From an uncultured Candidatus Bathyarchaeia archaeon (lineage in GTDB: Archaea > Thermoproteota > Bathyarchaeia > Bathyarchaeales > DTEX01): a stretch of DNA of 64,000 nt. The stretch spans positions 2,282 to 66,281 of the forward strand of contig CAZELO010000012.1 in the NCBI GenBank assembly GCA_964513245.1, in the 5' to 3' direction. Every line of letters starts with the position of its first letter. The stretch's first letter is position 1. The position numbers and the translations under genes are program-made. The notes under the pieces were generated by a model. It did not search any database, was not told the origin of the DNA, and saw nothing but the letters and a program-made list of their open reading frames with translations. Below are positions 1 to 64,000 of this stretch, piece by piece.

Positions 1-1700
1 ATCACTTCAGCTTCTATGCCATGTTTGAGATGCAACATGTCTGCTGCACGGAGTGCCTCATGAACCTGTGCACCTAGGGCTACTATCGTTATGTCCTCGC
101 CTTTGCGCTTGATGTCTGCCACGCCAAACGGGATGACGTACTCTTCTTCAGGCACGGGTCCTTCTACCCCGTAAAGACGCTTGGACTCGATGAAGACTGT
201 CGGATTGTCTTCCCTTATCGCATATTTGAGAAGCCCTTTCGCATCATAAGGCGTAGAAGGCATAGCGACCTTTAGGCCGGGAACGTGATAGAACCATGCT
301 TCTAAACTCTGGGAATGATGTGGCCCTCCGCCCATTCCTGCACCACATTGAGTCCTTATGACGACCGGCAGGTGCGCTTTTCCACCGAACATGTACCTCA
401 TCTTTGCCGCTTGGTTCACGATTTGATCCATCGCGATCCCCGTGAAATCTATGTACATGATCTCTGCGACAGGCCTAAGCCCCACCAGCGCTGCACCGAC
501 TGACGCTCCTATTATGGCGGCTTCAGAGATCGGCGTGTTACGTACTCGTTCTTTGCCGAACTCTTGGAATAATCCTTTTGTGACTGAAAAGGCGCCGCCC
601 AGAGGCCCCATGTCTTCTCCTAGCAGGATGACTTTGTCGTCTCGTTTCATCTCCTCACGCAGAGCTTCATTCACTGCTTGCCTGTAAGCGATGCGCCGTG
701 TGGTTTCGTCAGGTTGAGGAAGCCCATTCCTCACCACGTAGGGGGACGTAAACAAGTCTTCTTTCACTTTCTCAGCCGATGGCTCGGGGCACGCCCGCGC
801 GAATTCTTCTGCCTCATCAATAAGGGCACTAACGTTCTTGCTGAGTGTCTCCACATCACTCTCTTTGAGTATGCCTTTTTCAAGCAGGTATTTACTAAAA
901 CGTTTTATCGGGTCCTTTTTACGCCATTCTGCAACCTCATCTTTGCTTCTGTAAATCTCTGGGTCGCCTACATAATGCCCGAAATGTCGGTACGTTTTGC
1001 ACTCTACCAACACTGGACCTTTTCCTCGTCTTACAAGATCATATGCCTTCCCAACACTATCGTACACTGCCAATACATCGTTCCCATCAACCACCATGCT
1101 AGGAATGCCATAGGCTTTTGCGCGTTCCGCTACATCTTTCAGGCGCATGGTATCCCAGGCCGGCGTTGATACAGCGTACTGATTATTTTCGCAGATGAAT
1201 ATGACGGGCAGATTCCAAATGGAAGCCAGGTTGAGCCCTTCATGAAAACTTCCTGTGTTCGTGGCTCCGTCACCGAAGAAACAAAGAACCACATTTTCCT
1301 TTCCCAGCAAACGGGACGCGAGACCGACACCAGCGGCGATTGGTATTCCAGCCCCAACGATTCCATTAGCGCCGAGGATGCCGAGTTCGAGAGCAGCGAT
1401 ATGCATCGAGCCGCCTCGTCCTTTGCAGTATCCTGCTTCCTTGCCGAGCAGCTCTGCCATCATTTTGCGTACGTCGCCGCCCTTGGCGATTAGATGCCCG
1501 TGTCCGCGGTGAGTGCTCGTTATATAGAATTCTCTGTCAATGCTTGCGCATGCGCCAACGGCGGTGGCTTCTTCTCCGATGTACACGTGTGTGGGTCCCC
1601 GCACTAGCCCTTCCTCGAATAAACTCATGACCCGTTCCTCGAAACGTCTGATGAGGAACATCTTCCGAAGCATCTCGATGAGCGTACTTTCTGCAAGCAC
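1..1700 (-). CDS. TPP-dependent 2-oxoacid (pyruvate/acetoin-type) dehydrogenase E1 component, alpha and beta subunits fused in one ORF; the 3-prime end runs off the left edge
   Basis: Absent from the ORF track because no stop lies inside the window. My own minus-strand translation is open from 1700 (GTG; alternative ATG at 1673) to nt 1. Alpha-type part: RFEERVMSLFEEGLVRGPTHVYIGEEA and the TPP motif GDGATNTGSFHEGLNLASIWNLPVIFICENNQYA. It continues without a stop (around nt 700-760) into a beta-type part: ALREEMKRDDKVILLGEDMG...RVRNTPISEAAIIGASVGAAL. Confidence 0.8.
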   Translation of the reverse strand, partial: MLAESTLIEMLRKMFLIRRFEERVMSLFEEGLVRGPTHVYIGEEATAVGACASIDREFYITSTHRGHGHLIAKGGDVRKMMAELLGKEAGYCKGRGGSMHIAALELGILGANGIVGAGIPIAAGVGLASRLLGKENVVLCFFGDGATNTGSFHEGLNLASIWNLPVIFICENNQYAVSTPAWDTMRLKDVAERAKAYGIPSMVVDGNDVLAVYDSVGKAYDLVRRGKGPVLVECKTYRHFGHYVGDPEIYRSKDEVAEWRKKDPIKRFSKYLLEKGILKESDVETLSKNVSALIDEAEEFARACPEPSAEKVKEDLFTSPYVVRNGLPQPDETTRRIAYRQAVNEALREEMKRDDKVILLGEDMGPLGGAFSVTKGLFQEFGKERVRNTPISEAAIIGASVGAALVGLRPVAEIMYIDFTGIAMDQIVNQAAKMRYMFGGKAHLPVVIRTQCGAGMGGGPHHSQSLEAWFYHVPGLKVAMPSTPYDAKGLLKYAIREDNPTVFIESKRLYGVEGPVPEEEYVIPFGVADIKRKGEDITIVALGAQVHEALRAADMLHLKHGIEAEV

Positions 1701-1702
1701 AG

Positions 1703-2083
1703 TTATTTCTCCGTCTGAGTCTTATCGTAGCTTCCTTGTGTTACAGGCGGGGAAAACACATACAACACCTTGAGGGGCTCGTTTCCAGTGTTGTTTATGC
1801 TATGTTCAACGTTCGGAGGAACACATATACATATGCCGGAAGATATGCCTTCGGGAACACCGTCAAAATACATCTCGCCTTTGCCAGTCAAGACATAGAG
1901 TATCTCTTCTTCCTTCAGGTGCAGATGCGGAGGCGCATGAGTACGCGGGGGAAAAGTCGCTACGCCCATGCACATGTTACTTGCCTGACCGAAATTGGCA
2001 GGACCTATTATCATCTTATGTTTCCTACCAGGCAACTCCTTGGCTTCTACTTCATCCTCATGTATCGTGAAACGCTTGGCCAT
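1703..2083 (-). CDS. cupin-fold protein (cupin_2 type)
   Basis: 126 aa ORF. Metal-site-like pattern PPHLHLKEEEILYVLTGKGEMYF...VPPNVEHSINNTG. Only a 2-3 nt gap to both neighbouring genes. Confidence 0.7.
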   Translation of the reverse strand: MAKRFTIHEDEVEAKELPGRKHKMIIGPANFGQASNMCMGVATFPPRTHAPPHLHLKEEEILYVLTGKGEMYFDGVPEGISSGICICVPPNVEHSINNTGNEPLKVLYVFSPPVTQGSYDKTQTEK

Positions 2084-2086
2084 CTT

Positions 2087-3034
2087 TCAAATCTTCCTTT
2101 TCAATGTTCGTCTTGCAGCTTCAACTATGAAACGTTCAGACAGTTTATATTTTTCGTAAAGAGCCTTCGGTTCGCCTGATTCGCCGAAAGTATCTTGAAG
2201 CCCCACGCGCATCATGGGCACCGGATATTCTTCGACCAGAACCTCGCTGACGGCGGAGCCCAGTCCGCCATTTATGTTGTGGTCTTCACAGGTAACAACG
2301 GCTCCTGTAGCTTTAGCGGCGCGTACAATCGCTTCTCTGTCAATAGGCTTTACGGTGTGCACGTCCAGCAAGTATGAACTTGTTCCCTCTTTCTCTAAGA
2401 CCGCTACTGCCTTAACTGCTTCGGCAAGTATAGGTCCTGTGGTCATGATTGCAACGTCCGCTCCTGTTTGCAACACATGAGCCTTTCCAAGGGTGAACCT
2501 GAAACTTTCCTCGTAAAGTACTGGCATCGGGTTACGTCCAAGACGCATGTAAACAGGTCCCTCATACTTAGAGATCGCGCGTGTTGCATGAACCGCCGCT
2601 TGAGGATCAGCAGGCACCATGATGACAATTCCCGGAATGCTCCGCATTATGCCAACGTCCTCAGTTCCTTGGTGTGTTACGCCGTCCCACCCGACTTCGA
2701 TTCCTCCATGCGTTGCGACTATTTTGACGTTAAGATGGGGATATGCAATTGATGTTCGGATTTGTTCACATGCACGCATAGCGGCGAAACACGCGTAAGT
2801 ACTGGCAAAAGGTATCTTGCCTACCATCGCAAGTCCTGCGGCAACACCAAACATGTTCTGCTCGGCGACGCCTACATTGAATGCACGTTCAGGAAACCTC
2901 TTAGCAAAAAAATATGTGCAGGTGCTTCTGGATATATCTGCGTCAAGGACTACAATTTGTGGGATCTCTTCTCCGATCTCCGCGAGGGTTTTCCCGTATG
3001 CTGAGCGTTGCGTCAATCTGTCGCCAATCTTCAC
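2087..3034 (-). CDS. transketolase, C-terminal (pyrimidine-binding/C-terminal domain) subunit
   Basis: 315 aa. RSAYGKTLAEIGEEIPQIVVLDADISRST...FNVGVAEQNMFGVAAGLA is typical of the split archaeal/bacterial transketolase B subunit. It overlaps the N-terminal subunit gene by 4 nt. Confidence 0.9.
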   Translation of the reverse strand: MKIGDRLTQRSAYGKTLAEIGEEIPQIVVLDADISRSTCTYFFAKRFPERAFNVGVAEQNMFGVAAGLAMVGKIPFASTYACFAAMRACEQIRTSIAYPHLNVKIVATHGGIEVGWDGVTHQGTEDVGIMRSIPGIVIMVPADPQAAVHATRAISKYEGPVYMRLGRNPMPVLYEESFRFTLGKAHVLQTGADVAIMTTGPILAEAVKAVAVLEKEGTSSYLLDVHTVKPIDREAIVRAAKATGAVVTCEDHNINGGLGSAVSEVLVEEYPVPMMRVGLQDTFGESGEPKALYEKYKLSERFIVEAARRTLKRKI

Positions 3035-3882
3035 GTTGCGTCACATCCGAGTTCCGATAGGGCTTGCTTCAACTGTTGATCGTTGACCCATTTTCCGTGC
3101 CAGCCAACCTCGTTCTCCATAAAGGAGACTCCCTTACCCTTAATGGTGTGGGCAATTATGCACGTGGGTTGACCCATTGTTGCTTCCGCGTTTTCTAGGG
3201 CGCCAGTTATTTCTTTGATGTTGTGCCCGTCAACTTCTACGACGTTCCAGCGGAATGCGCGCCACTTCTCAACCAAAGGGGCAACCTCCATTATTTCCTC
3301 AACACAACCGTCGACTTGAAGGTGATTGTAATCCACAATCGCTGTGAGATTAGCCAGTTTGTAATGTGCGGCGCTCATGGCGGCCTCCCAAACTTGTCCC
3401 TCTTGGAGCTCCCCGTCGCCAAGAAGCACGTAAACTCTGTAATCTTGATCGTCAAGTTTGCCGCCCAACGCCATACCTACACCTATTGAGAGCCCGTGAC
3501 CTAGAGAGCCCGATGTGGAATCAACTCCCGGAGTTTTCCTCATGTCCGGATGCCCCTGAAGAAAACTGTCAATCCTGCGCAGCGTCCACAGGGCTTCCAC
3601 CGGAAAATAGCCTCTTTCAGCGAGTGCAGCATAAAGCACTGGGCATGAATGACCCTTAGAGAGGATGAACCGATCCCTTTCAGGCCATTTTGGGGTTTCC
3701 TGGTTCACCCGCATCCAATAGAAATAGAGAACAGAGAGTATCTCCGCTGCGGAAAGCGAACCGCCAGGATGCCCTGAACCCGCGGCATTGATCATCCTCA
3801 ACACTAAGCAACGCAGCTTACGCGCTTTTTCTTCCAGACGTTTTATCATTTGTCCGTCAATGGCTTCGCGTCTTCTTTTCAA
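3031..3882 (-). CDS. transketolase, N-terminal (TPP-binding) subunit
   Basis: 283 aa. GSGHPGGSLSAAEILSVLYF...ILSKGHSCPVLYA...LGDGELQEGQVWEA are classic transketolase N-terminal motifs. Confidence 0.9.
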   Translation of the reverse strand: MKRRREAIDGQMIKRLEEKARKLRCLVLRMINAAGSGHPGGSLSAAEILSVLYFYWMRVNQETPKWPERDRFILSKGHSCPVLYAALAERGYFPVEALWTLRRIDSFLQGHPDMRKTPGVDSTSGSLGHGLSIGVGMALGGKLDDQDYRVYVLLGDGELQEGQVWEAAMSAAHYKLANLTAIVDYNHLQVDGCVEEIMEVAPLVEKWRAFRWNVVEVDGHNIKEITGALENAEATMGQPTCIIAHTIKGKGVSFMENEVGWHGKWVNDQQLKQALSELGCDAT

Positions 3883-4612
3883 GGCTTTCTACCACGCTTA
3901 GAACATGTGGATCGTGCCCAGGGAAGATTATATCTCCTTCTCTTCGGATTCTTTCCATGGCATTGAAGCATTCCAGAAGGCATGAGTTGAAACCGACAGG
4001 CAAGTCTTCTTCGATATTGCGGTACATGAAAACAACGTCCCCTGTTATTATTGCATGCCCAAAGTTTGAATCAAAACGCACGCTTTGATGACCAGGCGTG
4101 TGTCCGCCTGTCCAGAAAAGATGTAGCCCGGGCAGTATGGTTTCATCGCCGTCCACGATATGGGTTCGGTCTTTGTACTCGTTGACCAACTTCTTGACAT
4201 GGCTCTTGTATGTGAACTTTGAAAACCAAGGATGCGGCGGATTAAGAACCGTTTCAAGTTCTTTCCTTTGGACATAGAAATGGGCATTCGGAAACTCGTA
4301 TGCTGTAGGAGAAAAATGGTCCCAATGGAGGTGGGTAACTACTATGTGGGATATCTCTTCACGTGTGACTCCTGCTCTGGCTAGTGCCTTTAGCGGTCTT
4401 TCATGGTCGTTCTGTTTCATGGTAGGCGAAAATCTTCTCCCATCAGAGTAATCCACACCTGTGTCCACCAAGACGTTGTTTTGCCCATCCCGCAGAAGCC
4501 AGAAATAAGAGCAGATTGGCACCTCCTCGGAAGGGTCACCTAAATAATAAATTCTGGGTCCAGGTTCAACGCTTTCACAGACCTTAAAAACCTTGAAACT
4601 GAACATAAGCAT
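3857..4612 (-). CDS. metallo-beta-lactamase-fold hydrolase (N-acyl-homoserine-lactonase-like)
   Basis: 251 aa with the HxHxDH motif (VVTHLHWDHF) and downstream GGHTPGH and GHD. It overlaps the transketolase N-subunit gene by 26 nt. Confidence 0.75.
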   Translation of the reverse strand: MLMFSFKVFKVCESVEPGPRIYYLGDPSEEVPICSYFWLLRDGQNNVLVDTGVDYSDGRRFSPTMKQNDHERPLKALARAGVTREEISHIVVTHLHWDHFSPTAYEFPNAHFYVQRKELETVLNPPHPWFSKFTYKSHVKKLVNEYKDRTHIVDGDETILPGLHLFWTGGHTPGHQSVRFDSNFGHAIITGDVVFMYRNIEEDLPVGFNSCLLECFNAMERIRREGDIIFPGHDPHVLSVVESLEKKTRSH

Positions 4613-4836
4613 CCATCTCAGTAACGAAGATGTTTCCTTTTGCCAAGATGTCGTTTCGCGCCGCTTTCAACGCCGATCTACCCAATACTAATTTCTGTCC
4701 CCTATTTTAGTTGTATGCACACTCGGAAGCAGCTGAAGGAACCAGAAGGCAAACCGCATACTCGTTTTTTAATGGGGAACGTTTCCATACTGGCGAACAC
4801 ATATTTCTGAGTAATGTCCTATTTCTTGTTGATTCC

Positions 4837-5964
4837 ATGAATCAGCCAAATGCGGCTCTTCTGTCTGTGCTGAGCCCGTGGTACGAAAGCTTGAAGGACC
4901 CCGCCGAGGCTCAGAGGCGGGTTCTGTTAAATCTGGCTAGAACTTATGCTGAAACAGATTACGGCAGAGGACATAGCGCGTCAGATGTTCGCGACATGGC
5001 CGGTTACAGGCAGAGGTTCCCGGCAATCGATTACCCCGAGCTCAGGGGGCATCTCGAAGAGGTGAAGAAAGGGAACTACCGGGCTTTCCTGTCTGAACCG
5101 CCGCTCTGCTGGGTCATGACAAGAGGTTCCACAGGCACCGCGAAGGTGCTGCCTGCAACGAAGACCCATCTTGAGCAGATACTTTCTTGTGGGGCCCGCG
5201 CACTTGCGAATTACGTAGCAAGAACACGTGATGCCGAGATCTCAGCGGGAAAGTTCTTGAATTTGGGTTTGCCTTCAAGGGTGCACAAAATAGACATGGA
5301 CGGCCAGAGCCGCTCGTACGGATACAGTTCAGGCACATATGCACGGCTCCACCCAACATTCGGAGGCACAAGCCTAGTTCCTTCGCAAGAAGAGATAGAT
5401 GCACTTGGCCCGGGAATTGCCAGAGAGGATTGGGAAAACCGGTTTGAGATGGCATATGAGAAGGCATCCGCGGAGAGGGTGACGGCTGCTATAGGTGTTG
5501 CCCCAGTCATACTTTCTTTCGCAAGGTTTGTGAAGCGGAGACATGGAAAATCGCCCAAGGACCTTTGGAAGATCAGAGCCCTCTTCTGCACAAGCGTCCG
5601 CAAGATCCAGTTCAGGTATGCGCCGAATCTTCGGAAGTATTATGGTGAGGTTCCGGTGGTTGAGATATACAGTGCGACTGAGGGTGTCTTCGCTCAGCAG
5701 ATTGATGACTTGCCGTATGTCACGCCTAATTATGACAAGTACCTTTTCGAAGTTGAGACCGGCAGAGGGCTGAAGATGCTTCACGAGTTGAAAAGGGGCG
5801 AGTGGGGAAGGCTTATCGTCTCTTCATGCATGTTCCCAAGATACGACATCGGCGACATGATCGAGTCCGCCGGCAAGAATTACTTCCGCGTATTCGGCAG
5901 AGCAAAAACTCTGCACATCTTGGAACACAGGCTGCACAGGCTATTATTTGGCTGGGCTCTTTAG
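4837..5964 (+). CDS. GH3-family (ANL-superfamily-like acyl-adenylate forming) protein, apparently lacking the C-terminal domain
   Basis: P-loop-like TRGSTGTAKVLPATKTH, YSATEG, and the hinge RYDIGDMIE...YFRVFGRAK. The track starts at TTG 4711. The in-frame ATG at 4837 (MNQPNAALL) looks more plausible. The ORF ends about 20 aa after the hinge. Confidence 0.55.
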   Translation: MNQPNAALLSVLSPWYESLKDPAEAQRRVLLNLARTYAETDYGRGHSASDVRDMAGYRQRFPAIDYPELRGHLEEVKKGNYRAFLSEPPLCWVMTRGSTGTAKVLPATKTHLEQILSCGARALANYVARTRDAEISAGKFLNLGLPSRVHKIDMDGQSRSYGYSSGTYARLHPTFGGTSLVPSQEEIDALGPGIAREDWENRFEMAYEKASAERVTAAIGVAPVILSFARFVKRRHGKSPKDLWKIRALFCTSVRKIQFRYAPNLRKYYGEVPVVEIYSATEGVFAQQIDDLPYVTPNYDKYLFEVETGRGLKMLHELKRGEWGRLIVSSCMFPRYDIGDMIESAGKNYFRVFGRAKTLHILEHRLHRLLFGWAL

Positions 5965-6347
5965 GGACGAGGGCTCCGTTTCCTCGCGTTGGTGTATGCT
6001 ATGACGCCGACTGCCGCGATTATCAAGCCTAGAACGATTAGGAAGAAGGGCCACACATCTCGGAAAGATATTGCTTGAACGGTAGCCAAGTAGAAGGTAA
6101 CGCCCAAGAATATGAGGAACAAACCGCCTACTAAGGCGCCGTACGGGCTGCTTTCCTCTTTTTCGTGCTTCTCTCCTTTTTCAGACTTTTCGCTCTTCTC
6201 TTTCTTTTCTTGTTTTTCGCTTTTTTCAGCCTTCTCTTTTGCGACTTCAATCCGAGGCGGTCTGCCAGTGCTCAGATCCGCGCCGCAGTTTGAACAGAAA
6301 CGTGTGTCAGGCGCAACCTCTTTGCCGCAACGTGGGCAGTAAGGCAT
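5961..6347 (-). CDS. zinc-ribbon membrane protein with a K/E-rich linker
   Basis: MPYCPRCGKEVAPDTRFCSNCGADL (double CxxC), a KEKSEK-type repeat linker, then two hydrophobic helices. The track start GTG 6356 gives MKSM before this ATG. Confidence 0.6.
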   Translation of the reverse strand: MPYCPRCGKEVAPDTRFCSNCGADLSTGRPPRIEVAKEKAEKSEKQEKKEKSEKSEKGEKHEKEESSPYGALVGGLFLIFLGVTFYLATVQAISFRDVWPFFLIVLGLIIAAVGVIAYTNARKRSPRP

Positions 6348-6563
6348 ACTCTTCACCTTAAATCAATATCTGCGGACTGCGTATATAAGCTGTAGTTCTG
6401 AAAGTTGAAGGAACCGATTGCTACCTGAGAGTGAGAGACAGAGGGTCCCTCTGCTTTTACGTTATTTGGACATTTGCTTCTTCTACTGTTCTAAAGTGTA
6501 GTAATATAACTCTGCAGACGAATACGTCTCGTGCGAACCTGAAAAAGAAAGGGGCGAAAGACA

Positions 6564-7145
6564 TTGAGAAAGTTTTGGTACGCAGCTATTGCAGTAGCCG
6601 CCTTAGGTATCTTCAGTGTCTGGTACTTCGTGCTTAGTCCTGAGCTGATAAAGGAGGGCTTCGAAGGTGGACTTGGCGAATGGGTTACAGACGCGGATGT
6701 CCCTCTTGACCCGAACAACCCCGGTCAACCCGTGGAGTGGAACATAACACGTGTGTCAACCATTGCGCGTTCAGGGCAGTACTCGTTGAAATTCTTTATT
6801 GATGGCAGACAGGACGACGGAACGATCTGGATCGAAAGAAAAATCTCTGCGAACAAGAATGCCCAAGTCCAAGTTGGAGTTTCCTTCGAATTCTACAGCG
6901 AGAGCCAAAGCTTCAACACGATAGCGGCTGTCTGCGTCTATGCCGGCACAAGCAGTCCAGAGGCCGAAATAGATCTCGCGGTTCTCGGAGCCGCCAACCA
7001 AGTTGCGGGCTGGAAAAAGTACACGCACTCCGCGGTTGTTAACACGGATTCTGCTGGAGAGGTTTGGGTTGCCGTGGGGATTTCGGTGCGCTGGGAGACT
7101 CTCATGACGTATTATGTGGACGATGTTGAGGTGGAAATCAAGTAG
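6564..7145 (+). CDS. membrane-anchored beta-sandwich protein (CBM4_9-like jelly-roll, tentative)
   Basis: 193 aa. N-terminal TM (YAAIAVAALGIFSVWYFVL), then FEGGLGEWV...SGQYSLKF...GWKKY...YYVDDVEVE, a pattern typical of carbohydrate-binding-like beta-sandwiches. TTG start. Confidence 0.45.
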   Translation: MRKFWYAAIAVAALGIFSVWYFVLSPELIKEGFEGGLGEWVTDADVPLDPNNPGQPVEWNITRVSTIARSGQYSLKFFIDGRQDDGTIWIERKISANKNAQVQVGVSFEFYSESQSFNTIAAVCVYAGTSSPEAEIDLAVLGAANQVAGWKKYTHSAVVNTDSAGEVWVAVGISVRWETLMTYYVDDVEVEIK

Positions 7146-7234
7146 CGCAGAAACGGGTATTCTTGCGCCCTTAAAAAAGTATATATCCATACTAGGCATG
7201 TTTAGGCTTGAAAAAGAAGCGGCAGTGAACGCCT

Positions 7235-7975
7235 ATGCGTGACAGCGAAGTTGTTAAAGTCGGGAGCCTCGTCAAGCAATTCGGGGACGTCACGGCTGTG
7301 GACAACATTTCGTTTCAAGTTGCCAAAGGCGAAATCTTCGGTTTGATAGGTCCAAACGGCGCGGGCAAGACCACAACCCTCAGGGTTCTCGCCACCCTCC
7401 TTCTGCCCACAAGCGGTCACGTCAGCATATTGGGTCACGATGTTGTTGAGGAATCCAACAAGATTCGCCCGTTGATCTCGTACCTTGCTGAGGATGCGGG
7501 AACCTACAGAAACCTCTCGGGTTACGAATACCTTTCAATAGTTGCCAAAGTATACTTCGAGTCTCGCGTTGATGCCGAGGCGGTAGCCGAAGAAGCCGTG
7601 AAGATCTCAGGTCTAGGTGAAAAGGTAGCGGACAAGATGAAGACCTACAGCAAAGGCATGAAACGCCGTGTCCAGCTCGCTAGAGCCCTCATGACAAAAC
7701 CTAAGCTTGCCATACTGGACGAGCCCACATCAGGTCTCGACATCTTTCATGCCCAGCACGTGAGGGGCATCATCAAGGGTCATGTCGCTGAAGGCGGCGC
7801 CGTTATCCTTTCCAGCCACAACATGCTTGAGGTCGAGTACCTGTGCTCGAAGCTGGCGTTCATTCACAAAGGACGCATAGCCATCGAAGGCGAGCCGCAG
7901 GCAATCAAGATGAAATATGGGGCCTCGAACCTTGAAGAGGCATTCTTGGAGGTTATTGCAAAATGGGAAAGCTGA
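7235..7975 (+). CDS. ABC transporter ATP-binding protein (ABC-2/DrrA type)
   Basis: Walker A GPNGAGKTTT, signature YSKGMKRRV, Walker B LAILDEPTSGLD. Confidence 0.9.
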   Translation: MRDSEVVKVGSLVKQFGDVTAVDNISFQVAKGEIFGLIGPNGAGKTTTLRVLATLLLPTSGHVSILGHDVVEESNKIRPLISYLAEDAGTYRNLSGYEYLSIVAKVYFESRVDAEAVAEEAVKISGLGEKVADKMKTYSKGMKRRVQLARALMTKPKLAILDEPTSGLDIFHAQHVRGIIKGHVAEGGAVILSSHNMLEVEYLCSKLAFIHKGRIAIEGEPQAIKMKYGASNLEEAFLEVIAKWES

Positions 7976-9285
7976 AGCCGCTAGTTGAGAAAGAAGTTAA
8001 GGACTTGCTCAGAGACCCGCGGATATACATAGGTCTGATAGTTCCCATCATAATGCTGCCGTTGATGGGTTTCGCCATCTCAGCAGCTACGCAGAGCGCC
8101 CAAGAGGTCGGCTTGAAAAGTCTCAAATTGGCTCTCCTCGACTATGACGGGACACAGACAAGCGCAGGCTTCAAGACACTGCTTACCAATATGGGCTTGA
8201 ACGTTTCAAGCGTAGTTGCAGACAACATCCCTGACGCACTTGACGAGGCAAAGGCTGCTGGCTCCAAGGTTCTGCTTGTTCTTCCCCAAGGCTTTGAGGA
8301 TAATCTGACCGCCTTCAAAAAGGCTGGAGTCAGCGTCTATTCCGTCGTTGACAGCATGGGGCTAGGGTCCATAGGCGCGTATTCTGTGATAGATGGGGTC
8401 TTGGAGAAGTCTTCAGAGATACTCAGCGCTGAACTGATTTCAGAGCTGGACCCGAACGCTGATCCAGACACCATCAGAACCCCTTTGAACATAACGAGAT
8501 ACAGCATAGTGAAAGACGTAGTCATGCAAGTTCCCCCGCAAGCCCTTTTCAACCAGCTGTTTCTGGGGTATGGCATCATGGTGCCCATGGTCCTCTTGAT
8601 TCTAGCCATGACGGTAACGCAGATAGCCGCGACCGCAACCGCCGTCGAGAACGAGGAGAAGACCCTCGAAACGCTTTTGACTTTTCCCGTTAACCGCTAC
8701 GACATACTTGTAAGCAAGCTGCTAGGCTCGTCCGTAGTGGCTATTCTAGGCGGCATCATGTTCACAGGCGGCTTCTTCCTATACTTCGAAGGAGCATTCA
8801 GCATGGCAAACCTCGGATTGGACGTTGGAACGGCCCTTCCAAGCTTGCCTCCACCACCGCCAGTGGCATATGTGGTTCTCGCTGTCAGCCTGATGCTGGC
8901 AATTTTGTTCGTTACGTCTTTGGGCATAGTCATAGGCGCACTTAGCAGCGATGTCAGAATGGCTGGGTCCCTCATAGGCGTCGTCATTGTTCCAGTGTTG
9001 GTTCCCTCGCTTCTCATCATGTACGGCGACATGGGGGCGCTGCCTCTAGCGTTTCAGATTCTCGTGTACGCTTTGCCCACCTCCTACCCGATGATCATGG
9101 CTAAGGAGATGGTTATGGCAACAATACCCGTCGAAGTCCTATACGGCATCCCATACTCGGCAGCCTTAACGCTAATAGCACTGTATACGACAAGCATGCT
9201 GCTGGCTCCCGAGAAACTGCTGACGCTGCAATACAAGCTAAGGCTGAGAAGGATGAAAAAGAAAAAAGTTGGCGAACTCCAATAA
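7963..9285 (+). CDS. ABC-2 type transporter permease with a large extracytoplasmic loop
   Basis: 440 aa. N-terminal TM, a ~170 aa loop, then 5-6 hydrophobic helices. It overlaps the ATPase gene by 13 nt. Confidence 0.8.
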   Translation: MGKLKPLVEKEVKDLLRDPRIYIGLIVPIIMLPLMGFAISAATQSAQEVGLKSLKLALLDYDGTQTSAGFKTLLTNMGLNVSSVVADNIPDALDEAKAAGSKVLLVLPQGFEDNLTAFKKAGVSVYSVVDSMGLGSIGAYSVIDGVLEKSSEILSAELISELDPNADPDTIRTPLNITRYSIVKDVVMQVPPQALFNQLFLGYGIMVPMVLLILAMTVTQIAATATAVENEEKTLETLLTFPVNRYDILVSKLLGSSVVAILGGIMFTGGFFLYFEGAFSMANLGLDVGTALPSLPPPPPVAYVVLAVSLMLAILFVTSLGIVIGALSSDVRMAGSLIGVVIVPVLVPSLLIMYGDMGALPLAFQILVYALPTSYPMIMAKEMVMATIPVEVLYGIPYSAALTLIALYTTSMLLAPEKLLTLQYKLRLRRMKKKKVGELQ

Positions 9286-9309
9286 GGCTTCAGAGTAAAC
9301 GTTGGTTTT

Positions 9310-9663
9310 TCATTCGCCAAATGTTGTGGGGGCACTGAGCACCGTGTTCTTGTCTCTTTCCAGATAGCGGATGTACTGCTCGATGTATCCGCACTGTGGA
9401 CACGCGTAGGCTTTGATGCCGACTCTCTCGCCCATCATGCCGGCTTCGCCGGGGGTCCAGTAGACGCCTGAGCCGTATGTCCAGATGGAAAGAGGCGAGT
9501 CCCTCTCTACCATGAAGCCTGCATGCATGATCGCGCCGCATCTGGGACAGCTCTTCTCCCTTGTGCCCGTCGTAGGCTGGGATCCTCCTGTTGGGGCACC
9601 GCAGCCTGGGCAGAAACGTGCAGCCTCAGGCAGTTCGCGTCCACATTTCTCGCAAAAAGGCAT
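9310..9663 (-). CDS. zinc-ribbon protein (three CxxC pairs)
   Basis: MPFCEKCGRELPEAARFCPGCGAP, then CPRCG...CPQCG. The ATG at 9663 is preferred over the upstream track start at 9699. Confidence 0.6.
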   Translation of the reverse strand: MPFCEKCGRELPEAARFCPGCGAPTGGSQPTTGTREKSCPRCGAIMHAGFMVERDSPLSIWTYGSGVYWTPGEAGMMGERVGIKAYACPQCGYIEQYIRYLERDKNTVLSAPTTFGE

Positions 9664-9778
9664 TTCACGTTCCCTCTCATAGTCGGCTGACAGTTGCAAT
9701 ACACAAATTATGGGGATTCTGAACGATTTAAGCCTTATCTACTGCGGCTATGGGTTCAGCGGCCTCTGAGGCGGCAGA

Positions 9779-10969
9779 TCATTCCTTGTCCAAGTATTGA
9801 ATTATGCCGCGTCTGCCATCCGTCAGCCACTCGGGGTCTTCTGCCGCGAGTTTTTCGGCTTGCCCTTCTTTGAGACCGGTCATTATCTCGCCCTTCAGCG
9901 TACGCAGAATCAGAAGTGGGGCGGGAAAATAGCTGGCGATCTTTGCCGTCGGCATCGTGTATGGCCAGTGGCGGTCGCTCAGCAGCCGGCGGTAGTTGAC
10001 ATCGCCTTTTAGAACAACCAAATCTAGACGCGCGAATTCATCATAGAGGGTCCTAGGCATCTCGCTGAAATGGTAGGGCGACGCCCAGAACCAGTCTGTC
10101 GACATGAGCAGCGCTCCTTTTGTCGATGCGCTTTGCATACGTTCGCCCAAGCTCCTTAAGATGCGGTTCTGGATTTCTCTATAGGACGCTAAGGCTTCTT
10201 TCACATCCTTAGGCATTGCGTCAGAAACAAAGAAGGGGTAGGGCTTCAGGTAGAAGGTTATCTTGTCCACCCAGCCCACTGTCAGCAGGAAGTCTGCCAG
10301 AAGAAGGTCGAATCCGAGCTCGGCTCCAACATTGTCATTTACGAAGGCTATATGCGCAAGGCGCCGTTGCTTAATGGCAACCAGCGCCCTAGAGAAATCG
10401 TTGATGAGGAGATTCTCGCGTTCCACCGTTGCCTGTCGGCTTCTAACTTCGTCCGCGATACGCTTGCTCAGATCAATGCGGTTTCCCCACAAGCTAGCAT
10501 GCAGTAGGTTCTCGAAGCAAAGCGCTGGGTCGTTGGTCCTGCCAATAGCATCAGTCGCTAGGTTCAATGGCCCAAGGCTTTCCTCTAGCTGTTGCTTCTT
10601 AGCCCTTCGGAAAGGGTCGCGACCTCCAAGAGGCCCGGGCTGAAAGTATTCGACTGCCTCCAGCAGGCGGCGGTAGAAGTAAGTTTCTGCGAAGTACCAA
10701 GGGAGTTGAAGCCACGTTCTATTCGCGTATTTCTGCCAGCGGCTGTTCCATTTTTCCGTGTCGTCTGCTGGTTCGGTCAACGGTTCAATCTTTCTGTTGA
10801 GTATTTCATCTTCGAAACGGGTTAAGCGCTTGACAATGCGGCTTGGATAACTGTTGTCCGCAAGGACCTGCCGTATGATCTGGGGCTTCCGCTGCAGTAT
10901 CGTCTCTTGGGCGAAGGAGCCGGGTTCAGAGGTCATCAAGAAATCGGGCAGTTCTTCGCCGCTTCTCAA
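9779..10969 (-). CDS. DUF89 / ARMT1-like damage-control phosphatase
   Basis: 396 aa. FVNDNVGAELGFDLLLADFLL and VVLKGDVNYRRL match the DUF89 metal-binding motifs (DN...E...D, KGDxNYR). TTG track start; alternative ATG at 10936. Confidence 0.8.
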   Translation of the reverse strand: MRSGEELPDFLMTSEPGSFAQETILQRKPQIIRQVLADNSYPSRIVKRLTRFEDEILNRKIEPLTEPADDTEKWNSRWQKYANRTWLQLPWYFAETYFYRRLLEAVEYFQPGPLGGRDPFRRAKKQQLEESLGPLNLATDAIGRTNDPALCFENLLHASLWGNRIDLSKRIADEVRSRQATVERENLLINDFSRALVAIKQRRLAHIAFVNDNVGAELGFDLLLADFLLTVGWVDKITFYLKPYPFFVSDAMPKDVKEALASYREIQNRILRSLGERMQSASTKGALLMSTDWFWASPYHFSEMPRTLYDEFARLDLVVLKGDVNYRRLLSDRHWPYTMPTAKIASYFPAPLLILRTLKGEIMTGLKEGQAEKLAAEDPEWLTDGRRGIIQYLDKE

Positions 10970-11195
10970 GAGGTCTTGTCAGCTCCTTTTCTCCCTTTGT
11001 CACGTGGACATTTAGAGATGTCGGACCAGAAATAAAGTTTTCTTGTCTCAGTTGCGGAACCGAACGTTTTTTAGAATGTCTTCGCTTCTATGCTGATCTG
11101 CCGATGACGAAACAAAAAAGCCTGATGTGTGAAGAAGCAGGGGGTTATCTGAGGCAAAAACCAGCGGGGAGGAGCCATCTTTGAAAGCTGGCGGT

Positions 11196-11726
11196 TCACT
11201 GTTTTTCCGCCCGTTTCTCCATCAGCATGCTGTGTAGCCGCTCTACTTTCTCCCTTTCAACATAGCCTTTGTGGGGTCGGAAGCCTCCGGTGAAGCCCTT
11301 CGGAATGTGCAGTAGTTCGTGGATAACTGTCTTTTCTTTTTCCGCTGTGCTGAGGTGGTCGTAGTTTTCAGAGATAACCTCGATGACGTAGGCTGCCGGT
11401 CGCCTCAGGGATTCCTGCCATATTGGTGACAGCCCGTGGATACGTGCAATGATGCGCCTAGATTTTGAGCCCTTGCTGCGGTAGCAGTAAACGAATTGCG
11501 GCACAACGTGAAACATGTCCAGACTGTCCACGGCCTCGTCAGCCAATGCCTTAACGTCCGGAGCCTCAGAATACTCTAAGCCCAAGCTCAGTGTTTCCTC
11601 CTGTTCTGTGCAAGATATGTTGAAGGAATGTTTATGCCTTTTAATTTCTTTTGTTCTTGAAACCGTGGGCGTCTGTCCGGCATCAGCGTTACATTTGACA
11701 GCGGCGAACCTATACAGTGCTGGCAA
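11196..11726 (-). CDS. putative zinc metallopeptidase (archaeal COG4900-like, HExxH)
   Basis: C-terminal half RSKGSKSRRIIARIHGLSPIWQESL...YVIEVISENYDHLS...VIHELLHIPKGFTGGFRPH resembles the small archaeal predicted-metallopeptidase family. The N-terminal extent is uncertain. Confidence 0.5.
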   Translation of the reverse strand: MPALYRFAAVKCNADAGQTPTVSRTKEIKRHKHSFNISCTEQEETLSLGLEYSEAPDVKALADEAVDSLDMFHVVPQFVYCYRSKGSKSRRIIARIHGLSPIWQESLRRPAAYVIEVISENYDHLSTAEKEKTVIHELLHIPKGFTGGFRPHKGYVEREKVERLHSMLMEKRAEKQ

Positions 11727-11908
11727 GGGAAGGATACGTCATTTTGTGCTGTTTATCTTATATGGTAGAGGGTTATGAGGGCTGATTTGCCTAGGCATAA
11801 AATGTGAGCCCTTGTGGGCATTGTTTGCGAAAACTTTATTACCTATAGGTTGAATATTTCAGATTGTATGTGGTGCCATCAAAAAGGGTTTCGGGGGAAA
11901 TAGAGAGC

Positions 11909-12235
11909 ATGCCCCGTCCAGTCGGGACAATTGGTGAAACCAAGTTTAAGATTCTTGCCATAGTATACTTGAACGAGTTGCATGGGACCCCCACGTACGG
12001 CTACGATGTGTGGAGATTCCTCAAAAAAGTCTTTTACTGCTATCTGGATGAGGGAGACCTCCGCGACGTCTACCGTCACCTCAAAGAACTTGAAGGCTTC
12101 GGCTTAATAGCCCGTGGAACACGTCAAACGGTCAAGGGCGCCCCTCAACGTCAGCCCTACCTATTAACAGAAAAGGGCAAAGAGATGAAAGACAAGTTCA
12201 CCAGATACGTAGACATACTATCAAAACAAAATTAA
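11909..12235 (+). CDS. PadR-family winged-helix transcriptional regulator
   Basis: KFKILAIVYLNELHGTPTYGYDVWRFLKK...LKELEGFGLI...YLLTEKGKE. ATG 11909 is preceded by a GGGGGAAA Shine-Dalgarno-like element. The track starts at TTG 11864. Confidence 0.75.
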   Translation: MPRPVGTIGETKFKILAIVYLNELHGTPTYGYDVWRFLKKVFYCYLDEGDLRDVYRHLKELEGFGLIARGTRQTVKGAPQRQPYLLTEKGKEMKDKFTRYVDILSKQN

Positions 12236-12463
12236 ACTCCGAAGAAAAAAGTCACAATCAAATCGAAGTGACATAAGATATTGCATGTTGATGCTGCTTT
12301 GATTTCATGCATCTGTTTCTCAACACTGACACCAGGCTGCTGGAACCACGCCTAAACAAAGCAAAAATGTTTGCAAGGGAATTGTGCGGAGCGATGGATG
12401 TCAGCGCCAAAGCATTAAGAAAGGTTTGGTGCGAGCGAATCTGCGAGGGCTGAAGCTTTTTTG

Positions 12464-13306
12464 TTATACGCTGCCGCCGAGCAGTAGTGATGCGGCAACT
12501 GCGATTACTACGATTACTGCTGTTTGGAGGAATGTTACTCTCCAAGGTACTCTTGTCTTCTGGGAGCGATAGCGGACTAGGAAGATGCCTATGACACTGC
12601 CCACTATGCAGAGGGAAAGAACTATGTCAAGCGGCGAAGGCAGGACTAGATAAGCCATTATGGGCACTATGCCTGCTACGAAGGTGGTTACACCGCATAA
12701 GACTGCGGCAAAAACGTTTGTCCTGTTGATCGCTTTGTTCAGAACGCCGAATATCTCTTTGACCAAGAGAAGCGATTTGGTCCGCTCCTCTCTATCCGGG
12801 ATGTCGCTTAGGCTGTAGTTCATCAGGTTCTGCAGCGTAATCATGTCTGCCAGATCCTCGGTTGTGCCGCCGAGCAGAAAACTTGAGAAGTTCGTTATGG
12901 CTACGGCTGCTAAAGTCAGAAGCGCCGCGATTGCAGTCGTGCTCATGGTCAACCCTGCGATGAAGGCTGAGAGAATGACCACGAGTCCTGTGATGGAACC
13001 GTCAGCCACACCTGCAACGACCTCGAGTATGGGTTCGCTTTTCAAAAGCAGATTTTTCCATTCGTTGCCCAGCTGGCTACCCTTCTCGGTTAGCTGGACT
13101 GTTTCGCCTTGATTGGTGATGAGTCCTTCAGAAGCCATCTCTTTCAGGGCTTCGTCCAAGTCATCCATTTCAACGGACATGTGGCGCTTGCTGATTTTGT
13201 CAATTCGATGCTTAAGCTGAGGCTTCTTCAGAGCGGTTCCTTTTGTGAGGTTTATGAGGATAAATACCCGTATTACGTCGGGTAACTCCTGTATCTCAAA
13301 CGACAA
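12464..13306 (-). CDS. VIT1/CCC1-like membrane protein with an N-terminal winged-helix-like domain (tentative)
   Basis: 280 aa. N-terminal soluble ~90 aa (GLITNQGETVQLTEKGSQL), then VAGVADGSITGLVVILSAFIAG and four more hydrophobic helices, reminiscent of the VIT1 family. Start codon uncertain (TTG). Confidence 0.4.
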   Translation of the reverse strand: MSFEIQELPDVIRVFILINLTKGTALKKPQLKHRIDKISKRHMSVEMDDLDEALKEMASEGLITNQGETVQLTEKGSQLGNEWKNLLLKSEPILEVVAGVADGSITGLVVILSAFIAGLTMSTTAIAALLTLAAVAITNFSSFLLGGTTEDLADMITLQNLMNYSLSDIPDREERTKSLLLVKEIFGVLNKAINRTNVFAAVLCGVTTFVAGIVPIMAYLVLPSPLDIVLSLCIVGSVIGIFLVRYRSQKTRVPWRVTFLQTAVIVVIAVAASLLLGGSV

Positions 13307-13368
13307 ACCAGTGATTCACCGTGTACTCTTTAAGATGGAAGACGAAGGTTAATAAACTTTTGTGCGGT

Positions 13369-13824
13369 TCAATTCAGACTTTCCTTTTTTGTGTTGTGGA
13401 GTAGATACTTGATGTATCTGGACCATGCTTGAAAATAACCTCGCTCGAAGCTTGTGTTCAACGGTCTCTGTAATGTTACTCTGAAGGATTTCTGCGCATC
13501 TCGAAGTTCGTCTTCATCATAGTTGCTCGCCTCCAGTATGTATGGTTGGACCGAGGAAGACCTATCCCTTAAGGCATCTATCATTCCCATCAAGGCATTT
13601 GCGTATCCCGCCCGCCACTTCTCGTCCAACTTCATTTCCTCAATCTGATTCACCAGCCTCTCAGCCGCCGACCACTTTCTTTCCTCAAGCAACGGAAAAA
13701 ACTGAAGCAAAGTCTTCTCGAAGAGAACCCTCCACTTCCCATAAGCCTTGTGATACCGGCTTATGTGAGCATTTAAACCGCGTTCACTACTGATTTTTCT
13801 TCCGCACAGTTCGCAGAACACCAT
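13369..13824 (-). CDS. C2H2 zinc-finger protein, function unknown
   Basis: N-terminus FCELCGRKISSERGLNAHISRYH fits C-x2-C-x12-H-x4-H. The rest is helical with no recognised domain. Confidence 0.5.
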   Translation of the reverse strand: MVFCELCGRKISSERGLNAHISRYHKAYGKWRVLFEKTLLQFFPLLEERKWSAAERLVNQIEEMKLDEKWRAGYANALMGMIDALRDRSSSVQPYILEASNYDEDELRDAQKSFRVTLQRPLNTSFERGYFQAWSRYIKYLLHNTKKESLN

Positions 13825-14303
13825 ACCCAGACAGCTCGCAAATCTTTCTCCAGAAGGTTAATCTACCTAATGGTTATTTACCTTTTCGCTAATTCTCATC
13901 GCAAACACTGCAGCTGAAACTGAAAGAACGAGCAGCCATGATGGGCAACAGGCGCGGCCAGCCCAGAAACGCAATGTGGGTTCGCACGATTGGTTCAGAG
14001 GCATATTTAAGTACAAAGCAGAGGAACCCTGAGAATCTAAAATAGATGACGCCATTCGAATTTTAACTTAAACACTTGACCTCGACACACATGCCAAGAA
14101 TGTTCGGGACTTCAGCCTCAAGTATTTTCTTTCTTTGCCCTTTTTTGTTCGGCTCGAAGTGTAAAGGATAATGTTTTTATATGTAGGTGAAGAAATTTTT
14201 AGTGATCTGCTATCTGTTTTAGAGAAGAGACGGGTTAATCAGAACAGAGGGGCTTTCCGCTCAATCGGATGGTAGATTGACATTTCCTTGAGTTGAGATA
14301 GAC

Positions 14304-14594
14304 ATGAACGGACGTAGAAGTAAGGTCCGGTTTTCACAACGAAGTAGAATAGAAATCATGGCTTGCATACTCAACTGTGCCAACCCGGTCTCAAGAAAAA
14401 CCAGAATCCTATATAGTTGCAACCTCAGCTATCAACAATTGAAATTATACCTGAAATACTTGGCTGAAAACGGTTTCCTGCGAATTAGAGAACAGAAAAA
14501 CAAAACGATTTTTGAGGCAACCGAGAAAGGCAAAGAATTTCTAAAAGACTACCACGAGATCAAAGGAATCATAGAAAAATCCCATGACATATAG
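14304..14594 (+). CDS. small winged-helix DNA-binding protein (HTH_45-like)
   Basis: RSRIEIMACILNCAN...KTRILYSCNLSYQQLKLYLKYLAENGFL...ATEKGKEFL is typical of small archaeal wHTH regulators. Confidence 0.6.
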   Translation: MNGRRSKVRFSQRSRIEIMACILNCANPVSRKTRILYSCNLSYQQLKLYLKYLAENGFLRIREQKNKTIFEATEKGKEFLKDYHEIKGIIEKSHDI

Positions 14595-14756
14595 ACTTGA
14601 TCCCAGAAACAACGGATGAACTCTTGTTAGAGAGATGGTTGGGGAGTATGGGGTAGGCTAAACACATGTTGAAGGATTAGAGAAATATCGGCGTCTTCTC
14701 TTTCCAGAGTTGTATTGACCATTGTTTCTGCCTAAAATGAAGGGCCTAAGGCATGA

Positions 14757-15011
14757 TTATTGCACGATCTCGGCGGTTGCAAATCTTTGCGCGACTCTGG
14801 TTACTCTGAACTTGACGTGATCGCCCACCTTGGCGCCAGAGACGAATATTATGAAGCCTTCGATCTTGGCTATACCGTCTCCTCTACGGCTGAGTTCCGT
14901 GATGTCAGCTTCATATTCTTCTCCTTCTTTGACTGGCGTTGGTTTCGAAAAACCGCCACTTCTGTATCCTCTGCTACCATAACCTCTGCTTCCGTAGCTC
15001 ATTCTATTCAC
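14757..15011 (-). CDS. TRAM-domain RNA-binding protein with an N-terminal RG/Y-rich tail
   Basis: 84 aa. GEEYEADITELSRRGDGIAKIEGFIIFVSGAKVGDHVKFRVTRV is a canonical stand-alone archaeal TRAM domain. The N-terminus is SYGSRGYGSRGYRSGG. Confidence 0.8.
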   Translation of the reverse strand: MNRMSYGSRGYGSRGYRSGGFSKPTPVKEGEEYEADITELSRRGDGIAKIEGFIIFVSGAKVGDHVKFRVTRVAQRFATAEIVQ

Positions 15012-15254
15012 CTCGCTAATTCTTGCTCACTCGGATTACAGGAATTGAAAGAGGCAAAACGCTTCGCAACGTCTGATTTTTTCCTCGTCCAGTCCTGACC
15101 GGTGACAACACAACAAGTGATATGCGTGTATATTAATGTAGTGTGTTACAGCTCAAACCTGTCTCATCCCAGACAAAGCGCAGAGAGCATGCACGATTCT
15201 GTTTGGCTCTAGCGAAGGAAAAACGTGACCAGATCTCTATTTGCTTCAACCCTA

Positions 15255-15509
15255 CTAGATTTTGATGAGAAAAACCATGTTCTTGGCATAGATCTTTTTT
15301 TCGTTTCTAGAATGATTTCTACTTTGTGAGGTAGGTTTTGTGGGGTCAGTCACTTTCACTATTTTACTTAAATGTTTTTGTGGGCATCTGACAGCTATAA
15401 CCTTCTTGTCTTCGCTGATCCACACTATCTTGGCCTTATGATCCTCAGGACATTCGTAGATGTCTCCAACCTTCAACTGCATTCTTCCTACCTCAGAATA
15501 TTCTTTCAT
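15255..15509 (-). CDS. hypothetical small protein
   Basis: ORF only. A possible shorter start lies at MQLKVGD (15482). No recognised motif. Confidence 0.3.
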   Translation of the reverse strand: MKEYSEVGRMQLKVGDIYECPEDHKAKIVWISEDKKVIAVRCPQKHLSKIVKVTDPTKPTSQSRNHSRNEKKIYAKNMVFLIKI

Positions 15510-15572
15510 TGCGATTTATCAGACGTAGATGATGTTCCATTTTGATTTTGGGATTATGCTTTGTGGTTTCTT

Positions 15573-16262
15573 CTAATCGGAACGCGCCACCTTGATGTTG
15601 TTCGTAGTTGAATTCATGACGCTTATTTTCCCATGTTTTCTAACTCTTAACTGTCGTTCACCTCTAAACCAAGTGACGTACGCATTATTGATTTGAATAA
15701 AGTCATGGACAGTAACTGCCTTTATCTGAGGCCCGAATAGACTTAGATTAATAGTGCCCGTTTCATCAGCAATCAAGGCGTCTGCCAAAATAGTGAAGAG
15801 GCCGGATCCCGTCGGGGTCCGAGTTGGCTGCGATACTCGTAGAACTCGCGCGTTTATGTTAAGGCGTTTCATTCCAATCTTTAAATCTCTAATCTTGACG
15901 TCGCTGGATTTAGTTCCTTGCGAAAGGGTTCTCATTGTAAGCAGTCTACAAACAAATTCTTTAAGCGAGTTCACTTCTTCGTTCAGAAATTGCTCAGAGA
16001 TGCTGAATTGTCCAACGACATCCCGACCTTTGGTTATGAGAAAGATTGAGTGGTTCTGTCCTCTCAAGCGACATTCAATTGCCAGTTCCCCGCACTCACA
16101 TTTTCCATGCTGATAAACCGTAAGAAGACTTTTGAAAAACTCATCCGAATCAACCCTATATTTTATTGAAACTTTGGCAAGATACTCCAAAAGCTGAATG
16201 TCTGCTTGTGAACGACGCCTTCCGTTAGACCGCCCTCGCACACTGTCAAATCGATATCGCAT
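15573..16262 (-). CDS. OB-fold nucleic-acid-binding protein (SSB/RPA-like C-terminal domain)
   Basis: C-terminal ~110 aa: LNINARVLRVSQPTRTPTGSGLFTILADALIADETGTINLSLFGPQI...INNAYVTWFRGERQLRV is the typical OB-fold pattern. The N-terminal half is unassigned. Confidence 0.5.
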   Translation of the reverse strand: MRYRFDSVRGRSNGRRRSQADIQLLEYLAKVSIKYRVDSDEFFKSLLTVYQHGKCECGELAIECRLRGQNHSIFLITKGRDVVGQFSISEQFLNEEVNSLKEFVCRLLTMRTLSQGTKSSDVKIRDLKIGMKRLNINARVLRVSQPTRTPTGSGLFTILADALIADETGTINLSLFGPQIKAVTVHDFIQINNAYVTWFRGERQLRVRKHGKISVMNSTTNNIKVARSD

Positions 16263-16288
16263 CTTGTCTTCTCCCTCTTATCGCTGTT

Positions 16289-16558
16289 TCACGTGATTTC
16301 CAACGTCTTCATTTTCGCCTTAGCCTGCACCATATTCTTCGTTCTTGTGCTGATTTTGCTCGCATTTAGTTCTTTTCTGACTTTCAAGCCTGAAACGGTT
16401 CTTTTCCTCTTCAGGTTCTTTGCAACCCAGTTCTTCTTCTTCCACCTTTTGAGAGCCCTCTGTTTCTTCTTTCTTTCCTTCGCCGCCTTCTTCAACTTTC
16501 TTTTCTCCCATTTCGTCTTTTTTCGAGATATCCAAAAATAGTACGCTCTAAGCATCAC
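16289..16558 (-). CDS. low-complexity charged ORF; reading frame ambiguous
   Basis: Purine-rich sense strand. Two overlapping minus-strand ORFs (a K/R-rich 89 aa one and an E/K-rich 71 aa one at 16320-16535) and one plus-strand frame are all open, so coding status and frame cannot be decided from sequence. Confidence 0.2.
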   Translation of the reverse strand: MMLRAYYFWISRKKTKWEKRKLKKAAKERKKKQRALKRWKKKNWVAKNLKRKRTVSGLKVRKELNASKISTRTKNMVQAKAKMKTLEIT

Positions 16559-16651
16559 GGATGCCTGTTCGCATCTTTTTTTCTTTTGGATATAGATTTA
16601 ATGCCAATCTTTTCAGCCTTCCTTTGACCGATTGACTTTTGGGCTCTGTTC

Positions 16652-16966
16652 TTATCTTGTGAGGTAACCCTTGCTTCTTAACCAGTCTGTTTGATTCCTT
16701 TTGTATCTCCAGCAAATGTCGCCCCTTATGTCGGATTGAAAGTCCCATGGAGAAACTAGAACTGTGTCTCCTAAACGGATCCAGACTCTTCTCTTCAATT
16801 TTCCTCTGATTCGGCAGACACGTTCATGACCGTCTTGGCACTTCACCAAGATTCGGTCAAAGCCAAGCAGTTTAACAGCTGTTCCTAATACGTCGGTGGC
16901 AGCTGGTAATTGCATTTTGCTTATGTCATCTTCGCTGATAACCTTCCGTTTGCCCATCTTTTTCAC
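16652..16966 (-). CDS. eif1a: translation initiation factor aIF-1A
   Basis: 104 aa. LGFDRILVKCQDGHERVCRIRGKLKRRVWIRLGDTVLVSPWDFQSD..GDICWRY is the S1-like aIF-1A/eIF-1A signature. Confidence 0.9.
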   Translation of the reverse strand: MKKMGKRKVISEDDISKMQLPAATDVLGTAVKLLGFDRILVKCQDGHERVCRIRGKLKRRVWIRLGDTVLVSPWDFQSDIRGDICWRYKRNQTDWLRSKGYLTR

Positions 16967-17407
16967 CGTCTCGACCGTCTCAAGCTCTTGATTTCTGTTT
17001 GTTGTCTACGTAGGTTTTGCTTCCTTTTTGCTTCTTAATTGTGCAATGGAGTCTCACAGATGACTGGCATTTCCTGCAGTTGGTCACTAGACCTGCTCTT
17101 AGTTTACACACTTGCTTCTAACCCCTTTGGTATCACTATGAAAAGATCCAGTTATTCAGTAGGACAAACCTACAGCATAAGAGAAGACTTTTCAGTAATA
17201 GTAGATGCGCTTCCACCCTTATAAAGGCGCAGGTGAAGCCCTTTGGCAGCTGCCTGTCAAATCAAGGACAAAAAGTTCCCCTCTGGGTGCCATGCTTTGT
17301 TGAACAATGCGGGTTCCGTATCGTCAAACAAGACAGACCAGACTTTTGTGGTGCAATGAAATATTCGCATTGTGACACAAATTATAGCTTGAACCGCCAT
17401 CCATGGT

Positions 17408-17515
17408 TGGTGCCGGGGGCGGGATTCGAGCCCGCGACTTCTGGACTTGGTGCGCTTGCCCTTTTGTTCTCCAGATTATGAGTCTGGCGCCCAAACCAGG
17501 CTAGGCTACCCCGGC
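17408..17515 (-). tRNA. tRNA with anticodon CAT (elongator Met or Ile2), CCA encoded, with a ~30 nt non-canonical intron in the variable region
   Basis: Hand-folded on the minus strand. Acceptor GCCGGGG/CCCCGGC. D arm GCCT-AGCCTGGTTT-GGGC. Anticodon arm CCAGA-CTCATAA-TCTGG. T arm GCGGG-CTCGAAT-CCCGC. Discriminator A plus CCA. There are 35 nt between the anticodon stem and the T stem where 5 are expected. Removing 17439-17468 leaves the canonical variable loop AGGTC. G1:C72 and no GGG/CCC in the anticodon stem argue against an initiator. Confidence 0.85.
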
Positions 17516-17538
17516 TACTATTTGGACTACCTCGATAC

Positions 17539-17548
17539 ATTTTATTTA
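17539..17548 (-). promoter_or_regulatory. TATA-box-like element for the tRNA gene
   Basis: Minus-strand TAAATAAAAT ends 23 nt upstream of tRNA position 1, which is the usual archaeal TATA-to-TSS spacing. Confidence 0.4.
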
Positions 17549-17676
17549 CGCTTCCTGAAAAACATTAGCTCGTCTTTCTGGCATATGTATTCAAAGCCTG
17601 TCTCGAGCAGAGATTTTATTTCTTCAGGTTTGCTTGCTACGTTCACTGTGAACTCGTCGCCGTACTCTCCGAACAT
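17542..17676 (-). CDS. small ORF (44 aa) ending ...GFEYICQKDELMFFRKRK
   Basis: Not in the track (<60 aa). MFGEYGDEFTVNVASKPEEIKSLLETGFEYICQKDELMFFRKRK. From memory, the xxEAxxLLExGFEYV...FRKRK C-terminus is a recurrent motif of small archaeal ORFs. The frame stays open a further ~25 codons upstream without an ATG. Confidence 0.3.
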   Translation of the reverse strand: MFGEYGDEFTVNVASKPEEIKSLLETGFEYICQKDELMFFRKRK

Positions 17677-18187
17677 CGTTCTTTCGACAGTTATGTAGAT
17701 TTTGGTGTTCTTCAGGGTTTTGGATCTTGCTTCAGTGCCTAGGCTTCAGTGTTTTCATTAACGGTGAGAGTTGGGGGTTGTCCTTTGAGGAGCTGATGCT
17801 TTGGCTTGGAGAAAGAGCTGAAGGGAGGTGCTGTTGAATTAGATGTTTTCTATGGTCTTTTCTGTCAAAAAACAAAAATGTCTCTTAATAGAGTTCGAAC
17901 CTCGCCCGGTCCACATCAAGATAGTTCCTTTTCGGAAAAACAGATTGAATTTGGGTTTTTCTGCTGAGACTACTTTTCAAGGAGTACAGTATAACAGTAT
18001 CTTGAAGTTCAAAGAGGATATCTTAACAGACCTCAGAGAATTCATGATGGTGAACATGCGTCTCGGACCTGAAATAGTCAAACAAACGATTGAAGACACA
18101 AGCAGGTTCATTAGAAGCTCTAATCCAGCTGTAACCAGCCAAGCAATCTCTCTATCTGCTCGCGGCTGCTCATACATTTAGCTCCTC

Positions 18188-18197
18188 GATATATATC
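18188..18197 (+). promoter_or_regulatory. TATA-like element upstream of the first giant ORF
   Basis: GATATATATC lies ~50 nt upstream of GTG 18248 (~115 nt upstream of the alternative TTG 18311). Confidence 0.25.
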
Positions 18198-18247
18198 TCA
18201 TCGCAATAGCTTTTGGCACCTTTGGACGTAGCGAAGTCACATTACAC

Positions 18248-21200
18248 GTGAGCACAAGTATTATAAATAATCTCGGCACAACATTATTTTGTTGTAGGGG
18301 TTGCCGAAATTTGAATGGGAAATCAAGTATTATTCTGTTATTGGTCGTTTTGTTCTTGGGTTCTCTGTTTGTTGGGGGAGAAACTAACTTTGTTTCTGTA
18401 GCCAAAGGTGACGGGGACGTTTTTGATGTTTACTATTTCTATGGGCAGGAATGTCCTTCCTGTGTAAGAGTTGAGCCTTTTCTTGACGAGATTGAGCAGA
18501 AATATCCTTTGCAGATTCATAAGTTTGAAATTTTTAACAATGAAGAATATCTCTCGCTTTTCAATGACTACTGTACTAAGTACGGTGTCCCTTCGGAGAA
18601 TAGGGGAGTTCCTACAGTCTTTGTCTCCGATGCCTACTTTGTTGGTGCTCTTCAGATTTTTAGTGGCTTTGAAGAAGGCGTTAAGACGGCGTTGAAGGAG
18701 GATCCTAGATTTCTGAGTCAAGAAGAGGCACCTGCAGTCAGCAGCCCATCCACCTTCACTGTTATTGTCACCAGTTCAATTCAAATGTTCTTACGTAGTT
18801 TCCAAGCAGTCGGCCTACCGCTGTTGGCCATCGCGTTCTCATATCTTGCTCTTTCCTTTGTGAAGCGGAAGAATTTAGGGGGCAAGTTGACGGGCGTTTC
18901 TGGACGCGGGCTTCTGTTGATTTCTCTATCCCTTTCGACTGTATTCCTTGTTACTGTCACAGGTCTTTGGACTGGGCACGCTGGGATTGTTTCAGATGAG
19001 GTTTCTCCTGTAGCCGAGCAGCAAACAGATGTTAGTCCCGTTGATAGGTCGCCGAGCTTGGACATTTCAGCCTTGAATGCTGAGGCTGAACCAGACCGAA
19101 GATGTTCTAATTCTACCTGCACGACTTGTGGCGTTGATTCGGGGGGAGATGGTTCATCAAAGAACAGCGGCGTTACCTACGATTCTCAGGGCATAGTTAC
19201 TCTCGCTTCTCAATCTTCTAGTGTAGAAAGTTTCATAACAGATACGGGTCCAGAATTAGACTTCTATCAACCGTGCGATGGCGGAGATAATCTGATTGTA
19301 TTTTCCATAGAGATTTTTGATATAAATATTACTGAGATAAAATCAGCCACTCTCACTTTAAGAGTTTGGGATGTGGACATACCAGGCACATCCTCATGTG
19401 GACCTGAAATAGATAATGTTTTCTTCAATGGTGCCTATCTTGGGTACCTGACCGGGGCTAACGGCCAATGGAGTACATGCGCATTTGATGTTGATCCTTC
19501 ATTGGTCGTTGATGGGACCAATATAGTTCAGATTTTTATCGATACAACTGGCTCAGGATGCTGGTGTGTCGAGGTTGACTGGGGAGAATTGGCAGTTGAG
19601 ACAGGGATTGATCTGAAGATAGAATCAAAAGACATCTCTCTATCAACTCCTTCTAGAAGAGGAGAGGAGATTACAGTGACTGCAAAAGTACATAATGTAG
19701 GGGGAAAAGAAGCTAAAAATGTGAAGGTCAAGTTTACAGATACTTTCTTAGGTTCAAAGTTTGGCGAGGAAACTACAATCATACCTTCAATTCCAAGCGG
19801 TGGTGAAGCCGAAACTTCCATAAAGGTAATTGCATGGGACTTGGGCAAACACAAGTATACGGTCGTTGTTGATCCTGATGATGATATTGAGGAGACTGAT
19901 GAAGGAAATAATCGGGCCGAGACCCATACGATCAGTGGCACAATAAAAGAAGCTGTAAGCGGCACTGAACCTCTCAAACGCGTGAAAATAGTATATTCAG
20001 AAAAAGAGGGTGGCACTTGGCAAACTAAGTATACAGATTTCACAGATGATGAGGGAAGATACAACATAATTGTGAATCTGGATGCAATCACAGAAGGAAA
20101 GCCGGGTAGGGTAAATGCAACACTTGAATTTTCCCCTGATTACAAAACCACTAACACCAAAATCAGAGTTATTCATGATTCAGAATGGGGTGCTGCAAGT
20201 GCACCAGCAGCAGCCGCTAAACCATTAACTAAGAGCGTTGATGTTGCCGCTTCTGTAGAAAAAGATACTGACTATCCGAACAAAGACATATCATTCAATC
20301 CACAGGAGGGAGGAAGCACCTATCAAGCAGTTACAAATGCTTATATCTACTTCTCAGGTCGAACAGTTAATTTTGAGCCAGCTGGCAGGCTTGACGTGGA
20401 AGTTGCAGATAACGACTACCACACTTCTTACTATAGTCCCGGAACCAATACTTTGCATCTACATCACACCAGACTTGTTGCAGGTCAGGGATATGGAAAG
20501 CACTCTATTGCACATGAATATGCGCATAGAGTATCTAGTGGCTGGAATATGCCTTACGGGCCGGGCGGTCCTGGCGATGGAACAGGAGAAAACGGTTTAG
20601 ACGAGAATTGGGCTAATTTTGGTTCATGTTTGGCTCGAAATGATCCAGATCCACATGGTAGTGCGGGGTGGGTACTCAACCTCAACACCAACACTATTCT
20701 TGTAACAAATGATAATTACTGGGCTTGGTCGTTGGCTGATGTCTGGTGGGAGCTTGACAGCAGTGCTATAGATGCACCCAATAAAGTCGTTGGAACCTTA
20801 ATGAAATACCATCCCACAACAGTAGAGCAATTCTTTGTTAACTACACAAACGAGTACCCTACAACCAATGTTACTCTGGTGAAAAGGGTTTTTCGTCTTC
20901 ACGGATACAATGTGACCGGCTGGAAGGGTCGCGGAGGCGTTGATCCCTATGTATTCACAGGCGAATATAATGATTATAAAGTCGATGTTGATGGAGACGG
21001 TTTAGCAGATTACCTGAACATCAACGTAGGGGTAGACATCGCAACTGCAGGGAACTATTATGTATACGGATATTTAACGTCGGAAGGGGCAAGTGGTTAC
21101 TGTTTTGCCCTGAATTATTCTTATCTTGATCCAGGGATTCAGAATGTCACTCTTAGTTTTGATGGATTTTGCATTACTCAAAACAAGCTAAACGGTACAT

Positions 21201-24200
21201 ATTCTCTTGTGGATCTGTACTGGGAGAATGAGGATGGCAGCTTAGCTGACTATCGTACAAGTGCTTACAACACGTCAACAAGTTATGACTACAGAGAGTT
21301 TCAGATGGCTGATGTTTTTCCAACAGGCACGTACGCAGATTTTGGCAGAGATACAGATGGAGATGGACTCTACAACTATCTAACCATAGAAGTAGAGCTC
21401 AACGCCACAGCTGAAGGAGAATATCTGATCTACTGGAGCTTACATGATAGCCTTGGAAATCCTATTGCTGATGCTGAAAATTACGCGGCTCTGAGTGTTG
21501 GCGTTCAATCTGTCAATCTCAATTTCGATGGAGTATCTGTATATGCGAACGGCGTGGATGGCCCTTACATTCTAAGCGGTCTCGTTATATTTGATAGCGA
21601 CTATTATCCCATCTACAGTGACCCTACTCCATTTAATACCTCAATGTATAGTTACACAGACTTCCAAAAGCCAAATGCATCTTTTACAACTCCAATAACA
21701 GACTACGGTGCGGATACAGATGGTGATGGACTTTACGACTATCTGATGGTTGATGTAAGTGTAAATGTCACTTCACCCGGCGACTATTCATTAGTCGGGT
21801 ACCTATACGACAACACGGGATACTACATCACCCCCGCAAATAATTATACCATTCTCGATGCGGGGGTGCAAATAGTAGAGCTAGAGTTTTACGGTGAAAG
21901 CATTTACCGAAACAGAGTCAACGGACCGTACAACTTAACATTGGAGCTCTATGATAGTGCAGGTGCTCTCATTGGTAGAATGGCTTATACATCCTCATCT
22001 TACAACTATGCCCAATTCCAAATGATTCAAGAGGACTACTTCAACATCACCTTCGCTGATTATGGAAGAGACACCAATGGCGACACTCTGTTTGATTACT
22101 TGACTATTGAGATGAACATGTCGGCCATTGAATCCGGAATTTATCATTTGAATGGCTACCTTTATGATATAAATGGCAGTCTTGTCGCTTTTGCTGGTAA
22201 TAGCTCTTATGTAAATGACCAAACAACAGTTCAAATTAACTTCGCAGGAAAAGATTTGTGGAAAACCAAGTTTATAAACGGAATGTATATCTTAACTCTT
22301 GAGATATACAATGAGACTTATACAGATCGAATTGAACTAAACAATGTCTATACCACGCAAGCCTATAATTACACTCAATTCCAACCTTCAACAGCCTATT
22401 TCACAGACGTGTATTCTGACCATGGTACCGACACGGACGGGGATGGGTTGCTTGATTATCTAACTGTGGAGGTGGGAGTAAACGTTACCCAATCTGGGGA
22501 CTATACCCTATCTGGGTACCTCTACGATGCAGAGGACAATTATATCGCAGAAGCTCACAATACAACTTTTCTTGCTTCAGGAAGCTCTGTTACATTATAT
22601 TTTGATGGCGTTACGATCTATGCACATCAAGTGGATGGACCTTACAATCTAAAGTATGTTAACTTATACGGTGCTCACGGCACTGAACTAGATTATAGGA
22701 TGGACGCTCACACAACCCAAGCTTATGAGTATACTCAATTCGAAAAATTTCCAGTCATCTTAACCGGCAATTACACAGACTATGGCTCTGACACTGACAC
22801 CGATGGCTTATACAACTTCTTGACCATAACAGCTGAAGTAATTGTGCAGAACTCGGGAACCTATGCCGTGAATGCCAGATTAATGGATCAATTTGGAAAT
22901 GAAATCATATGGGCAGCAAACACCTCTTATCTGTCAGCAGATGAACCACAGTTTCTGGATCTAAACTTCGATGGTAAGTACATCTTTGGAACTCTCGTAG
23001 CTGGTCCATACTATATGAAAGACATCCATGTTTACAACGTGAATAATCCAACTCAATCTGTTAGGGTACACGACGCTTATACAACAGGCTTTTATAACTA
23101 TACCCAATTCGAGCAAGCTGGAATAGTTGAGGGCTATATCACAGATGTTAATGGAACTGGTATAGCTAACTCAATTGTGTCTGGAGGCGGAGATATCGAT
23201 GTCACTAAGCCAGATGGCAGCTACAAACTCATTATCGCAACAGCAGGTAACAAAGAGATCACGGCAACGCCTCCCTATGGAACCAACTTCGTTGCCAATT
23301 CGACTTGGATACAAGTAACTCTAGGGGAGGTCACTATAGCAAATATCACACTGCCTGTGGAAGGGATAATAACTGGTATAGTAACAGATGACGCTCTCAG
23401 CCCAGTAGAAAATGCTGTGGTGTATTGGAGTGGCCCCAGTTCTGGGTCTAATAATACTGATGCCAACGGTCGGTATATGATAAGAGGGTTACTGGCTGGA
23501 ACTTATACCATAACTACTACCCCGCCTTCCGGCACAAATCTGCTGAGGAATGAAACTACTGTAAATGTATCAGCTGGTCTAACCACATATCTTAACATAA
23601 CCCTGCCTATTGGCGGGATACTTACCGGATTTGTCACTGACATAAATGGCACAGCAGTCTATAATGCTTACATCCATGTGAGCGGTCCGAGCTACAGCTC
23701 AGATTACACTGACGAAAACGGAAAATACGAGATAACGAAATTAGAAACAGGAAACTATTCCATCATCACTGATCCGCCTTATGATGCAAACCTATTGCAG
23801 AACTCTACGTACGCCTACATAACAGCAGGAGAGACTACCGTCCTAAACATAACATTGCCCCGCGGCGGAATTATCACTGGTTTTGTTTTTGTTGACGGAA
23901 TACCGCTTGAGGGCATATACATACGTGTCTCCGGTCCTACTTATGCTACAAAATACACCAACATTGACGGAAACTATACATTTACAAGGCTTCCCACAGG
24001 CAATTATACCGTAACCGCTAATCCTTATGGTTCCTACGGCTTAACGACCAATTCCACATCGGCTTGGATAGTAGCTGGCGGAGCCTATGTTATCAACTTC
24101 ACATTAAGCACCCTAAAAGGAGTTATAACAGGTGTTGTTACGATTGGAGGAATGCCACTTGAAGGAGTTACAGTCAATGCTAACTATAGCTCCGATAACA

Positions 24201-25732
24201 CAAACTCATACGGAAGGTATTACATACTAGGTTTGAGCAATGGAACCTACAATGTAACAGCCCAGCCATATTACTACTGGAATCTGACGAGCATCTCAAC
24301 CCTAGAGAACATAACAGAAGGTCAGACAAAAACCATCAACTTTGAACTTGAAACAATCGGAGCAATGCTGACGGGTTTGGTAACCGATGTCAACGGCAAC
24401 CCAGTGGCCAATGCTTACGTTTCTGCAAGCGGTCCAAGCTATGGCTATGATCACACCGACATAAATGGAAGATATTTCATTTTCAATCTTGAAAATGGGA
24501 CGCACACCATTTCAGTTTCACCTTCCGATAATCTCTTGAGTAATTCAACAGATGTCAATACAACAACAGGGACAATAACTACTGCAAACATAATTCTGCC
24601 CACAGGAGGAACCATCACAGGAACCGTTACAGACAACTTGGGTTCACCAGTCAACAATGCCTACGTTTATGTCAGCGGTCCAAGCCAAGGCAATGACCAC
24701 ACAGATATAAATGGCCAATACGAAATCAAGAGGCTGCAGAACGGAACCTACACTGTGTATTTCTCTCCGCCCTCCGGTACAAATCTCTTGTCAAATTCTA
24801 CGGTCGCAAACGTATCTCTTGGAGAAGTCACAAGTGTTAACATGACTTTGCAACAGGGTGGAATCCTCACGGGAATCATAACCGCTGATGGCGCGCCAGT
24901 TGAAGATGCATATGTAACCTCGTCAGGACCGGTCTATAGTAATGACTATTCTAACTCTTCAGGCATGTACGAACTGATCAGATTAAAGACAGGAACCTAC
25001 ACTGTTAAAGTCTACTTACCCCCCAGTTATCTTCTAAACGCTTCGACAACCGTCAACGTCACTATTGGAGAGACAGTCACACTCAATTTCGTATTTCCAA
25101 TTATTGCTGCGGACACGACGAAACCTATAGCCAATGCAGGTGCCAACCAAACTGTTAACGAAGACACCATTGTAACATTCAATGCCTCAGCCTCCTATGA
25201 CGAGAATGACATAGCAAGTTACAATTGGACTTTTACGGATGCAGGCATATTGAAAACCCTAAGTGGCGTGAATCCCAATTACACCTTTCAGACACCAGGG
25301 GTATATACAGTTACTCTGAATATCACGGATCCCGCTGGAAACTGGGCAACAGCCATGGTTTTTGTGACAGTTTTAGACATTACAGAACCTGTGGCGCACG
25401 CGGGGCAAGATCGAACAGTAAACGTAGGCGAATCTGTAACCTTTGACGCAAGCGAATCCACAGACAATGTGGGCATAACCAGCTACGAATGGGACTTCGG
25501 GGACGGAGCCACTGGGGCAGGTATAACAACAACCCATAGTTACACGAACCAAGGGACTTATATAGTAAATCTTACAGTTGAAGACGCAGCAGGCAACACC
25601 GCTTCTCACTCGATAACCGTTACAGCAGTCACACCGACCTTCCCCGTATGGACCATGGGAGCAGCTGCCGCTGCTATTGCAGGAATACTTATCATTATGA
25701 TACTACTGTTGAAGAAAAGAAGCAAAGTATAA
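18248..25732 (+). CDS. giant (2494 aa) membrane-anchored multidomain surface protein: thioredoxin-fold, TM hairpin, CARDB, HExxH region, six ~120 aa DxDGDG modules, eight carboxypeptidase-regulatory-like domains, two PKD domains and a C-terminal TM anchor
   Basis: Uninterrupted 7.5 kb ORF. aa 23-43: hydrophobic signal/anchor (alternative TTG start at 18311 gives MNGKSSIILLLVVLFLGSLFVGG). aa ~55-150: YYFYGQECPSCVRVEPFLDEI...GVPTVFV (Trx fold, CPSC). aa ~188-241: two TM helices with a KRKNLGGK loop. aa ~452-556: CARDB (ITVTAKVHNVGGKEAKNV...VVVDPDDDIEETDEGNN). aa 754-760: IAHEYAH. aa 903-1623: six tandem modules. aa ~1625-2285: eight GxITGxVTDxxGxPVxNAYVxxSGP...TDxNGxYxIxxLxxGTYTV repeats. aa ~2290-2460: two PKD domains (YNWTFTD..., YEWDFGDG...). 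The C-terminus is AAAAAIAGILIIMILLLKKRSKV. Confidence 0.9.
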   Translation: MSTSIINNLGTTLFCCRGCRNLNGKSSIILLLVVLFLGSLFVGGETNFVSVAKGDGDVFDVYYFYGQECPSCVRVEPFLDEIEQKYPLQIHKFEIFNNEEYLSLFNDYCTKYGVPSENRGVPTVFVSDAYFVGALQIFSGFEEGVKTALKEDPRFLSQEEAPAVSSPSTFTVIVTSSIQMFLRSFQAVGLPLLAIAFSYLALSFVKRKNLGGKLTGVSGRGLLLISLSLSTVFLVTVTGLWTGHAGIVSDEVSPVAEQQTDVSPVDRSPSLDISALNAEAEPDRRCSNSTCTTCGVDSGGDGSSKNSGVTYDSQGIVTLASQSSSVESFITDTGPELDFYQPCDGGDNLIVFSIEIFDINITEIKSATLTLRVWDVDIPGTSSCGPEIDNVFFNGAYLGYLTGANGQWSTCAFDVDPSLVVDGTNIVQIFIDTTGSGCWCVEVDWGELAVETGIDLKIESKDISLSTPSRRGEEITVTAKVHNVGGKEAKNVKVKFTDTFLGSKFGEETTIIPSIPSGGEAETSIKVIAWDLGKHKYTVVVDPDDDIEETDEGNNRAETHTISGTIKEAVSGTEPLKRVKIVYSEKEGGTWQTKYTDFTDDEGRYNIIVNLDAITEGKPGRVNATLEFSPDYKTTNTKIRVIHDSEWGAASAPAAAAKPLTKSVDVAASVEKDTDYPNKDISFNPQEGGSTYQAVTNAYIYFSGRTVNFEPAGRLDVEVADNDYHTSYYSPGTNTLHLHHTRLVAGQGYGKHSIAHEYAHRVSSGWNMPYGPGGPGDGTGENGLDENWANFGSCLARNDPDPHGSAGWVLNLNTNTILVTNDNYWAWSLADVWWELDSSAIDAPNKVVGTLMKYHPTTVEQFFVNYTNEYPTTNVTLVKRVFRLHGYNVTGWKGRGGVDPYVFTGEYNDYKVDVDGDGLADYLNINVGVDIATAGNYYVYGYLTSEGASGYCFALNYSYLDPGIQNVTLSFDGFCITQNKLNGTYSLVDLYWENEDGSLADYRTSAYNTSTSYDYREFQMADVFPTGTYADFGRDTDGDGLYNYLTIEVELNATAEGEYLIYWSLHDSLGNPIADAENYAALSVGVQSVNLNFDGVSVYANGVDGPYILSGLVIFDSDYYPIYSDPTPFNTSMYSYTDFQKPNASFTTPITDYGADTDGDGLYDYLMVDVSVNVTSPGDYSLVGYLYDNTGYYITPANNYTILDAGVQIVELEFYGESIYRNRVNGPYNLTLELYDSAGALIGRMAYTSSSYNYAQFQMIQEDYFNITFADYGRDTNGDTLFDYLTIEMNMSAIESGIYHLNGYLYDINGSLVAFAGNSSYVNDQTTVQINFAGKDLWKTKFINGMYILTLEIYNETYTDRIELNNVYTTQAYNYTQFQPSTAYFTDVYSDHGTDTDGDGLLDYLTVEVGVNVTQSGDYTLSGYLYDAEDNYIAEAHNTTFLASGSSVTLYFDGVTIYAHQVDGPYNLKYVNLYGAHGTELDYRMDAHTTQAYEYTQFEKFPVILTGNYTDYGSDTDTDGLYNFLTITAEVIVQNSGTYAVNARLMDQFGNEIIWAANTSYLSADEPQFLDLNFDGKYIFGTLVAGPYYMKDIHVYNVNNPTQSVRVHDAYTTGFYNYTQFEQAGIVEGYITDVNGTGIANSIVSGGGDIDVTKPDGSYKLIIATAGNKEITATPPYGTNFVANSTWIQVTLGEVTIANITLPVEGIITGIVTDDALSPVENAVVYWSGPSSGSNNTDANGRYMIRGLLAGTYTITTTPPSGTNLLRNETTVNVSAGLTTYLNITLPIGGILTGFVTDINGTAVYNAYIHVSGPSYSSDYTDENGKYEITKLETGNYSIITDPPYDANLLQNSTYAYITAGETTVLNITLPRGGIITGFVFVDGIPLEGIYIRVSGPTYATKYTNIDGNYTFTRLPTGNYTVTANPYGSYGLTTNSTSAWIVAGGAYVINFTLSTLKGVITGVVTIGGMPLEGVTVNANYSSDNTNSYGRYYILGLSNGTYNVTAQPYYYWNLTSISTLENITEGQTKTINFELETIGAMLTGLVTDVNGNPVANAYVSASGPSYGYDHTDINGRYFIFNLENGTHTISVSPSDNLLSNSTDVNTTTGTITTANIILPTGGTITGTVTDNLGSPVNNAYVYVSGPSQGNDHTDINGQYEIKRLQNGTYTVYFSPPSGTNLLSNSTVANVSLGEVTSVNMTLQQGGILTGIITADGAPVEDAYVTSSGPVYSNDYSNSSGMYELIRLKTGTYTVKVYLPPSYLLNASTTVNVTIGETVTLNFVFPIIAADTTKPIANAGANQTVNEDTIVTFNASASYDENDIASYNWTFTDAGILKTLSGVNPNYTFQTPGVYTVTLNITDPAGNWATAMVFVTVLDITEPVAHAGQDRTVNVGESVTFDASESTDNVGITSYEWDFGDGATGAGITTTHSYTNQGTYIVNLTVEDAAGNTASHSITVTAVTPTFPVWTMGAAAAAIAGILIIMILLLKKRSKV

Positions 25733-26005
25733 ACGATGATCTTCTATACATTATAATGTATAGTCCCTCATTAACTTTCAAATGTTACCAAGAGCGTTAG
25801 CAACCGAATTGTCATCGAGAATCTAGGACACTAGCAACCGCTTTTAACAATCGTACTAAATAACCGCTATTGGCGTCGTGAATGTAAAAGCAGTATGTCT
25901 CTTCGTAGGATGGGAAAGGGATGACAATTCTATGGGGCGCGATGCAAGGCTTTCAAGTGTGTCATATTCCGATAATCACCATTTACCAGAACCTTGATAG
26001 TGCAG

Positions 26006-26013
26006 TTTTAAAT
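26006..26013 (+). promoter_or_regulatory. TATA-box-like element upstream of the second giant ORF
   Basis: TTTTAAAT ends 29 nt upstream of GTG 26043, compatible with a very short 5-prime UTR. Confidence 0.4.
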
Positions 26014-26042
26014 GCGTGTTGGAAATATGTAATTAGAGTTAA

Positions 26043-29000
26043 GTGAGGACGTATGCGTTGAAGAAACATTTTGCTTCCTCGTTTCTTATCTTGCTGATTC
26101 TAACGTCTTTCATCCTTGCTGATTACGGATTGTCAAGTCCCTTCCTTAAGGAGACTGATACCCAGCTTGAAAGTTCAGGAGATTTTCTCGGTTTCAGTGA
26201 TGCTTATATTAGGGAACTTGAGGAGAATGGTTTCGGCGGCTCCTTAGACAGCATCATTGACGCTGCTTTGTCTTCTGGCCGACTAATCTTCTTGTTTTTT
26301 TATGCTGATTGGTGTCACTTCTGCAATTTGGAAAAGCCGATAGTTGATGAGCTGGGCATGGAATTCTCAGAGAGAATTCTTTTCATTCGCCTAAATGAGA
26401 AACTCAATCAGGAAGCTATGCAAGAGTTTATGGTTGACGGATACCCGACTATGTTCTTGATCTACGGTGAAGACTCTGAAGGATATAAATACGTGGAATT
26501 CAGGGGCTACAAAGAGAAAACACAACTCAAAAATGATCTCGAATATGTCCTTGTTAATCTGAGACCGCCGCCCACAAGCGAAGGCGACCTACTAGCCGAA
26601 CTTGAGCTAATCGCCAATGAAGGATCGCTCCACCATACCTGTGACATTGATGCCTGTCTTGGTGATTGTCGTATCGAGGCTGGATTCTGGGAAGAAGACG
26701 TCATGCGTGTTCTCTATGAAATGGCCCGTTTCACCGGAGAGTGCTCACTATGTGTTGGCGCGGTGACCTCGTGTGTTGGCTTGTGCTCAGCTGCCTTGAC
26801 AGCCTGTGCAGGAACTCTCGGGGCTGCTTGTCTCCCCTCTTTGGGTTTATGCGCTGGTTGTTGGGCGCTGTTTACCGTTGAGGAACTTTCTCCGGGTCCA
26901 GGTTGCGGTGGATGTATCGAAGACTTCTCGCAGCTACAGGAAGCGGCTCGAGAGATGCGGGAGACGCTGGAGTCCTGCAGTGCGTGTTGCGAAGATCCTA
27001 TGAGTTGCGAGTATGGAGCACAGGAATGCAAAGATCCAGATATTACGGGGTTACCGGATGCCCAACGATGTGTTGACAACAACATGGTCACGATGACTTG
27101 TGAAGAATGCGACTGGGTTCAGAGCCCAGGTACCTCTATATCGTCTTGCCCTCAGGGCACGCATTGCGTCGAGACCAGTACGACGATGGCAGAATGTCGG
27201 GAAGATGACGATGATGACGGCGGTGGCGGTGGTGATGACGATGATGACGATGACTGTTCAGGGTTGAGTTGTGACGGTGGCGGTGGAGGCGGGGGTGGAG
27301 GTGGATCCGGTCCGTCACCAGGTCCAGGTAACGATCATCCAGATGATACATATGACGTGTCAACCGTTTCTTCTTCGCTCGTTTCCCCATCGCTTGAACA
27401 GGTTGTAGAGCGACCAAAAGTCGCGATTTTGGAGCGAGGATACTATCTGAGCCTGATGGATCTTATGTCGGGTTTGAGTGAACACGTATCTATTGTGGAC
27501 CTTAGCTTTACCCAAGAAATGGTGAACGATTACCCTGTCCTTCTCATCCCTTCGGGAGGGTTGTTTGGGTTAGGCTCATCAAACCTGTCTCGCAGCAAAT
27601 TGGAGGAATATGTTGCGCAGGGTGGAACCCTAATCACCTTTTCCCAGCAACATGGATATGACTACAACGTGTTACCTGGCGGCCTCGTCGATGGTTTCGG
27701 ATGGATTGAAGATCAGAGCTGCCAGTACGGTTCAACAGGGATCAGTACATACCGTCCATTTCTCTCCGGCATCTTGGAACGTTTTACGCTGCAAACTGGT
27801 ATGATCAGTTTAGAGGTTGATGGTTATTTCACAAGATGGCCTCAGGATGCCTCTGTTATACTTACCAGAGTAAAAAATGGGTTGCCTGTCATGCTTGAAT
27901 ACCAGTACGGCAAGGGAACAGTCATCGCATCCACCCTTTTTTCCGATTTCTCCCATTTATTCCAGTGGGGGCACACAATGGATGATACAATACTAATTCG
28001 AGATTTAATTAATTGGGCGAAGAACCCCGATGTGTTGCCAGACTACTTGCCTGGAACCGAGGTGACTATTCCTATCAACGTGACGAACCATGTTTTATAT
28101 TCACCCTCCTACCCTCAGTTCGATCTAGGTAGCAATGTAACACTATCAGTTAACATCACCAACAGTGGCGAAGACCCTTCAACGCTTATATCCTTCCTCT
28201 TGGTCGACCCCTACTACAATCTGCATAGTGTAAATGTCTCAGAAACCGTCCTCCCTGATGAAACGAAGACCTTGAACGTCACCTTCGAGACGACTGGCGA
28301 ATCTCTTGAAGGGGTTTGGTACATCCTATACAAGTTGTACGCGGGCGATGTGGGCATCTGGTCTGGATACGCTGGTGCCTTCACACTGGGCGCCAACATA
28401 GTAGATGTATCTACATATACGGTTGGCTTCACCCTTTTGGACCCCGACGGGCAGGTTGTAGAGACGCGAACTATCCCTTACTACGTCAGACCAAGCGAGA
28501 CTGTTGCTGTTAATTTTACCTACACGCCGACGAAGAGTGGGATCTGGTCATTAGACTACGTAGTAAGGGACTACAGGGATGTCATCATCGATTTTGGCAT
28601 ATCGAATTTTGCCGTGAGCAGATTTCAAGAAAGCCCCAATGGGTGGGTCTATCAAGGTGCTGAGATTGGATTTACCATTACCAGCGATTCAGACATATAT
28701 TCCTTGGGCACTAAGGCAAACGTCACCTTCCACGTCTGGAATCGAGGCGACGAGAACGTAACAACGTTCATATTTTGGGAATTCGAACGTCGTGGACTAG
28801 AAGAGATGAAGCTGGTCAATGTCCCAGGTTTTGGCGAGGCCAAGGTCTATCGGCTGAATGAGACTCTTCTCGTCCCCGCAAATAGTTACGCTAATCTCAC
28901 TTACACGTTGGACCCTGAACTCAACGACCCTAGCGGTAGGACTTCCATGGAAATATATGCGCAGTTCTTCGCAGGATCATACTGCGGCTACATGAAGAGA

Positions 29001-32000
29001 GAGGTGTGGATCTACGCCCCTTCCGTGGATTTAACTGTCAAAACGGACAAAGAAGAATACTTCAGTGGCGAAAACGTGACCATCACCCTAGATATAACGA
29101 ATAAGATGAGCTATAGCTTTGACCTCAGCGTATCGGTTGAGGTCTATGCTCCTGGCGGTGTTAAGATATTACAGACGATAGTCGGTGCACACTTGTTGAA
29201 TTTCTCCAGTGTTAGCAAGGTTGTGTATCTCCATTTGCCTGCACTGGCGAAGGATGGGGTATACGGTATCCGCGCTGAACAAATGGCGCGTATCGTAGAG
29301 CCAAGAGTGCAATTGGTATCCACGTCAAGCCGCTTTAGGGTTGCCCCTTATACCTTACAGGTAGTCTCTCGGTCGGCGCCGGACGTGTTCTACCCGCACA
29401 CCAACGTATCCATTGCACTGACGGTGAAGAACGTTGGAAAACAAGATGTGCCGAATGGCGTGGTTAACGTCACTTTTGCAAGCCCTGAAGGGTTGTTGTG
29501 GAAGCATGAACAGAGCTTCGGTCTGATGCGCGTCAACGACAGTCAGAACTTTACCTTCACGGTTCCAATAGGTGAATTAGATGCAGAAACCTACAGCATA
29601 GTCTATTGTATCCAATATGGCCCTGACAAAAGCAAGACGGGAAGCATTTACATCATTTCATCCCTCACGTCAAGGCTCAGTCTCAACCGCAGGTACTTCC
29701 AAGCTGGTGATGCTTTCAATCTTACACTTTGGATAACAAACGATGGGAATACCCGCCAGACCAAAACGGTCTTTCTAGAAGTGCCCGACCTCGCCTTCAA
29801 TGCTACTGGATATCTCGACCTACAGCCACTTGAAATATACACCTACATATCGCCAACCTTTCCTCTGCCGATGGATATCGATGCGGGTCAACATGAGATC
29901 CGCCTTTACCTCCTAGATGACGGGGACTCTCCAGCTTCTCCTACATCGCGATTCTACTTCACTGTCCCCGAACCCATAGTAACGATGGAGTTGAATTCGA
30001 CCAGCTACGTGGTTGGCGAGGCGGTTCACCTGCTGACGCGCAATACTGGAGGCATCAATGCCTCTCTCACAGGTCGAATGACCCTTATGCATAGGACAGG
30101 AAGAGTCATCGCCGAAGACTCTTATTCAGTGACGCTGGTTCCAGATGGCGCCACTGACTGGGCGTTGCCCATTCCGAATGATCTCCCGACAGGAATGTAC
30201 CTGTTTCAGGCTGAGGTGCTTGAGCTGACAACGAACGAGACCAAATCCTATACAATGACCTTGTGGATTGATGGACTAGACGTCGATTTGACGGTTGAGA
30301 CCGAACAGGACGTGTACAGCCGGGCAGAGTTGATCAGGATCTTATCGCAGATCAATAATTCACTGAGAAGTCTAGATAACGGGACGCTCCACCTGGAAGT
30401 CACGACTTTATCGACGAGAGACATTGAGGCAGCTTGGACTTACTATGACTATCCCCTTCCCTACTACGTCAACGCAATCGATTTCGACGATGTGGGCGCG
30501 ATGTGGCTGGGCACTCGGGATGGGGGCGTCATCCGAATGCAGGGAGACACGTGGACCCAGTATAGGGGTGAATATGGGTTGGTCTCGGGATCTATAGAGG
30601 TACTTGCCGTCGACACCGCGGGCAACGTGTGGGTCTCTAACCGCTTCGCTAATATATATTCGTCAAGAGGGGTCAGCGTATTCAACGGCACTGTATGGAC
30701 GCGGTACTCTGAATTTGATTCTGGTCTGGTGTCGGACTATGTCAGAGCGATTGCTGCAGACCCTGATGGTAGCGTCTGGTTTGGCACATATTATGGTGTT
30801 AGCCACTACGACGGTGTTGACTGGTTTACATACAACGAGTCGAACAGCGGACTACCTGACGACTACATTTACGATGTCGCAGTCGCTCCAAATGGTGATG
30901 TGTGGTTTGCAACTGGAAACGGCGCTGCATTGTTCAATGGCACCCACTGGACTGTCTACAACACGGCGAATAGCAGTTTTACAAGTAACTCTGTATACGC
31001 AATCGCTGTCAATGCTGATGGTAACGTATGGTTTGGCACATACAATACTGTCAGTGTGTTCAACGGGTCTGCTTGGAAGGCATACACTTCTTCTGACGGA
31101 CTGGCTTCGGGTACGATTCTGACGATTGAAATCGACGAGAGTGGCAAGGTCTGGGTTGGGACAACTGGCGGCATCAGCATGTTCGAAGGGTCCATTTGGA
31201 CAACCTACGATGAGGTGAATAGTGGATTGGCGGACAGTTACATCTATGCAATAGCCGTTGATCCCTCTGAGACGGCATGGGTCGGCTATTACGGTCATGA
31301 AATGGGGGTCGCCTTCTTTAATGGCAGCACGTGGAGAAAGTACATCCCCTCCATTATCAGCAACGACGTGGAAGGGTTTGCCTTAGACAAGGCGCAGAAC
31401 ATGTGGGTGGTGACTACTGAAGGCGTGAGTTGTTACGATGGCGACGATTGGGTTCACTTCACCACTGAGAACAGTGGCTTACTAAACAACGATGTTCGTT
31501 CAGTAGCCGTAGACAACGCCGGCGATGTATGGTTCGGTCACTACTGCGATTACTGGCCTGATTGTGGAATCAGCCGGTTCAACGGAACGGTTTGGACAAC
31601 TTATACCTATGCCAGCGAGGGGGTGCAGTTCGACCGCATCTATTCAATTGTGCCTGACAAGGATGGGAACATGTGGTTCGGCACAGAAAGTAGCGGCGTG
31701 TACAAGTATGATGGCGTCAACTGGACGGTATACAAGGTTTCAAACAGCGGTCTACCAACCGATTATGCTTCTTTGATCGCTTTAGACGGCGATGGGGTCC
31801 TCTGGGTAGGCACAACACAGGGGGTCAGCCGTTTCGACGGCACCTACTGGGTGACCTACAACACGTCCAACAGCGACCTGCCCTCCGACTATGTGACAGG
31901 CATTGCCGTGGATTCCACTGGCAGAGTCTGGGTTACCTCAAACAACTACCTGTATCCAGTAAGCTCCTTTGATGGAGCTGGTTGGACATCCTACTCTGGT

Positions 32001-35000
32001 CCCTCAATAGCCATCTTTGGATCTCTTGCGATCGATAACACCAACAACATCTGGTTTGGAACAGATGATGGTGCAGTCCGGTTTGACGGGGAAACTTGGA
32101 TAGTGTACAACACCACTAATAGCGGCATCATCGAAGATATAGTGTCTATCGGCTTCGCTGACGAAAGCGTTTGGTTCGCATCCACACAAGCACATCCGAG
32201 CGTGTGCGTGCTAACGCAAAACGTCACCGAGAGGCCCCCTCTCCTCTGGCAAGCCGATGTATCATTAAATATACCTGAAGGAGCTGCAAACACTACCTTC
32301 ATTGACGTAGGTAGTTTAGACGTCACCGGGAAACTCTTCCTCACAGGCGTCCTCCGCTCCGCTGACGGCCATGTTCTCGCTACAGATAGATATTCATTCT
32401 ACATTGTCGATGGCGACTTAACACTTACATTTGGCTTGGACAAGGATATCTACCTGCTCGATGAAGTGGTAACGGTAACCGGCACTGTGAGAAACACCGG
32501 TTCACAGCCTCGGACCGATCTCACCCTTGAGATACACGACGGGACGAGTCTGATCCATAGTGAAGATCTCAATGTAGACCCGGATGGTAGCTATAACTTC
32601 ACTGCAACATACACTGCGGAAACCCTTGGAACTCACATGCTAACGGTGGAACTCCTATCCGGCGGGGCGGCATTCATCGAAAATCTGGATAGTTTTGAGG
32701 TGGGACAGCCTGCACTCACTGTTGACGTTAGCGCGCCGAGCGTGGTCGGGTTAACACCTTTCATGATCGACGTACTGCTTAACAACACTGGAATTGTAGA
32801 TGCCACCGTCATTGTGAACTCTACAATCAGCGAAACAATATCTCCGGGTGAAGCCCGACTCATACAGTTCGCTCAACAGATCAACCAGACCAAGACATTC
32901 ACACTCCAATTCACTGGGGACTACGTTGAGACGAGTAATTTCACCGTCCTGTTCGGCGCTTCGGCTAATATATCATGTACGCCTCAAATGGTGTACCTTG
33001 AAGGATTGGTGAGTATACCATACCAAGTGATTAACACCGGCGTTTTCGATCTCGACTTCGATCTCGTTTTCTACCTCAATGAATCCGCAACCAGCATAGA
33101 AGAGTTGTACCTCCCAGCCGGCGCGAACATTACAGGGACGCTCTTGTATAATCTTACTGAGGGAACATACGAGATAAGCTGTTTCTCGTTGTTTGGCACC
33201 TGCAATGCGATCTTCGCGGTGGCGAAAGAAAACCAGCTCACGCTTACAGTGTCCGAGATTGAGAGCGTAAATGGAACTATCCAAGTCCAGATTGCAGTAG
33301 ACAATATCGGTGCCAACAGTTTCTATGGAACCTTGAGTTATGACACTGGGTTCGATGCCTACGAGATCCCGTTAACGCTTCCAGTCAGCGATACCTTTGC
33401 ACTGCAGTTGAACGTATCTACATTAGCCGCTCCAGCTGGAGAGTATAACCTTACCATCCAACTAAACACCGACAGCTCGGTCCTCTACAAGAAGATTCTC
33501 GCCTTTGAGATTACACGGGCTGACCTCAGGTTCACTTCTATCCCCGTTAACGCTTCTTTCCAAGCCGGACAGCTGGCCAACATGACTTTCAAAGTCGCGA
33601 ATGTTGGCGGTGAAGCGGGCGAAGCTTCTGTAGCGCTCACAATGCCCGGGATCTATAATGTGACCCAATTTGCTTGGGTGAGCCCCGGCGAGGAGGTAAC
33701 CTTCAACTTCACGATCCCGATTCCTGATGATTTACCGGAAGGAAGCTTCGATCTCTATTACGCGCTCAACGACGTGAGGAACAAGACGAAAATCTTCGTT
33801 TATGGGTCCAAGATCGCTGTTACGGCTGTCCTCGACAAAAGATTTTACAGCGAAGGCGAAAATGCAACGCTTGCCATAACCGTTGAGAACCTGCGTAACC
33901 AAAACTTAACTCTCTTCTCAACTGTCGGGTATGAGGTGTCACGAGAGACACAGTTCTTCAACCTAAGCAGCTTTGGAGCTGAATATCTCACGTTCGAAGT
34001 CCCAGTTCAGTTTCTCGACCAACCAAGTAGGAAAGTCCTGTACACCGTTTACACAGCCTCGGGCAGAGCGCTTTACATAAACTCTCTATATATCTATCCG
34101 CTTCCTCCATTCGCTAGTGGCATCACAGTTCACACCGACCGGTCGGTCTATGGTGTAGGGGAAACAGTTACCATCACGGTTAATGCGTCAAGAGATGGTC
34201 TTTTCGAAGCCTCAGCGCCCAACTTCCACGTTGAAGAGAACGTCACCGGAGTCGCTGTCTATACATTCACAGTGCCCGAGCTTCTCTCGGGTACATACTC
34301 CATTGACTACACGTTCGATGGTTATGCGCAATCGTATCCTTTTGATGTGGATGGCTATTCCGCAAGCATAACCGAAATCTCTCTTGACAAAGAACAATAT
34401 ACAACGGGAGAAGATGTACACATGAGATTAGTGGTCAATGCCAACCGAGACTTCGCAGCCCTCCTCAGAACAACGCTTTACGACCAATACTTCGCGCCGA
34501 TCGACAGGTTCAGTTTAAACGTAAGCCTAGTCCGAGGCGAAAACCTTGTTGAGATCACACGAACCATTGTGTTAGGCGGGATAGGCATATACGCCATAAA
34601 CCCAAGAATCTACGTTGACCTACCAGCGCATTCTTTCGTTTTGGTTGCTGCAGGATCACGTTTCTTTGATGTGACAAGCGACATAATTTCGCCGGCAATC
34701 ATAATTACTTCGCCCCAGAACATAACCTACGCTGCTGACGCCATAAACCTAAACTACACTGTGAATGAACCTACCTTGTGGGAAGGCTACAGCCTCGACG
34801 GAAATGCCAATGTAACGTTAACGGGAAACAAGTTGTTAACAGAACTCACACAAGGCCCACACTGGCTAACAGTTTATGCGAACGACACAAGCGGGAACAT
34901 GGGTTCAAGTACAGTCTGGTTCACTGTGAACCTTCACCCGGTTGCTGTTGTGCTTAGTGATCCGTCTGATATAACGGATAACTCGATGAAGCTGACTTGG

Positions 35001-35342
35001 ACGGAAAACGCTGACGCCGACTTCGAAAACTACACGATATACATGTCGACTGCTGAGGGAACCATTGGAACTCTAATCCACACAGTGACGGAAAAGACAA
35101 CGACATCCTACGTTGTGACAGGGCTGTCGCCAGAAACCACCTATTACTTCACAATACGAGTCTACGACACCGGCGGACTGTACGCAGACTCAAACCAAGC
35201 CAGCGGAAAAACCAAAGCAACACCATTTCCCTGGGCAACAATCATAGCAGTGGCAGCTCTGATTGGTATAACAGCTATTGCAGTGGTTGTTCTAATGAAA
35301 AGACGCAAAAATCCAAATGAATATTCTCTTTCTAGCGATTGA
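26043..35342 (+). CDS. giant (3099 aa) membrane-anchored multidomain surface protein: thioredoxin-fold, Cys-rich hydrophobic region, D/G tract, alpha/beta domain, many Ig/CARDB-like domains, ~14 Reg_prop beta-propeller repeats, FN3 and a C-terminal TM anchor
   Basis: Uninterrupted 9.3 kb ORF. Signal-like SSFLILLILTSFILA. aa ~60-175: FFYADWCHFCNLEKPIVDEL...VDGYPTMFLIYG (Trx fold, CHFC). aa ~199-386: ~24 Cys. aa 387-430: D/G tract. aa ~455-660: VAILERGYY...YPVLLIPSGGL...YVAQGGTLITF (GATase1/ThuA-like alpha/beta fold, tentative). aa ~1465-2050: repeats of the type NVWFGTxxGVSxFDGxxWTxYxxxNSGLxSxxVxxIAxDxxG (two-component-regulator-propeller type). aa ~2965-3057: FN3 (MKLTWTENADADFENYTIYMS...TTYYFTIRVYD). 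The C-terminus is IIAVAALIGITAIAVVVLMKRRKN. Confidence 0.9.
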   Translation: MRTYALKKHFASSFLILLILTSFILADYGLSSPFLKETDTQLESSGDFLGFSDAYIRELEENGFGGSLDSIIDAALSSGRLIFLFFYADWCHFCNLEKPIVDELGMEFSERILFIRLNEKLNQEAMQEFMVDGYPTMFLIYGEDSEGYKYVEFRGYKEKTQLKNDLEYVLVNLRPPPTSEGDLLAELELIANEGSLHHTCDIDACLGDCRIEAGFWEEDVMRVLYEMARFTGECSLCVGAVTSCVGLCSAALTACAGTLGAACLPSLGLCAGCWALFTVEELSPGPGCGGCIEDFSQLQEAAREMRETLESCSACCEDPMSCEYGAQECKDPDITGLPDAQRCVDNNMVTMTCEECDWVQSPGTSISSCPQGTHCVETSTTMAECREDDDDDGGGGGDDDDDDDCSGLSCDGGGGGGGGGGSGPSPGPGNDHPDDTYDVSTVSSSLVSPSLEQVVERPKVAILERGYYLSLMDLMSGLSEHVSIVDLSFTQEMVNDYPVLLIPSGGLFGLGSSNLSRSKLEEYVAQGGTLITFSQQHGYDYNVLPGGLVDGFGWIEDQSCQYGSTGISTYRPFLSGILERFTLQTGMISLEVDGYFTRWPQDASVILTRVKNGLPVMLEYQYGKGTVIASTLFSDFSHLFQWGHTMDDTILIRDLINWAKNPDVLPDYLPGTEVTIPINVTNHVLYSPSYPQFDLGSNVTLSVNITNSGEDPSTLISFLLVDPYYNLHSVNVSETVLPDETKTLNVTFETTGESLEGVWYILYKLYAGDVGIWSGYAGAFTLGANIVDVSTYTVGFTLLDPDGQVVETRTIPYYVRPSETVAVNFTYTPTKSGIWSLDYVVRDYRDVIIDFGISNFAVSRFQESPNGWVYQGAEIGFTITSDSDIYSLGTKANVTFHVWNRGDENVTTFIFWEFERRGLEEMKLVNVPGFGEAKVYRLNETLLVPANSYANLTYTLDPELNDPSGRTSMEIYAQFFAGSYCGYMKREVWIYAPSVDLTVKTDKEEYFSGENVTITLDITNKMSYSFDLSVSVEVYAPGGVKILQTIVGAHLLNFSSVSKVVYLHLPALAKDGVYGIRAEQMARIVEPRVQLVSTSSRFRVAPYTLQVVSRSAPDVFYPHTNVSIALTVKNVGKQDVPNGVVNVTFASPEGLLWKHEQSFGLMRVNDSQNFTFTVPIGELDAETYSIVYCIQYGPDKSKTGSIYIISSLTSRLSLNRRYFQAGDAFNLTLWITNDGNTRQTKTVFLEVPDLAFNATGYLDLQPLEIYTYISPTFPLPMDIDAGQHEIRLYLLDDGDSPASPTSRFYFTVPEPIVTMELNSTSYVVGEAVHLLTRNTGGINASLTGRMTLMHRTGRVIAEDSYSVTLVPDGATDWALPIPNDLPTGMYLFQAEVLELTTNETKSYTMTLWIDGLDVDLTVETEQDVYSRAELIRILSQINNSLRSLDNGTLHLEVTTLSTRDIEAAWTYYDYPLPYYVNAIDFDDVGAMWLGTRDGGVIRMQGDTWTQYRGEYGLVSGSIEVLAVDTAGNVWVSNRFANIYSSRGVSVFNGTVWTRYSEFDSGLVSDYVRAIAADPDGSVWFGTYYGVSHYDGVDWFTYNESNSGLPDDYIYDVAVAPNGDVWFATGNGAALFNGTHWTVYNTANSSFTSNSVYAIAVNADGNVWFGTYNTVSVFNGSAWKAYTSSDGLASGTILTIEIDESGKVWVGTTGGISMFEGSIWTTYDEVNSGLADSYIYAIAVDPSETAWVGYYGHEMGVAFFNGSTWRKYIPSIISNDVEGFALDKAQNMWVVTTEGVSCYDGDDWVHFTTENSGLLNNDVRSVAVDNAGDVWFGHYCDYWPDCGISRFNGTVWTTYTYASEGVQFDRIYSIVPDKDGNMWFGTESSGVYKYDGVNWTVYKVSNSGLPTDYASLIALDGDGVLWVGTTQGVSRFDGTYWVTYNTSNSDLPSDYVTGIAVDSTGRVWVTSNNYLYPVSSFDGAGWTSYSGPSIAIFGSLAIDNTNNIWFGTDDGAVRFDGETWIVYNTTNSGIIEDIVSIGFADESVWFASTQAHPSVCVLTQNVTERPPLLWQADVSLNIPEGAANTTFIDVGSLDVTGKLFLTGVLRSADGHVLATDRYSFYIVDGDLTLTFGLDKDIYLLDEVVTVTGTVRNTGSQPRTDLTLEIHDGTSLIHSEDLNVDPDGSYNFTATYTAETLGTHMLTVELLSGGAAFIENLDSFEVGQPALTVDVSAPSVVGLTPFMIDVLLNNTGIVDATVIVNSTISETISPGEARLIQFAQQINQTKTFTLQFTGDYVETSNFTVLFGASANISCTPQMVYLEGLVSIPYQVINTGVFDLDFDLVFYLNESATSIEELYLPAGANITGTLLYNLTEGTYEISCFSLFGTCNAIFAVAKENQLTLTVSEIESVNGTIQVQIAVDNIGANSFYGTLSYDTGFDAYEIPLTLPVSDTFALQLNVSTLAAPAGEYNLTIQLNTDSSVLYKKILAFEITRADLRFTSIPVNASFQAGQLANMTFKVANVGGEAGEASVALTMPGIYNVTQFAWVSPGEEVTFNFTIPIPDDLPEGSFDLYYALNDVRNKTKIFVYGSKIAVTAVLDKRFYSEGENATLAITVENLRNQNLTLFSTVGYEVSRETQFFNLSSFGAEYLTFEVPVQFLDQPSRKVLYTVYTASGRALYINSLYIYPLPPFASGITVHTDRSVYGVGETVTITVNASRDGLFEASAPNFHVEENVTGVAVYTFTVPELLSGTYSIDYTFDGYAQSYPFDVDGYSASITEISLDKEQYTTGEDVHMRLVVNANRDFAALLRTTLYDQYFAPIDRFSLNVSLVRGENLVEITRTIVLGGIGIYAINPRIYVDLPAHSFVLVAAGSRFFDVTSDIISPAIIITSPQNITYAADAINLNYTVNEPTLWEGYSLDGNANVTLTGNKLLTELTQGPHWLTVYANDTSGNMGSSTVWFTVNLHPVAVVLSDPSDITDNSMKLTWTENADADFENYTIYMSTAEGTIGTLIHTVTEKTTTSYVVTGLSPETTYYFTIRVYDTGGLYADSNQASGKTKATPFPWATIIAVAALIGITAIAVVVLMKRRKNPNEYSLSSD

Positions 35343-35351
35343 CATTTTGCC

Positions 35352-35358
35352 TTTTTTT
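35352..35358 (+). terminator. oligo-T terminator after the second giant ORF
   Basis: A T7 run lies 10 nt after the stop codon, followed by further T-rich sequence (TTGTTTTG). Confidence 0.4.
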
Positions 35359-35680
35359 CTTACATTTGTTTTGAAAAACGCTTACAAGGCAGAGTCTCAG
35401 CCTAAGAAACACTTTTTCTTTCTAGTATAAGCTTCTCTTATTTGCGGTTTCAAGGTTTTCAAAAAAATTTCTGGTTAAATACACGTTTCCTGATTAGATT
35501 CTGACAACGGCTCTTATCGGAACCGAAAGAAGCGTACGACAGGCTTCCCCGTCTCCCGTCTAAATACACAGTCGCGGAAAGCCTTCTTTCTCCCGGGCAG
35601 ATATACTATATGTATGTGAAAAGGTGTGCGGGTAGGGTCGACTAAATATATTTACTTATTTAACCTCCGGAACGAGGACG

Positions 35681-35879
35681 CTGAGGCTAAGCAAGAAGGT
35701 CGTAACATTGTATCTCACCATAGAGCTCTATCGGCAGCTGAGGGATCTTGTTGCGCCTAAGCCCGTCAGCCAAGAGGCTGATGAGGAAGCGGATTGCGGA
35801 GATGGGCGAAGCCGAGGTTGAACCTTTACGTCATGCGAACTTTGAAGCGTTGAAACTTGAATACAGGAAAGGGCGTTAA
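35681..35879 (+). pseudogene. possible decayed ribbon-helix-helix (CopG/Arc-like) gene remnant
   Basis: Frame a reads (L)RLSKKVVTLYLTIELYRQLRDLVAPKPVS. The sequence then continues sensibly only in the +1 frame: AKRLMRKRIAEMGEAEVEPLRHANFEALKLEYRKGR-stop. There is no ATG. The beta-strand plus LYxxL plus helix pattern is RHH-like. Confidence 0.2.
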
Positions 35880-36185
35880 GGAATAGGGCAAGATCACGAA
35901 GGAACTGAAAGACGAAAAGGTGTATGAGTACCTGAAGGCCCTAGCGGTCGGGGTAGGCGTAGATACAGAACGCTTCAACGTTCTCAATATTTTCAGGAAC
36001 TTTGACAAAGAACCATATGATGAAAACATTCCTTCAAGTATTTTTTTATTGCAGAACCTATATCTAGCTACGGATAGCGAAAGAACTGACATCATCTTTG
36101 ATTCAAGACTTGGGAGCGGATTAGATTTTGTTAGTCTTTGAAAAGAAAAATCTCCATGTGAAAGTCTGGACAAAGGCAGCCTGGG

Positions 36186-36368
36186 AGAGATTCGAACTCT
36201 TATCAGCAAACAAACTTTTATATGGCGGACTGTATTTCTTTCCAATGGTATATCAATATAAAAAAGCAAACTAATAGTGGGGACTTCGGGAGATTTCACG
36301 ATGAAGGACGAATTTGACAAGACCAAACTGGTGCTGTGTTGAGCCATTGTGCCAAGTCAAAGTGCAGA
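36186..36368 (-). repeat. copy 1 of a conserved ~100-180 nt intergenic element (family X); candidate sRNA or decayed small gene
   Basis: Alignable by eye with 42141-42242 and 47484-47640. In minus orientation each copy ends in an oligo-T run (T6, T7, T5AT5). A 14 nt exact block GGACTTCGGGAGAT is shared with copy 3. A block CAAACTG..GCT.TGTTGAGCCAT.GTGCCAAGT.AAAGTGCAGA is shared with copy 2. Confidence 0.6.
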
Positions 36369-36375
36369 TAGTATA

Positions 36376-36520
36376 TTGACCATTTTTGCTTTTAAGGTCT
36401 TACACCGAAGGAAAATGATGCTTCAGCAGACTGAAACTCTGAAGAGAGTAAAATAGGAATTGAAAGATTGCGTGTAAATTAGAGCAGAGTTGAGAATTAT
36501 CACCGGACAGGCAGTAATCC
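36376..36520. repeat. copy 1 of a ~145 nt conserved structured element (family R)
   Basis: Near-identical to 45036-45183, with a few substitutions and two short indels. Both copies conserve the nested stems TTACAC/GTGTAA (36400-36405 with 36472-36477) and CTTCAG/CTGAAG (36421-36426 with 36439-36444). Confidence 0.65.
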
Positions 36521-36684
36521 TCAAATCTCACAAGTTGCTGGAGTTACAAATAGGTCGCAAGAACAAATAATTTTTCAGTCGAAGAGACATCTGAGTTAAC
36601 GGATTTTTTCTATGATGTTTATCTCCAAGACGCAATACTTTTTTATGCGCGCCCAATGTATTATGATAAAGAAAATACTGAGAG

Positions 36685-37995
36685 ATGGGATTTATGGGAT
36701 TTCGAGAATACTTAGAAAGAATCGAGAAGAAAGGGGGTCTTCAAAGAGTAGATGCCAAGGTATCAAAGAGACTAGAGATCTCTGGAATTCTGAAGGCAAT
36801 TGAGCCAACCCAAGTAATATTCAATAATGTCGAGGAATCCGAATTTCGGGTCGCTGGCAATATGTTCTGTACAAAAGATGTGATTGCTGAGTATTTCGGT
36901 GTAACCCCAGCGGATCTTATACCGATGCTTTCTAAGGCTATCTCTGAACGCTCAGAACCAGAGACAGTTTCTAATGCTCCTTGTCAAGAAGTCATCGAGT
37001 CAGGTGTAGATTTGGCCAAACTGCCAATTTTGTTCCATTGTGAAAAAGATGGTGGCAACTATGTTAGCTCTGCTGTTGTTGTTACTCGAGATCCTGATTA
37101 CGGTCAAAATTTGGATTTCCACCGGGCAATGCAGTTCTCAAAGGACAAATTTGCGATAAGAGTGGTTGAAGGTCGTCATTTTCATCAATTCTTAGAGAAA
37201 AACGGCGAATTGGATGTAGCCTTTTGCATAGGGAACACACCTAACATTCTAATTGCTGGAGCAACTTCTGTAGACATCGGAATTGATGAGTTGCACATAG
37301 CAAACGCACTGGAACCAATCAAAGTTGTCAAAGCGTATTCAAATGACCTGTTAATCCCTGCTGAAGCAGAATTTGTTTTGGAAGGACGTGCCTATTTGAA
37401 AGAGAGACATATTGAGGGCCCTTTTGTAGATCTAACGGAAACATATGATGTGGTTAGAGAAGAGCCTGTTTTTGAAGTTAAGAAAATCACTCATAGAAAG
37501 AATGCAATATGGCAAGCTTTGTTGCCAGGCGCGCTTGAACATAAAATATTAATGGGAATGCCTCGGGAACCCACAATTTTCAAGAAAGTAAATGAGAGCG
37601 GTGTGAAGTGCCTAGATGTAAACGTAAGTCCTGGTGGATGTTCTTGGCTACATGCCATCATACAAATTGACAAGAAATCAGAAGAAGACGGCAAAAAGGC
37701 AATAGAAGGCGGTTTCGCTGGACATAGAAGTTGCAAACATGTTTTTGTGGTAGATAAAGACATCGACATCTACAATCCTCTATCCGTGGAATGGGCGATG
37801 GCAACTCGCTTCCAAGGAGATGTTAGAATGATTATTAAAGACAAAGAACGTGGAAGCAGTCTAGATCCCAGCGCTGAACCTGGAACACACATGACCACAA
37901 AAATCGGGTTTGACTTAACCAAACCACTCGTGGCTAAAGGAAAGAGTTTTGACATAGCAGAATTTCCAAAAGTAGATACCAAGAAATATCTTTGA
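36685..37995 (+). CDS. UbiD-family decarboxylase; by context, trans-anhydromevalonate-5-phosphate decarboxylase of the archaeal mevalonate pathway
   Basis: 436 aa with UbiD-like layout (FREYLERIEKKGGLQRV N-terminus, ...GGCSWLHAIIQI...). It sits immediately upstream of the AcnX large and small subunits and mevalonate kinase. Confidence 0.8.
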   Translation: MGFMGFREYLERIEKKGGLQRVDAKVSKRLEISGILKAIEPTQVIFNNVEESEFRVAGNMFCTKDVIAEYFGVTPADLIPMLSKAISERSEPETVSNAPCQEVIESGVDLAKLPILFHCEKDGGNYVSSAVVVTRDPDYGQNLDFHRAMQFSKDKFAIRVVEGRHFHQFLEKNGELDVAFCIGNTPNILIAGATSVDIGIDELHIANALEPIKVVKAYSNDLLIPAEAEFVLEGRAYLKERHIEGPFVDLTETYDVVREEPVFEVKKITHRKNAIWQALLPGALEHKILMGMPREPTIFKKVNESGVKCLDVNVSPGGCSWLHAIIQIDKKSEEDGKKAIEGGFAGHRSCKHVFVVDKDIDIYNPLSVEWAMATRFQGDVRMIIKDKERGSSLDPSAEPGTHMTTKIGFDLTKPLVAKGKSFDIAEFPKVDTKKYL

Positions 37996-38007
37996 CACAA
38001 GGATTGA

Positions 38008-39207
38008 ATGAAAATGAAATTAACCCCAGAAGAGCAAGACATGCTGGACGGCAAGCACGGAAAAGCAGCTCGGAAATCCATGGAAATACTGACCACACTG
38101 GGTGAGATTTTCAATGCTGAACGCATGGTTGATATTTGTAGCGTTCAAATAGCCGGGGTTTCCTATGCGAATCTTGGCGAAGCAGGACTAGAATTCCTAA
38201 ACGAAATGGCTGAAGACGGAAAGGTCAAAGTCTTGACGACTTTGAATCCTGCAGGAATGGACCGCGAAAACTGGCAAGCACTAGGAATAGATAAGCAGTT
38301 TGCCGAAAATCAAAATCGCGTAATAGACGCCTTTGCCAAAATGCGTATAATTACGACATGTTCTTGCACCCCGTATTTTATGGGAAATGTTCCACATTTT
38401 GGGCAACATATCGCGTGGGCCGAAAGTAGTGCTGTGTGTTATTCAAACTCAGTTATTGGCGCTCGAACTAATCGCGAGGGAGGCCCAAGTGCATTGGCTT
38501 CAGCCCTAACTGGAAAAACACCTGAATACGGTTATCATTTAGACGAAAATCGCCACGGTCAAGTCTTAGTAAAGGTGAACGCTCCAGTCAAAGGCACTGA
38601 CGAGTTTGGCGTATTAGGAAAAGCAATCGGTGACAAACTAGTTGAAATGGGAAGAAAGATCCCCTTTATTGCAGGAATCCCTTCCGCCATCGTTGAGGAA
38701 CTTAAGTCGTTTTGTGCATCCATTGCCACCTATGGCGGAACAGCATTGTTCCACATGGAAGGCATCACTCCTGAGTGTGATAGATATCCCAAACCAAGTG
38801 ATACTGTTTTTAAGATTGATCGAGAAGACTTGGCAAAAGCCCGATCTGAACTTGTTGATAACGGTCTCGAAATAGATTTTGTCAGTGTTGGTTGCCCTCA
38901 CGCTTCGATCAATGAAATAGCAAGAATCGCGAGTCTATTGAAGGGAAAGAAAGTAAAAAAAGAATTTTGGATTACAACTGCTCGACCCATAAAGAGAATT
39001 GCCGATGAAGCAGGCTATTCCAAAATTATTGAAGGTGCTGGAGCAAAATTCGCAGCGGATACATGCTGCGTTGTAGCTCCAATCAAAGGACGCTTCAAAG
39101 GCATGATGGTAGATTCTGCTAAGGCATGCTACTATGGCCGTGCAAGGAATAAGTTCAAAGTGAAGATTGGTCCGATCGAAGAATGTGTCGAGGAGGCAAC
39201 GAAATGA
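38008..39207 (+). CDS. aconitase X (DUF521) large subunit; phosphomevalonate dehydratase large subunit
   Basis: MKLTPEEQDMLDGKHGKAARKSMEILTTLGEIFNAERMVDICSVQIAGVSY is the characteristic AcnX/DUF521 N-terminus. 399 aa. Confidence 0.85.
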   Translation: MKMKLTPEEQDMLDGKHGKAARKSMEILTTLGEIFNAERMVDICSVQIAGVSYANLGEAGLEFLNEMAEDGKVKVLTTLNPAGMDRENWQALGIDKQFAENQNRVIDAFAKMRIITTCSCTPYFMGNVPHFGQHIAWAESSAVCYSNSVIGARTNREGGPSALASALTGKTPEYGYHLDENRHGQVLVKVNAPVKGTDEFGVLGKAIGDKLVEMGRKIPFIAGIPSAIVEELKSFCASIATYGGTALFHMEGITPECDRYPKPSDTVFKIDREDLAKARSELVDNGLEIDFVSVGCPHASINEIARIASLLKGKKVKKEFWITTARPIKRIADEAGYSKIIEGAGAKFAADTCCVVAPIKGRFKGMMVDSAKACYYGRARNKFKVKIGPIEECVEEATK

Positions 39208-39593
39208 AACTGAAAGGGCGAAAAATCTACAAGGGCATTGCTAGAGGAGAAGCGATTGTCACTAAAGATGGAATCTCATTTTATGGTGGCGTTGACCCTG
39301 ACACAGGGAAGGTCGTAGAGGTTGGGCACCAACTTGAAGGGCAATCAATAACTGGAAAGATACTAGTGTTCCCAACCGGCAAAGGTTCTACAGTTGGATC
39401 TTACACGATATATAGGATGAAGAAAAACAATACAGCTCCGGCAGCAATAGTGAACGAGCAGATCGATACAATCATAGCAGTAGGTTGCATAATAAGCGAA
39501 ATTCCATGCGTGGACAAGATTGATATTAGTGATATTAAGACTGGACAAAAACTAACTGTCAATGGTACAGAAGGGACCGTGGAGGTGCAATAG
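39204..39593 (+). CDS. aconitase X (DUF126) small subunit; phosphomevalonate dehydratase small subunit
   Basis: GRKIYKGIARGEAIVTKDGISFYGGVDPDTGKV...GKILVFPTGKGSTVGSY...AAIVN matches the DUF126 swivel-domain protein. ATG 39204 overlaps the upstream stop (ATGA) and follows AGGAGG at 39191. The track start at 39183 is probably too early. Confidence 0.85.
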   Translation: MKLKGRKIYKGIARGEAIVTKDGISFYGGVDPDTGKVVEVGHQLEGQSITGKILVFPTGKGSTVGSYTIYRMKKNNTAPAAIVNEQIDTIIAVGCIISEIPCVDKIDISDIKTGQKLTVNGTEGTVEVQ

Positions 39594-40529
39594 ATGGGTA
39601 CTGGGAAGGGCTTTGGAAAGACGATACTGTTTGGAGAGCATTTTGTGGTCTATGGGTTGCCAGCAATCGCGTCAGCGTTAGGGACTTCTACCACCGCAGA
39701 AGTTAAGGTGGTCAAAGGAAAAGGATGGACTGTCAAAGATCAGAGACCTGCCACTCCCGGTTACAAAGAAAAGAAACACGACGAGGCAATGCGGTCAATT
39801 GCCAACATAATCAATCTCTTGAAGATAGATATTGAGAATCAAAGGCTTGAAATATCTTTTGCTGGTGATCTGATTGCTGCAAGCGGAGTTGGTGCTTCTG
39901 CCGCGCAATGCACTTCTTTGGCTCGCGCTTTGAGCGAGACCTTTAATCTCAAACTGAACAACGAAGAGATAAATGAAGCCGCCTACGAAGGAGAGAAAGC
40001 ATACCACGGAACACCTTCTGGCATCGATAATACAGCCTCTACCTATGGCGGTTTGATCTGGTTTGCAAAAAACATGGGTTCGGGAAAAAATACAATGGAA
40101 CTCCTGCAATCGCCAAGAAAGATGCTAATAGTGATAGCAAATTCGGGAATAACAGCCTCAACAACAGAAGTAATTGCTGACGTCCGGCGGTTAAAAGAAG
40201 AAAACCCTAAAAAAATCGAAAAGATTTTTGGTGAATACAAGAAACTCGCAGAAGAAGCAAGAAAGGCTCTACTTGAAGGAGATACTGCAACCGTAGGTAG
40301 CTTGATGAATAAAAACCACAGAATGTTACAGCAAATCATGGTATCAGGAGAAATCAATGATAAATTGGTTGGAATAGCTTTGGAAAATGGGGCCATCGGC
40401 GCAAAATTGACAGGAACAGGCCGAGGTGGCTTGGTCATCAGTCTGGCTGAAAATGAGGACATACAGGAAAAAATTGCCAATGCCACAGAGAAAAAAGGAT
40501 ACAGCGCTTGGAAAACAACGATAGGATAA
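39594..40529 (+). CDS. mvk: mevalonate kinase
   Basis: GHMP kinase. N-terminal GKTILFGEHFVVYGLPAIA, motif 2 SGVGASAAQCTSLARAL, C-terminal KLTGTGRGG. Confidence 0.9.
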   Translation: MGTGKGFGKTILFGEHFVVYGLPAIASALGTSTTAEVKVVKGKGWTVKDQRPATPGYKEKKHDEAMRSIANIINLLKIDIENQRLEISFAGDLIAASGVGASAAQCTSLARALSETFNLKLNNEEINEAAYEGEKAYHGTPSGIDNTASTYGGLIWFAKNMGSGKNTMELLQSPRKMLIVIANSGITASTTEVIADVRRLKEENPKKIEKIFGEYKKLAEEARKALLEGDTATVGSLMNKNHRMLQQIMVSGEINDKLVGIALENGAIGAKLTGTGRGGLVISLAENEDIQEKIANATEKKGYSAWKTTIG

Positions 40530-40606
40530 GAGAGACAGCACCAACTTCACGCAGACAATCATGACTCCAGCGGTCGAATCTACCGTTGCTAAGGACGAAG
40601 AGACAG

Positions 40607-41572
40607 TCAATTGAATAGTTCCTCACAAAATGAGCGTAGTTCTTGCCACAATGCCAAAACTGATTCGCATACCGTTTCTCTGCTGTGAAAAATCGTGGGC
40701 TGTTCGATTGATTTTTGATATAGTCTGAGAACGCTTCTTCTCAAGAACTCGGTAGTGGCAGTTTGAGTCAATTTTGTAAATGCCTTGTTTACTCCATCCC
40801 TTTCAGGTTTCGGTGACAGAGGATCCTCCAAAAAGCTACAAACTTCTGCTATATCTGGCAGATAAGTACTTGTTCCTGCTAGTTGGAGCTGATATATCCT
40901 CTTGACGTTGGTCTTCTTTCTCATCTTCTTCAGTTCTTTCAAAATAGAATTATTAGCTAGTTCCTGAAATCTAGTGTTTGTCTCGATATTGCTCATTAAA
41001 TACTCGAATATTTCTGAATGGTAACCATTGGATATTGCGTATTCAGATGCCAGGTGTTCTTCTGAAGCCATTGCGAGCTTGAGTAAGACATCTCGGACTT
41101 CTTGATCGCTAAGCAATTCCAAGGTCTCATGAAAACGGGCAAAATCGGGTCCGACATTTGTCACAAAAGATGTCATAACGCCTCTTTCGAACCAGTCCTT
41201 CAGGTGCCCGATCTCGTGGGCTATCAGACCAGTGAGACCTTCACGAGAATATCTTTCCCTAGAGATATCATGAACTATTATTATCTGGGGAACACCAAAA
41301 TCTAGAGAGGAAAATGACGGCAGGACATATTGTCTAGTGACAGACTGCTCCATCCTTGAAATCATTTCTGTTTCAGCATATGTTCTATGCAGATCTTCCA
41401 ATCTTGTTTTTTCGAAGAGGCGTAATGCGTCTTCATCTTCACATATGTGTAGATCAATAATCATAGGTTCTTTGAGCACAACGTCTGCACAGTTCTGGAC
41501 CAGATCAGAGATTGTCTCCGCAGAAACGCGATCTACACCTCCGTGTATGTGTTGCACGACACGAGTCAGCAC
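40607..41572 (-). CDS. hypothetical protein with an HExxH motif (possible metallopeptidase)
   Basis: 321 aa. GLTGLIAHEIGHLKDW is the only recognisable motif. Confidence 0.4.
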   Translation of the reverse strand: MLTRVVQHIHGGVDRVSAETISDLVQNCADVVLKEPMIIDLHICEDEDALRLFEKTRLEDLHRTYAETEMISRMEQSVTRQYVLPSFSSLDFGVPQIIIVHDISRERYSREGLTGLIAHEIGHLKDWFERGVMTSFVTNVGPDFARFHETLELLSDQEVRDVLLKLAMASEEHLASEYAISNGYHSEIFEYLMSNIETNTRFQELANNSILKELKKMRKKTNVKRIYQLQLAGTSTYLPDIAEVCSFLEDPLSPKPERDGVNKAFTKLTQTATTEFLRRSVLRLYQKSIEQPTIFHSRETVCESVLALWQELRSFCEELFN

Positions 41573-41689
41573 GGACCAGCACCAAAGGGATAATTGTATA
41601 AAGAGATATTTGTGTCTTAGTCAAGCTATTAAGCAGTTGATGCCTCTCGGCGAAATCTTAGCATCAGAAAGAATTCTACATCTAACAAT

Positions 41690-42140
41690 CACAACTTTTC
41701 TGAAAAGCACATTCTAGAAAAACTCAGCCAAAGGAGAAGAAGAACAAGCCTTATTGAAACCTTATCAGATGCTTTTTCTACGCTCAGAAAATATACCGGA
41801 ATGGTCTTGGATAAGAAAGTAAACCTAGACGACTTTCATAAGCAAGCGTCTCTCTAAGAATCCAGATCGATATGCCAGCAACATACAACAAGCCATAGCA
41901 GCCAGACAACTCTGTAATCAAGGATTAGAAGTCAGAGCGGGTCAGACTGTGGAGTACATCATTTTGGACGCAGACAACAAACATCCCGAAAGACGTATCG
42001 TAGCAAAACAATTGATGAAATCCGGGTCCCCTTACGATGCAGAAGAATACATCAGCCTCCTAGACGATGCTCTAAACAGCATTCTTTCCCCATTCATTTC
42101 AGAAAGAAGAGACCTCACAAGAAAAGTCAAATCACATTAA
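41690..42140 (+). pseudogene. remnant of a family-B DNA polymerase gene (C-terminal thumb region only, frameshifted)
   Basis: Frame 41829-42140 reads ISKRLSKNPDRYASNIQQAIAARQLCNQGLEVRAGQTVEYIILDADNKHPERRIVAKQLMKSGSPYDAEEYISLLDDALNSILSPF...RRDL. This aligns residue-for-residue in pattern with the archaeal PolB C-terminus (...YKAxGPHVAVAKxLAxxGVKIxPGxVIxYIVL...YDAEYYIENQVLPAVxRIL..FGY). The preceding segment HILEKLSQ...LDKKVNLDDF lies in another frame (junction at T3, 41834-41836). No palm or exonuclease domains are present. Confidence 0.5.
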
Positions 42141-42242
42141 CAAAAAAAGAAGAGGATTTGCGGGGGATTTCACTATTTAGGACGAATCTAATAAAACCAA
42201 ACTGCCGCTCTGTTGAGCCATGGTGCCAAGTTAAAGTGCAGA
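42141..42242 (-). repeat. copy 2 of the family X element
   Basis: See 36186-36368. It lies directly downstream of the radical-SAM stop codon and ends in T7 (minus orientation). Confidence 0.55.
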
Positions 42243-42257
42243 ACTACCTCTTGAAGG

Positions 42258-43695
42258 CTAGTCAGAAAGCGCGTGAGCCATGTTTTTGAATTGGTTAACA
42301 ACACCTCTGCCAGCCATATACCAATAGATTTTCCTTTTCAATTTGTTTCTGGAAAATATGCCCATAGTCCTTCTCTTCAGAGAACCGTAAAAGCTTCTGT
42401 AGCATCTGTAGAGTTCTTGTTGGACCTCGTTTCTTGACAGTGTTTTCGTCGGCATGATAGCGTGAGCCATATCATAATGCGACCAGTTGAAATCTTCGAT
42501 CCATCCGTTTCTTCTAGCTTCCTCGAAGATCTCGGTTCCCGGAAGGGGCGTTAGCACAGTAAATATGGAAAAATCTGGATCCAATTCGTTTGCAAATAGC
42601 CTCAAGTTTTCAATTGATTCAGCCGTGTCTTTTCGTTCACCTATGACAAACATGGCATGGGCGAAGATTCCGTTCTCCTTTATCGATTTCACAGCTTCTC
42701 TTGTGTCTTCCGCATTTATGCCCTTCCCAAAACTCTTGAGAGTCGAGTCTCGGGGACTCTCCGCTCCAACCATGATCCAGTGAAGACCAGCCTTCCGCAT
42801 TTGGGGTAAGACTTCTATTTTTTACTACATCATCGCATCTCCATTGTATAAACCACATCAAATCATCCCCGATTCTTCGCTTGACGAGTTCATTTGCTAG
42901 GTTCTTCGCACGGCATCCTGAGCCGAAATTGTCATCCGTCAGCCAAATGAATCGGCTCCCAAATTTCTGGTGGCAAAATTCTATCTCATCCGCAATTCGT
43001 TTAGGCGTTTTCATTCTACAGACTCCATGCCAGTGTCGCCACTGCGTGCAAAAAGAACAATGATGTATACAACCCCTTGAACCTTCAATTAGAGCATATG
43101 GAGCTTTTCGACCAGCCATAGCTGCGAAATGATATTTGTGAACAACATCCCTGACAAGGTGGTACCCAGGAAAAGGAAGTTCGTTGAGATCTTCAATCAA
43201 AGGTTGAGGAGGATTGTGGAGGATTCTTCTCCCGTTTCTAAAGGAGATTCCCCTTGTTTCTGTAAAGGGTTCTTCTTTTCTGAGATTGTTAACAAGTTCT
43301 ACAAGGGTTTTTTCCCCCTCCCCTCGCACTATGACATCTATTTCTGGGTAGGCTTCCAGGCTTTCTTGTGCTGTCGCTGTGAAATGCTGACCTCCGGTGA
43401 CTGTGAGGATGTTGGGGTCCATTTTCTTGGCGATTTCAAGTGTTCTGGCAACCACGTATGTATTGCAGGTGGCCAAAGCGCTTGAAGCGACAATATCAGG
43501 ATTGAACGATTCCATATGCCTTTCTAGGCCTCTCCAATCGACTTGTTCAGCATTACAATCCAAAACTTTGATTTCGGCATCTTTAACTTCTCTTTCCAGA
43601 TACGCTGCTAGTTGGATGATACCGAATGGCGGAGGCAGATACTCTCCCATAACAAACCATGTATCCTTAGGAGGTTCAACAAATAGTATTTTCAT
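42258..43695 (-). pseudogene. B12-binding-domain radical SAM protein interrupted by a single-base frameshift (or sequencing error)
   Basis: The two track ORFs (42637-43731 and 42258-42800) overlap in different frames. The N-terminal part has a B12-binding Rossmann-like domain and IEGSRGCIHHCSFCTQW (CxxxCxxC). The C-terminal part continues the family pattern (MRKAGLHWIMVGAESPRDSTL...). Removing one A from the sense A6 run (plus-strand T6, 42818-42823) reads ...RCDDVVKIEVLPQMRKAGLHWIMVGAES in one frame. Likely start MKILFVEPP at 43695. Confidence 0.75.
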
Positions 43696-43921
43696 CCATT
43701 GTTTCACCATACACATAGTGTACAGCTCCATTGTCTCATAAGAATTTGTCCAAGTTTTGCTAGAGTGCGGTCCATTATCGCGATGTCCAGTATTCTCACA
43801 AAAACTTATGAGTGCCGAAGCTTACATTTCGATAGAGGATTGAGGTATCATGGTTTTCTGTTCTAGATGCAGTAGAAGAGTGAATATTTGAATAGCACAT
43901 AAAGACCCGATCACTCGACAA

Positions 43922-44677
43922 ATGTCGAAGGAACCTGTTTTGAACAAGCCAGCAAGAATGTCCGGTATTCTTTCTATTTGCTACGTCAGTGTTTCACTGT
44001 CCGGGCTGTTTCTCCTAGCTATGTTGACGCTGAACGCTCCAATATCTACGTCGAATCTTGCCATGCAAAAACAACTGACAGGTTCGATTTTCGGAGGGAT
44101 CTGCATTCTCGGAGCGTTGGCTGGAATTGGGCCTTCAAAATGCTTACACATGCTTTGTTTCAAGAGAATTCTAGATAAAAGCTCTGACAATACCGGACAA
44201 TCAGAAAACAAAGAAAAAACTCCTAAGTTAAGGGGACACCATCCCGCCTGCGGAAAATTCTCTTCTCATATTATCGAGTTGGGTGGCAGAACCTATTGCG
44301 CAGGCTGCATGGGTCTGGTAATAGGTGCTATGATCTCATTAGTCGGGAACCTGTTGTATTTCTTTGTTGGCTTTCATGCGGGAGAAGCAGCCGTTTTCGT
44401 TTTTTGGTCAGGGTTCTTCGGTATTACTTGTGGATTGCTTCAGTATTACCTGCCCTTCAACAAACGTGAAATTCATTCTTTCCTGAATGTTGTTTTTGTT
44501 TTTGGGTCCTTTCTCCTTCTGATTGGTGTTGATGAAATGCGCAGTAGTTTGATTCTCAATTCCTATCTACTGACTTTGATCGTCTACTGGATATTTGCGC
44601 GGATAGCGCTGTCCCAAATAGAGCATGAAAAAATATGTTCATCTTGTAGTTCGAAATCGTGCGTTTTCTCTAGATGA
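43922..44677 (+). CDS. polytopic membrane protein with a Cys motif (DUF2085-like, tentative)
   Basis: 251 aa with about 6 hydrophobic helices. HHPACGKFSSHIIELGGRTYCAGCMG resembles the CH..P.RSF....CaRCtG motif of DUF2085 proteins. Confidence 0.4.
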   Translation: MSKEPVLNKPARMSGILSICYVSVSLSGLFLLAMLTLNAPISTSNLAMQKQLTGSIFGGICILGALAGIGPSKCLHMLCFKRILDKSSDNTGQSENKEKTPKLRGHHPACGKFSSHIIELGGRTYCAGCMGLVIGAMISLVGNLLYFFVGFHAGEAAVFVFWSGFFGITCGLLQYYLPFNKREIHSFLNVVFVFGSFLLLIGVDEMRSSLILNSYLLTLIVYWIFARIALSQIEHEKICSSCSSKSCVFSR

Positions 44678-44691
44678 GTGCACTTGTTGAT

Positions 44692-45015
44692 CTATCTTTT
44701 GCGAGTGAGCGCGTAGATAGCCCCTGCAACAATGAGCACTCCGATGATGATTGCTATAATGGGTCCAACCAAAGGTCCAATTTCCAGTCCCAAGAGCGTT
44801 GTAAACCCGTAGAGAACGATAATCATTCCTATGATTATACCCGCGATTGCTCCGCCATGAGGAAGCCCGAAGCATTCGTCTTCTGCGCGTTTTTCCCCAA
44901 AACAGCTGTCATCTCGTTTTTCTCTTGTTGTTTTGGGATATAGTGAAGCTCCGCAATTGACGCAGAATTTTGCGCCGTCTTCATTTTTTGTGCCACATTT
45001 AGTACAATGAGTCAT
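44692..45015 (-). CDS. zinc-ribbon membrane protein
   Basis: MTHCTKCGTKNEDGAKFCVNCGASL, then two hydrophobic helices. This is the same architecture as 5961-6347. The track start at 45042 lies inside repeat family R. Confidence 0.6.
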   Translation of the reverse strand: MTHCTKCGTKNEDGAKFCVNCGASLYPKTTREKRDDSCFGEKRAEDECFGLPHGGAIAGIIIGMIIVLYGFTTLLGLEIGPLVGPIIAIIIGVLIVAGAIYALTRKR

Positions 45016-45035
45016 GAGCATTACCAATACTATGT

Positions 45036-45183
45036 TAACCATTTTTACTTTTAAGGTTTTACACTGGAGGAAAATGGTGCTTCAGCAGACTGAAACTCTG
45101 AAGAAAGTAAAATAGGATTGAGATAGAATCGAGAGATTGCGTGTAAACTAGAGCCAGAGGATTATCACCGGATAGGTAATCGA
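45036..45183. repeat. copy 2 of the family R element
   Basis: See 36376-36520. Stems TTACAC/GTGTAA (45059-45064 with 45141-45146) and CTTCAG/CTGAAG (45080-45085 with 45098-45103). It fills the whole spacer between two minus-strand genes. Confidence 0.65.
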
Positions 45184-46677
45184 TTAGCCTGTAGCCATCC
45201 TAAAGTGTCTTTTTAAGATGATTAAGGCTACAACGACTAAGGCCGCTATGGAAGATAACACTAGATAGCCCCTCAAGTTAGGATTGCTTGCGGGGGATGT
45301 AGTTGGGGCATAATAAACAGTGTATACGGGGTCATGCTCGATTTTGTAGCCGCTATAGTGAGGATAGGAGATCAGGAAGAGGTAATCTGCACGTGTCATG
45401 TTACTTACTATCTCTTTTGCCCTCTCGAACAATTCAGGATACATATGCACCAAAATCAGGGGCAAATACTTGGAGAAGTTCCCTTGATATTTTAAGAGCT
45501 CTTGGTTTCTAGCGTAATCACTGATGTTTGCGGTTCGAGCGATGGCTTCATAAGTTTGGAATGTCGTTTCTTCTGGATCTTCTGTATAGTTGAAAAGGTT
45601 GTAGGTTTCTTTGACACCGAAGGCTACATCAGCTATCTTTTCGCCACCATCTGCGTAGGTTGAAATCGTTGAATTACCAACGAAGACCTCGCTATTTCCG
45701 ATATTCTGTCCAGTAGATGAGGTGCTGTGGGTGTTTCCATCTTCAATGACTGACGTTTGGTACTCAACGATACTCATTTTGATGTTATTCTTCTCGAGAA
45801 ACGTGTAGATAGTCTCATTAGATAGTTTATTCCTGTACATGTAGCAGCCTGTACTATTGTAGTGATTATAAATGGGCCAGACCATGAACCAGCCTCCGAA
45901 AATCCAGAGGTCGCGCATTCGCCCTATGGCGAAGTCCTGCGATATGGTAGCTTTGTGGTTCTTCGGGTCGATGTTGAGGGTATAGTTGAAGGTCAGTTCG
46001 TCATAGGTCGCGAGGCCCCACGGTCTGCTCGTGTCAGTCTCATTTCCTTCTGTTATGTGGGTTGTTATCCATAGAGCTGTCAGATTTGTATATTTCATGC
46101 CCCACTTCCAAGTTAGCCCATCATTTGAGGGTGTCAAGGGATAAATCTCCGATTTACTGTTGAAAGAGGGCAATTGGAGATTGGGGAACATTTGATTTAG
46201 GTTAAGGCCGAAACTGAAGGAAGCCCAGAGCGTATCATTCCTATCTGGCGAATTATTGTAAACTGAATCTACAGTGTCATTGAACCCCATGATCATCAAG
46301 AAGGACGAGGCGACTAGCGCATCGTTTTTGCTTTGCTCTGTTTTGTAGTGTAATAGTATTGACTGCATGGGAATTGTGAGGAAGGCTTGGTCAGCTAGAC
46401 TGATGTTGCATAATCCTGTGTATACCATTTGCAGACCGGTCTTATTCACGTAGGCTACATAAACATTGGCGTGCCACGCATCTGGAGGCTCGGGTAATCC
46501 GTTGAGAAGTGCCCATGCTCGTGCATAGTCAAAATAGTCAATGGTTTTAGCGAAGCTCTCCTTTTGAAAATCCGTTTTTAACAAGTTTTCCGCCGAGACA
46601 GGGACCATTATGAGCGAGGCGAATAGACTGACAATCATGAAAAAGACTGAGAAAATCTTGATTTTCAAGGAGTCCAC
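45184..46677 (-). CDS. secreted, C-terminally anchored protein of unknown function
   Basis: 497 aa. N-terminal signal-like IFSVFFMIVSLFASLIMVPVSA, C-terminal TM YLVLSSIAALVVVALIIL plus KRH, and many N-x-S/T sequons. No recognised domain. Confidence 0.6.
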   Translation of the reverse strand: MDSLKIKIFSVFFMIVSLFASLIMVPVSAENLLKTDFQKESFAKTIDYFDYARAWALLNGLPEPPDAWHANVYVAYVNKTGLQMVYTGLCNISLADQAFLTIPMQSILLHYKTEQSKNDALVASSFLMIMGFNDTVDSVYNNSPDRNDTLWASFSFGLNLNQMFPNLQLPSFNSKSEIYPLTPSNDGLTWKWGMKYTNLTALWITTHITEGNETDTSRPWGLATYDELTFNYTLNIDPKNHKATISQDFAIGRMRDLWIFGGWFMVWPIYNHYNSTGCYMYRNKLSNETIYTFLEKNNIKMSIVEYQTSVIEDGNTHSTSSTGQNIGNSEVFVGNSTISTYADGGEKIADVAFGVKETYNLFNYTEDPEETTFQTYEAIARTANISDYARNQELLKYQGNFSKYLPLILVHMYPELFERAKEIVSNMTRADYLFLISYPHYSGYKIEHDPVYTVYYAPTTSPASNPNLRGYLVLSSIAALVVVALIILKRHFRMATG

Positions 46678-46926
46678 CAGTTTTGTAATGGCAATTGAAA
46701 GCTCGATAAATTAATTATTTATGAATTGAAGAAGTATATTACAGACAAATATTTGTGACGTAATGTTGCTCAAATTTATACACCAATGTCTAACTCGACC
46801 GCACGAGAAGGCGTATTATCACACATGATAATGCAATGCGATAATAATCTACACTGCTCTCAATTGTAAAATGTTTCTTAATCCGAGAACAAGCGTAGAT
46901 AGCGGCATATTTGTGTTGGTGAGAAT

Positions 46927-47149
46927 ATGCCAGTAGTTAAAAGAGCAGAGTTGATAGGCTCTTCGCCAGACGGGTGGAAAGAGGCAACAGAGAACGTTCT
47001 CAAAAAGGTCTGCCAAGACAACCAAGAATATAAAGGGCGTCTACTTAGAGAGACGCACTGCCAAAGTAGAAAACAACAAGATTGTTGAATACAGAGCAGT
47101 TGTCAAGTTGGCTATCGTTGTAGAAAGAGAAAAACAAAATAGCCATTAA
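46927..47149 (+). pseudogene. dodecin (flavin-storage protein) gene with a +1 frameshift in an A5 run
   Basis: Not in the track (both pieces <60 aa). Frame 1 reads MPVVKRAELIGSSPDGWKEATENVLK..., then nonsense to a stop at 47086. Skipping one A of AAAAA (47002-47006) gives ...ENVLKRSAKTTKNIKGVYLERRTAKVENNKIVEYRAVVKLAIVVERE, a full-length dodecin pattern (KxxELxGxSxxxxxxA...AxKTxxNIxG...KIVEYRVxVKVxFxxE). Confidence 0.6.
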
Positions 47150-47483
47150 ACTGCCATCAAGACACTAAGCCATTACGATGAATCCCCATACAATTAATTG
47201 TATGGAAAGCAGGTTCAGAAGTCTAAAAAAGCAAATTTCAGGCGTAATAATGATTTGAATGGTTCAACTTCTGCATGAAGTGGAGAAAGATAGCGGAAGG
47301 TAACAACATTTCTTAACGGACCTTCATTAACAGGATTTAAAGGTTAGTTTGTATTCCTAATAATCTAAGTCCTATAGTAAAGGCTTTTGTTCTGATTCTG
47401 TTTGATATGTGACAATCGTGGATGTGGAGAGATGGCTAAGATCTCAAGTATTATTATATGTTTTTACTAACCTTTAACAACAA

Positions 47484-47640
47484 AGGTTTCGAGAGTTATG
47501 GAAAAGTTTATATGCGAGACCACCTTCCCCATACACGGTATATCAAAAATAAAAAGCCGATTATTAGTTTGGACTTCGGGAGATGTCTCCAGTTTCGGTC
47601 GAGAATAGGCTACCCCGGCTTTGTGTTGGGCTGTTCTAGT
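47484..47640 (-). repeat. copy 3 of the family X element; contains a 15 nt exact copy of the tRNA 5-prime end
   Basis: GGTATATCAA...AAAAAGC...TTAG..GGACTTCGGGAGAT is shared with copy 1. TAGGCTACCCCGGCT (47606-47620) is identical to 17502-17516. It lies directly downstream of the ABC-2 permease stop codon. Confidence 0.55.
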
Positions 47641-47704
47641 CAGCAAATTAGCCAGATGTACATAAAAACCGTGTTGATATTCAGCACTTCATTGAATCGG
47701 CGTT

Positions 47705-48448
47705 TTAGAGGTCTTTCTCCGAAAAGTAAAGTGTGGATAGTCCTGTTGTGGCTGCTGCTACCGCGGCGAAGCTTACAGCTGTCTTCCATTCTTCTCCGGT
47801 CCATATGCCTTTGATGAGATCGGGCAGATGGTTTGCGAGGTCGCTTGGGGACAGGAAGCCGAGGTCCAGCAGGGGGAAGAAGAAGGTCATGGAGTACCAT
47901 AGGATCAGAAGCACGATTATGGATATGACTGTGCTCGGCATCACGGTGCTCAGCGTAACGCCTATACTTGTCAGCATGATCAGGGCAAGGGCTACGAAGA
48001 GTATTGAGGTTACTAGCCCGTAGATTTCGTAGTCGTTTTTCAGCATCTTCAGAGATACGCCTACGAGAACAGCCGTTATCGACAGGTACATGATCATCAC
48101 GTAGCAGATGCGGGAGGAGAATTTCGCCAGAATATAGTCGTAGCGCTTCACGGATTTGCTCATGATCGAATCAGCGAATTCGCCCGCTTCGGAGGCAACG
48201 GCACTTGCCGTCATCCCTATGACCAGCATGTTCCAAATGTACATGAAGTCTGAAAGCCCAAGAGCGATTATTCTGGAAGTTGTGCCGAGAAGGACTGCGG
48301 TCAAAACCCTGATGACCGAAAGGAAGATTCCAGCCAGCAGCCAAGCATAGGTTATCTTGCTCTTGAACAAGCCTTCCAAATCGGCTTGCATTATGGCCCA
48401 GAAGGGGCTAAGCGTCTCTTTAAGATTTGACTGCCCTGAGGAACCCAC
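47705..48448 (-). CDS. ABC-2 type transporter permease
   Basis: 247 aa with six hydrophobic helices. It overlaps the upstream ATPase gene by 29 nt. Confidence 0.7.
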   Translation of the reverse strand: MGSSGQSNLKETLSPFWAIMQADLEGLFKSKITYAWLLAGIFLSVIRVLTAVLLGTTSRIIALGLSDFMYIWNMLVIGMTASAVASEAGEFADSIMSKSVKRYDYILAKFSSRICYVMIMYLSITAVLVGVSLKMLKNDYEIYGLVTSILFVALALIMLTSIGVTLSTVMPSTVISIIVLLILWYSMTFFFPLLDLGFLSPSDLANHLPDLIKGIWTGEEWKTAVSFAAVAAATTGLSTLYFSEKDL

Positions 48449-49391
48449 TTGCCTCTTCCTCCTCCAACAGTTTCAAGAAGGCATCTTCGATTGTGGATGC
48501 CGCGGAATTTATCGATATCAGGTCTAAGCCGCACTGCGAAACGGCGTCTACGGTTTCCTTGACGATTTTTGCCGGCGAGACGTTGGCGTCGAAAGTTATG
48601 TCCACAATGAAGTCCCCCATCTTCTCTAGGTTGACTATCCCCTTGATCGACCGCATCTTCTGGCATAACAGGTCTATGTTGCCGTCAACCTCCAGCCTGA
48701 GAACATTGTTCTTGATGGACTTCTTCATCTCCTTTATCGAGCCAGAATAGATTATCTTTCCCTCGTTTATTATGCCCACGTGAGTACATATTCTGTCAAT
48801 GTCGCCCAAGATGTGCGACGAAACAAAGATGCTCTTCTCCTTTCCAAGCTCCTTGATAAGATCCAAAGTTGACTTTCTCCCCGCGGGATCCAACCCGGAA
48901 GTAGGCTCGTCGAGAATGAGCAGCTCTGGATCGTTCATGAGGGACGCTGCCAAGCCCAGCCGTGTGACCATTCCCGTTGAGAAACCCTTTATCTCTCTCG
49001 ACGCGCTTGGCAGAAGTTCAACAGCCCTAAGAAGCCGGGAGAGCCTTGTCATCCTCTCGTCTTTGGTCAGATGGAAGAGCCTGCCGATAAAATCGAGATA
49101 GGTGATGGGCGTCATCTTGGGTGGAAACTTCGGGTTCGTGGGCAGGTACCCGATTCTCTTGCGAAGACGCGAAGAATTGAAGGTCATCTCCTCGCCTAAG
49201 ACCTTGACTTTTCCAGCGGTAGGCTTGATCAATCCCAACAGCAGCCTTATCGTCGTCGTTTTTCCCGCGCCGTTCGGACCGAGAAAGCCGTAGATTGCTC
49301 CTTCCTCAACGTGCAGGTTCACGTTGTTGACGGCTATGAGCTTACGATTAAAGATCTTTGTCAGGTTATTCGTCTCAATGACGTAGCTCAT
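48420..49391 (-). CDS. ABC transporter ATP-binding protein with a C-terminal extension
   Basis: Walker A GPNGAGKTTT, signature FSTGMVTRL, Walker B LLILDEPTSGLD, plus a ~90 aa extra C-terminal domain. Confidence 0.9.
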   Translation of the reverse strand: MSYVIETNNLTKIFNRKLIAVNNVNLHVEEGAIYGFLGPNGAGKTTTIRLLLGLIKPTAGKVKVLGEEMTFNSSRLRKRIGYLPTNPKFPPKMTPITYLDFIGRLFHLTKDERMTRLSRLLRAVELLPSASREIKGFSTGMVTRLGLAASLMNDPELLILDEPTSGLDPAGRKSTLDLIKELGKEKSIFVSSHILGDIDRICTHVGIINEGKIIYSGSIKEMKKSIKNNVLRLEVDGNIDLLCQKMRSIKGIVNLEKMGDFIVDITFDANVSPAKIVKETVDAVSQCGLDLISINSAASTIEDAFLKLLEEEEASGFLRAVKS

Positions 49392-49736
49392 TTCCCATAG
49401 TCCTCTAAGCGTCGTCTTCCAAAAACAAAATGGTCAATGCAATATAAAAAGCGGATTGATCTCTGGTGCACATTTAAAATTCTGCTTGAGGCTGTTCTGT
49501 CGATCAGATCGGGCTCGTGTTCACAGCTGATAGATCATTGGGCATGGCGCCGCTATGCGTTAATTGTGAAGATGCTTTTTTATGAACGTTTGTTGAGTGC
49601 CTAGGCTCACGCTATGTTCTTGGCAATCAGGTCATGGCATGATATGATCACATGGATTTTGAGTTCACAATTCTTTTTACTTTTTGAGGGGCAGTTTCTA
49701 TCTGTGCCTGAATTCCGGAGCACAGCTGTGAATGGA

Positions 49737-50177
49737 ATGGCTAAGATCCTGATTATCGATGATGATGTGGCTATGCGTGAGACGCTCAAAGATATACTGG
49801 CAGTACAGGGGCACGTTGTTGAGACTGCTGGAACGGCGAAAGAGGCGATTGCGAAGTCGTGGCGTGGCTTCTTCAACCTGGCGCTGATAGATATCAAGCT
49901 TCCTGACATAGAAGGAACTGAACTCCTGACTGAATTGAAGGATACCCTTCCGAAGATGATCAAGATAATCGTCACGGGTTACCCGTCACTAGATAACGCT
50001 ATCAAAGCGGTCAACAGGGGCGCTGACGGATACGTGTTGAAACCTTTCCAGATTGACGCGCTCCTCATGACGATCGAAGAGCAGCTTAGGAAACAGAAAG
50101 AAGCAAGAAGGTACTGCGAAGAGAAAATCGGCGAGTTCATTTTATCCCGAACAAAAGAACTGGCTGTGCCAGAATAA
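49737..50177 (+). CDS. response regulator, receiver domain only (CheY-like)
   Basis: MAKILIIDDDVAMRETL...LALIDIKLPDIEG...KIIVTGYPS...GADGYVLKP. ATG 49737 is preferred over the long track start at 49614. Confidence 0.85.
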   Translation: MAKILIIDDDVAMRETLKDILAVQGHVVETAGTAKEAIAKSWRGFFNLALIDIKLPDIEGTELLTELKDTLPKMIKIIVTGYPSLDNAIKAVNRGADGYVLKPFQIDALLMTIEEQLRKQKEARRYCEEKIGEFILSRTKELAVPE

Positions 50178-50196
50178 TCCGTTATATCCGTAAAGC

Positions 50197-50394
50197 ATGA
50201 ACGACAGGCAGGGGGAATCTAACATGTTCTCAACAAAATTTTTGGATTTTTTTGGCAAGGACCTCAATAATCAAGTAGTCGAGAAACGACAGATCACGTT
50301 TGAACTGAGAAAGAAGCGAAAAAATGAGCCGCCTTCTTTCAGAGCACAGCGAGGGCTCCTAGAAGAAAATACGGTGCATAGGAGCGATCTGTAG
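50197..50394 (+). CDS. hypothetical small protein, possibly translationally coupled to the kinase gene
   Basis: 65 aa ORF whose stop lies 2 nt before the kinase start. No motif recognised. Confidence 0.25.
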   Translation: MNDRQGESNMFSTKFLDFFGKDLNNQVVEKRQITFELRKKRKNEPPSFRAQRGLLEENTVHRSDL

Positions 50395-50396
50395 CC

Positions 50397-52436
50397 TTGC
50401 TTGCACAGTCTAAGTCAAAAATAGCCGAGACGGACACCGAAGAATTTGAAGAGATTGTATCGGAGACTATAGATGAGGTCCTTAGAGAGGTACTTGGGGA
50501 GAAATCTACTGAGGTAATATATGGCTATCTCGAGGACAATGTGTGTCCCGTCTTGGAAATTCCCTTGAACCTTCCCGCCTTCTCTGAAACTTTGAACGGT
50601 CTGTTGCTGGGAAGGAAGAGCACCATGGGAATGTCCAGAGAGATAACTGAGCTCGGCACGGTCTCTCTCTTGGAAAGGGCGATCGCAAAAGTGTTATGCG
50701 AGAAGCTAGGTGCGGATTTCACCGAGGTCGGTCCCATCAACCTCCCAACTTTCATCGGACGCCTAAGAGTTGCGTGGACACAGAAAACAAAGACCGCGAA
50801 CCAATCTCTTAAGCAGGACGTAGAAAGAGCAGAAAATGAAGAGGCGGGTGGAGCGTCAACGACTGAGCAGGTTCCACGTCGAGCCTTGTTATTCGGCACT
50901 GAAGATGTGTTGAGAGCTATACTTGCCTCGTCTCCCGAAGCCATCACGCTCACCGATCTGGACGCGAACATAGTAGAATGCAGCCAAGCAACCTTGAGCC
51001 TTCACGGGTTCCAGTCTAGAGAGGAACTGATCGGCAAAAGTGCTTTCACCCTAATTGCTGAGAAGGATCGTGCCAAAGCCGTCCTCCTCATGAAAAACTT
51101 GGTTGAGAAAGGCTTGGTGAAAAACGTTGAATGCACACTCTTGACTAAGGATGGGAAAGAGTTCCCGGCTGAAATATGTGGAATCTTGATTAGGGATTCC
51201 TCTGGAAGACCTCTAAGCATTGTGGCAATATCAAAGGACCTCACGGAGCGCAAGAAAGCCGAGGAATTGTTCAACCGTGAACATCGGCTTCTACATGTTC
51301 TTATGGATAACATTCCAGATATATCTGTCTACTTCAAGGACAGATCCTCCAGATTCACGCTGATAAACAAGGCGCATGCAGAAAGGATGGGGTTCAACAG
51401 CGCAGATGAAGCGATCGGAAAGACGGACTTCGACTTCTACTCGAAAGAATTTGCCCAAGAAACCTACAATGACGAACAAGAGATCATGAAAAAAGGACAG
51501 CCTCTGATTCACAAAATCGAAAAAGTAACGAAACCTAATGCGCCAGACCGCTGGGTTCTAGCCACAAAAGTGCCAATCAAAGACGAAGAGGGACAAATCA
51601 CAGGCATAGTGGGCATATCCAAAGACGTGACCGAAATCTTTGAGATGAAAGAGGAACTCAGGAAGCGGTCCGAAGAGCTTGAGAGACTTGTTGAAGAAAA
51701 GACGGCAAAGCTGCAGGCCGCGCAGAGACTGGCTACAATAGGCGAGACCGTAGCCATGGTGGGTCACGATATCCGCAACCCATCGCAGGCCATAGTTGGT
51801 TTTCTTTATCTCATGAGGAAAAAGTTGCGGTCGCTGTCCAGCCCAGAGAAACAGGGACTAAGCGATCTATGCGACAAGATTGAGATACAAGTCAAATACA
51901 TAGACAAGATAGTTTCTGACCTTCAGGACCTCGCGAGACCACTTCAACCTGAACTTGTCGAGACAGATATACAGGCGCTGATACGCGAAATAATATCGTC
52001 AGCCATGATCCCTGAAGAAGCTGAAGTCGCCGTGAATGTTGTTGGAACAGGAAAAGATCCGAGAATCGACCCAGTGCTGATGAAACGAGTGCTTACAAAC
52101 ATGATCGCTAATGCCCTACAGGCTATGCCTTCAGGAGGAAGGCTGGGGGTAAGAATAGTCAAGAAAGAAGAAGGCACGTTCGTAAGTATAAGCGACACGG
52201 GTGTAGGCATATCCGAAGAAAACATGAACAGGATCTTTCAACCTTTTTTCACGACAAAATCGAGGGGGCAAGGCCTCGGACTATTCGTCTGCAAACTGCT
52301 GGTTGAAGCCCAAGGCGGCAGCATCACGGTTGAAAGCAAACTTGGAAAGGGCACCACATTCACGATCAAGATGCCGCGAGACTCAGAAACGGCTCAGAAG
52401 CAGCGTTCTCCTTTGAAGCCACCACGCAAGAATTGA
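50397..52436 (+). CDS. sensor histidine kinase with two PAS domains and an unassigned ~170 aa N-terminal domain
   Basis: PAS-like blocks (ILASSPEAITLTDLDANIVECSQA..., LLHVLMDNIPDISVYFKDRSSRFTLINKAH...). HisKA H-box VAMVGHDIRNP. HATPase N/G boxes NMIANALQAM, DTGVGI, FFTTKSRGQGLGL, GKGTTF. TTG start. Confidence 0.85.
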   Translation: MLAQSKSKIAETDTEEFEEIVSETIDEVLREVLGEKSTEVIYGYLEDNVCPVLEIPLNLPAFSETLNGLLLGRKSTMGMSREITELGTVSLLERAIAKVLCEKLGADFTEVGPINLPTFIGRLRVAWTQKTKTANQSLKQDVERAENEEAGGASTTEQVPRRALLFGTEDVLRAILASSPEAITLTDLDANIVECSQATLSLHGFQSREELIGKSAFTLIAEKDRAKAVLLMKNLVEKGLVKNVECTLLTKDGKEFPAEICGILIRDSSGRPLSIVAISKDLTERKKAEELFNREHRLLHVLMDNIPDISVYFKDRSSRFTLINKAHAERMGFNSADEAIGKTDFDFYSKEFAQETYNDEQEIMKKGQPLIHKIEKVTKPNAPDRWVLATKVPIKDEEGQITGIVGISKDVTEIFEMKEELRKRSEELERLVEEKTAKLQAAQRLATIGETVAMVGHDIRNPSQAIVGFLYLMRKKLRSLSSPEKQGLSDLCDKIEIQVKYIDKIVSDLQDLARPLQPELVETDIQALIREIISSAMIPEEAEVAVNVVGTGKDPRIDPVLMKRVLTNMIANALQAMPSGGRLGVRIVKKEEGTFVSISDTGVGISEENMNRIFQPFFTTKSRGQGLGLFVCKLLVEAQGGSITVESKLGKGTTFTIKMPRDSETAQKQRSPLKPPRKN

Positions 52437-52477
52437 GCAGCCAATTCAAAGGGGCTTGCGAGATAGGCTGACTGGCT

Positions 52478-52978
52478 CTACCAGGGCAGTTTGCCATGCT
52501 TTTTGACGTAGTTGACGAGTCCGCCGTTGGACAGGACCTCCCAGAGCTCGTGCGGTATGGTCTTTATCGGGTATGTCTCATTCCGCGTAAGGTTCTTTAC
52601 GTAGCCCTCGCGTAGATTAACCTCAAGCAGGTCGCCCTCCCTTATGGCGTCAACATCTTTGCATTCGACCGGCGGCAAGCCGATGTTCATGGCGTTGCGA
52701 TAAAAGATGCGCGCGAAGGACTTAGCCACAACCGCACCTATGCCGAGATGCTTCAAAACCAGTGGAGCCTGCTCACGGCTTGAACCACAGCCGAAATTGC
52801 GCCCGGCAACGATCAGGTCGCCTTTTTGGGCTTTCTGCGCGAAGTCCAGCATGGCGCCTTCCATAGCGTGTTTTGCCAATTCGTTCAGGTCGGTTATGCT
52901 TAGCTTGTATTTTCCAGCGATTACGAGGTCCGTGTTGATGTCGTCGCCGAACTTCCAAACCTTGCCCTTAATCTGCAT
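52478..52978 (-). CDS. aconitase-family small subunit (LeuD/HacB-like), second copy
   Basis: 166 aa. GKVWKFGDDINTDLVIAGKY...NFGCGSSREQAP. Confidence 0.85.
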   Translation of the reverse strand: MQIKGKVWKFGDDINTDLVIAGKYKLSITDLNELAKHAMEGAMLDFAQKAQKGDLIVAGRNFGCGSSREQAPLVLKHLGIGAVVAKSFARIFYRNAMNIGLPPVECKDVDAIREGDLLEVNLREGYVKNLTRNETYPIKTIPHELWEVLSNGGLVNYVKKHGKLPW

Positions 52979-52986
52979 TTGGCTTT

Positions 52987-54249
52987 TTACCTCCTCTCCA
53001 CAAGTCTTCTGGGATCAGTTATCCTGCCTTCAATGGCTGTTGCGGCGGCGGTAGCAGGCGAGACAAGATAGATGCCGGCATCAACACTTCCCATGCGCCC
53101 CCTGAAGTTGCGGTTCGACGTTGACACGCATATCTCGCCGGGAGCCAAGATGCCCTGATGGGCACCAGCGCATGGACCGCAGCCTGGATTGCAGACAGCG
53201 CAGCCGGCATTCAAGAATGTTTCGATCAGCCCCGCGCCTAGTGCTTGGAGGTAAACCCTTTTCGACGCAGGTGTCACTATCATGCGGACGCCTTTAGCCA
53301 GTTTCTTTCCCTTCAGGATTTCGGCTGCTACGCTCAGGTCTTCGAGCCGCCCGTTTGTGCAGGAGCCCAGAAAGACCTGGTTGACTTCTTTGCCTTCCAG
53401 TTCTTTGACTGGTTTGACGTTGTCCACGTTGTGGGGGCACGAGATTTGCGGTTCTAAGCTGGAGGCATCCAGCCTGAGGGTCTCAGAGAATTTGGCGTCG
53501 TCGTCGCTTTTGTAGCCCTCCGCTGGCTTGTGTCCCAAGGCGGCTAGGTAGTTCAACGTTTTCTGGTCTGGTTCGACTATGCCTGCTTTGGCGCCCATTT
53601 CGACAGCCATGTTGCACAGCGTCAAGCGTCCCTCAACGCTCATAGATTGGACGGCGGAGCCGCAGAACTCTATTGCCTTGTAGGTTGCTCCATCAGCCCC
53701 GACCACTCCGCATGTCTTCAGGATCACGTCTTTGGGGAAAACCATGGGCGGCAAAGTGCCTTCAACGCTGATCTTCATGGTCTCGGGAACCTTGAACCAG
53801 AGCTTGCCTGAAAGGAAGACCGCCGCCATCTCAGTCGAGCCTATGCCCGTTGCGAAGGCGCCGACCGCCCCGTAAGTGCACGTATGAGAGTCCGAGCCGA
53901 CGACAAGGCTGCCCGGATAGGCATGACCCGATTCGATCATCAGCTGGTGGCAGACGCCTGAGCCGACCTCGAAGAAGTTTGCGCCGTATTTGGCGGCGAA
54001 CTCCCGCATCGTCTTATGCACTTTCGAGAAGGCTTCGGTGGCGCTTGGGGCAACATGATCGACAACGAGGACGACGCGAGAGGGATCCCAAAGATTCGTT
54101 CCACCCATGCCCTGAAAGGCTTCAATGGCTAAAAGAGCGGTGCCATCGTGCGACATGGCGCCGTCAACGGAGGCTATGACGAGATCGCCCGCTTGGGCAT
54201 CCGTCTTAGAAGCTTGACTGAATATCTTCTCAGAGATTGTTTTGCCCAT
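52987..54249 (-). CDS. aconitase-family large subunit (LeuC/HacA-like), second copy
   Basis: MGKTISEKIF...VDHVAPS...GVCHQ...VGSDSHTCTYGA...GSCTNGR...CGPCAG...STSNRNFRGRMG. ATG 54249 is preferred over the TTG track start at 54261. Confidence 0.85.
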   Translation of the reverse strand: MGKTISEKIFSQASKTDAQAGDLVIASVDGAMSHDGTALLAIEAFQGMGGTNLWDPSRVVLVVDHVAPSATEAFSKVHKTMREFAAKYGANFFEVGSGVCHQLMIESGHAYPGSLVVGSDSHTCTYGAVGAFATGIGSTEMAAVFLSGKLWFKVPETMKISVEGTLPPMVFPKDVILKTCGVVGADGATYKAIEFCGSAVQSMSVEGRLTLCNMAVEMGAKAGIVEPDQKTLNYLAALGHKPAEGYKSDDDAKFSETLRLDASSLEPQISCPHNVDNVKPVKELEGKEVNQVFLGSCTNGRLEDLSVAAEILKGKKLAKGVRMIVTPASKRVYLQALGAGLIETFLNAGCAVCNPGCGPCAGAHQGILAPGEICVSTSNRNFRGRMGSVDAGIYLVSPATAAATAIEGRITDPRRLVERR

Positions 54250-54655
54250 GCTGAACCCCAACTAACTGCTGAGACCTCACTAAAAAATATTGTTCTTCGT
54301 CTGTAGGAAGGAATGAGAATTTGGAGCTCATTTCATGCAATGTAAAGAACCGACAGACTGCAAAAACGTTCAACTTGGCAAACAAGCGATCTAGCCGTGA
54401 TGTTCTTGCGTGTGTTCAAATCTCGGAATAGAAGAAATAGTCTTGGAATTTAGTGCGGATTCTACCGGTATCTAACTTTTGTATTTTAAAAATCTTGTAT
54501 AAGTTTGGCTGTCTAATTTCTTCCTTTACAATGACGCTTTCTGGGGTTTATTTTCAAAAATAGACGCCAAAATTTGTTTGATTTTGATTCAAAAGTTATA
54601 TCAAAACTCTTTTAACGATTTGAGACGGATATTTAGACATCGGGAAGCTGGTGAA

Positions 54656-55588
54656 ATGAAATCCAACGAATTCCACATTTATACTGCGATGATCTCAAAT
54701 CCTATAAGAAAGCGGATTCTAGAGGTGCTCAACAGCTTTCCCTCCCTGCCATACCTTAAACTGATGTCCGAATGCCACTTATCGCATCCCAGTCATTGCG
54801 GCGTGTTTACATACCATTTGAAAAAACTTATCGATGAAGGCGCTGTGTCAAAAAGAAGGGATGAGTACTTTTTGACCTCTAAGGGCAGGGACTGGATCAA
54901 GTTAACTGGAAAAATGGAGGTGGAATACATGAAGAAGAAAAATGAAGAATCGGAATTCGATTTAGAGAAGTGGTGTCCGTTGTGCCTAGAAACGCAGCTA
55001 AAAGCCAAAGTGACTCCGGAAGTCATTCGGATAAAATGCAAAAACCCAAAATGCATAGCCGGTGGACCGATAGACAAACCGCCATACTACATAGCCATGG
55101 ATAACGAGATACCAGATTGGCGGGAAAAAGGCTTAGACATTTACGACCTTGTCCAGAAGATCGGTTCTCAAGCCACTCCGGAAAAGAAAATGGAAATGTA
55201 TAGATCAAACAAATGCTGGAAGTGTAGCAGTGAAAACCTAATCGTGGAAGAGTTTGGACCATGGTACAATAAACACTGTAAGGAGTGCGGTGAAGGTTGG
55301 GGTGGAGCAGTCATAAACCCGTGGGAATTTCCTGAAACAGTAGCTTTCCTAAGAGCACATCACAGGGTCGCTGAAACCATGTTAAGCGAGAAGGTCGAGG
55401 TAGATGGGGAAACCTGTTGGGGGATAGTCTGCACCGATCTTGACACAAACGAGAAACTCGTCATGTATGCAGACGTTGAAACATTCAAACCCATAAAAAT
55501 CTGCATAGACTTTGAAGGAAAACCAGTTGAAGGCGAAATGACAAGGGAGGAGCTTGTTGAAAAGTTCCTTTCCTTCAAGAAACCCTAG
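54656..55588 (+). CDS. ArsR-like winged-helix protein fused to a Cys-rich (zinc-ribbon-like) C-terminal region
   Basis: ISNPIRKRILEVLNS...FTYHLKKLIDEGAVSK...FLTSKGRDW, then WCPLCLE...KCKNPKC and CWKCSS...HCKECG pairs. The ATG at 54656 is preferred. Confidence 0.5.
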   Translation: MKSNEFHIYTAMISNPIRKRILEVLNSFPSLPYLKLMSECHLSHPSHCGVFTYHLKKLIDEGAVSKRRDEYFLTSKGRDWIKLTGKMEVEYMKKKNEESEFDLEKWCPLCLETQLKAKVTPEVIRIKCKNPKCIAGGPIDKPPYYIAMDNEIPDWREKGLDIYDLVQKIGSQATPEKKMEMYRSNKCWKCSSENLIVEEFGPWYNKHCKECGEGWGGAVINPWEFPETVAFLRAHHRVAETMLSEKVEVDGETCWGIVCTDLDTNEKLVMYADVETFKPIKICIDFEGKPVEGEMTREELVEKFLSFKKP

Positions 55589-55806
55589 TTACGCGTTCCT
55601 CGGTGCTCGTGCAGACAATACCTTTTTTGTGTCGCTCTTCGTGTTTCATAAGCAAATTTTTTATCCCATTCCTTTCTGCAATTTCTGACACAATTATCTC
55701 TGTTTTTATAGACTTTTTCGATTCTGGTGAACTCTTCTTTGTAGGCATACAGACACCGATGACTAGTACCATAATATTTCGGTTCGTGTTCTCCCACTAA
55801 ATGCAT
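55585..55806 (-). CDS. hypothetical small basic Cys/His-containing protein
   Basis: ORF only (73 aa), downstream of the IPMS-like gene. An alternative overlapping minus-strand ORF (55575-55772) makes the call weak. Confidence 0.2.
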   Translation of the reverse strand: MHLVGEHEPKYYGTSHRCLYAYKEEFTRIEKVYKNRDNCVRNCRKEWDKKFAYETRRATQKRYCLHEHRGTRN

Positions 55807-55875
55807 TGACTCTACACCAGAAGAAAGGAAAAAAAATCGTACAAGGTCTGTTTAGAGAAAAAATGGAAGAAACGG

Positions 55876-57372
55876 CTATGTTCTTTTTCGGCTTTTTTGT
55901 AGGATTTTGTTTATGCCGTTTATCATGGCTTCGACGCTTGCCATGACTACGTCTTCGCGGGCTCCTCTGGCTGAAACGATGTTGCCGTCTTTGTCTTCGA
56001 CCTTGATTATGACCTCCGCCACAGCATTCGAGCCGCCCGTCAATGCTTCAAGCCTGTACTCCCTAAGCCTCACCTTTGACAGGTCGTTCGTTATCTTCTG
56101 TATGGCTTTGATCGCCGCGTCCACGGGTCCGACGCCCGTCTCAGCCGCCACGTAGTCTTTGCCATCAAGCGTGATCTTGACAGAAGCTGTGGGGATGATC
56201 CTTATGCCCGTTACAACCGCGAGGTCACTGAGCTCAACGATGCGTTCTTCCGCAGCCCCACCCGTAACTGCCCGCGCGATTGCGAAAAGATCGGCGTCCG
56301 TCACGGTTTTGCCCTTGTCACCCAAGTCCTTGACCCGGTCAACGATCTCTTTGAGCTGGTCCTCTGTCGGGCTGAACCCTGCCTCTTCAAGCTCAGCCTT
56401 CACGCCGTGTTTGCCTGCGTGCTTGCCGGCTATGAGCTTCCTGCGTCTCCCGACGATTTCGGGGCTTATAGGCTCGAAGGTTAAAGGTTCGACGGTGACG
56501 CCTCTTGTGTGGATGCCTGACTCGTGCGCGAAGGCGTTCTCGCCTACGATTGCCTTGTTAGGCTGCATCACTATACCCGTCAGCCGCGAGGTAATCTTTG
56601 AAGTTTCATAGAGCAGCTGCGTGTTTATTCCCGTCTTCTTCTTGTAGATCATGTGGAGACCCATGACGACCTCTTCGAGCGCGGCGTTTCCAGCCCTCTC
56701 GCCCAAGCCGTTCACGGTTACGTGGACCTGTGCCGCGCCGCCCTTTATCCCTGCCAACGAGTTTGCCACGGCTAATCCGAAGTCGTTGTGGCAGTGAACG
56801 CTGAGGGGTATTCGCACGGTGCCGCTGAGCTCTCTGATGAGCCGTTCCATCGAATGGGGAGACATGATGCCCACGGTGTCCGGCACGTTTATGCGGTCGG
56901 CTCCAGCCTCCTCGGCAGCCTTGCAGATCCTCTTCAGGAAGTCGGGCTCGGTTCTTGTGGCGTCCATGGGTGAGAACTCGCAGGTGACGCCGTGATCCTT
57001 GATGTACTGGATGGACCCGACCGCCGCGTTCAGCACCTGCTCAGGCGTCATGTTCAAGGCGTATTTCATCTGAATGTCCGATGTGGAGATGAACGTGTGT
57101 ATCGATTTAACGTCGCATTCCAGCGCCGCATCTATGTCGCTCTTCAGGGTCCGCGTGAGCGCGCAAACCTCGGTCTTCAAACCTAGCTTCACCAAGTCTT
57201 TGAAGGCTTTCTGCTCGCCAGCAGACGAAGAGGGGAAACCCGCCTCAACCGCGTCGACACCTAACTTGTCGAGTTGGATGGCTACTTCTACCTTCTCCTC
57301 AGGCGTCAGGGACACGCCTGGCGTCTGCTCGCCGTCTCTCAGGGTTGTATCAAATATTCTGATGTACGCCAA
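55876..57372 (-). CDS. 2-isopropylmalate synthase / (R)-citramalate synthase family enzyme
   Basis: [19 protein letters not shown]..., [16 protein letters not shown]..., and a C-terminal LeuA-dimer regulatory domain. LeuA versus CimA cannot be separated by eye. Confidence 0.85.
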
Positions 57373-57392
57373 TTACCATACACCTCGACATG

Positions 57393-58424
57393 CTAGATTT
57401 TCAGCCGCATGATTTCGTCGGCTATAGCTTCCCCCATCTCGACTGTTTTGAGGGTTCCGCCGAAATCCGGAATCGTTAAACCTTTGCGCAGAGCCTCGAT
57501 CACGCCTTTTTCTACGGCATCAGCAGCCTTCAAGCAGACCGGGTCGTCATAGTGTTCACCGAGCCACTCAAGCATCATCTTCGCCGAAAGAATCATGGAG
57601 CAGGGGTTAACCGTGTGCTTGCCGATGCGTGTGGGCACTGCACCGTGAATCGGCTCAAAGAGGGCAAAGTTGTCACCCAAGTTTGCGCCGGGCGCCATGC
57701 CTAACCCGCCGACTAACTGTGCTGCTTCGTCGGAGAGTATGTCGCCGAAGACATTGGTTGTCACTATCACATCATAGTTCTGCGGCTCCTTGACCAGCCT
57801 CATGGACGCCGCATCCACATACTGCTCGTTAAAGGCTATGTCTGAATATTCTTTGGCGACTGCTCTGCATGCTTCGGCGAAGAGTCCGCAGGTGACCCGC
57901 ATGACGTTGGATTTATGCACGATGGTGACGAGCTTTTTCTTGTTTCTTCTTCGAGCGACCTCGAAGGCTTTTCTGGCGATTCTCTCACTGCCCCTGCGGG
58001 TTATAACCCTCAGTCCGATGGCTGTGTCGCCTATTGTGAACTCGAAGCCTTTGTAGAGGTCCTCGGTGTTCTCCCTGACGAAGACGAAGTCTATGTCGTC
58101 CCTCATGCACGGAGCGTTAGGATAGGACCTTATCGGTCTAATGTTGGCGTACAGGTCAAACATCATGCGCAGCTTAACGATCACGTCCGCGGCTGTCTCG
58201 CCTACGGGTCCCTTCAAGCAGACATGGGATTCTTTGATGGTTTTCACGGTCTCATCTGGAAGGGCAACTCCCCGTTTGTTAAAGCAGGCGTCACCGGCTT
58301 CCAGCTCGATGAACTTGAGGGCTAAGTTGAACTTTTTCTCGACCGCCCTCATAACATGCATTGTCGTCTCTGTCAGCTCTGGGCCTACTCCGTCTCCCGG
58401 AATCAAGGCAATCTTGTACATCAT
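57393..58424 (-). CDS. leuB: 3-isopropylmalate dehydrogenase
   Basis: YKIALIPGDGVGPE..., VRENTEDLY, NVFGDILSDEAAQLVGGLGMAPGANLG. Confidence 0.85.
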   Translation of the reverse strand: MMYKIALIPGDGVGPELTETTMHVMRAVEKKFNLALKFIELEAGDACFNKRGVALPDETVKTIKESHVCLKGPVGETAADVIVKLRMMFDLYANIRPIRSYPNAPCMRDDIDFVFVRENTEDLYKGFEFTIGDTAIGLRVITRRGSERIARKAFEVARRRNKKKLVTIVHKSNVMRVTCGLFAEACRAVAKEYSDIAFNEQYVDAASMRLVKEPQNYDVIVTTNVFGDILSDEAAQLVGGLGMAPGANLGDNFALFEPIHGAVPTRIGKHTVNPCSMILSAKMMLEWLGEHYDDPVCLKAADAVEKGVIEALRKGLTIPDFGGTLKTVEMGEAIADEIMRLKI

Positions 58425-58924
58425 GTTTTTCCTCCTTTCTTCTTCAGGTGTTCTATTAATCCTCCGTCCTTTATTATTGCGAGTATGAAATCTGGGAGCT
58501 GGGACGCTTGAAGCAAGCGGTGCTTTGTCTGGTTCGTGATTTTGCCCTCTTCAAGGCTGACGGTCAAGAGGTCTCCCTCGTCAACCAGCCCGGAAACACC
58601 TGCAGCCTCAAGAACGGGTAATCCTATGTTTATCGCGTTTCTGTAGAAGATGCGGGCAAAGGACTCGGCTAAAACACATCTGACGCCCGCAAATTTGAGC
58701 GCTATCGGTGCCTGTTCGCGGCTTGAACCGCAGCCGAAGTTCTTACCTGCAACTATGACTACGCCGCCTTTTGCCTTCTCCGCGAAGCCTGTGTCTAAGC
58801 CTTCCATGGCATGTTTTGCCAGTTCCATCGGGTCTAGCGAAGTCAGATGCTTGCTCGGTATTATGACATCTGTGTTCACGTCGTCGCCAAAGATCACGGT
58901 TTTTCCCGAAACTTCCATGCTCAT
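58421..58924 (-). CDS. leuD: 3-isopropylmalate/citramalate isomerase small subunit
   Basis: GKTVIFGDDVNTDVIIPSKH...NFGCGSSREQAP. 4 nt overlaps with both neighbouring genes. Confidence 0.8.
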   Translation of the reverse strand: MSMEVSGKTVIFGDDVNTDVIIPSKHLTSLDPMELAKHAMEGLDTGFAEKAKGGVVIVAGKNFGCGSSREQAPIALKFAGVRCVLAESFARIFYRNAINIGLPVLEAAGVSGLVDEGDLLTVSLEEGKITNQTKHRLLQASQLPDFILAIIKDGGLIEHLKKKGGKT

Positions 58925-60183
58925 TCCTCCACAAAGTCTCTCGGATCAACGATCTTGCCAGCCAAAGCTGAAGCAGCAACCGTAGCAGGCGAAGCCAAAT
59001 ATATCTTAGCTTCAGGGCTGCCCATTCGCCCCACAAAGTTCCGGTTGGATGTGCTTATGCAGACCTCGTCTTTGGCTAAGAGCCCCATGTGACCGCCGAA
59101 ACACGCGCCGCATGTGGGACCGCAGACGCAGGCTCCAGCCTTCACGAAGACATCAAGCAGACCTACCTGCAATGCTTGCAGGTACACGTCTTGAGAGGCA
59201 GGTGTGACCAGAAGCCTCACGCCTTTCTTTATTCTCTTTCCTTTCAAGAACCTTGCCGCTATCTCCAAGTCTTCTAGGCGCCCATTTGTACAGGAACCTA
59301 CGAATGCTTGGTCAATCTCTGTGCCCTCAACCGCCTTGACGGGTTTCACGTTGTCAACCTCGTGTGGACACGCGACCTGTGGTTCAAGGTCACTAACATT
59401 GATTTTAAGTGTCTTCTCATATGAGGCGTCCGAGTCGCTTCTGAACAGCTTGAACGGCTTGGATGCCCGTTTCTCCAAGAAGGCCAAGGTAACTTCGTCA
59501 GGTTCGATTATTCCCGTCTTGGCGCCCATTTCGACAGCCATATTGCACAGCGTCATTCGTCCGCTTACGCTTATCTGGCTTATCGTTGGTCCTGTGAACT
59601 CGACGGCTTTGTATATGGCGCCGTCTGCGCCTATCTGCCCGATTACGTGGAGTATCAGGTCTTTGGGGGTCACAAACTTCTTGAACGTTTCAGCCACATC
59701 TATTTTGATTGTGGAGGGAACCTTCAGCCATATCTTGCCCGTGGCGAAGACTGCTGCTGCCTCTGTTGAGCCGATGCCTGTGGCGAAGGCGCCGACTGCG
59801 CCGTAGGTGCACGTATGCGAATCGGCGCCGACTATGAGTTGTCCGGGCTTGGCGTGACCTTTTTCGACCATGATTTGGTGGCAGACGCCTCCTTCCCCGA
59901 TGTCGTAGAAGAGTGGGGTGCCTTGTTCTTTCGCGAAGGCGCGCATTATCTTGTGCAGTTCGGCTGACTTCACTGAGTCGGCTGGAACCTGATGGTCGAG
60001 GACGAGGACTATGCGCTGGTTGGCCCAGACTTTTTGGTTGCCTATTTTTTTGAAGGCTTGGATAGCGAGGGGTCCGGTTATCTCGTTTATCATTATCATG
60101 TCGACTTTGGCTTCCACTATCTCGCCTGGTTTCACGCACTCTTTGCCTGAAGAAGCGGCTAAAATCTTTTCTGATATGTTCAT
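58921..60183 (-). CDS. leuC: 3-isopropylmalate/citramalate isomerase large subunit
   Basis: MNISEKIL...LDHQVPA...GVCHQ...VGADSHTCTYGA...GSCTNGR...CGPTCGAC...STSNRNFVGRMG. ATG 60183 is preferred over the track start at 60204. Confidence 0.85.
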   Translation of the reverse strand: MNISEKILAASSGKECVKPGEIVEAKVDMIMINEITGPLAIQAFKKIGNQKVWANQRIVLVLDHQVPADSVKSAELHKIMRAFAKEQGTPLFYDIGEGGVCHQIMVEKGHAKPGQLIVGADSHTCTYGAVGAFATGIGSTEAAAVFATGKIWLKVPSTIKIDVAETFKKFVTPKDLILHVIGQIGADGAIYKAVEFTGPTISQISVSGRMTLCNMAVEMGAKTGIIEPDEVTLAFLEKRASKPFKLFRSDSDASYEKTLKINVSDLEPQVACPHEVDNVKPVKAVEGTEIDQAFVGSCTNGRLEDLEIAARFLKGKRIKKGVRLLVTPASQDVYLQALQVGLLDVFVKAGACVCGPTCGACFGGHMGLLAKDEVCISTSNRNFVGRMGSPEAKIYLASPATVAASALAGKIVDPRDFVEE

Positions 60184-60241
60184 GGGTTCATTGCATCCGT
60201 TCACTTTGCTTTGGTTACTTCTCGATCCGCTGACGTTTTTC

Positions 60242-60751
60242 TTATTCTATTCTTACGGATCTCATTCCTCTTGAAAGGGCGGTTATGCCTGTTCGCGCCA
60301 ACTCCTTTACTCCGAAGGGTTTCATCAGGTCCATAAAGGCGTTTATCTTGTCCGAGTCGCCTGTTATCTCTATGATTAACGACTCGTGCGCCACATCGAC
60401 AACGTGCCCCTTGAATATCTCCGTGTAGTTGATGACGTCTGACCTGACCCTCGCATCAAGCGTGTTTACTTTTACGAGGGCAAGTTCCCTTGTCACCGCA
60501 TTGTTAGGTTCAAGCAGACTCACTTTGACGACATCGATCAACTTGTTCAACTGTTTGACAATTTGCTCAATAGTCCTCTCATCCCCATTGACGGTTATGG
60601 TCATTCTGGCCAAGCCTTTCTGCTCTGTCGCTCCAACTGAGATGCTTTCGATGTTGAATCCTCTTCTTCGGAACATGTTGGAAACGCTGTAGAGCACGCC
60701 TGGTTTGTGCTCAACAATGGCGGCGATTATTTGAGTTCTTTTATTCTCCAT
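60242..60751 (-). CDS. ilvN: acetolactate synthase small (regulatory) subunit
   Basis: An ACT domain ([33 protein letters not shown]...) followed by an ALS_ss_C-like domain. Confidence 0.85.
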
Positions 60752-60758
60752 TGGCTGT

Positions 60759-62468
60759 TCACTCCATCACCATTTCGTCTAAACCTTTGCCGGGCGGGAT
60801 CATCGGGAAGACATCCTCTTCGGGGGATATCGGAACGTCAACGACGGTTGTGACTTCGCTTCTAATTGCCTGTCTAATGGCTTTCGAGAACTCTTCGCGG
60901 GACCCGATGCGGACGCCTTGGGCGCCGTATGCTTCGGCTAACTTAACGAAGTCGGGGGTGGTCCCCAGTTTTGTTCCAGAGTATCGCCTTTTGTAGAAGA
61001 GCCTCTGCCACTGTGCAACCATGCCGAGCATGGAGTTGTTCAGGACTATGACTACGACCGGAATGTTCTCCGCAACAGAGGAGGCTAAGTCTTGCCCCGT
61101 CATTATGAAACTTCCGTCACCGGCAATGTCGACCACGGGTCTGTCAGGGCACGCGACTTTGGCGCCGAGGGCTGCTGGAAAGCCGAAGCCCATTGTTCCG
61201 AGGCCGCCGGATGTGATGTATGTTCTTGGTTTGAGCACTTTATAGTAGAGGGCTGCCCACATCTGGTTCTGTCCGACTTCGGTTGCGACTATGGCGTCTT
61301 CCGGCAGTATTTTTCTAAGTTCTTTCACCAGAATGTGAGGCTTCAGGGTTTTTCCTTCTCCGTTAGGCACAGAGTTTTGAAGTTGTTCTTTGGCTTCTTT
61401 AACCCTTTTGAACCAGACTGAATCTTCTTTCTTCGCAACTCGCTTTGAGATTGACGTGTAAATGGCGTTCAGCGTCCTCTTGGCGTCAGCCACGATGGGC
61501 ACGTCGATGTCTATGTTTTTCCCAATTTCGGCTGAATCAATGTCTATGTGGATTTTCTTTGCGTCCGGGCAGAACGTGTCCAGCCTTCCAGTAGACCTGT
61601 CTGAAAACCTTGTGCCGACAGCCAGCAAGACATCAGCGTCCAGGATAAGCTTGTTTGCGGCGCGGTTTCCGTGCATGCCGATGATCCCGAGTGATAATGG
61701 GTGGTTCTCGGGGAAACATCCTTTGCCCATCAGCGTGGTTGCCACGGGCGCCATCAAGAGTTCTGTCAGCCTAAGAAGTTCTTGGAAGGCGTTTGAGCTC
61801 GTGATTCCGCCTCCGGCGAGGATCATGGGTCTTTCTGCCTTGACCAACAGTTCGGTAGCCTTCTTGATCTGCAGGGGGTGTGGAGCATACGTGGGCTTGT
61901 AGCCGCGTATTTCGGTATCGTTTGAAAACTTCATATCCGCGATGCCGGTCTGGGTGTTCTTCGGCAGATCGATTAAGGCTGGTCCGGGTCTGCCTGTTGT
62001 TGCTATGTGAAAAGCCGTTCTCACTATCTCTGGGATTTCAGCGGCTTCTTTCACTTGATGGTTGTATTTGGTTATCGGAGTTGTGATTCCGATTATGTCG
62101 GCTTCTTGGAAGGCGTCCCTGCCTATTATGTATGATGAGTTAGGGGTGTACGTGTTAACCTGTCCCGTGAACGCGATTATGGGCGAAGAATCCATGTAGG
62201 CGTTGGCGATTCCTGTGACAAGGTTTGTTGCTCCCGGTCCAGAGGTTGCCGTGCAGACGCCGATCTGTCCGCTTGCTCGGGCGTAGCCGTCCGCGGCGTG
62301 TGCTACGCATTGTTCGTGTCTCATGAGTATGTGTCTGATCTCGGATTCGTAGAGCGAGTCGTAGAACGGCAGCGTGGCTCCGCCGGGTATGCCGAAGATC
62401 ACTTTCACTTTCTGTCTCTTCAGGGATTCTATTAAGGCTTGGGCGCCGGTCATCTTAGCCATATTCAT
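60759..62468 (-). CDS. ilvB: acetolactate synthase large subunit (TPP/FAD-dependent)
   Basis: [26 protein letters not shown]..., [12 protein letters not shown]..., [23 protein letters not shown]. Confidence 0.9.
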
Positions 62469-62812
62469 AGATGCCTCCTTTTATTTTTGCCAATGCATAG
62501 AATATGCTTGTTTCCTCGTTTTTGGACAGAATTTGTGACAGAGGTTTCGGCGGGTTTTTTGATGGGTTAGCTGAAGAACAGCCTGCTGAGTATACATCAG
62601 CTCTGTAGGTAGCGATTCCTCCGTACCCGACTATCCCTCACTTTCTTGTCCTCCAAAGGAACAAAGCAGGTAGTAATATTTGCATCATACTTAAAAACCT
62701 TTTGAATCTCTGAACCCACAGAACCAGCATCAGCCATCTGAGAAACGCATGATTTTAATGGCACCTTCGACAAATGTTGATTCCATATGGCAATTCGGGA
62801 AGGCATGCATTC

Positions 62813-63595
62813 ATGAAATTCGCTGAGATTTGTCGCAGACTCAAGAACGGTTTCTTTCTGTCCTCCATGATGAAAATAACCGATGGCCTCTTCTGTTCGG
62901 AGCGAAGCGAAGGCTGCGCCATGGTTCAATTGGGCGCCTACTTGGCTGAGCCGCCGCTTTACGGAAAAGCGCGGTATTTTCTGCCGGCAGACCCGGAGGA
63001 ATGTACCGAGTTCTTGGCGGAAGAATGCGGCAAAGCCAAGGGGCAATCAGATGTCTGTACTTGTTTGAATTTGGCTGCGCCTAGGCTTGAGTGGGGCTTA
63101 GCGGCTGCGGAGTGCTTTTGCGAGGCTGGCGGCGACTTTGTTGAGCTTAATGTGCATGGTTCGTATGAGCCTTACTTTCGCCTTGGAAAGGTTAGGGCTA
63201 TGGTTTTGCCGGAAAACCGGGATGAACTGTTCAGGTGGGTTGAAGCTTTCTCGAGGCTTGAGGTTCCATTGATAGTGAAGTTTCGGATGGGCTTCATAGA
63301 CGATTATTCGCCGGTTCTGGAACGTTTAGCTGACTTCAACGTTTTTGCCGTTCACTTCAACGTGAGGAACGACACCAGCAAGAAGCCGGACATCCAATTT
63401 GTCAAAAAAGTAAGGAAACAATGCAAGTTCTCCCTTTTAGCGAGCGGATACGTCAGATCAGAAGTGGACGCCAAAATGCTGTTCAAAGCCGGAGCTGACA
63501 TGGTAGGCATGGCAGAGCCAACCATAAAGGACCCGAAATACATTGCCAAGATAGCCAAAAGCTTCAAGGCGAAATGTCGTCAACAGAAAGTTTGA
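62813..63595 (+). CDS. TIM-barrel protein, DUS/FMN-oxidoreductase-like (tentative)
   Basis: LSSMMKITDGLF..., GGDFVELNVHG..., PLIVKFR..., LLASGYVRS..., GADMVGMAEP resemble a dihydrouridine-synthase-like beta/alpha barrel. Start at 62774 or 62813. Confidence 0.35.
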   Translation: MKFAEICRRLKNGFFLSSMMKITDGLFCSERSEGCAMVQLGAYLAEPPLYGKARYFLPADPEECTEFLAEECGKAKGQSDVCTCLNLAAPRLEWGLAAAECFCEAGGDFVELNVHGSYEPYFRLGKVRAMVLPENRDELFRWVEAFSRLEVPLIVKFRMGFIDDYSPVLERLADFNVFAVHFNVRNDTSKKPDIQFVKKVRKQCKFSLLASGYVRSEVDAKMLFKAGADMVGMAEPTIKDPKYIAKIAKSFKAKCRQQKV

Positions 63596-63616
63596 ACGAT
63601 TTGGAGAGATGCGTTG

Positions 63617-64000
63617 ATGATTCGTAGGCTGCTGGCTTCAGACTTCGATGCGGCGCTCTGGGTTGTGAATGAAGCGGCACATGCCTATGAAGGTGCGATT
63701 CCGGCTGACTGCTGGAAGGAACCCTATATGCCAGCTGAAGAGCTGAAGCGGGAGATTGAGTCCGGCGTCGAGTTCTACGGCTGGGTGGATGACCGTGCTC
63801 TGCTCGGCGTGATGGGGATTCAACCGGTGGGGGACACGACGTTGATTCGGCATTCGTATGTGCTGACGGGGCATCAGAGGAGGGGGATCGGAAGCAGCCT
63901 GCTGAAGCATCTCATGGGCTTGGCGGAGACGTCTGAGGTTCTTGTTGGGACGTGGGCTGCTGCAACGTGGGCTGTCCGCTTCTACGAGAGGCATGGGTTC
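63617..64000 (+). CDS. GNAT-family N-acetyltransferase (partial; runs off the right edge)
   Basis: Not in the track (no stop in the window). MIRRLLASDFDAALWVV...LLGVMGIQPVGDTTLIRHSYVLTGHQRRGIGSSLLKHLM...FYERHGF contains the Q/RxxGxG/A acetyl-CoA motif. Confidence 0.75.
   Translation, partial: MIRRLLASDFDAALWVVNEAAHAYEGAIPADCWKEPYMPAEELKREIESGVEFYGWVDDRALLGVMGIQPVGDTTLIRHSYVLTGHQRRGIGSSLLKHLMGLAETSEVLVGTWAAATWAVRFYERHGF

What the first reader, a model, noticed from the sequence alone, without database searches (positions are those of the whole stretch)
18248..35342. Tandem pair of giant surface proteins that both begin with a thioredoxin-fold CxxC domain plus a membrane hairpin
Two consecutive same-strand ORFs (2494 and 3099 aa) fill about a quarter of the window. 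Their ectodomains differ, but both share the same unusual frame. Each has (i) an N-terminal hydrophobic signal/anchor. Each has (ii) a thioredoxin-fold domain with an intact CxxC (CPSC in YYFYGQECPSCVRVEPFLDEI; CHFC in FFYADWCHFCNLEKPIVDEL...GYPTMFLI). Each has (iii) a hydrophobic stretch long enough to cross the membrane twice (P1 aa ~188-241 with a KRKNLGGK loop; P2 aa ~232-277, Cys/Ala/Gly-rich). Each has (iv) thousands of residues of beta-rich repeat domains packed with N-x-S/T sequons. Each has (v) a C-terminal TM helix with a basic tail (LLLKKRSKV; LMKRRKN). A redox-active Trx module hard-wired to the N-terminus of multi-thousand-residue adhesin or S-layer-like proteins is not an architecture I recognise. 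It could be a built-in oxidative-folding or isomerase module for a Cys-containing ectodomain. Together with the hairpin it could also act as a minimal DsbD/CcdA-like electron conduit.
Basis: partly seen in the sequence, partly recalled or inferred. Interest (0 to 1): 0.8.

Follow-up and report, generated by a model that had tools for sequence, protein, structure and literature searches.

The report
Giant surface proteins, relic thioredoxin leaders
Two neighbouring giant cell-surface genes of a probable Bathyarchaeia archaeon each begin with a thioredoxin domain, and each domain is a different leftover piece of a larger DsbD/CcdA-like "electron-export" cassette that related archaea fuse to the front of many different secreted proteins; I found no description of this cassette in the literature I could search.

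Summary
Both ORFs are real and uninterrupted. Each has an N-terminal signal sequence, an intact CxxC thioredoxin fold, about twice the expected number of N-x-S/T sequons, and a C-terminal TM helix with a basic tail. The "shared frame" is only partly true.

- **P1** carries a small glutaredoxin-like domain (Trx1, CPSC) followed by a genuine two-helix hairpin that contains no cysteine.
- **P2** carries a different, classical PDI-like thioredoxin (Trx2, CHFC). Its "hairpin" is a Cys/Ala/Gly-rich stretch that is hydrophilic in its homologues, so it is probably not in the membrane.

Exhaustive HMMER found hundreds of relatives. All ten strong matches in species genomes are Bathyarchaeia MAGs. Their N-terminus reads signal peptide, Trx1 (CPHC), six-TM CcdA/DsbD-like core with two conserved PC cysteines, two-TM hairpin, sometimes Trx2, then highly varied cargo of up to about 3000 aa (beta-helix proteins, subtilases, CARDB, dockerin).

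P1 has lost about 240 residues, the whole CcdA core. P2 keeps only a signal peptide where the last TM sits, plus Trx2. The DsbD/CcdA guess is therefore right about ancestry and wrong about present function. Neither protein can conduct electrons itself. The domains most likely act as extracytoplasmic thiol-disulfide exchangers recharged in trans. I rate this a new variant of a known kind.

The parts
18311..25732 (+). P1 gene. The longest ORF starts at GTG 18248. The likely start is TTG 18311, which gives 2473 aa.
   Evidence: The public gene call P0002 begins MNGKSS.
18311..18394 (+). P1 signal peptide (aa 22-49). It resembles the consensus of the relatives, LFV.SLFVGGET.
18410..18703 (+). P1 Trx1, a glutaredoxin-like minimal thioredoxin fold (aa 55-152). 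CPSC lies at 18452-18463 and the cis-Pro motif RGVPTVF at 18602.
   Evidence: HMM of the relatives gives 168 bits. AlphaFold2 pLDDT is above 95. Foldseek matches thioredoxins and glutaredoxins. Pfam is sub-threshold.
18731..18772 (+). Deletion junction (aa 162-175). These 14 residues stand where relatives have about 240 residues, namely a linker plus the six-TM CcdA-like core with its two PC cysteines.
   Evidence: Profile positions 147-389 are unmatched. Searches agree.
18779..18976 (+). P1 two-TM hairpin (aa 178-243) with a cytoplasmic KRKNLGGK...GRG loop and no cysteine. It is homologous to TM7-TM8 of the relatives' cassette. The second helix resembles an internal signal peptide.
   Evidence: BLAST gives 48% identity to P0004 aa 384-441. 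The HMM hit has E 4e-13. Searches support the hydrophobicity and the signal-peptide resemblance.
19085..19582 (+). P1 membrane-proximal Cys-containing region (8 Cys, aa 286-440).
19610..25627 (+). P1 ectodomain. It contains CARDB (19610-19918), an HEYAH motif (20513-20527), five to six repeats of about 120 aa resembling DUF4785_3rd with DxDxDG motifs (about 20900-23107), seven to eight CarboxypepD_reg domains (about 23108-25123) and two PKD domains (25124-25627).
   Evidence: It is 35% identical to the cargo of P0007, which has a full cassette.
25637..25729 (+). P1 C-terminal TFPVW motif, TM helix and KKRSKV tail.
26058..35342 (+). P2 gene. The longest ORF starts at GTG 26043. The likely start is TTG 26058.
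26058..26141 (+). P2 signal peptide or signal anchor (aa 6-33). It sits where the last TM (TM8) of the relatives' cassette sits.
   Evidence: A BLAST alignment of P2 aa 1-169 to P0003 aa 407-572 runs through it. One search shows the alignment. Sequence similarity in the TM itself is weak.
26220..26552 (+). P2 Trx2, a classical PDI-like or cDsbD-like thioredoxin domain (aa 60-170). CHFC lies at 26313-26324 and the cis-Pro motif GYPTMFL at 26439.
   Evidence: Pfam PF00085 gives 45 bits. It is 47% identical to the second Trx of P0003. AlphaFold2 pLDDT is above 90. The best PDB sequence matches are PDI-family a domains. NCBIfam gives a weak match to the DsbD C-terminus.
26625..27332 (+). P2 Cys-rich region (26 Cys, aa 196-415), which includes the supposed hairpin (26742-26879), then an acidic and poly-Gly linker. 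It is probably an extracytoplasmic soluble domain.
   Evidence: Homologous regions in P0001, P0051 and P0005 are hydrophilic. AlphaFold2 confidence is low.
27333..35204 (+). P2 ectodomain. It contains a conserved domain of about 270 aa starting HPDDTYDVS, Ig-like arrays of MG2/CARDB/A2M_BRD type, Reg_prop beta-propellers (about 30429-32220), further Ig-like arrays and an fn3 domain (34965-35204). There is no thioester motif.
   Evidence: It is 37% identical over 858 aa to the cargo of P0005, which has a full cassette.
35217..35339 (+). P2 C-terminal PFPW motif, TM helix and MKRRKN tail.
   Evidence: NCBIfam gives GG_III-CTERM at exactly its cut-off and weak Loki-CTERM and PEF-CTERM matches.

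Best explanation
P1 and P2 are two paralogous, differently truncated members of a family of archaeal exoproteins found mainly in Bathyarchaeia.

**The ancestral N-terminal cassette**
- In order it reads: signal peptide; Trx1, a small glutaredoxin-like domain that is usually CPHC; a six-TM CcdA/DsbD-type core with one cysteine in TM1 (SPCS) and one in TM4 (LPCTGGPY); a further two-TM hairpin; and in some members Trx2, a classical thioredoxin with CGWC or CGYC.
- Very diverse cargo follows the cassette.
- By analogy with DsbD and with CcdA-ResA or CcdA-Etrx systems, intact members would pass electrons from cytoplasmic thioredoxin through the two membrane cysteines to the outward-facing Trx domain(s). 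These domains would reduce or shuffle disulfides in the Cys-rich, membrane-proximal part of the cargo, or in other envelope proteins.

**What the window's genes retain**
- P1 has lost the whole core through an in-frame deletion of about 240 residues. It keeps Trx1 (CPSC) and the hairpin.
- P2 keeps only a signal peptide at the position of the last TM, followed by Trx2 (CHFC) and a Cys-rich domain.
- Both Trx domains keep their CxxC motif and cis-Pro loop, and both are predicted to lie outside the cell.

**Inferred function**
- I infer that they still work as surface thiol-disulfide exchangers. They must be recharged in trans, by an intact paralogue or a stand-alone Grx-CcdA protein elsewhere in the genome, or else act only once during folding.
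- The last TM resembles an internal Sec signal peptide, so the cargo may be cut free from the redox module after export.

**Shown versus inferred**
- Shown: the anatomy, the homology, the deletion and the predicted topology.
- Inferred: catalytic activity, the direction of electron flow, recharging in trans, and cleavage.
For: **Family and cassette**
- Exhaustive HMMER with P1 aa 22-260 found 1646 proteins at E<=1e-3 and 257 at E<=1e-10. Many are 1000-2987 aa long.
- Their N-termini show Trx1, SPCS, PCTGG and the hairpin.
- 24 of the 25 representatives of at least 1000 aa have both PC motifs. The exception is P1.

**CcdA/DsbD identity of the core**
- Stand-alone homologues of about 370 aa match the cassette profile at E<=1e-118. 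They carry Pfam DsbD or DsbD_2 and are named "cytochrome c biogenesis protein CcdA/glutaredoxin".
- The P0004 cassette aligns in the same order with NCBIfam DsbD over the TM region plus Trx2, at E 5e-6.

**Deletion in P1**
- An HMM built without P1 hits profile positions 3-146 and 390-450 only.
- The hairpin is 48% identical to P0004 aa 384-441.

**P2**
- P2's thioredoxin domain corresponds to Trx2 of P0003, P0004, P0010 and P0051, at 39-47% identity.
- Its cargo is 37% identical to that of P0005 and 39% to that of P0051, both of which have a full cassette.
- The P2-type N-terminus (signal peptide, Trx2, Cys-rich region) is conserved in P0001 at 35% identity. This argues for retained function.

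**Folds and catalytic residues**
- All 16 Trx1 columns that are invariant across the ten sequences of A1 (P1 included), among them both active-site Cys and the cis-Pro, are by definition shared by P1.

**Cysteine distribution and topology**
- Cysteines cluster next to the Trx domains.
- The topology obeys the positive-inside rule, as read from the sequences.

**Internal signal peptide**
- One search shows the signal-peptide-like last TM across the relatives. Several cargos end in dockerin.

**Taxonomy**
- The ten strong genome matches are all Bathyarchaeia MAGs, with uninterrupted ORFs.
Against: - No CcdA, thioredoxin reductase or other redox partner lies in the 64-kb window. Recharging in trans is therefore an assumption.
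- P1 has no close orthologue anywhere I could search. Conservation of its deleted state, and thus selection for it, cannot be shown.
- P1's active-site neighbourhood differs from the family consensus, with GQECPSC in place of GxGCPHC.
- The long relatives' TM core reaches Pfam DsbD_2 only below threshold. It does not hit solved CcdA structures by sequence.
- CPHC is the motif of the oxidase DsbA (my own knowledge), so the direction of the chemistry is open.
- There are no expression, proteomic or biochemical data.
Confidence: 0.6

Rival explanations
1. The Trx parts are evolutionary relics with no redox role. Once the CcdA core was lost, the N-terminal remnants serve only as export signal and membrane anchor for the giant ectodomains.
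For: - Both window proteins lack the conduit, whereas 24 of 25 long relatives have it.
- P1 is a singleton with an altered active-site context, CPSC preceded by Glu.
- One Trx2 copy in P0051 has already lost its second Cys and reads CGYS, which shows that decay does occur in the family.
Against: - The CxxC motif, the cis-Pro loop and all 16 invariant Trx1 columns of A1 are intact in P1.
- The Trx2 and Cys-rich arrangement is conserved between P2 and P0001 at only 35% overall identity. A neutral relic would not be expected to survive that much divergence.
- Both folds are predicted with pLDDT above 90.
Confidence: 0.2
2. The Trx domains are autonomous oxidants or foldases, working like DsbA or PDI. 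They introduce or shuffle disulfides in the adjacent Cys-rich stalk during export and never needed the reductant conduit, so losing it costs nothing.
For: - The Trx1 family motif is CPHC. Its best PDB sequence matches are DsbA, at E 0.001, and ScsC-like proteins.
- Trx2 matches PDI a-domains best.
- Cysteines are concentrated immediately downstream of the Trx domains.
Against: - In almost all relatives Trx1 is physically fused to a CcdA-type reductant exporter. This is the arrangement of a reductive or isomerase pathway.
- No DsbB-like or VKOR-like re-oxidiser was seen in the window.
- Trx1 lacks the helical insert of DsbA.
- Bathyarchaeia are anaerobes according to the abstract of PMC10477458, which leaves no obvious terminal oxidant.
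Confidence: 0.13
3. The thioredoxin domain plus the adjacent hairpin together form a minimal DsbD/CcdA-like electron conduit.
For: The hairpin is derived from a DsbD/CcdA-like membrane domain. P2's stretch is very Cys-rich.
Against: - P1's hairpin contains no cysteine, and it corresponds to TM7-8, outside the catalytic core.
- Both conserved PC cysteines are absent from P1 and P2.
- P2's stretch is not conserved as hydrophobic in its homologues.
Confidence: 0.03
4. The finding is an artefact. Either the P1 deletion or the fusion of Trx to the ectodomain comes from mis-assembly or a wrong gene model, or translation really starts downstream of the Trx domain.
For: - The sequence is probably a metagenome-assembled contig; that is my inference from its relatives, and only the NCBI source and the 69,211-bp length are recorded.
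- Both genes need non-ATG starts.
- The P2 homologue in L001 carries a 1-nt frameshift.
Against: - The reading frames are continuous.
- A signal peptide precedes each Trx domain, and each later start would remove it.
- Dozens of independent contigs encode the same fusion in one ORF.
- The deletion is in frame and preserves the membrane topology.
Confidence: 0.04

Closest known systems
DsbD (E. coli-type thiol:disulfide reductant exporter, made of nDsbD, tmDsbD and cDsbD)
   Same: - Intact relatives have an outward-facing redox domain, then a multi-TM domain with two essential-looking cysteines, then an outward-facing thioredoxin domain.
- They are weakly collinear with the NCBIfam DsbD model over the TM region plus Trx2.
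- The abstract of PMC2631958 describes this arrangement of a TM domain flanked by two globular domains, each with a Cys pair.
- P2's Trx2 weakly matches the DsbD C-terminal domain.
   Different: - The N-terminal domain is a glutaredoxin-like thioredoxin fold, not the Ig-like nDsbD (the nDsbD fold is from my own knowledge).
- Thousands of residues of cargo are fused behind the cassette.
- All matches are below the curated cut-offs.
- P1 and P2 themselves lack the membrane core and both of its cysteines.
CcdA with extracytoplasmic thioredoxin-like partners (ResA, CcmG or CCS5; Etrx1/2 of Streptococcus pneumoniae)
   Same: - A six-TM CcdA-type core hands electrons to a surface-exposed thioredoxin-fold protein.
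- The abstract of 10.1101/2022.10.14.512171 states that CCS5 receives electrons from CCDA. PMC3914529 describes the surface thioredoxin lipoproteins Etrx1 and Etrx2.
   Different: - In these archaeal proteins the partner is fused in cis, and the whole unit is fused to cargo.
- The cargo I inspected has no cytochrome c context, with no CxxCH motif in P1 or P2.
- The window's two proteins have the partner domain without CcdA.
Stand-alone archaeal "CcdA/glutaredoxin" fusion proteins (about 370 aa; Woese-, Pace-, Aenigm- and Micrarchaeota, among others)
   Same: They are direct homologues of the cassette, at E<=1e-118 to the cassette profile. They have the same Trx1 (CPHC) plus CcdA core, with Pfam DsbD/DsbD_2/SfLAP hits.
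   Different: - They have no extra hairpin, no Trx2 and no cargo.
- They carry only automatic annotation, and I found no functional study of them.
Membrane-tethered PDI-like proteins (for example the human TMX family)
   Same: A thioredoxin domain with CxxC is tethered to a membrane on the non-cytoplasmic side. P2's Trx2 matches PDI-family a-domains best.
   Different: They are eukaryotic ER proteins with no giant cargo. The similarity is limited to the thioredoxin domain, and this is an analogy only.
Giant archaeal and bacterial adhesin-like surface proteins (CARDB, PKD, CarboxypepD_reg and alpha-2-macroglobulin-like MG domains)
   Same: The ectodomains are arrays of these beta-rich domains, with enriched N-glycosylation sequons and a C-terminal TM anchor.
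   Different: - P2 has MG2 and A2M_BRD hits but no thioester CxEQ motif.
- No S-layer family domain was detected.
- An N-terminal redox cassette is not a feature I know from such proteins, and it was absent from the literature I searched.

Membership tests
Thioredoxin-fold superfamily (P1 Trx1) | A b-a-b-a-b-b-a core with CxxC at the N-terminus of helix 1 | tested here: met
   The AlphaFold2 model has pLDDT 96-98 over residues 38-130, with CPSC at the start of helix H49-64. Foldseek matches thioredoxins and glutaredoxins with probability 1.0.
Thioredoxin-fold superfamily (P1 Trx1) | A conserved cis-Pro loop before strand b3 | tested here: met
   RGVPTVF is present, and its Pro is invariant in alignments A1 and A2. 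That this Pro is in the cis conformation is inferred by analogy with RGIPT of E. coli thioredoxin (my own knowledge).
Pfam Thioredoxin / Glutaredoxin (P1 Trx1) | A score above the curated gathering threshold | tested here: not met
   PF00085 gives 15.2 bits against 23.5, and PF00462 gives 14.6 against 22.9. Relatives with repeated Trx1 domains do pass: P0013 hits Glutaredoxin at 9.5e-15.
Pfam Thioredoxin PF00085 (P2 Trx2) | A score above the gathering threshold, an intact CxxC and a cis-Pro | tested here: met
   The score is 45 bits against 23.5. CHFC and GYPTMFL are present. AlphaFold2 pLDDT is above 90.
DsbD/CcdA family (P1 and P2 themselves) | A membrane core of at least six TM helices | tested here: not met
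   P1 has only two internal TM helices, which correspond to profile positions 390-450. The core positions 147-389 are absent. P2 has only its N-terminal signal and no conserved TM helix after it.
DsbD/CcdA family (P1 and P2 themselves) | Two conserved redox cysteines in TM1 and TM4 (PC motifs) | tested here: not met
   P1 has no Cys between aa 110 and 285. Neither the SPCS-type nor the PCTGG-type motif occurs in P1; P2 was not put through that motif scan, and its lack of the core rests.
DsbD/CcdA family (the intact relatives) | A TM core with two PC cysteines and homology to annotated CcdA/DsbD | tested here: met
   - The cysteines are nearly invariant.
- Homologues of about 370 aa carry PF02683 or PF13386.
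- The direct Pfam hit of the long forms is sub-threshold.
- There is no sequence hit to solved CcdA structures.
DsbD proper | An N-terminal Ig-like alpha domain carrying a Cys pair | tested here: not met
   The N-terminal domain is a thioredoxin/glutaredoxin fold. The fold of nDsbD is from my own knowledge.
Archaeosortase-type C-terminal sorting signals (PGF-, PEF-, Loki-, GG_III-CTERM) | A signature motif, a TM helix and a basic cluster, scoring above the model cut-off | tested here: inconclusive
   - P2's C-terminus scores 22.0 bits on GG_III-CTERM, exactly at the cut-off of 22.
- Loki-CTERM gives 15.8 bits against 19.9, and PEF-CTERM gives 13.9 against 23.
- P1 gives only Loki-CTERM at 11.4 bits.
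- Relatives show VPEFP before the TM helix.
Alpha-2-macroglobulin family (P2 ectodomain) | MG domains together with a thioester CxEQ motif | tested here: not met
   MG2 and A2M_BRD are hit, but no CxEQ motif is present.
S-layer proteins | A recognised S-layer domain, or demonstrated lattice formation | tested here: not met
   No S-layer family appears among the Pfam hits. Lattice formation cannot be tested with these tools.

The most novel reading that the evidence does not exclude
In this reading, Bathyarchaeia encode a previously undescribed class of "self-servicing" exoproteins.
- Each large secreted enzyme or adhesin is translated as a polyprotein behind its own DsbD-like reductant exporter (Trx1, an eight-TM CcdA-type domain and sometimes Trx2).
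- The last TM helix acts as an internal signal peptide and is cut by signal peptidase. The redox module then stays in the membrane at the export site while the cargo is released or anchored by its C-terminus.
- P1 and P2 would be natural dissection products of this system. They would show that Trx1 and Trx2 can each work without a conduit in cis, drawing on paralogues in trans.
Probability: 0.3. Interest if true: 0.75.

Novelty: new variant of a known kind. Interest (0 to 1): 0.6.

Why it matters
- Extracytoplasmic thiol-redox control in archaea is, to my knowledge, little studied, and Bathyarchaeia are among the most abundant sediment microbes (abstract of PMC10477458).
- A DsbD/CcdA-type electron exporter fused to the front of many different secreted proteases, beta-helix proteins and adhesin-like giants would be a new way of coupling export to redox maintenance.
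- It would also give CcdA a role in the proteins examined here, which show no cytochrome c heme-binding motif (no CxxCH in P1 or P2).
- The two genes in this window are useful as natural deletion variants. They separate Trx1 plus hairpin from Trx2 plus the Cys-rich stalk.
- For annotation, the family is currently labelled "hypothetical", "CcdA" or by a cargo domain only. These labels hide the architecture.

Tried and rejected
**Searches that found little**
- The word-index homology search with P1's N-terminus found nothing. With P2's N-terminus it found a single protein. Only the exhaustive HMMER scan revealed the family.
- An exact look-up of P0002's contig failed.
- The metagenome scan for close P1 orthologues found only distant Trx1 hits and two fragments of the Cys region. 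Conservation of the deletion could not be tested.
- A tblastn search of the CcdA core against the window found only P1's hairpin. Pfam scans of about 30 neighbouring ORFs found no redox partner.
- Sequence searches of the PDB with the cassette profiles did not reach the solved CcdA structures.
- Four literature searches gave nothing on this architecture.

**Analyses that misled or were uninformative**
- MAFFT aligned P1's hairpin to TM1-2 of the core. I rejected this in favour of TM7-8 after BLAST and HMM analysis.
- The AlphaFold2 model of P2's Cys-rich region was too uncertain to settle whether it lies in the membrane or is soluble.

**Readings considered and dropped**
- Alpha-2-macroglobulin for P2, because there is no thioester motif.
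- Multihaem cytochrome, because there is no CxxCH motif.
- S-layer protein, because no such domain was found.
- A single ancestral gene split into P1 and P2. Both keep a version of the last TM helix, and their cargos have different full-cassette relatives (P0007 for P1; P0005 and P0051 for P2).

**Unresolved**
- The direction of evolution for P2 is open. It could be a truncated fusion or a form that was never fused.

Full report

The region holds two uninterrupted same-strand ORFs, 18248..25732 (2494 aa, P1) and 26043..35342 (3099 aa, P2), separated by 310 bp.

Neither has an in-frame ATG upstream of its thioredoxin part. In both, a TTG lies directly before a typical signal sequence.
- For P1 the public gene call (P0002, 2473 aa) starts at TTG 18311, reading MNGKSSIILLLVVLFLGSLFVGG.
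- For P2 I infer TTG 26058, reading KKHFASSFLILLILTSFILA.
- A start downstream of either thioredoxin domain would remove the signal peptide.

Hydropathy confirms the N-terminal signals and the C-terminal TM helices with their basic tails.

N-x-S/T sequons are enriched about twofold over shuffled sequence. P1 has 63 against 31 +/- 4.9 (z 6.6). P2 has 64 against 26 +/- 4.4 (z 8.6). Five other proteins encoded in the window (four presumably cytoplasmic enzymes or sensors and one ABC-2 membrane permease) show no such excess.

The surrounding genes are archaeal housekeeping genes. They include a split transketolase, aIF-1A, an intron-containing tRNA, and the UbiD/AcnX/GHMP-kinase set of the archaeal mevalonate pathway.

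**2. The two thioredoxin domains are real but are not the same domain.**

P2 aa 79-166 passes Pfam Thioredoxin at 45 bits against a cut-off of 23.5.
- It is modelled with pLDDT above 90.
- By sequence it is closest to PDI-family a-domains and to thioredoxins.

P1's domain is below Pfam thresholds (E 0.02-0.06 for Thioredoxin, Glutaredoxin and Glrx-like).
- AlphaFold2 with 47 homologues gives pLDDT 96-98 for a minimal b-a-b-a-b-b-a fold, with CPSC at the N-terminus of helix 1.
- Foldseek returns thioredoxins and glutaredoxins with probability 1.0.
- It keeps the RGVPTVF loop, which resembles the cis-Pro loop RGIPT of E. coli thioredoxin (my own knowledge).

**3. What the N-termini really are.**

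A word-index search with P1's N-terminus found nothing. An exhaustive HMMER scan of 1.84 billion representative proteins found 1646 relatives at E<=1e-3 and 257 at E<=1e-10. Of the best 150, 44 are at least 600 aa, 25 at least 1000 aa and 8 at least 2000 aa.

Reading their N-termini shows a constant cassette, in this order:
- a signal peptide;
- Trx1, with consensus DVYFFYGxGCPHCAxVEPFL...RGVPTVFVSDTYFVGD;
- a linker;
- a six-helix membrane core with a nearly invariant SPCS in its first helix and ELPCTGGPY in its fourth;
- two further TM helices joined by a very basic loop, SFAKRKNLGxRLxRIPGRG;
- the cargo.

The charge distribution fits a topology with Trx1 outside, eight TM helices and the cargo outside. 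All four basic loops then face the cytoplasm (read from the sequences).

The core belongs to the CcdA/DsbD family.
- Homologues of about 370 aa that consist of Trx1 plus the core match the cassette profile at E<=1e-118.
- These homologues carry Pfam DsbD (PF02683), DsbD_2 (PF13386) and SfLAP, and their sources name them "cytochrome c biogenesis protein CcdA/glutaredoxin". They come largely from DPANN archaea.
- The long forms hit DsbD_2 only below threshold.
- One of them, P0004, aligns collinearly with NCBIfam's DsbD model from the first TM helix to the end of a second thioredoxin domain, at E 5e-6.

That second domain, Trx2, is a Pfam Thioredoxin with CGWC or CGYC. It is present in 4 of 27 long relatives.

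Cargo is extremely varied. Among those 27 relatives it includes NosD/beta-helix (10), MopE-type Cys motifs (6), subtilases (5), CARDB, dockerin, cohesin, papain-like and M64 peptidases, and propellers.

The ten strong matches in the species-representative genome collection are all Bathyarchaeia MAGs. An eleventh, weak match is an Iainarchaeum MAG. One of the MAGs holds two loci. The ORFs are uninterrupted. The window's AcnX protein clusters with a protein from "Candidatus Bathyarchaeota archaeon". The window is therefore probably from Bathyarchaeia.

**4. Where P1 and P2 fit.**

An HMM of the cassette built without P1 matches P1 in two pieces.
- Profile positions 3-146 match aa 24-161, at 168 bits.
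- Profile positions 390-450 match aa 176-236, at E 4e-13.
- The roughly 240 positions between them, the linker plus the entire six-TM core with both cysteines, are replaced by 14 residues.

BLAST agrees, with P1 aa 178-235 being 48% identical to P0004 aa 384-441. P1's hairpin is therefore TM7-8 of the cassette, and it contains no cysteine. P1 is the only one of the 25 relatives of at least 1000 aa that lacks both PC motifs. Its cargo is 35% identical over 789 aa to that of P0007, which has a full cassette.

P2's thioredoxin domain corresponds to Trx2.
- It is 47% identical to P0003 aa 459-575, and it also matches P0004, P0010 and both tandem copies in P0051.
- The alignment of P2 aa 1-169 to P0003 aa 407-572 puts P2's signal sequence where the last cassette TM helix sits. 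The similarity within the TM helix itself is weak.
- Its cargo is 37% identical over 858 aa to P0005 and 39% over 425 aa to P0051. Both of these have a full cassette.

P2's closest relative is P0001 on L001, at 35% identity over about 650 aa.
- It has the same short form: its own signal peptide directly after a stop codon, then Trx2 (CYFC) and the Cys-rich region.
- Its ORF continues into at least 1588 further residues across a single-base frameshift.

The P2-type architecture is thus conserved across considerable divergence. No CcdA-like sequence lies upstream of P2 or anywhere else in the window.

**5. P2's "hairpin".**

The aa 232-277 stretch is rich in Cys, Ala and Gly.
- It passes a Kyte-Doolittle threshold (1.6-1.9) because that scale rates Cys and Ala as hydrophobic.
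- On the Wimley-White octanol scale it scores +0.2 and -4.2, against -8 to -10 for P1's helices.

The whole region between Trx2 and the conserved PGxDxPDDNYDVS landmark is homologous in P2, P0001, P0051 and, in part, P0005. Shared landmarks are HTCDxxxCxxxC, CxxCxW and an acidic run. In those homologues the equivalent segment is charged, with a maximum KD19 of 0.5-1.5.

AlphaFold2 is uninformative for this region, with pLDDT 30-50. I conclude that it is most likely an extracytoplasmic Cys-rich domain held together by disulfides or metal ions. The membrane-hairpin reading is not confirmed.

**6. How it most likely works.**

The anatomy, the homology and the deletion are shown. The following is inferred.

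In intact members the cassette is built like a DsbD or a CcdA-plus-partner system.
- In DsbD a TM domain with a Cys pair is flanked by two external redox domains (abstract of PMC2631958).
- CcdA passes electrons to an external thioredoxin-like protein (abstracts of 10.1101/2022.10.14.512171 and PMC3914529).
- The cassette would thus export reducing equivalents to Trx1 and Trx2. These would keep cysteines reduced, or shuffle disulfides, in the Cys-rich cargo segment that follows, or in other envelope proteins.

Cysteines are concentrated exactly there. P1 has 3.9% Cys in aa 243-445 against 0.15% beyond. P2 has 11.8% in aa 195-415 against 0.38% beyond.

P1 and P2 cannot do this themselves. Their external CxxC domains are intact and well conserved, so the most economical reading is that they still exchange disulfides and are recharged in trans by an intact paralogue or a stand-alone Grx-CcdA protein. 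At least one MAG has two loci. I give the whole statement 0.6. The structural and evolutionary part deserves about 0.85 and the functional part about 0.45.

**7. An extra lead.**

In nearly all long relatives, and in P1, the last cassette TM helix has the n-h-c layout of a Sec signal peptide.
- It has a basic n-region and a hydrophobic stretch of 15-20 residues.
- Small residues then follow, for example VNA|QS, ARA|S, AHA|S and AIA|D. In P1 the sequence is GHA|G.

Several cargos end in dockerin modules, which are normally found on proteins that dock to a cohesin partner. The proteins may therefore be polyproteins that signal peptidase cuts into a membrane redox module and a released or C-terminally anchored cargo.
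- If so, the thioredoxin module is "hard-wired" only at the gene level.
- This is untested here, because no SignalP or DeepTMHMM was available.

**8. Comparison with what is known, and novelty.**

Functionally, the nearest systems are DsbD and the CcdA-ResA, CcdA-CcmG and CcdA-Etrx pathways. By sequence, the nearest are the archaeal CcdA/glutaredoxin fusions of about 370 aa, which I found only as automatic annotations.

P1 and P2 fail the defining tests for DsbD/CcdA membership, because they have neither the core nor its cysteines. They should not be annotated as CcdA. They are thioredoxin-fold-bearing surface proteins derived from that family.

Four full-text searches found no description of a Trx-CcdA cassette fused to large exoproteins, in Bathyarchaeia or elsewhere. 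That library is incomplete, so the absence is not proof.

I class the finding as a new variant of a known kind. Interest is 0.6. The window's own genes are degenerate members, but they led to a widespread architecture that looks undescribed, and they provide natural deletion variants of it.

Noticed in passing
window 17411-17515 (-): Rfam finds a 105-nt tRNA here (56.6 bits, full model length), but ARAGORN misses it. It is probably an intron-containing archaeal tRNA, and it lies about 800 bp upstream of P1.
   Followed up: no
window 20513-20527 (P1 aa 756-760): An HEYAH (HExxH) motif sits in a stretch of about 250 aa (aa 640-890) with no Pfam match. It may be an unrecognised zinc-metalloprotease-like domain inside the P1 ectodomain.
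   Followed up: no
window about 20984-22810 (P1 aa 913-1520): Five DxDxDG motifs (DTDGDGLYNYLT and similar) recur once per repeat of about 120 aa in the DUF4785_3rd-like repeats. This looks like a calcium-binding signature.
   Followed up: partly
window 25637-25660 and 35223-35234; relatives P0008, P0012, P0040, P0009: A shared motif sits just before the C-terminal TM helix: TFPVW in P1, PFPW in P2, and VPEFP[LIV] in the relatives. This resembles PEF-CTERM or Loki-CTERM sorting signals of the archaeosortase type. NCBIfam scores are at or below their cut-offs.
   Followed up: partly
L001 about 5950-5960: The P2 homologue on ENA contig k141_554174 is split by a single-base frameshift into a 655-aa gene and a gene of at least 1588 aa (DIM* followed by NVSNPTNHTAS). 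The frameshift could be an assembly error or a pseudogene. It shows that gene callers can separate the thioredoxin part from the cargo artificially.
   Followed up: partly
window 36685-40529 (+): A UbiD-family decarboxylase, the large and small subunits of AcnX, and a GHMP kinase lie in a row. This is the gene set of the archaeal modified mevalonate pathway. In the 90%-identity protein collection, the cluster of the window's AcnX oddly mixes proteins named UbiD with proteins named aconitase.
   Followed up: no
P0013, P0019, P0020, P0109, P0119, P0144 (relatives): Some bacterial-looking or archaeal relatives carry two or three tandem Trx1-type domains in front of a membrane domain. The family's N-terminal redox domain is itself modular and can be duplicated.
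   Followed up: no
P0063, P0090 and about 30 other relatives of about 370 aa: One subset has Trx1 plus about eight TM helices but no PC cysteine motifs and no Pfam hit. It may be a cysteine-less sister family of the CcdA-type core.
   Followed up: no
P0051 aa about 655-800: The second of its two tandem Trx2 copies reads CGYS instead of CxxC. It is a natural monothiol variant within the family.
   Followed up: no
window 27198-27332 (P2 aa 386-430): An extreme low-complexity linker, DDDDDGGGGGDDDDDDD...GGGGGGGGGGSGPSPGPG, separates the Cys-rich region from the conserved HPDDTYDVS domain. Acidic runs occupy the same position in P0001 and P0051.
   Followed up: partly
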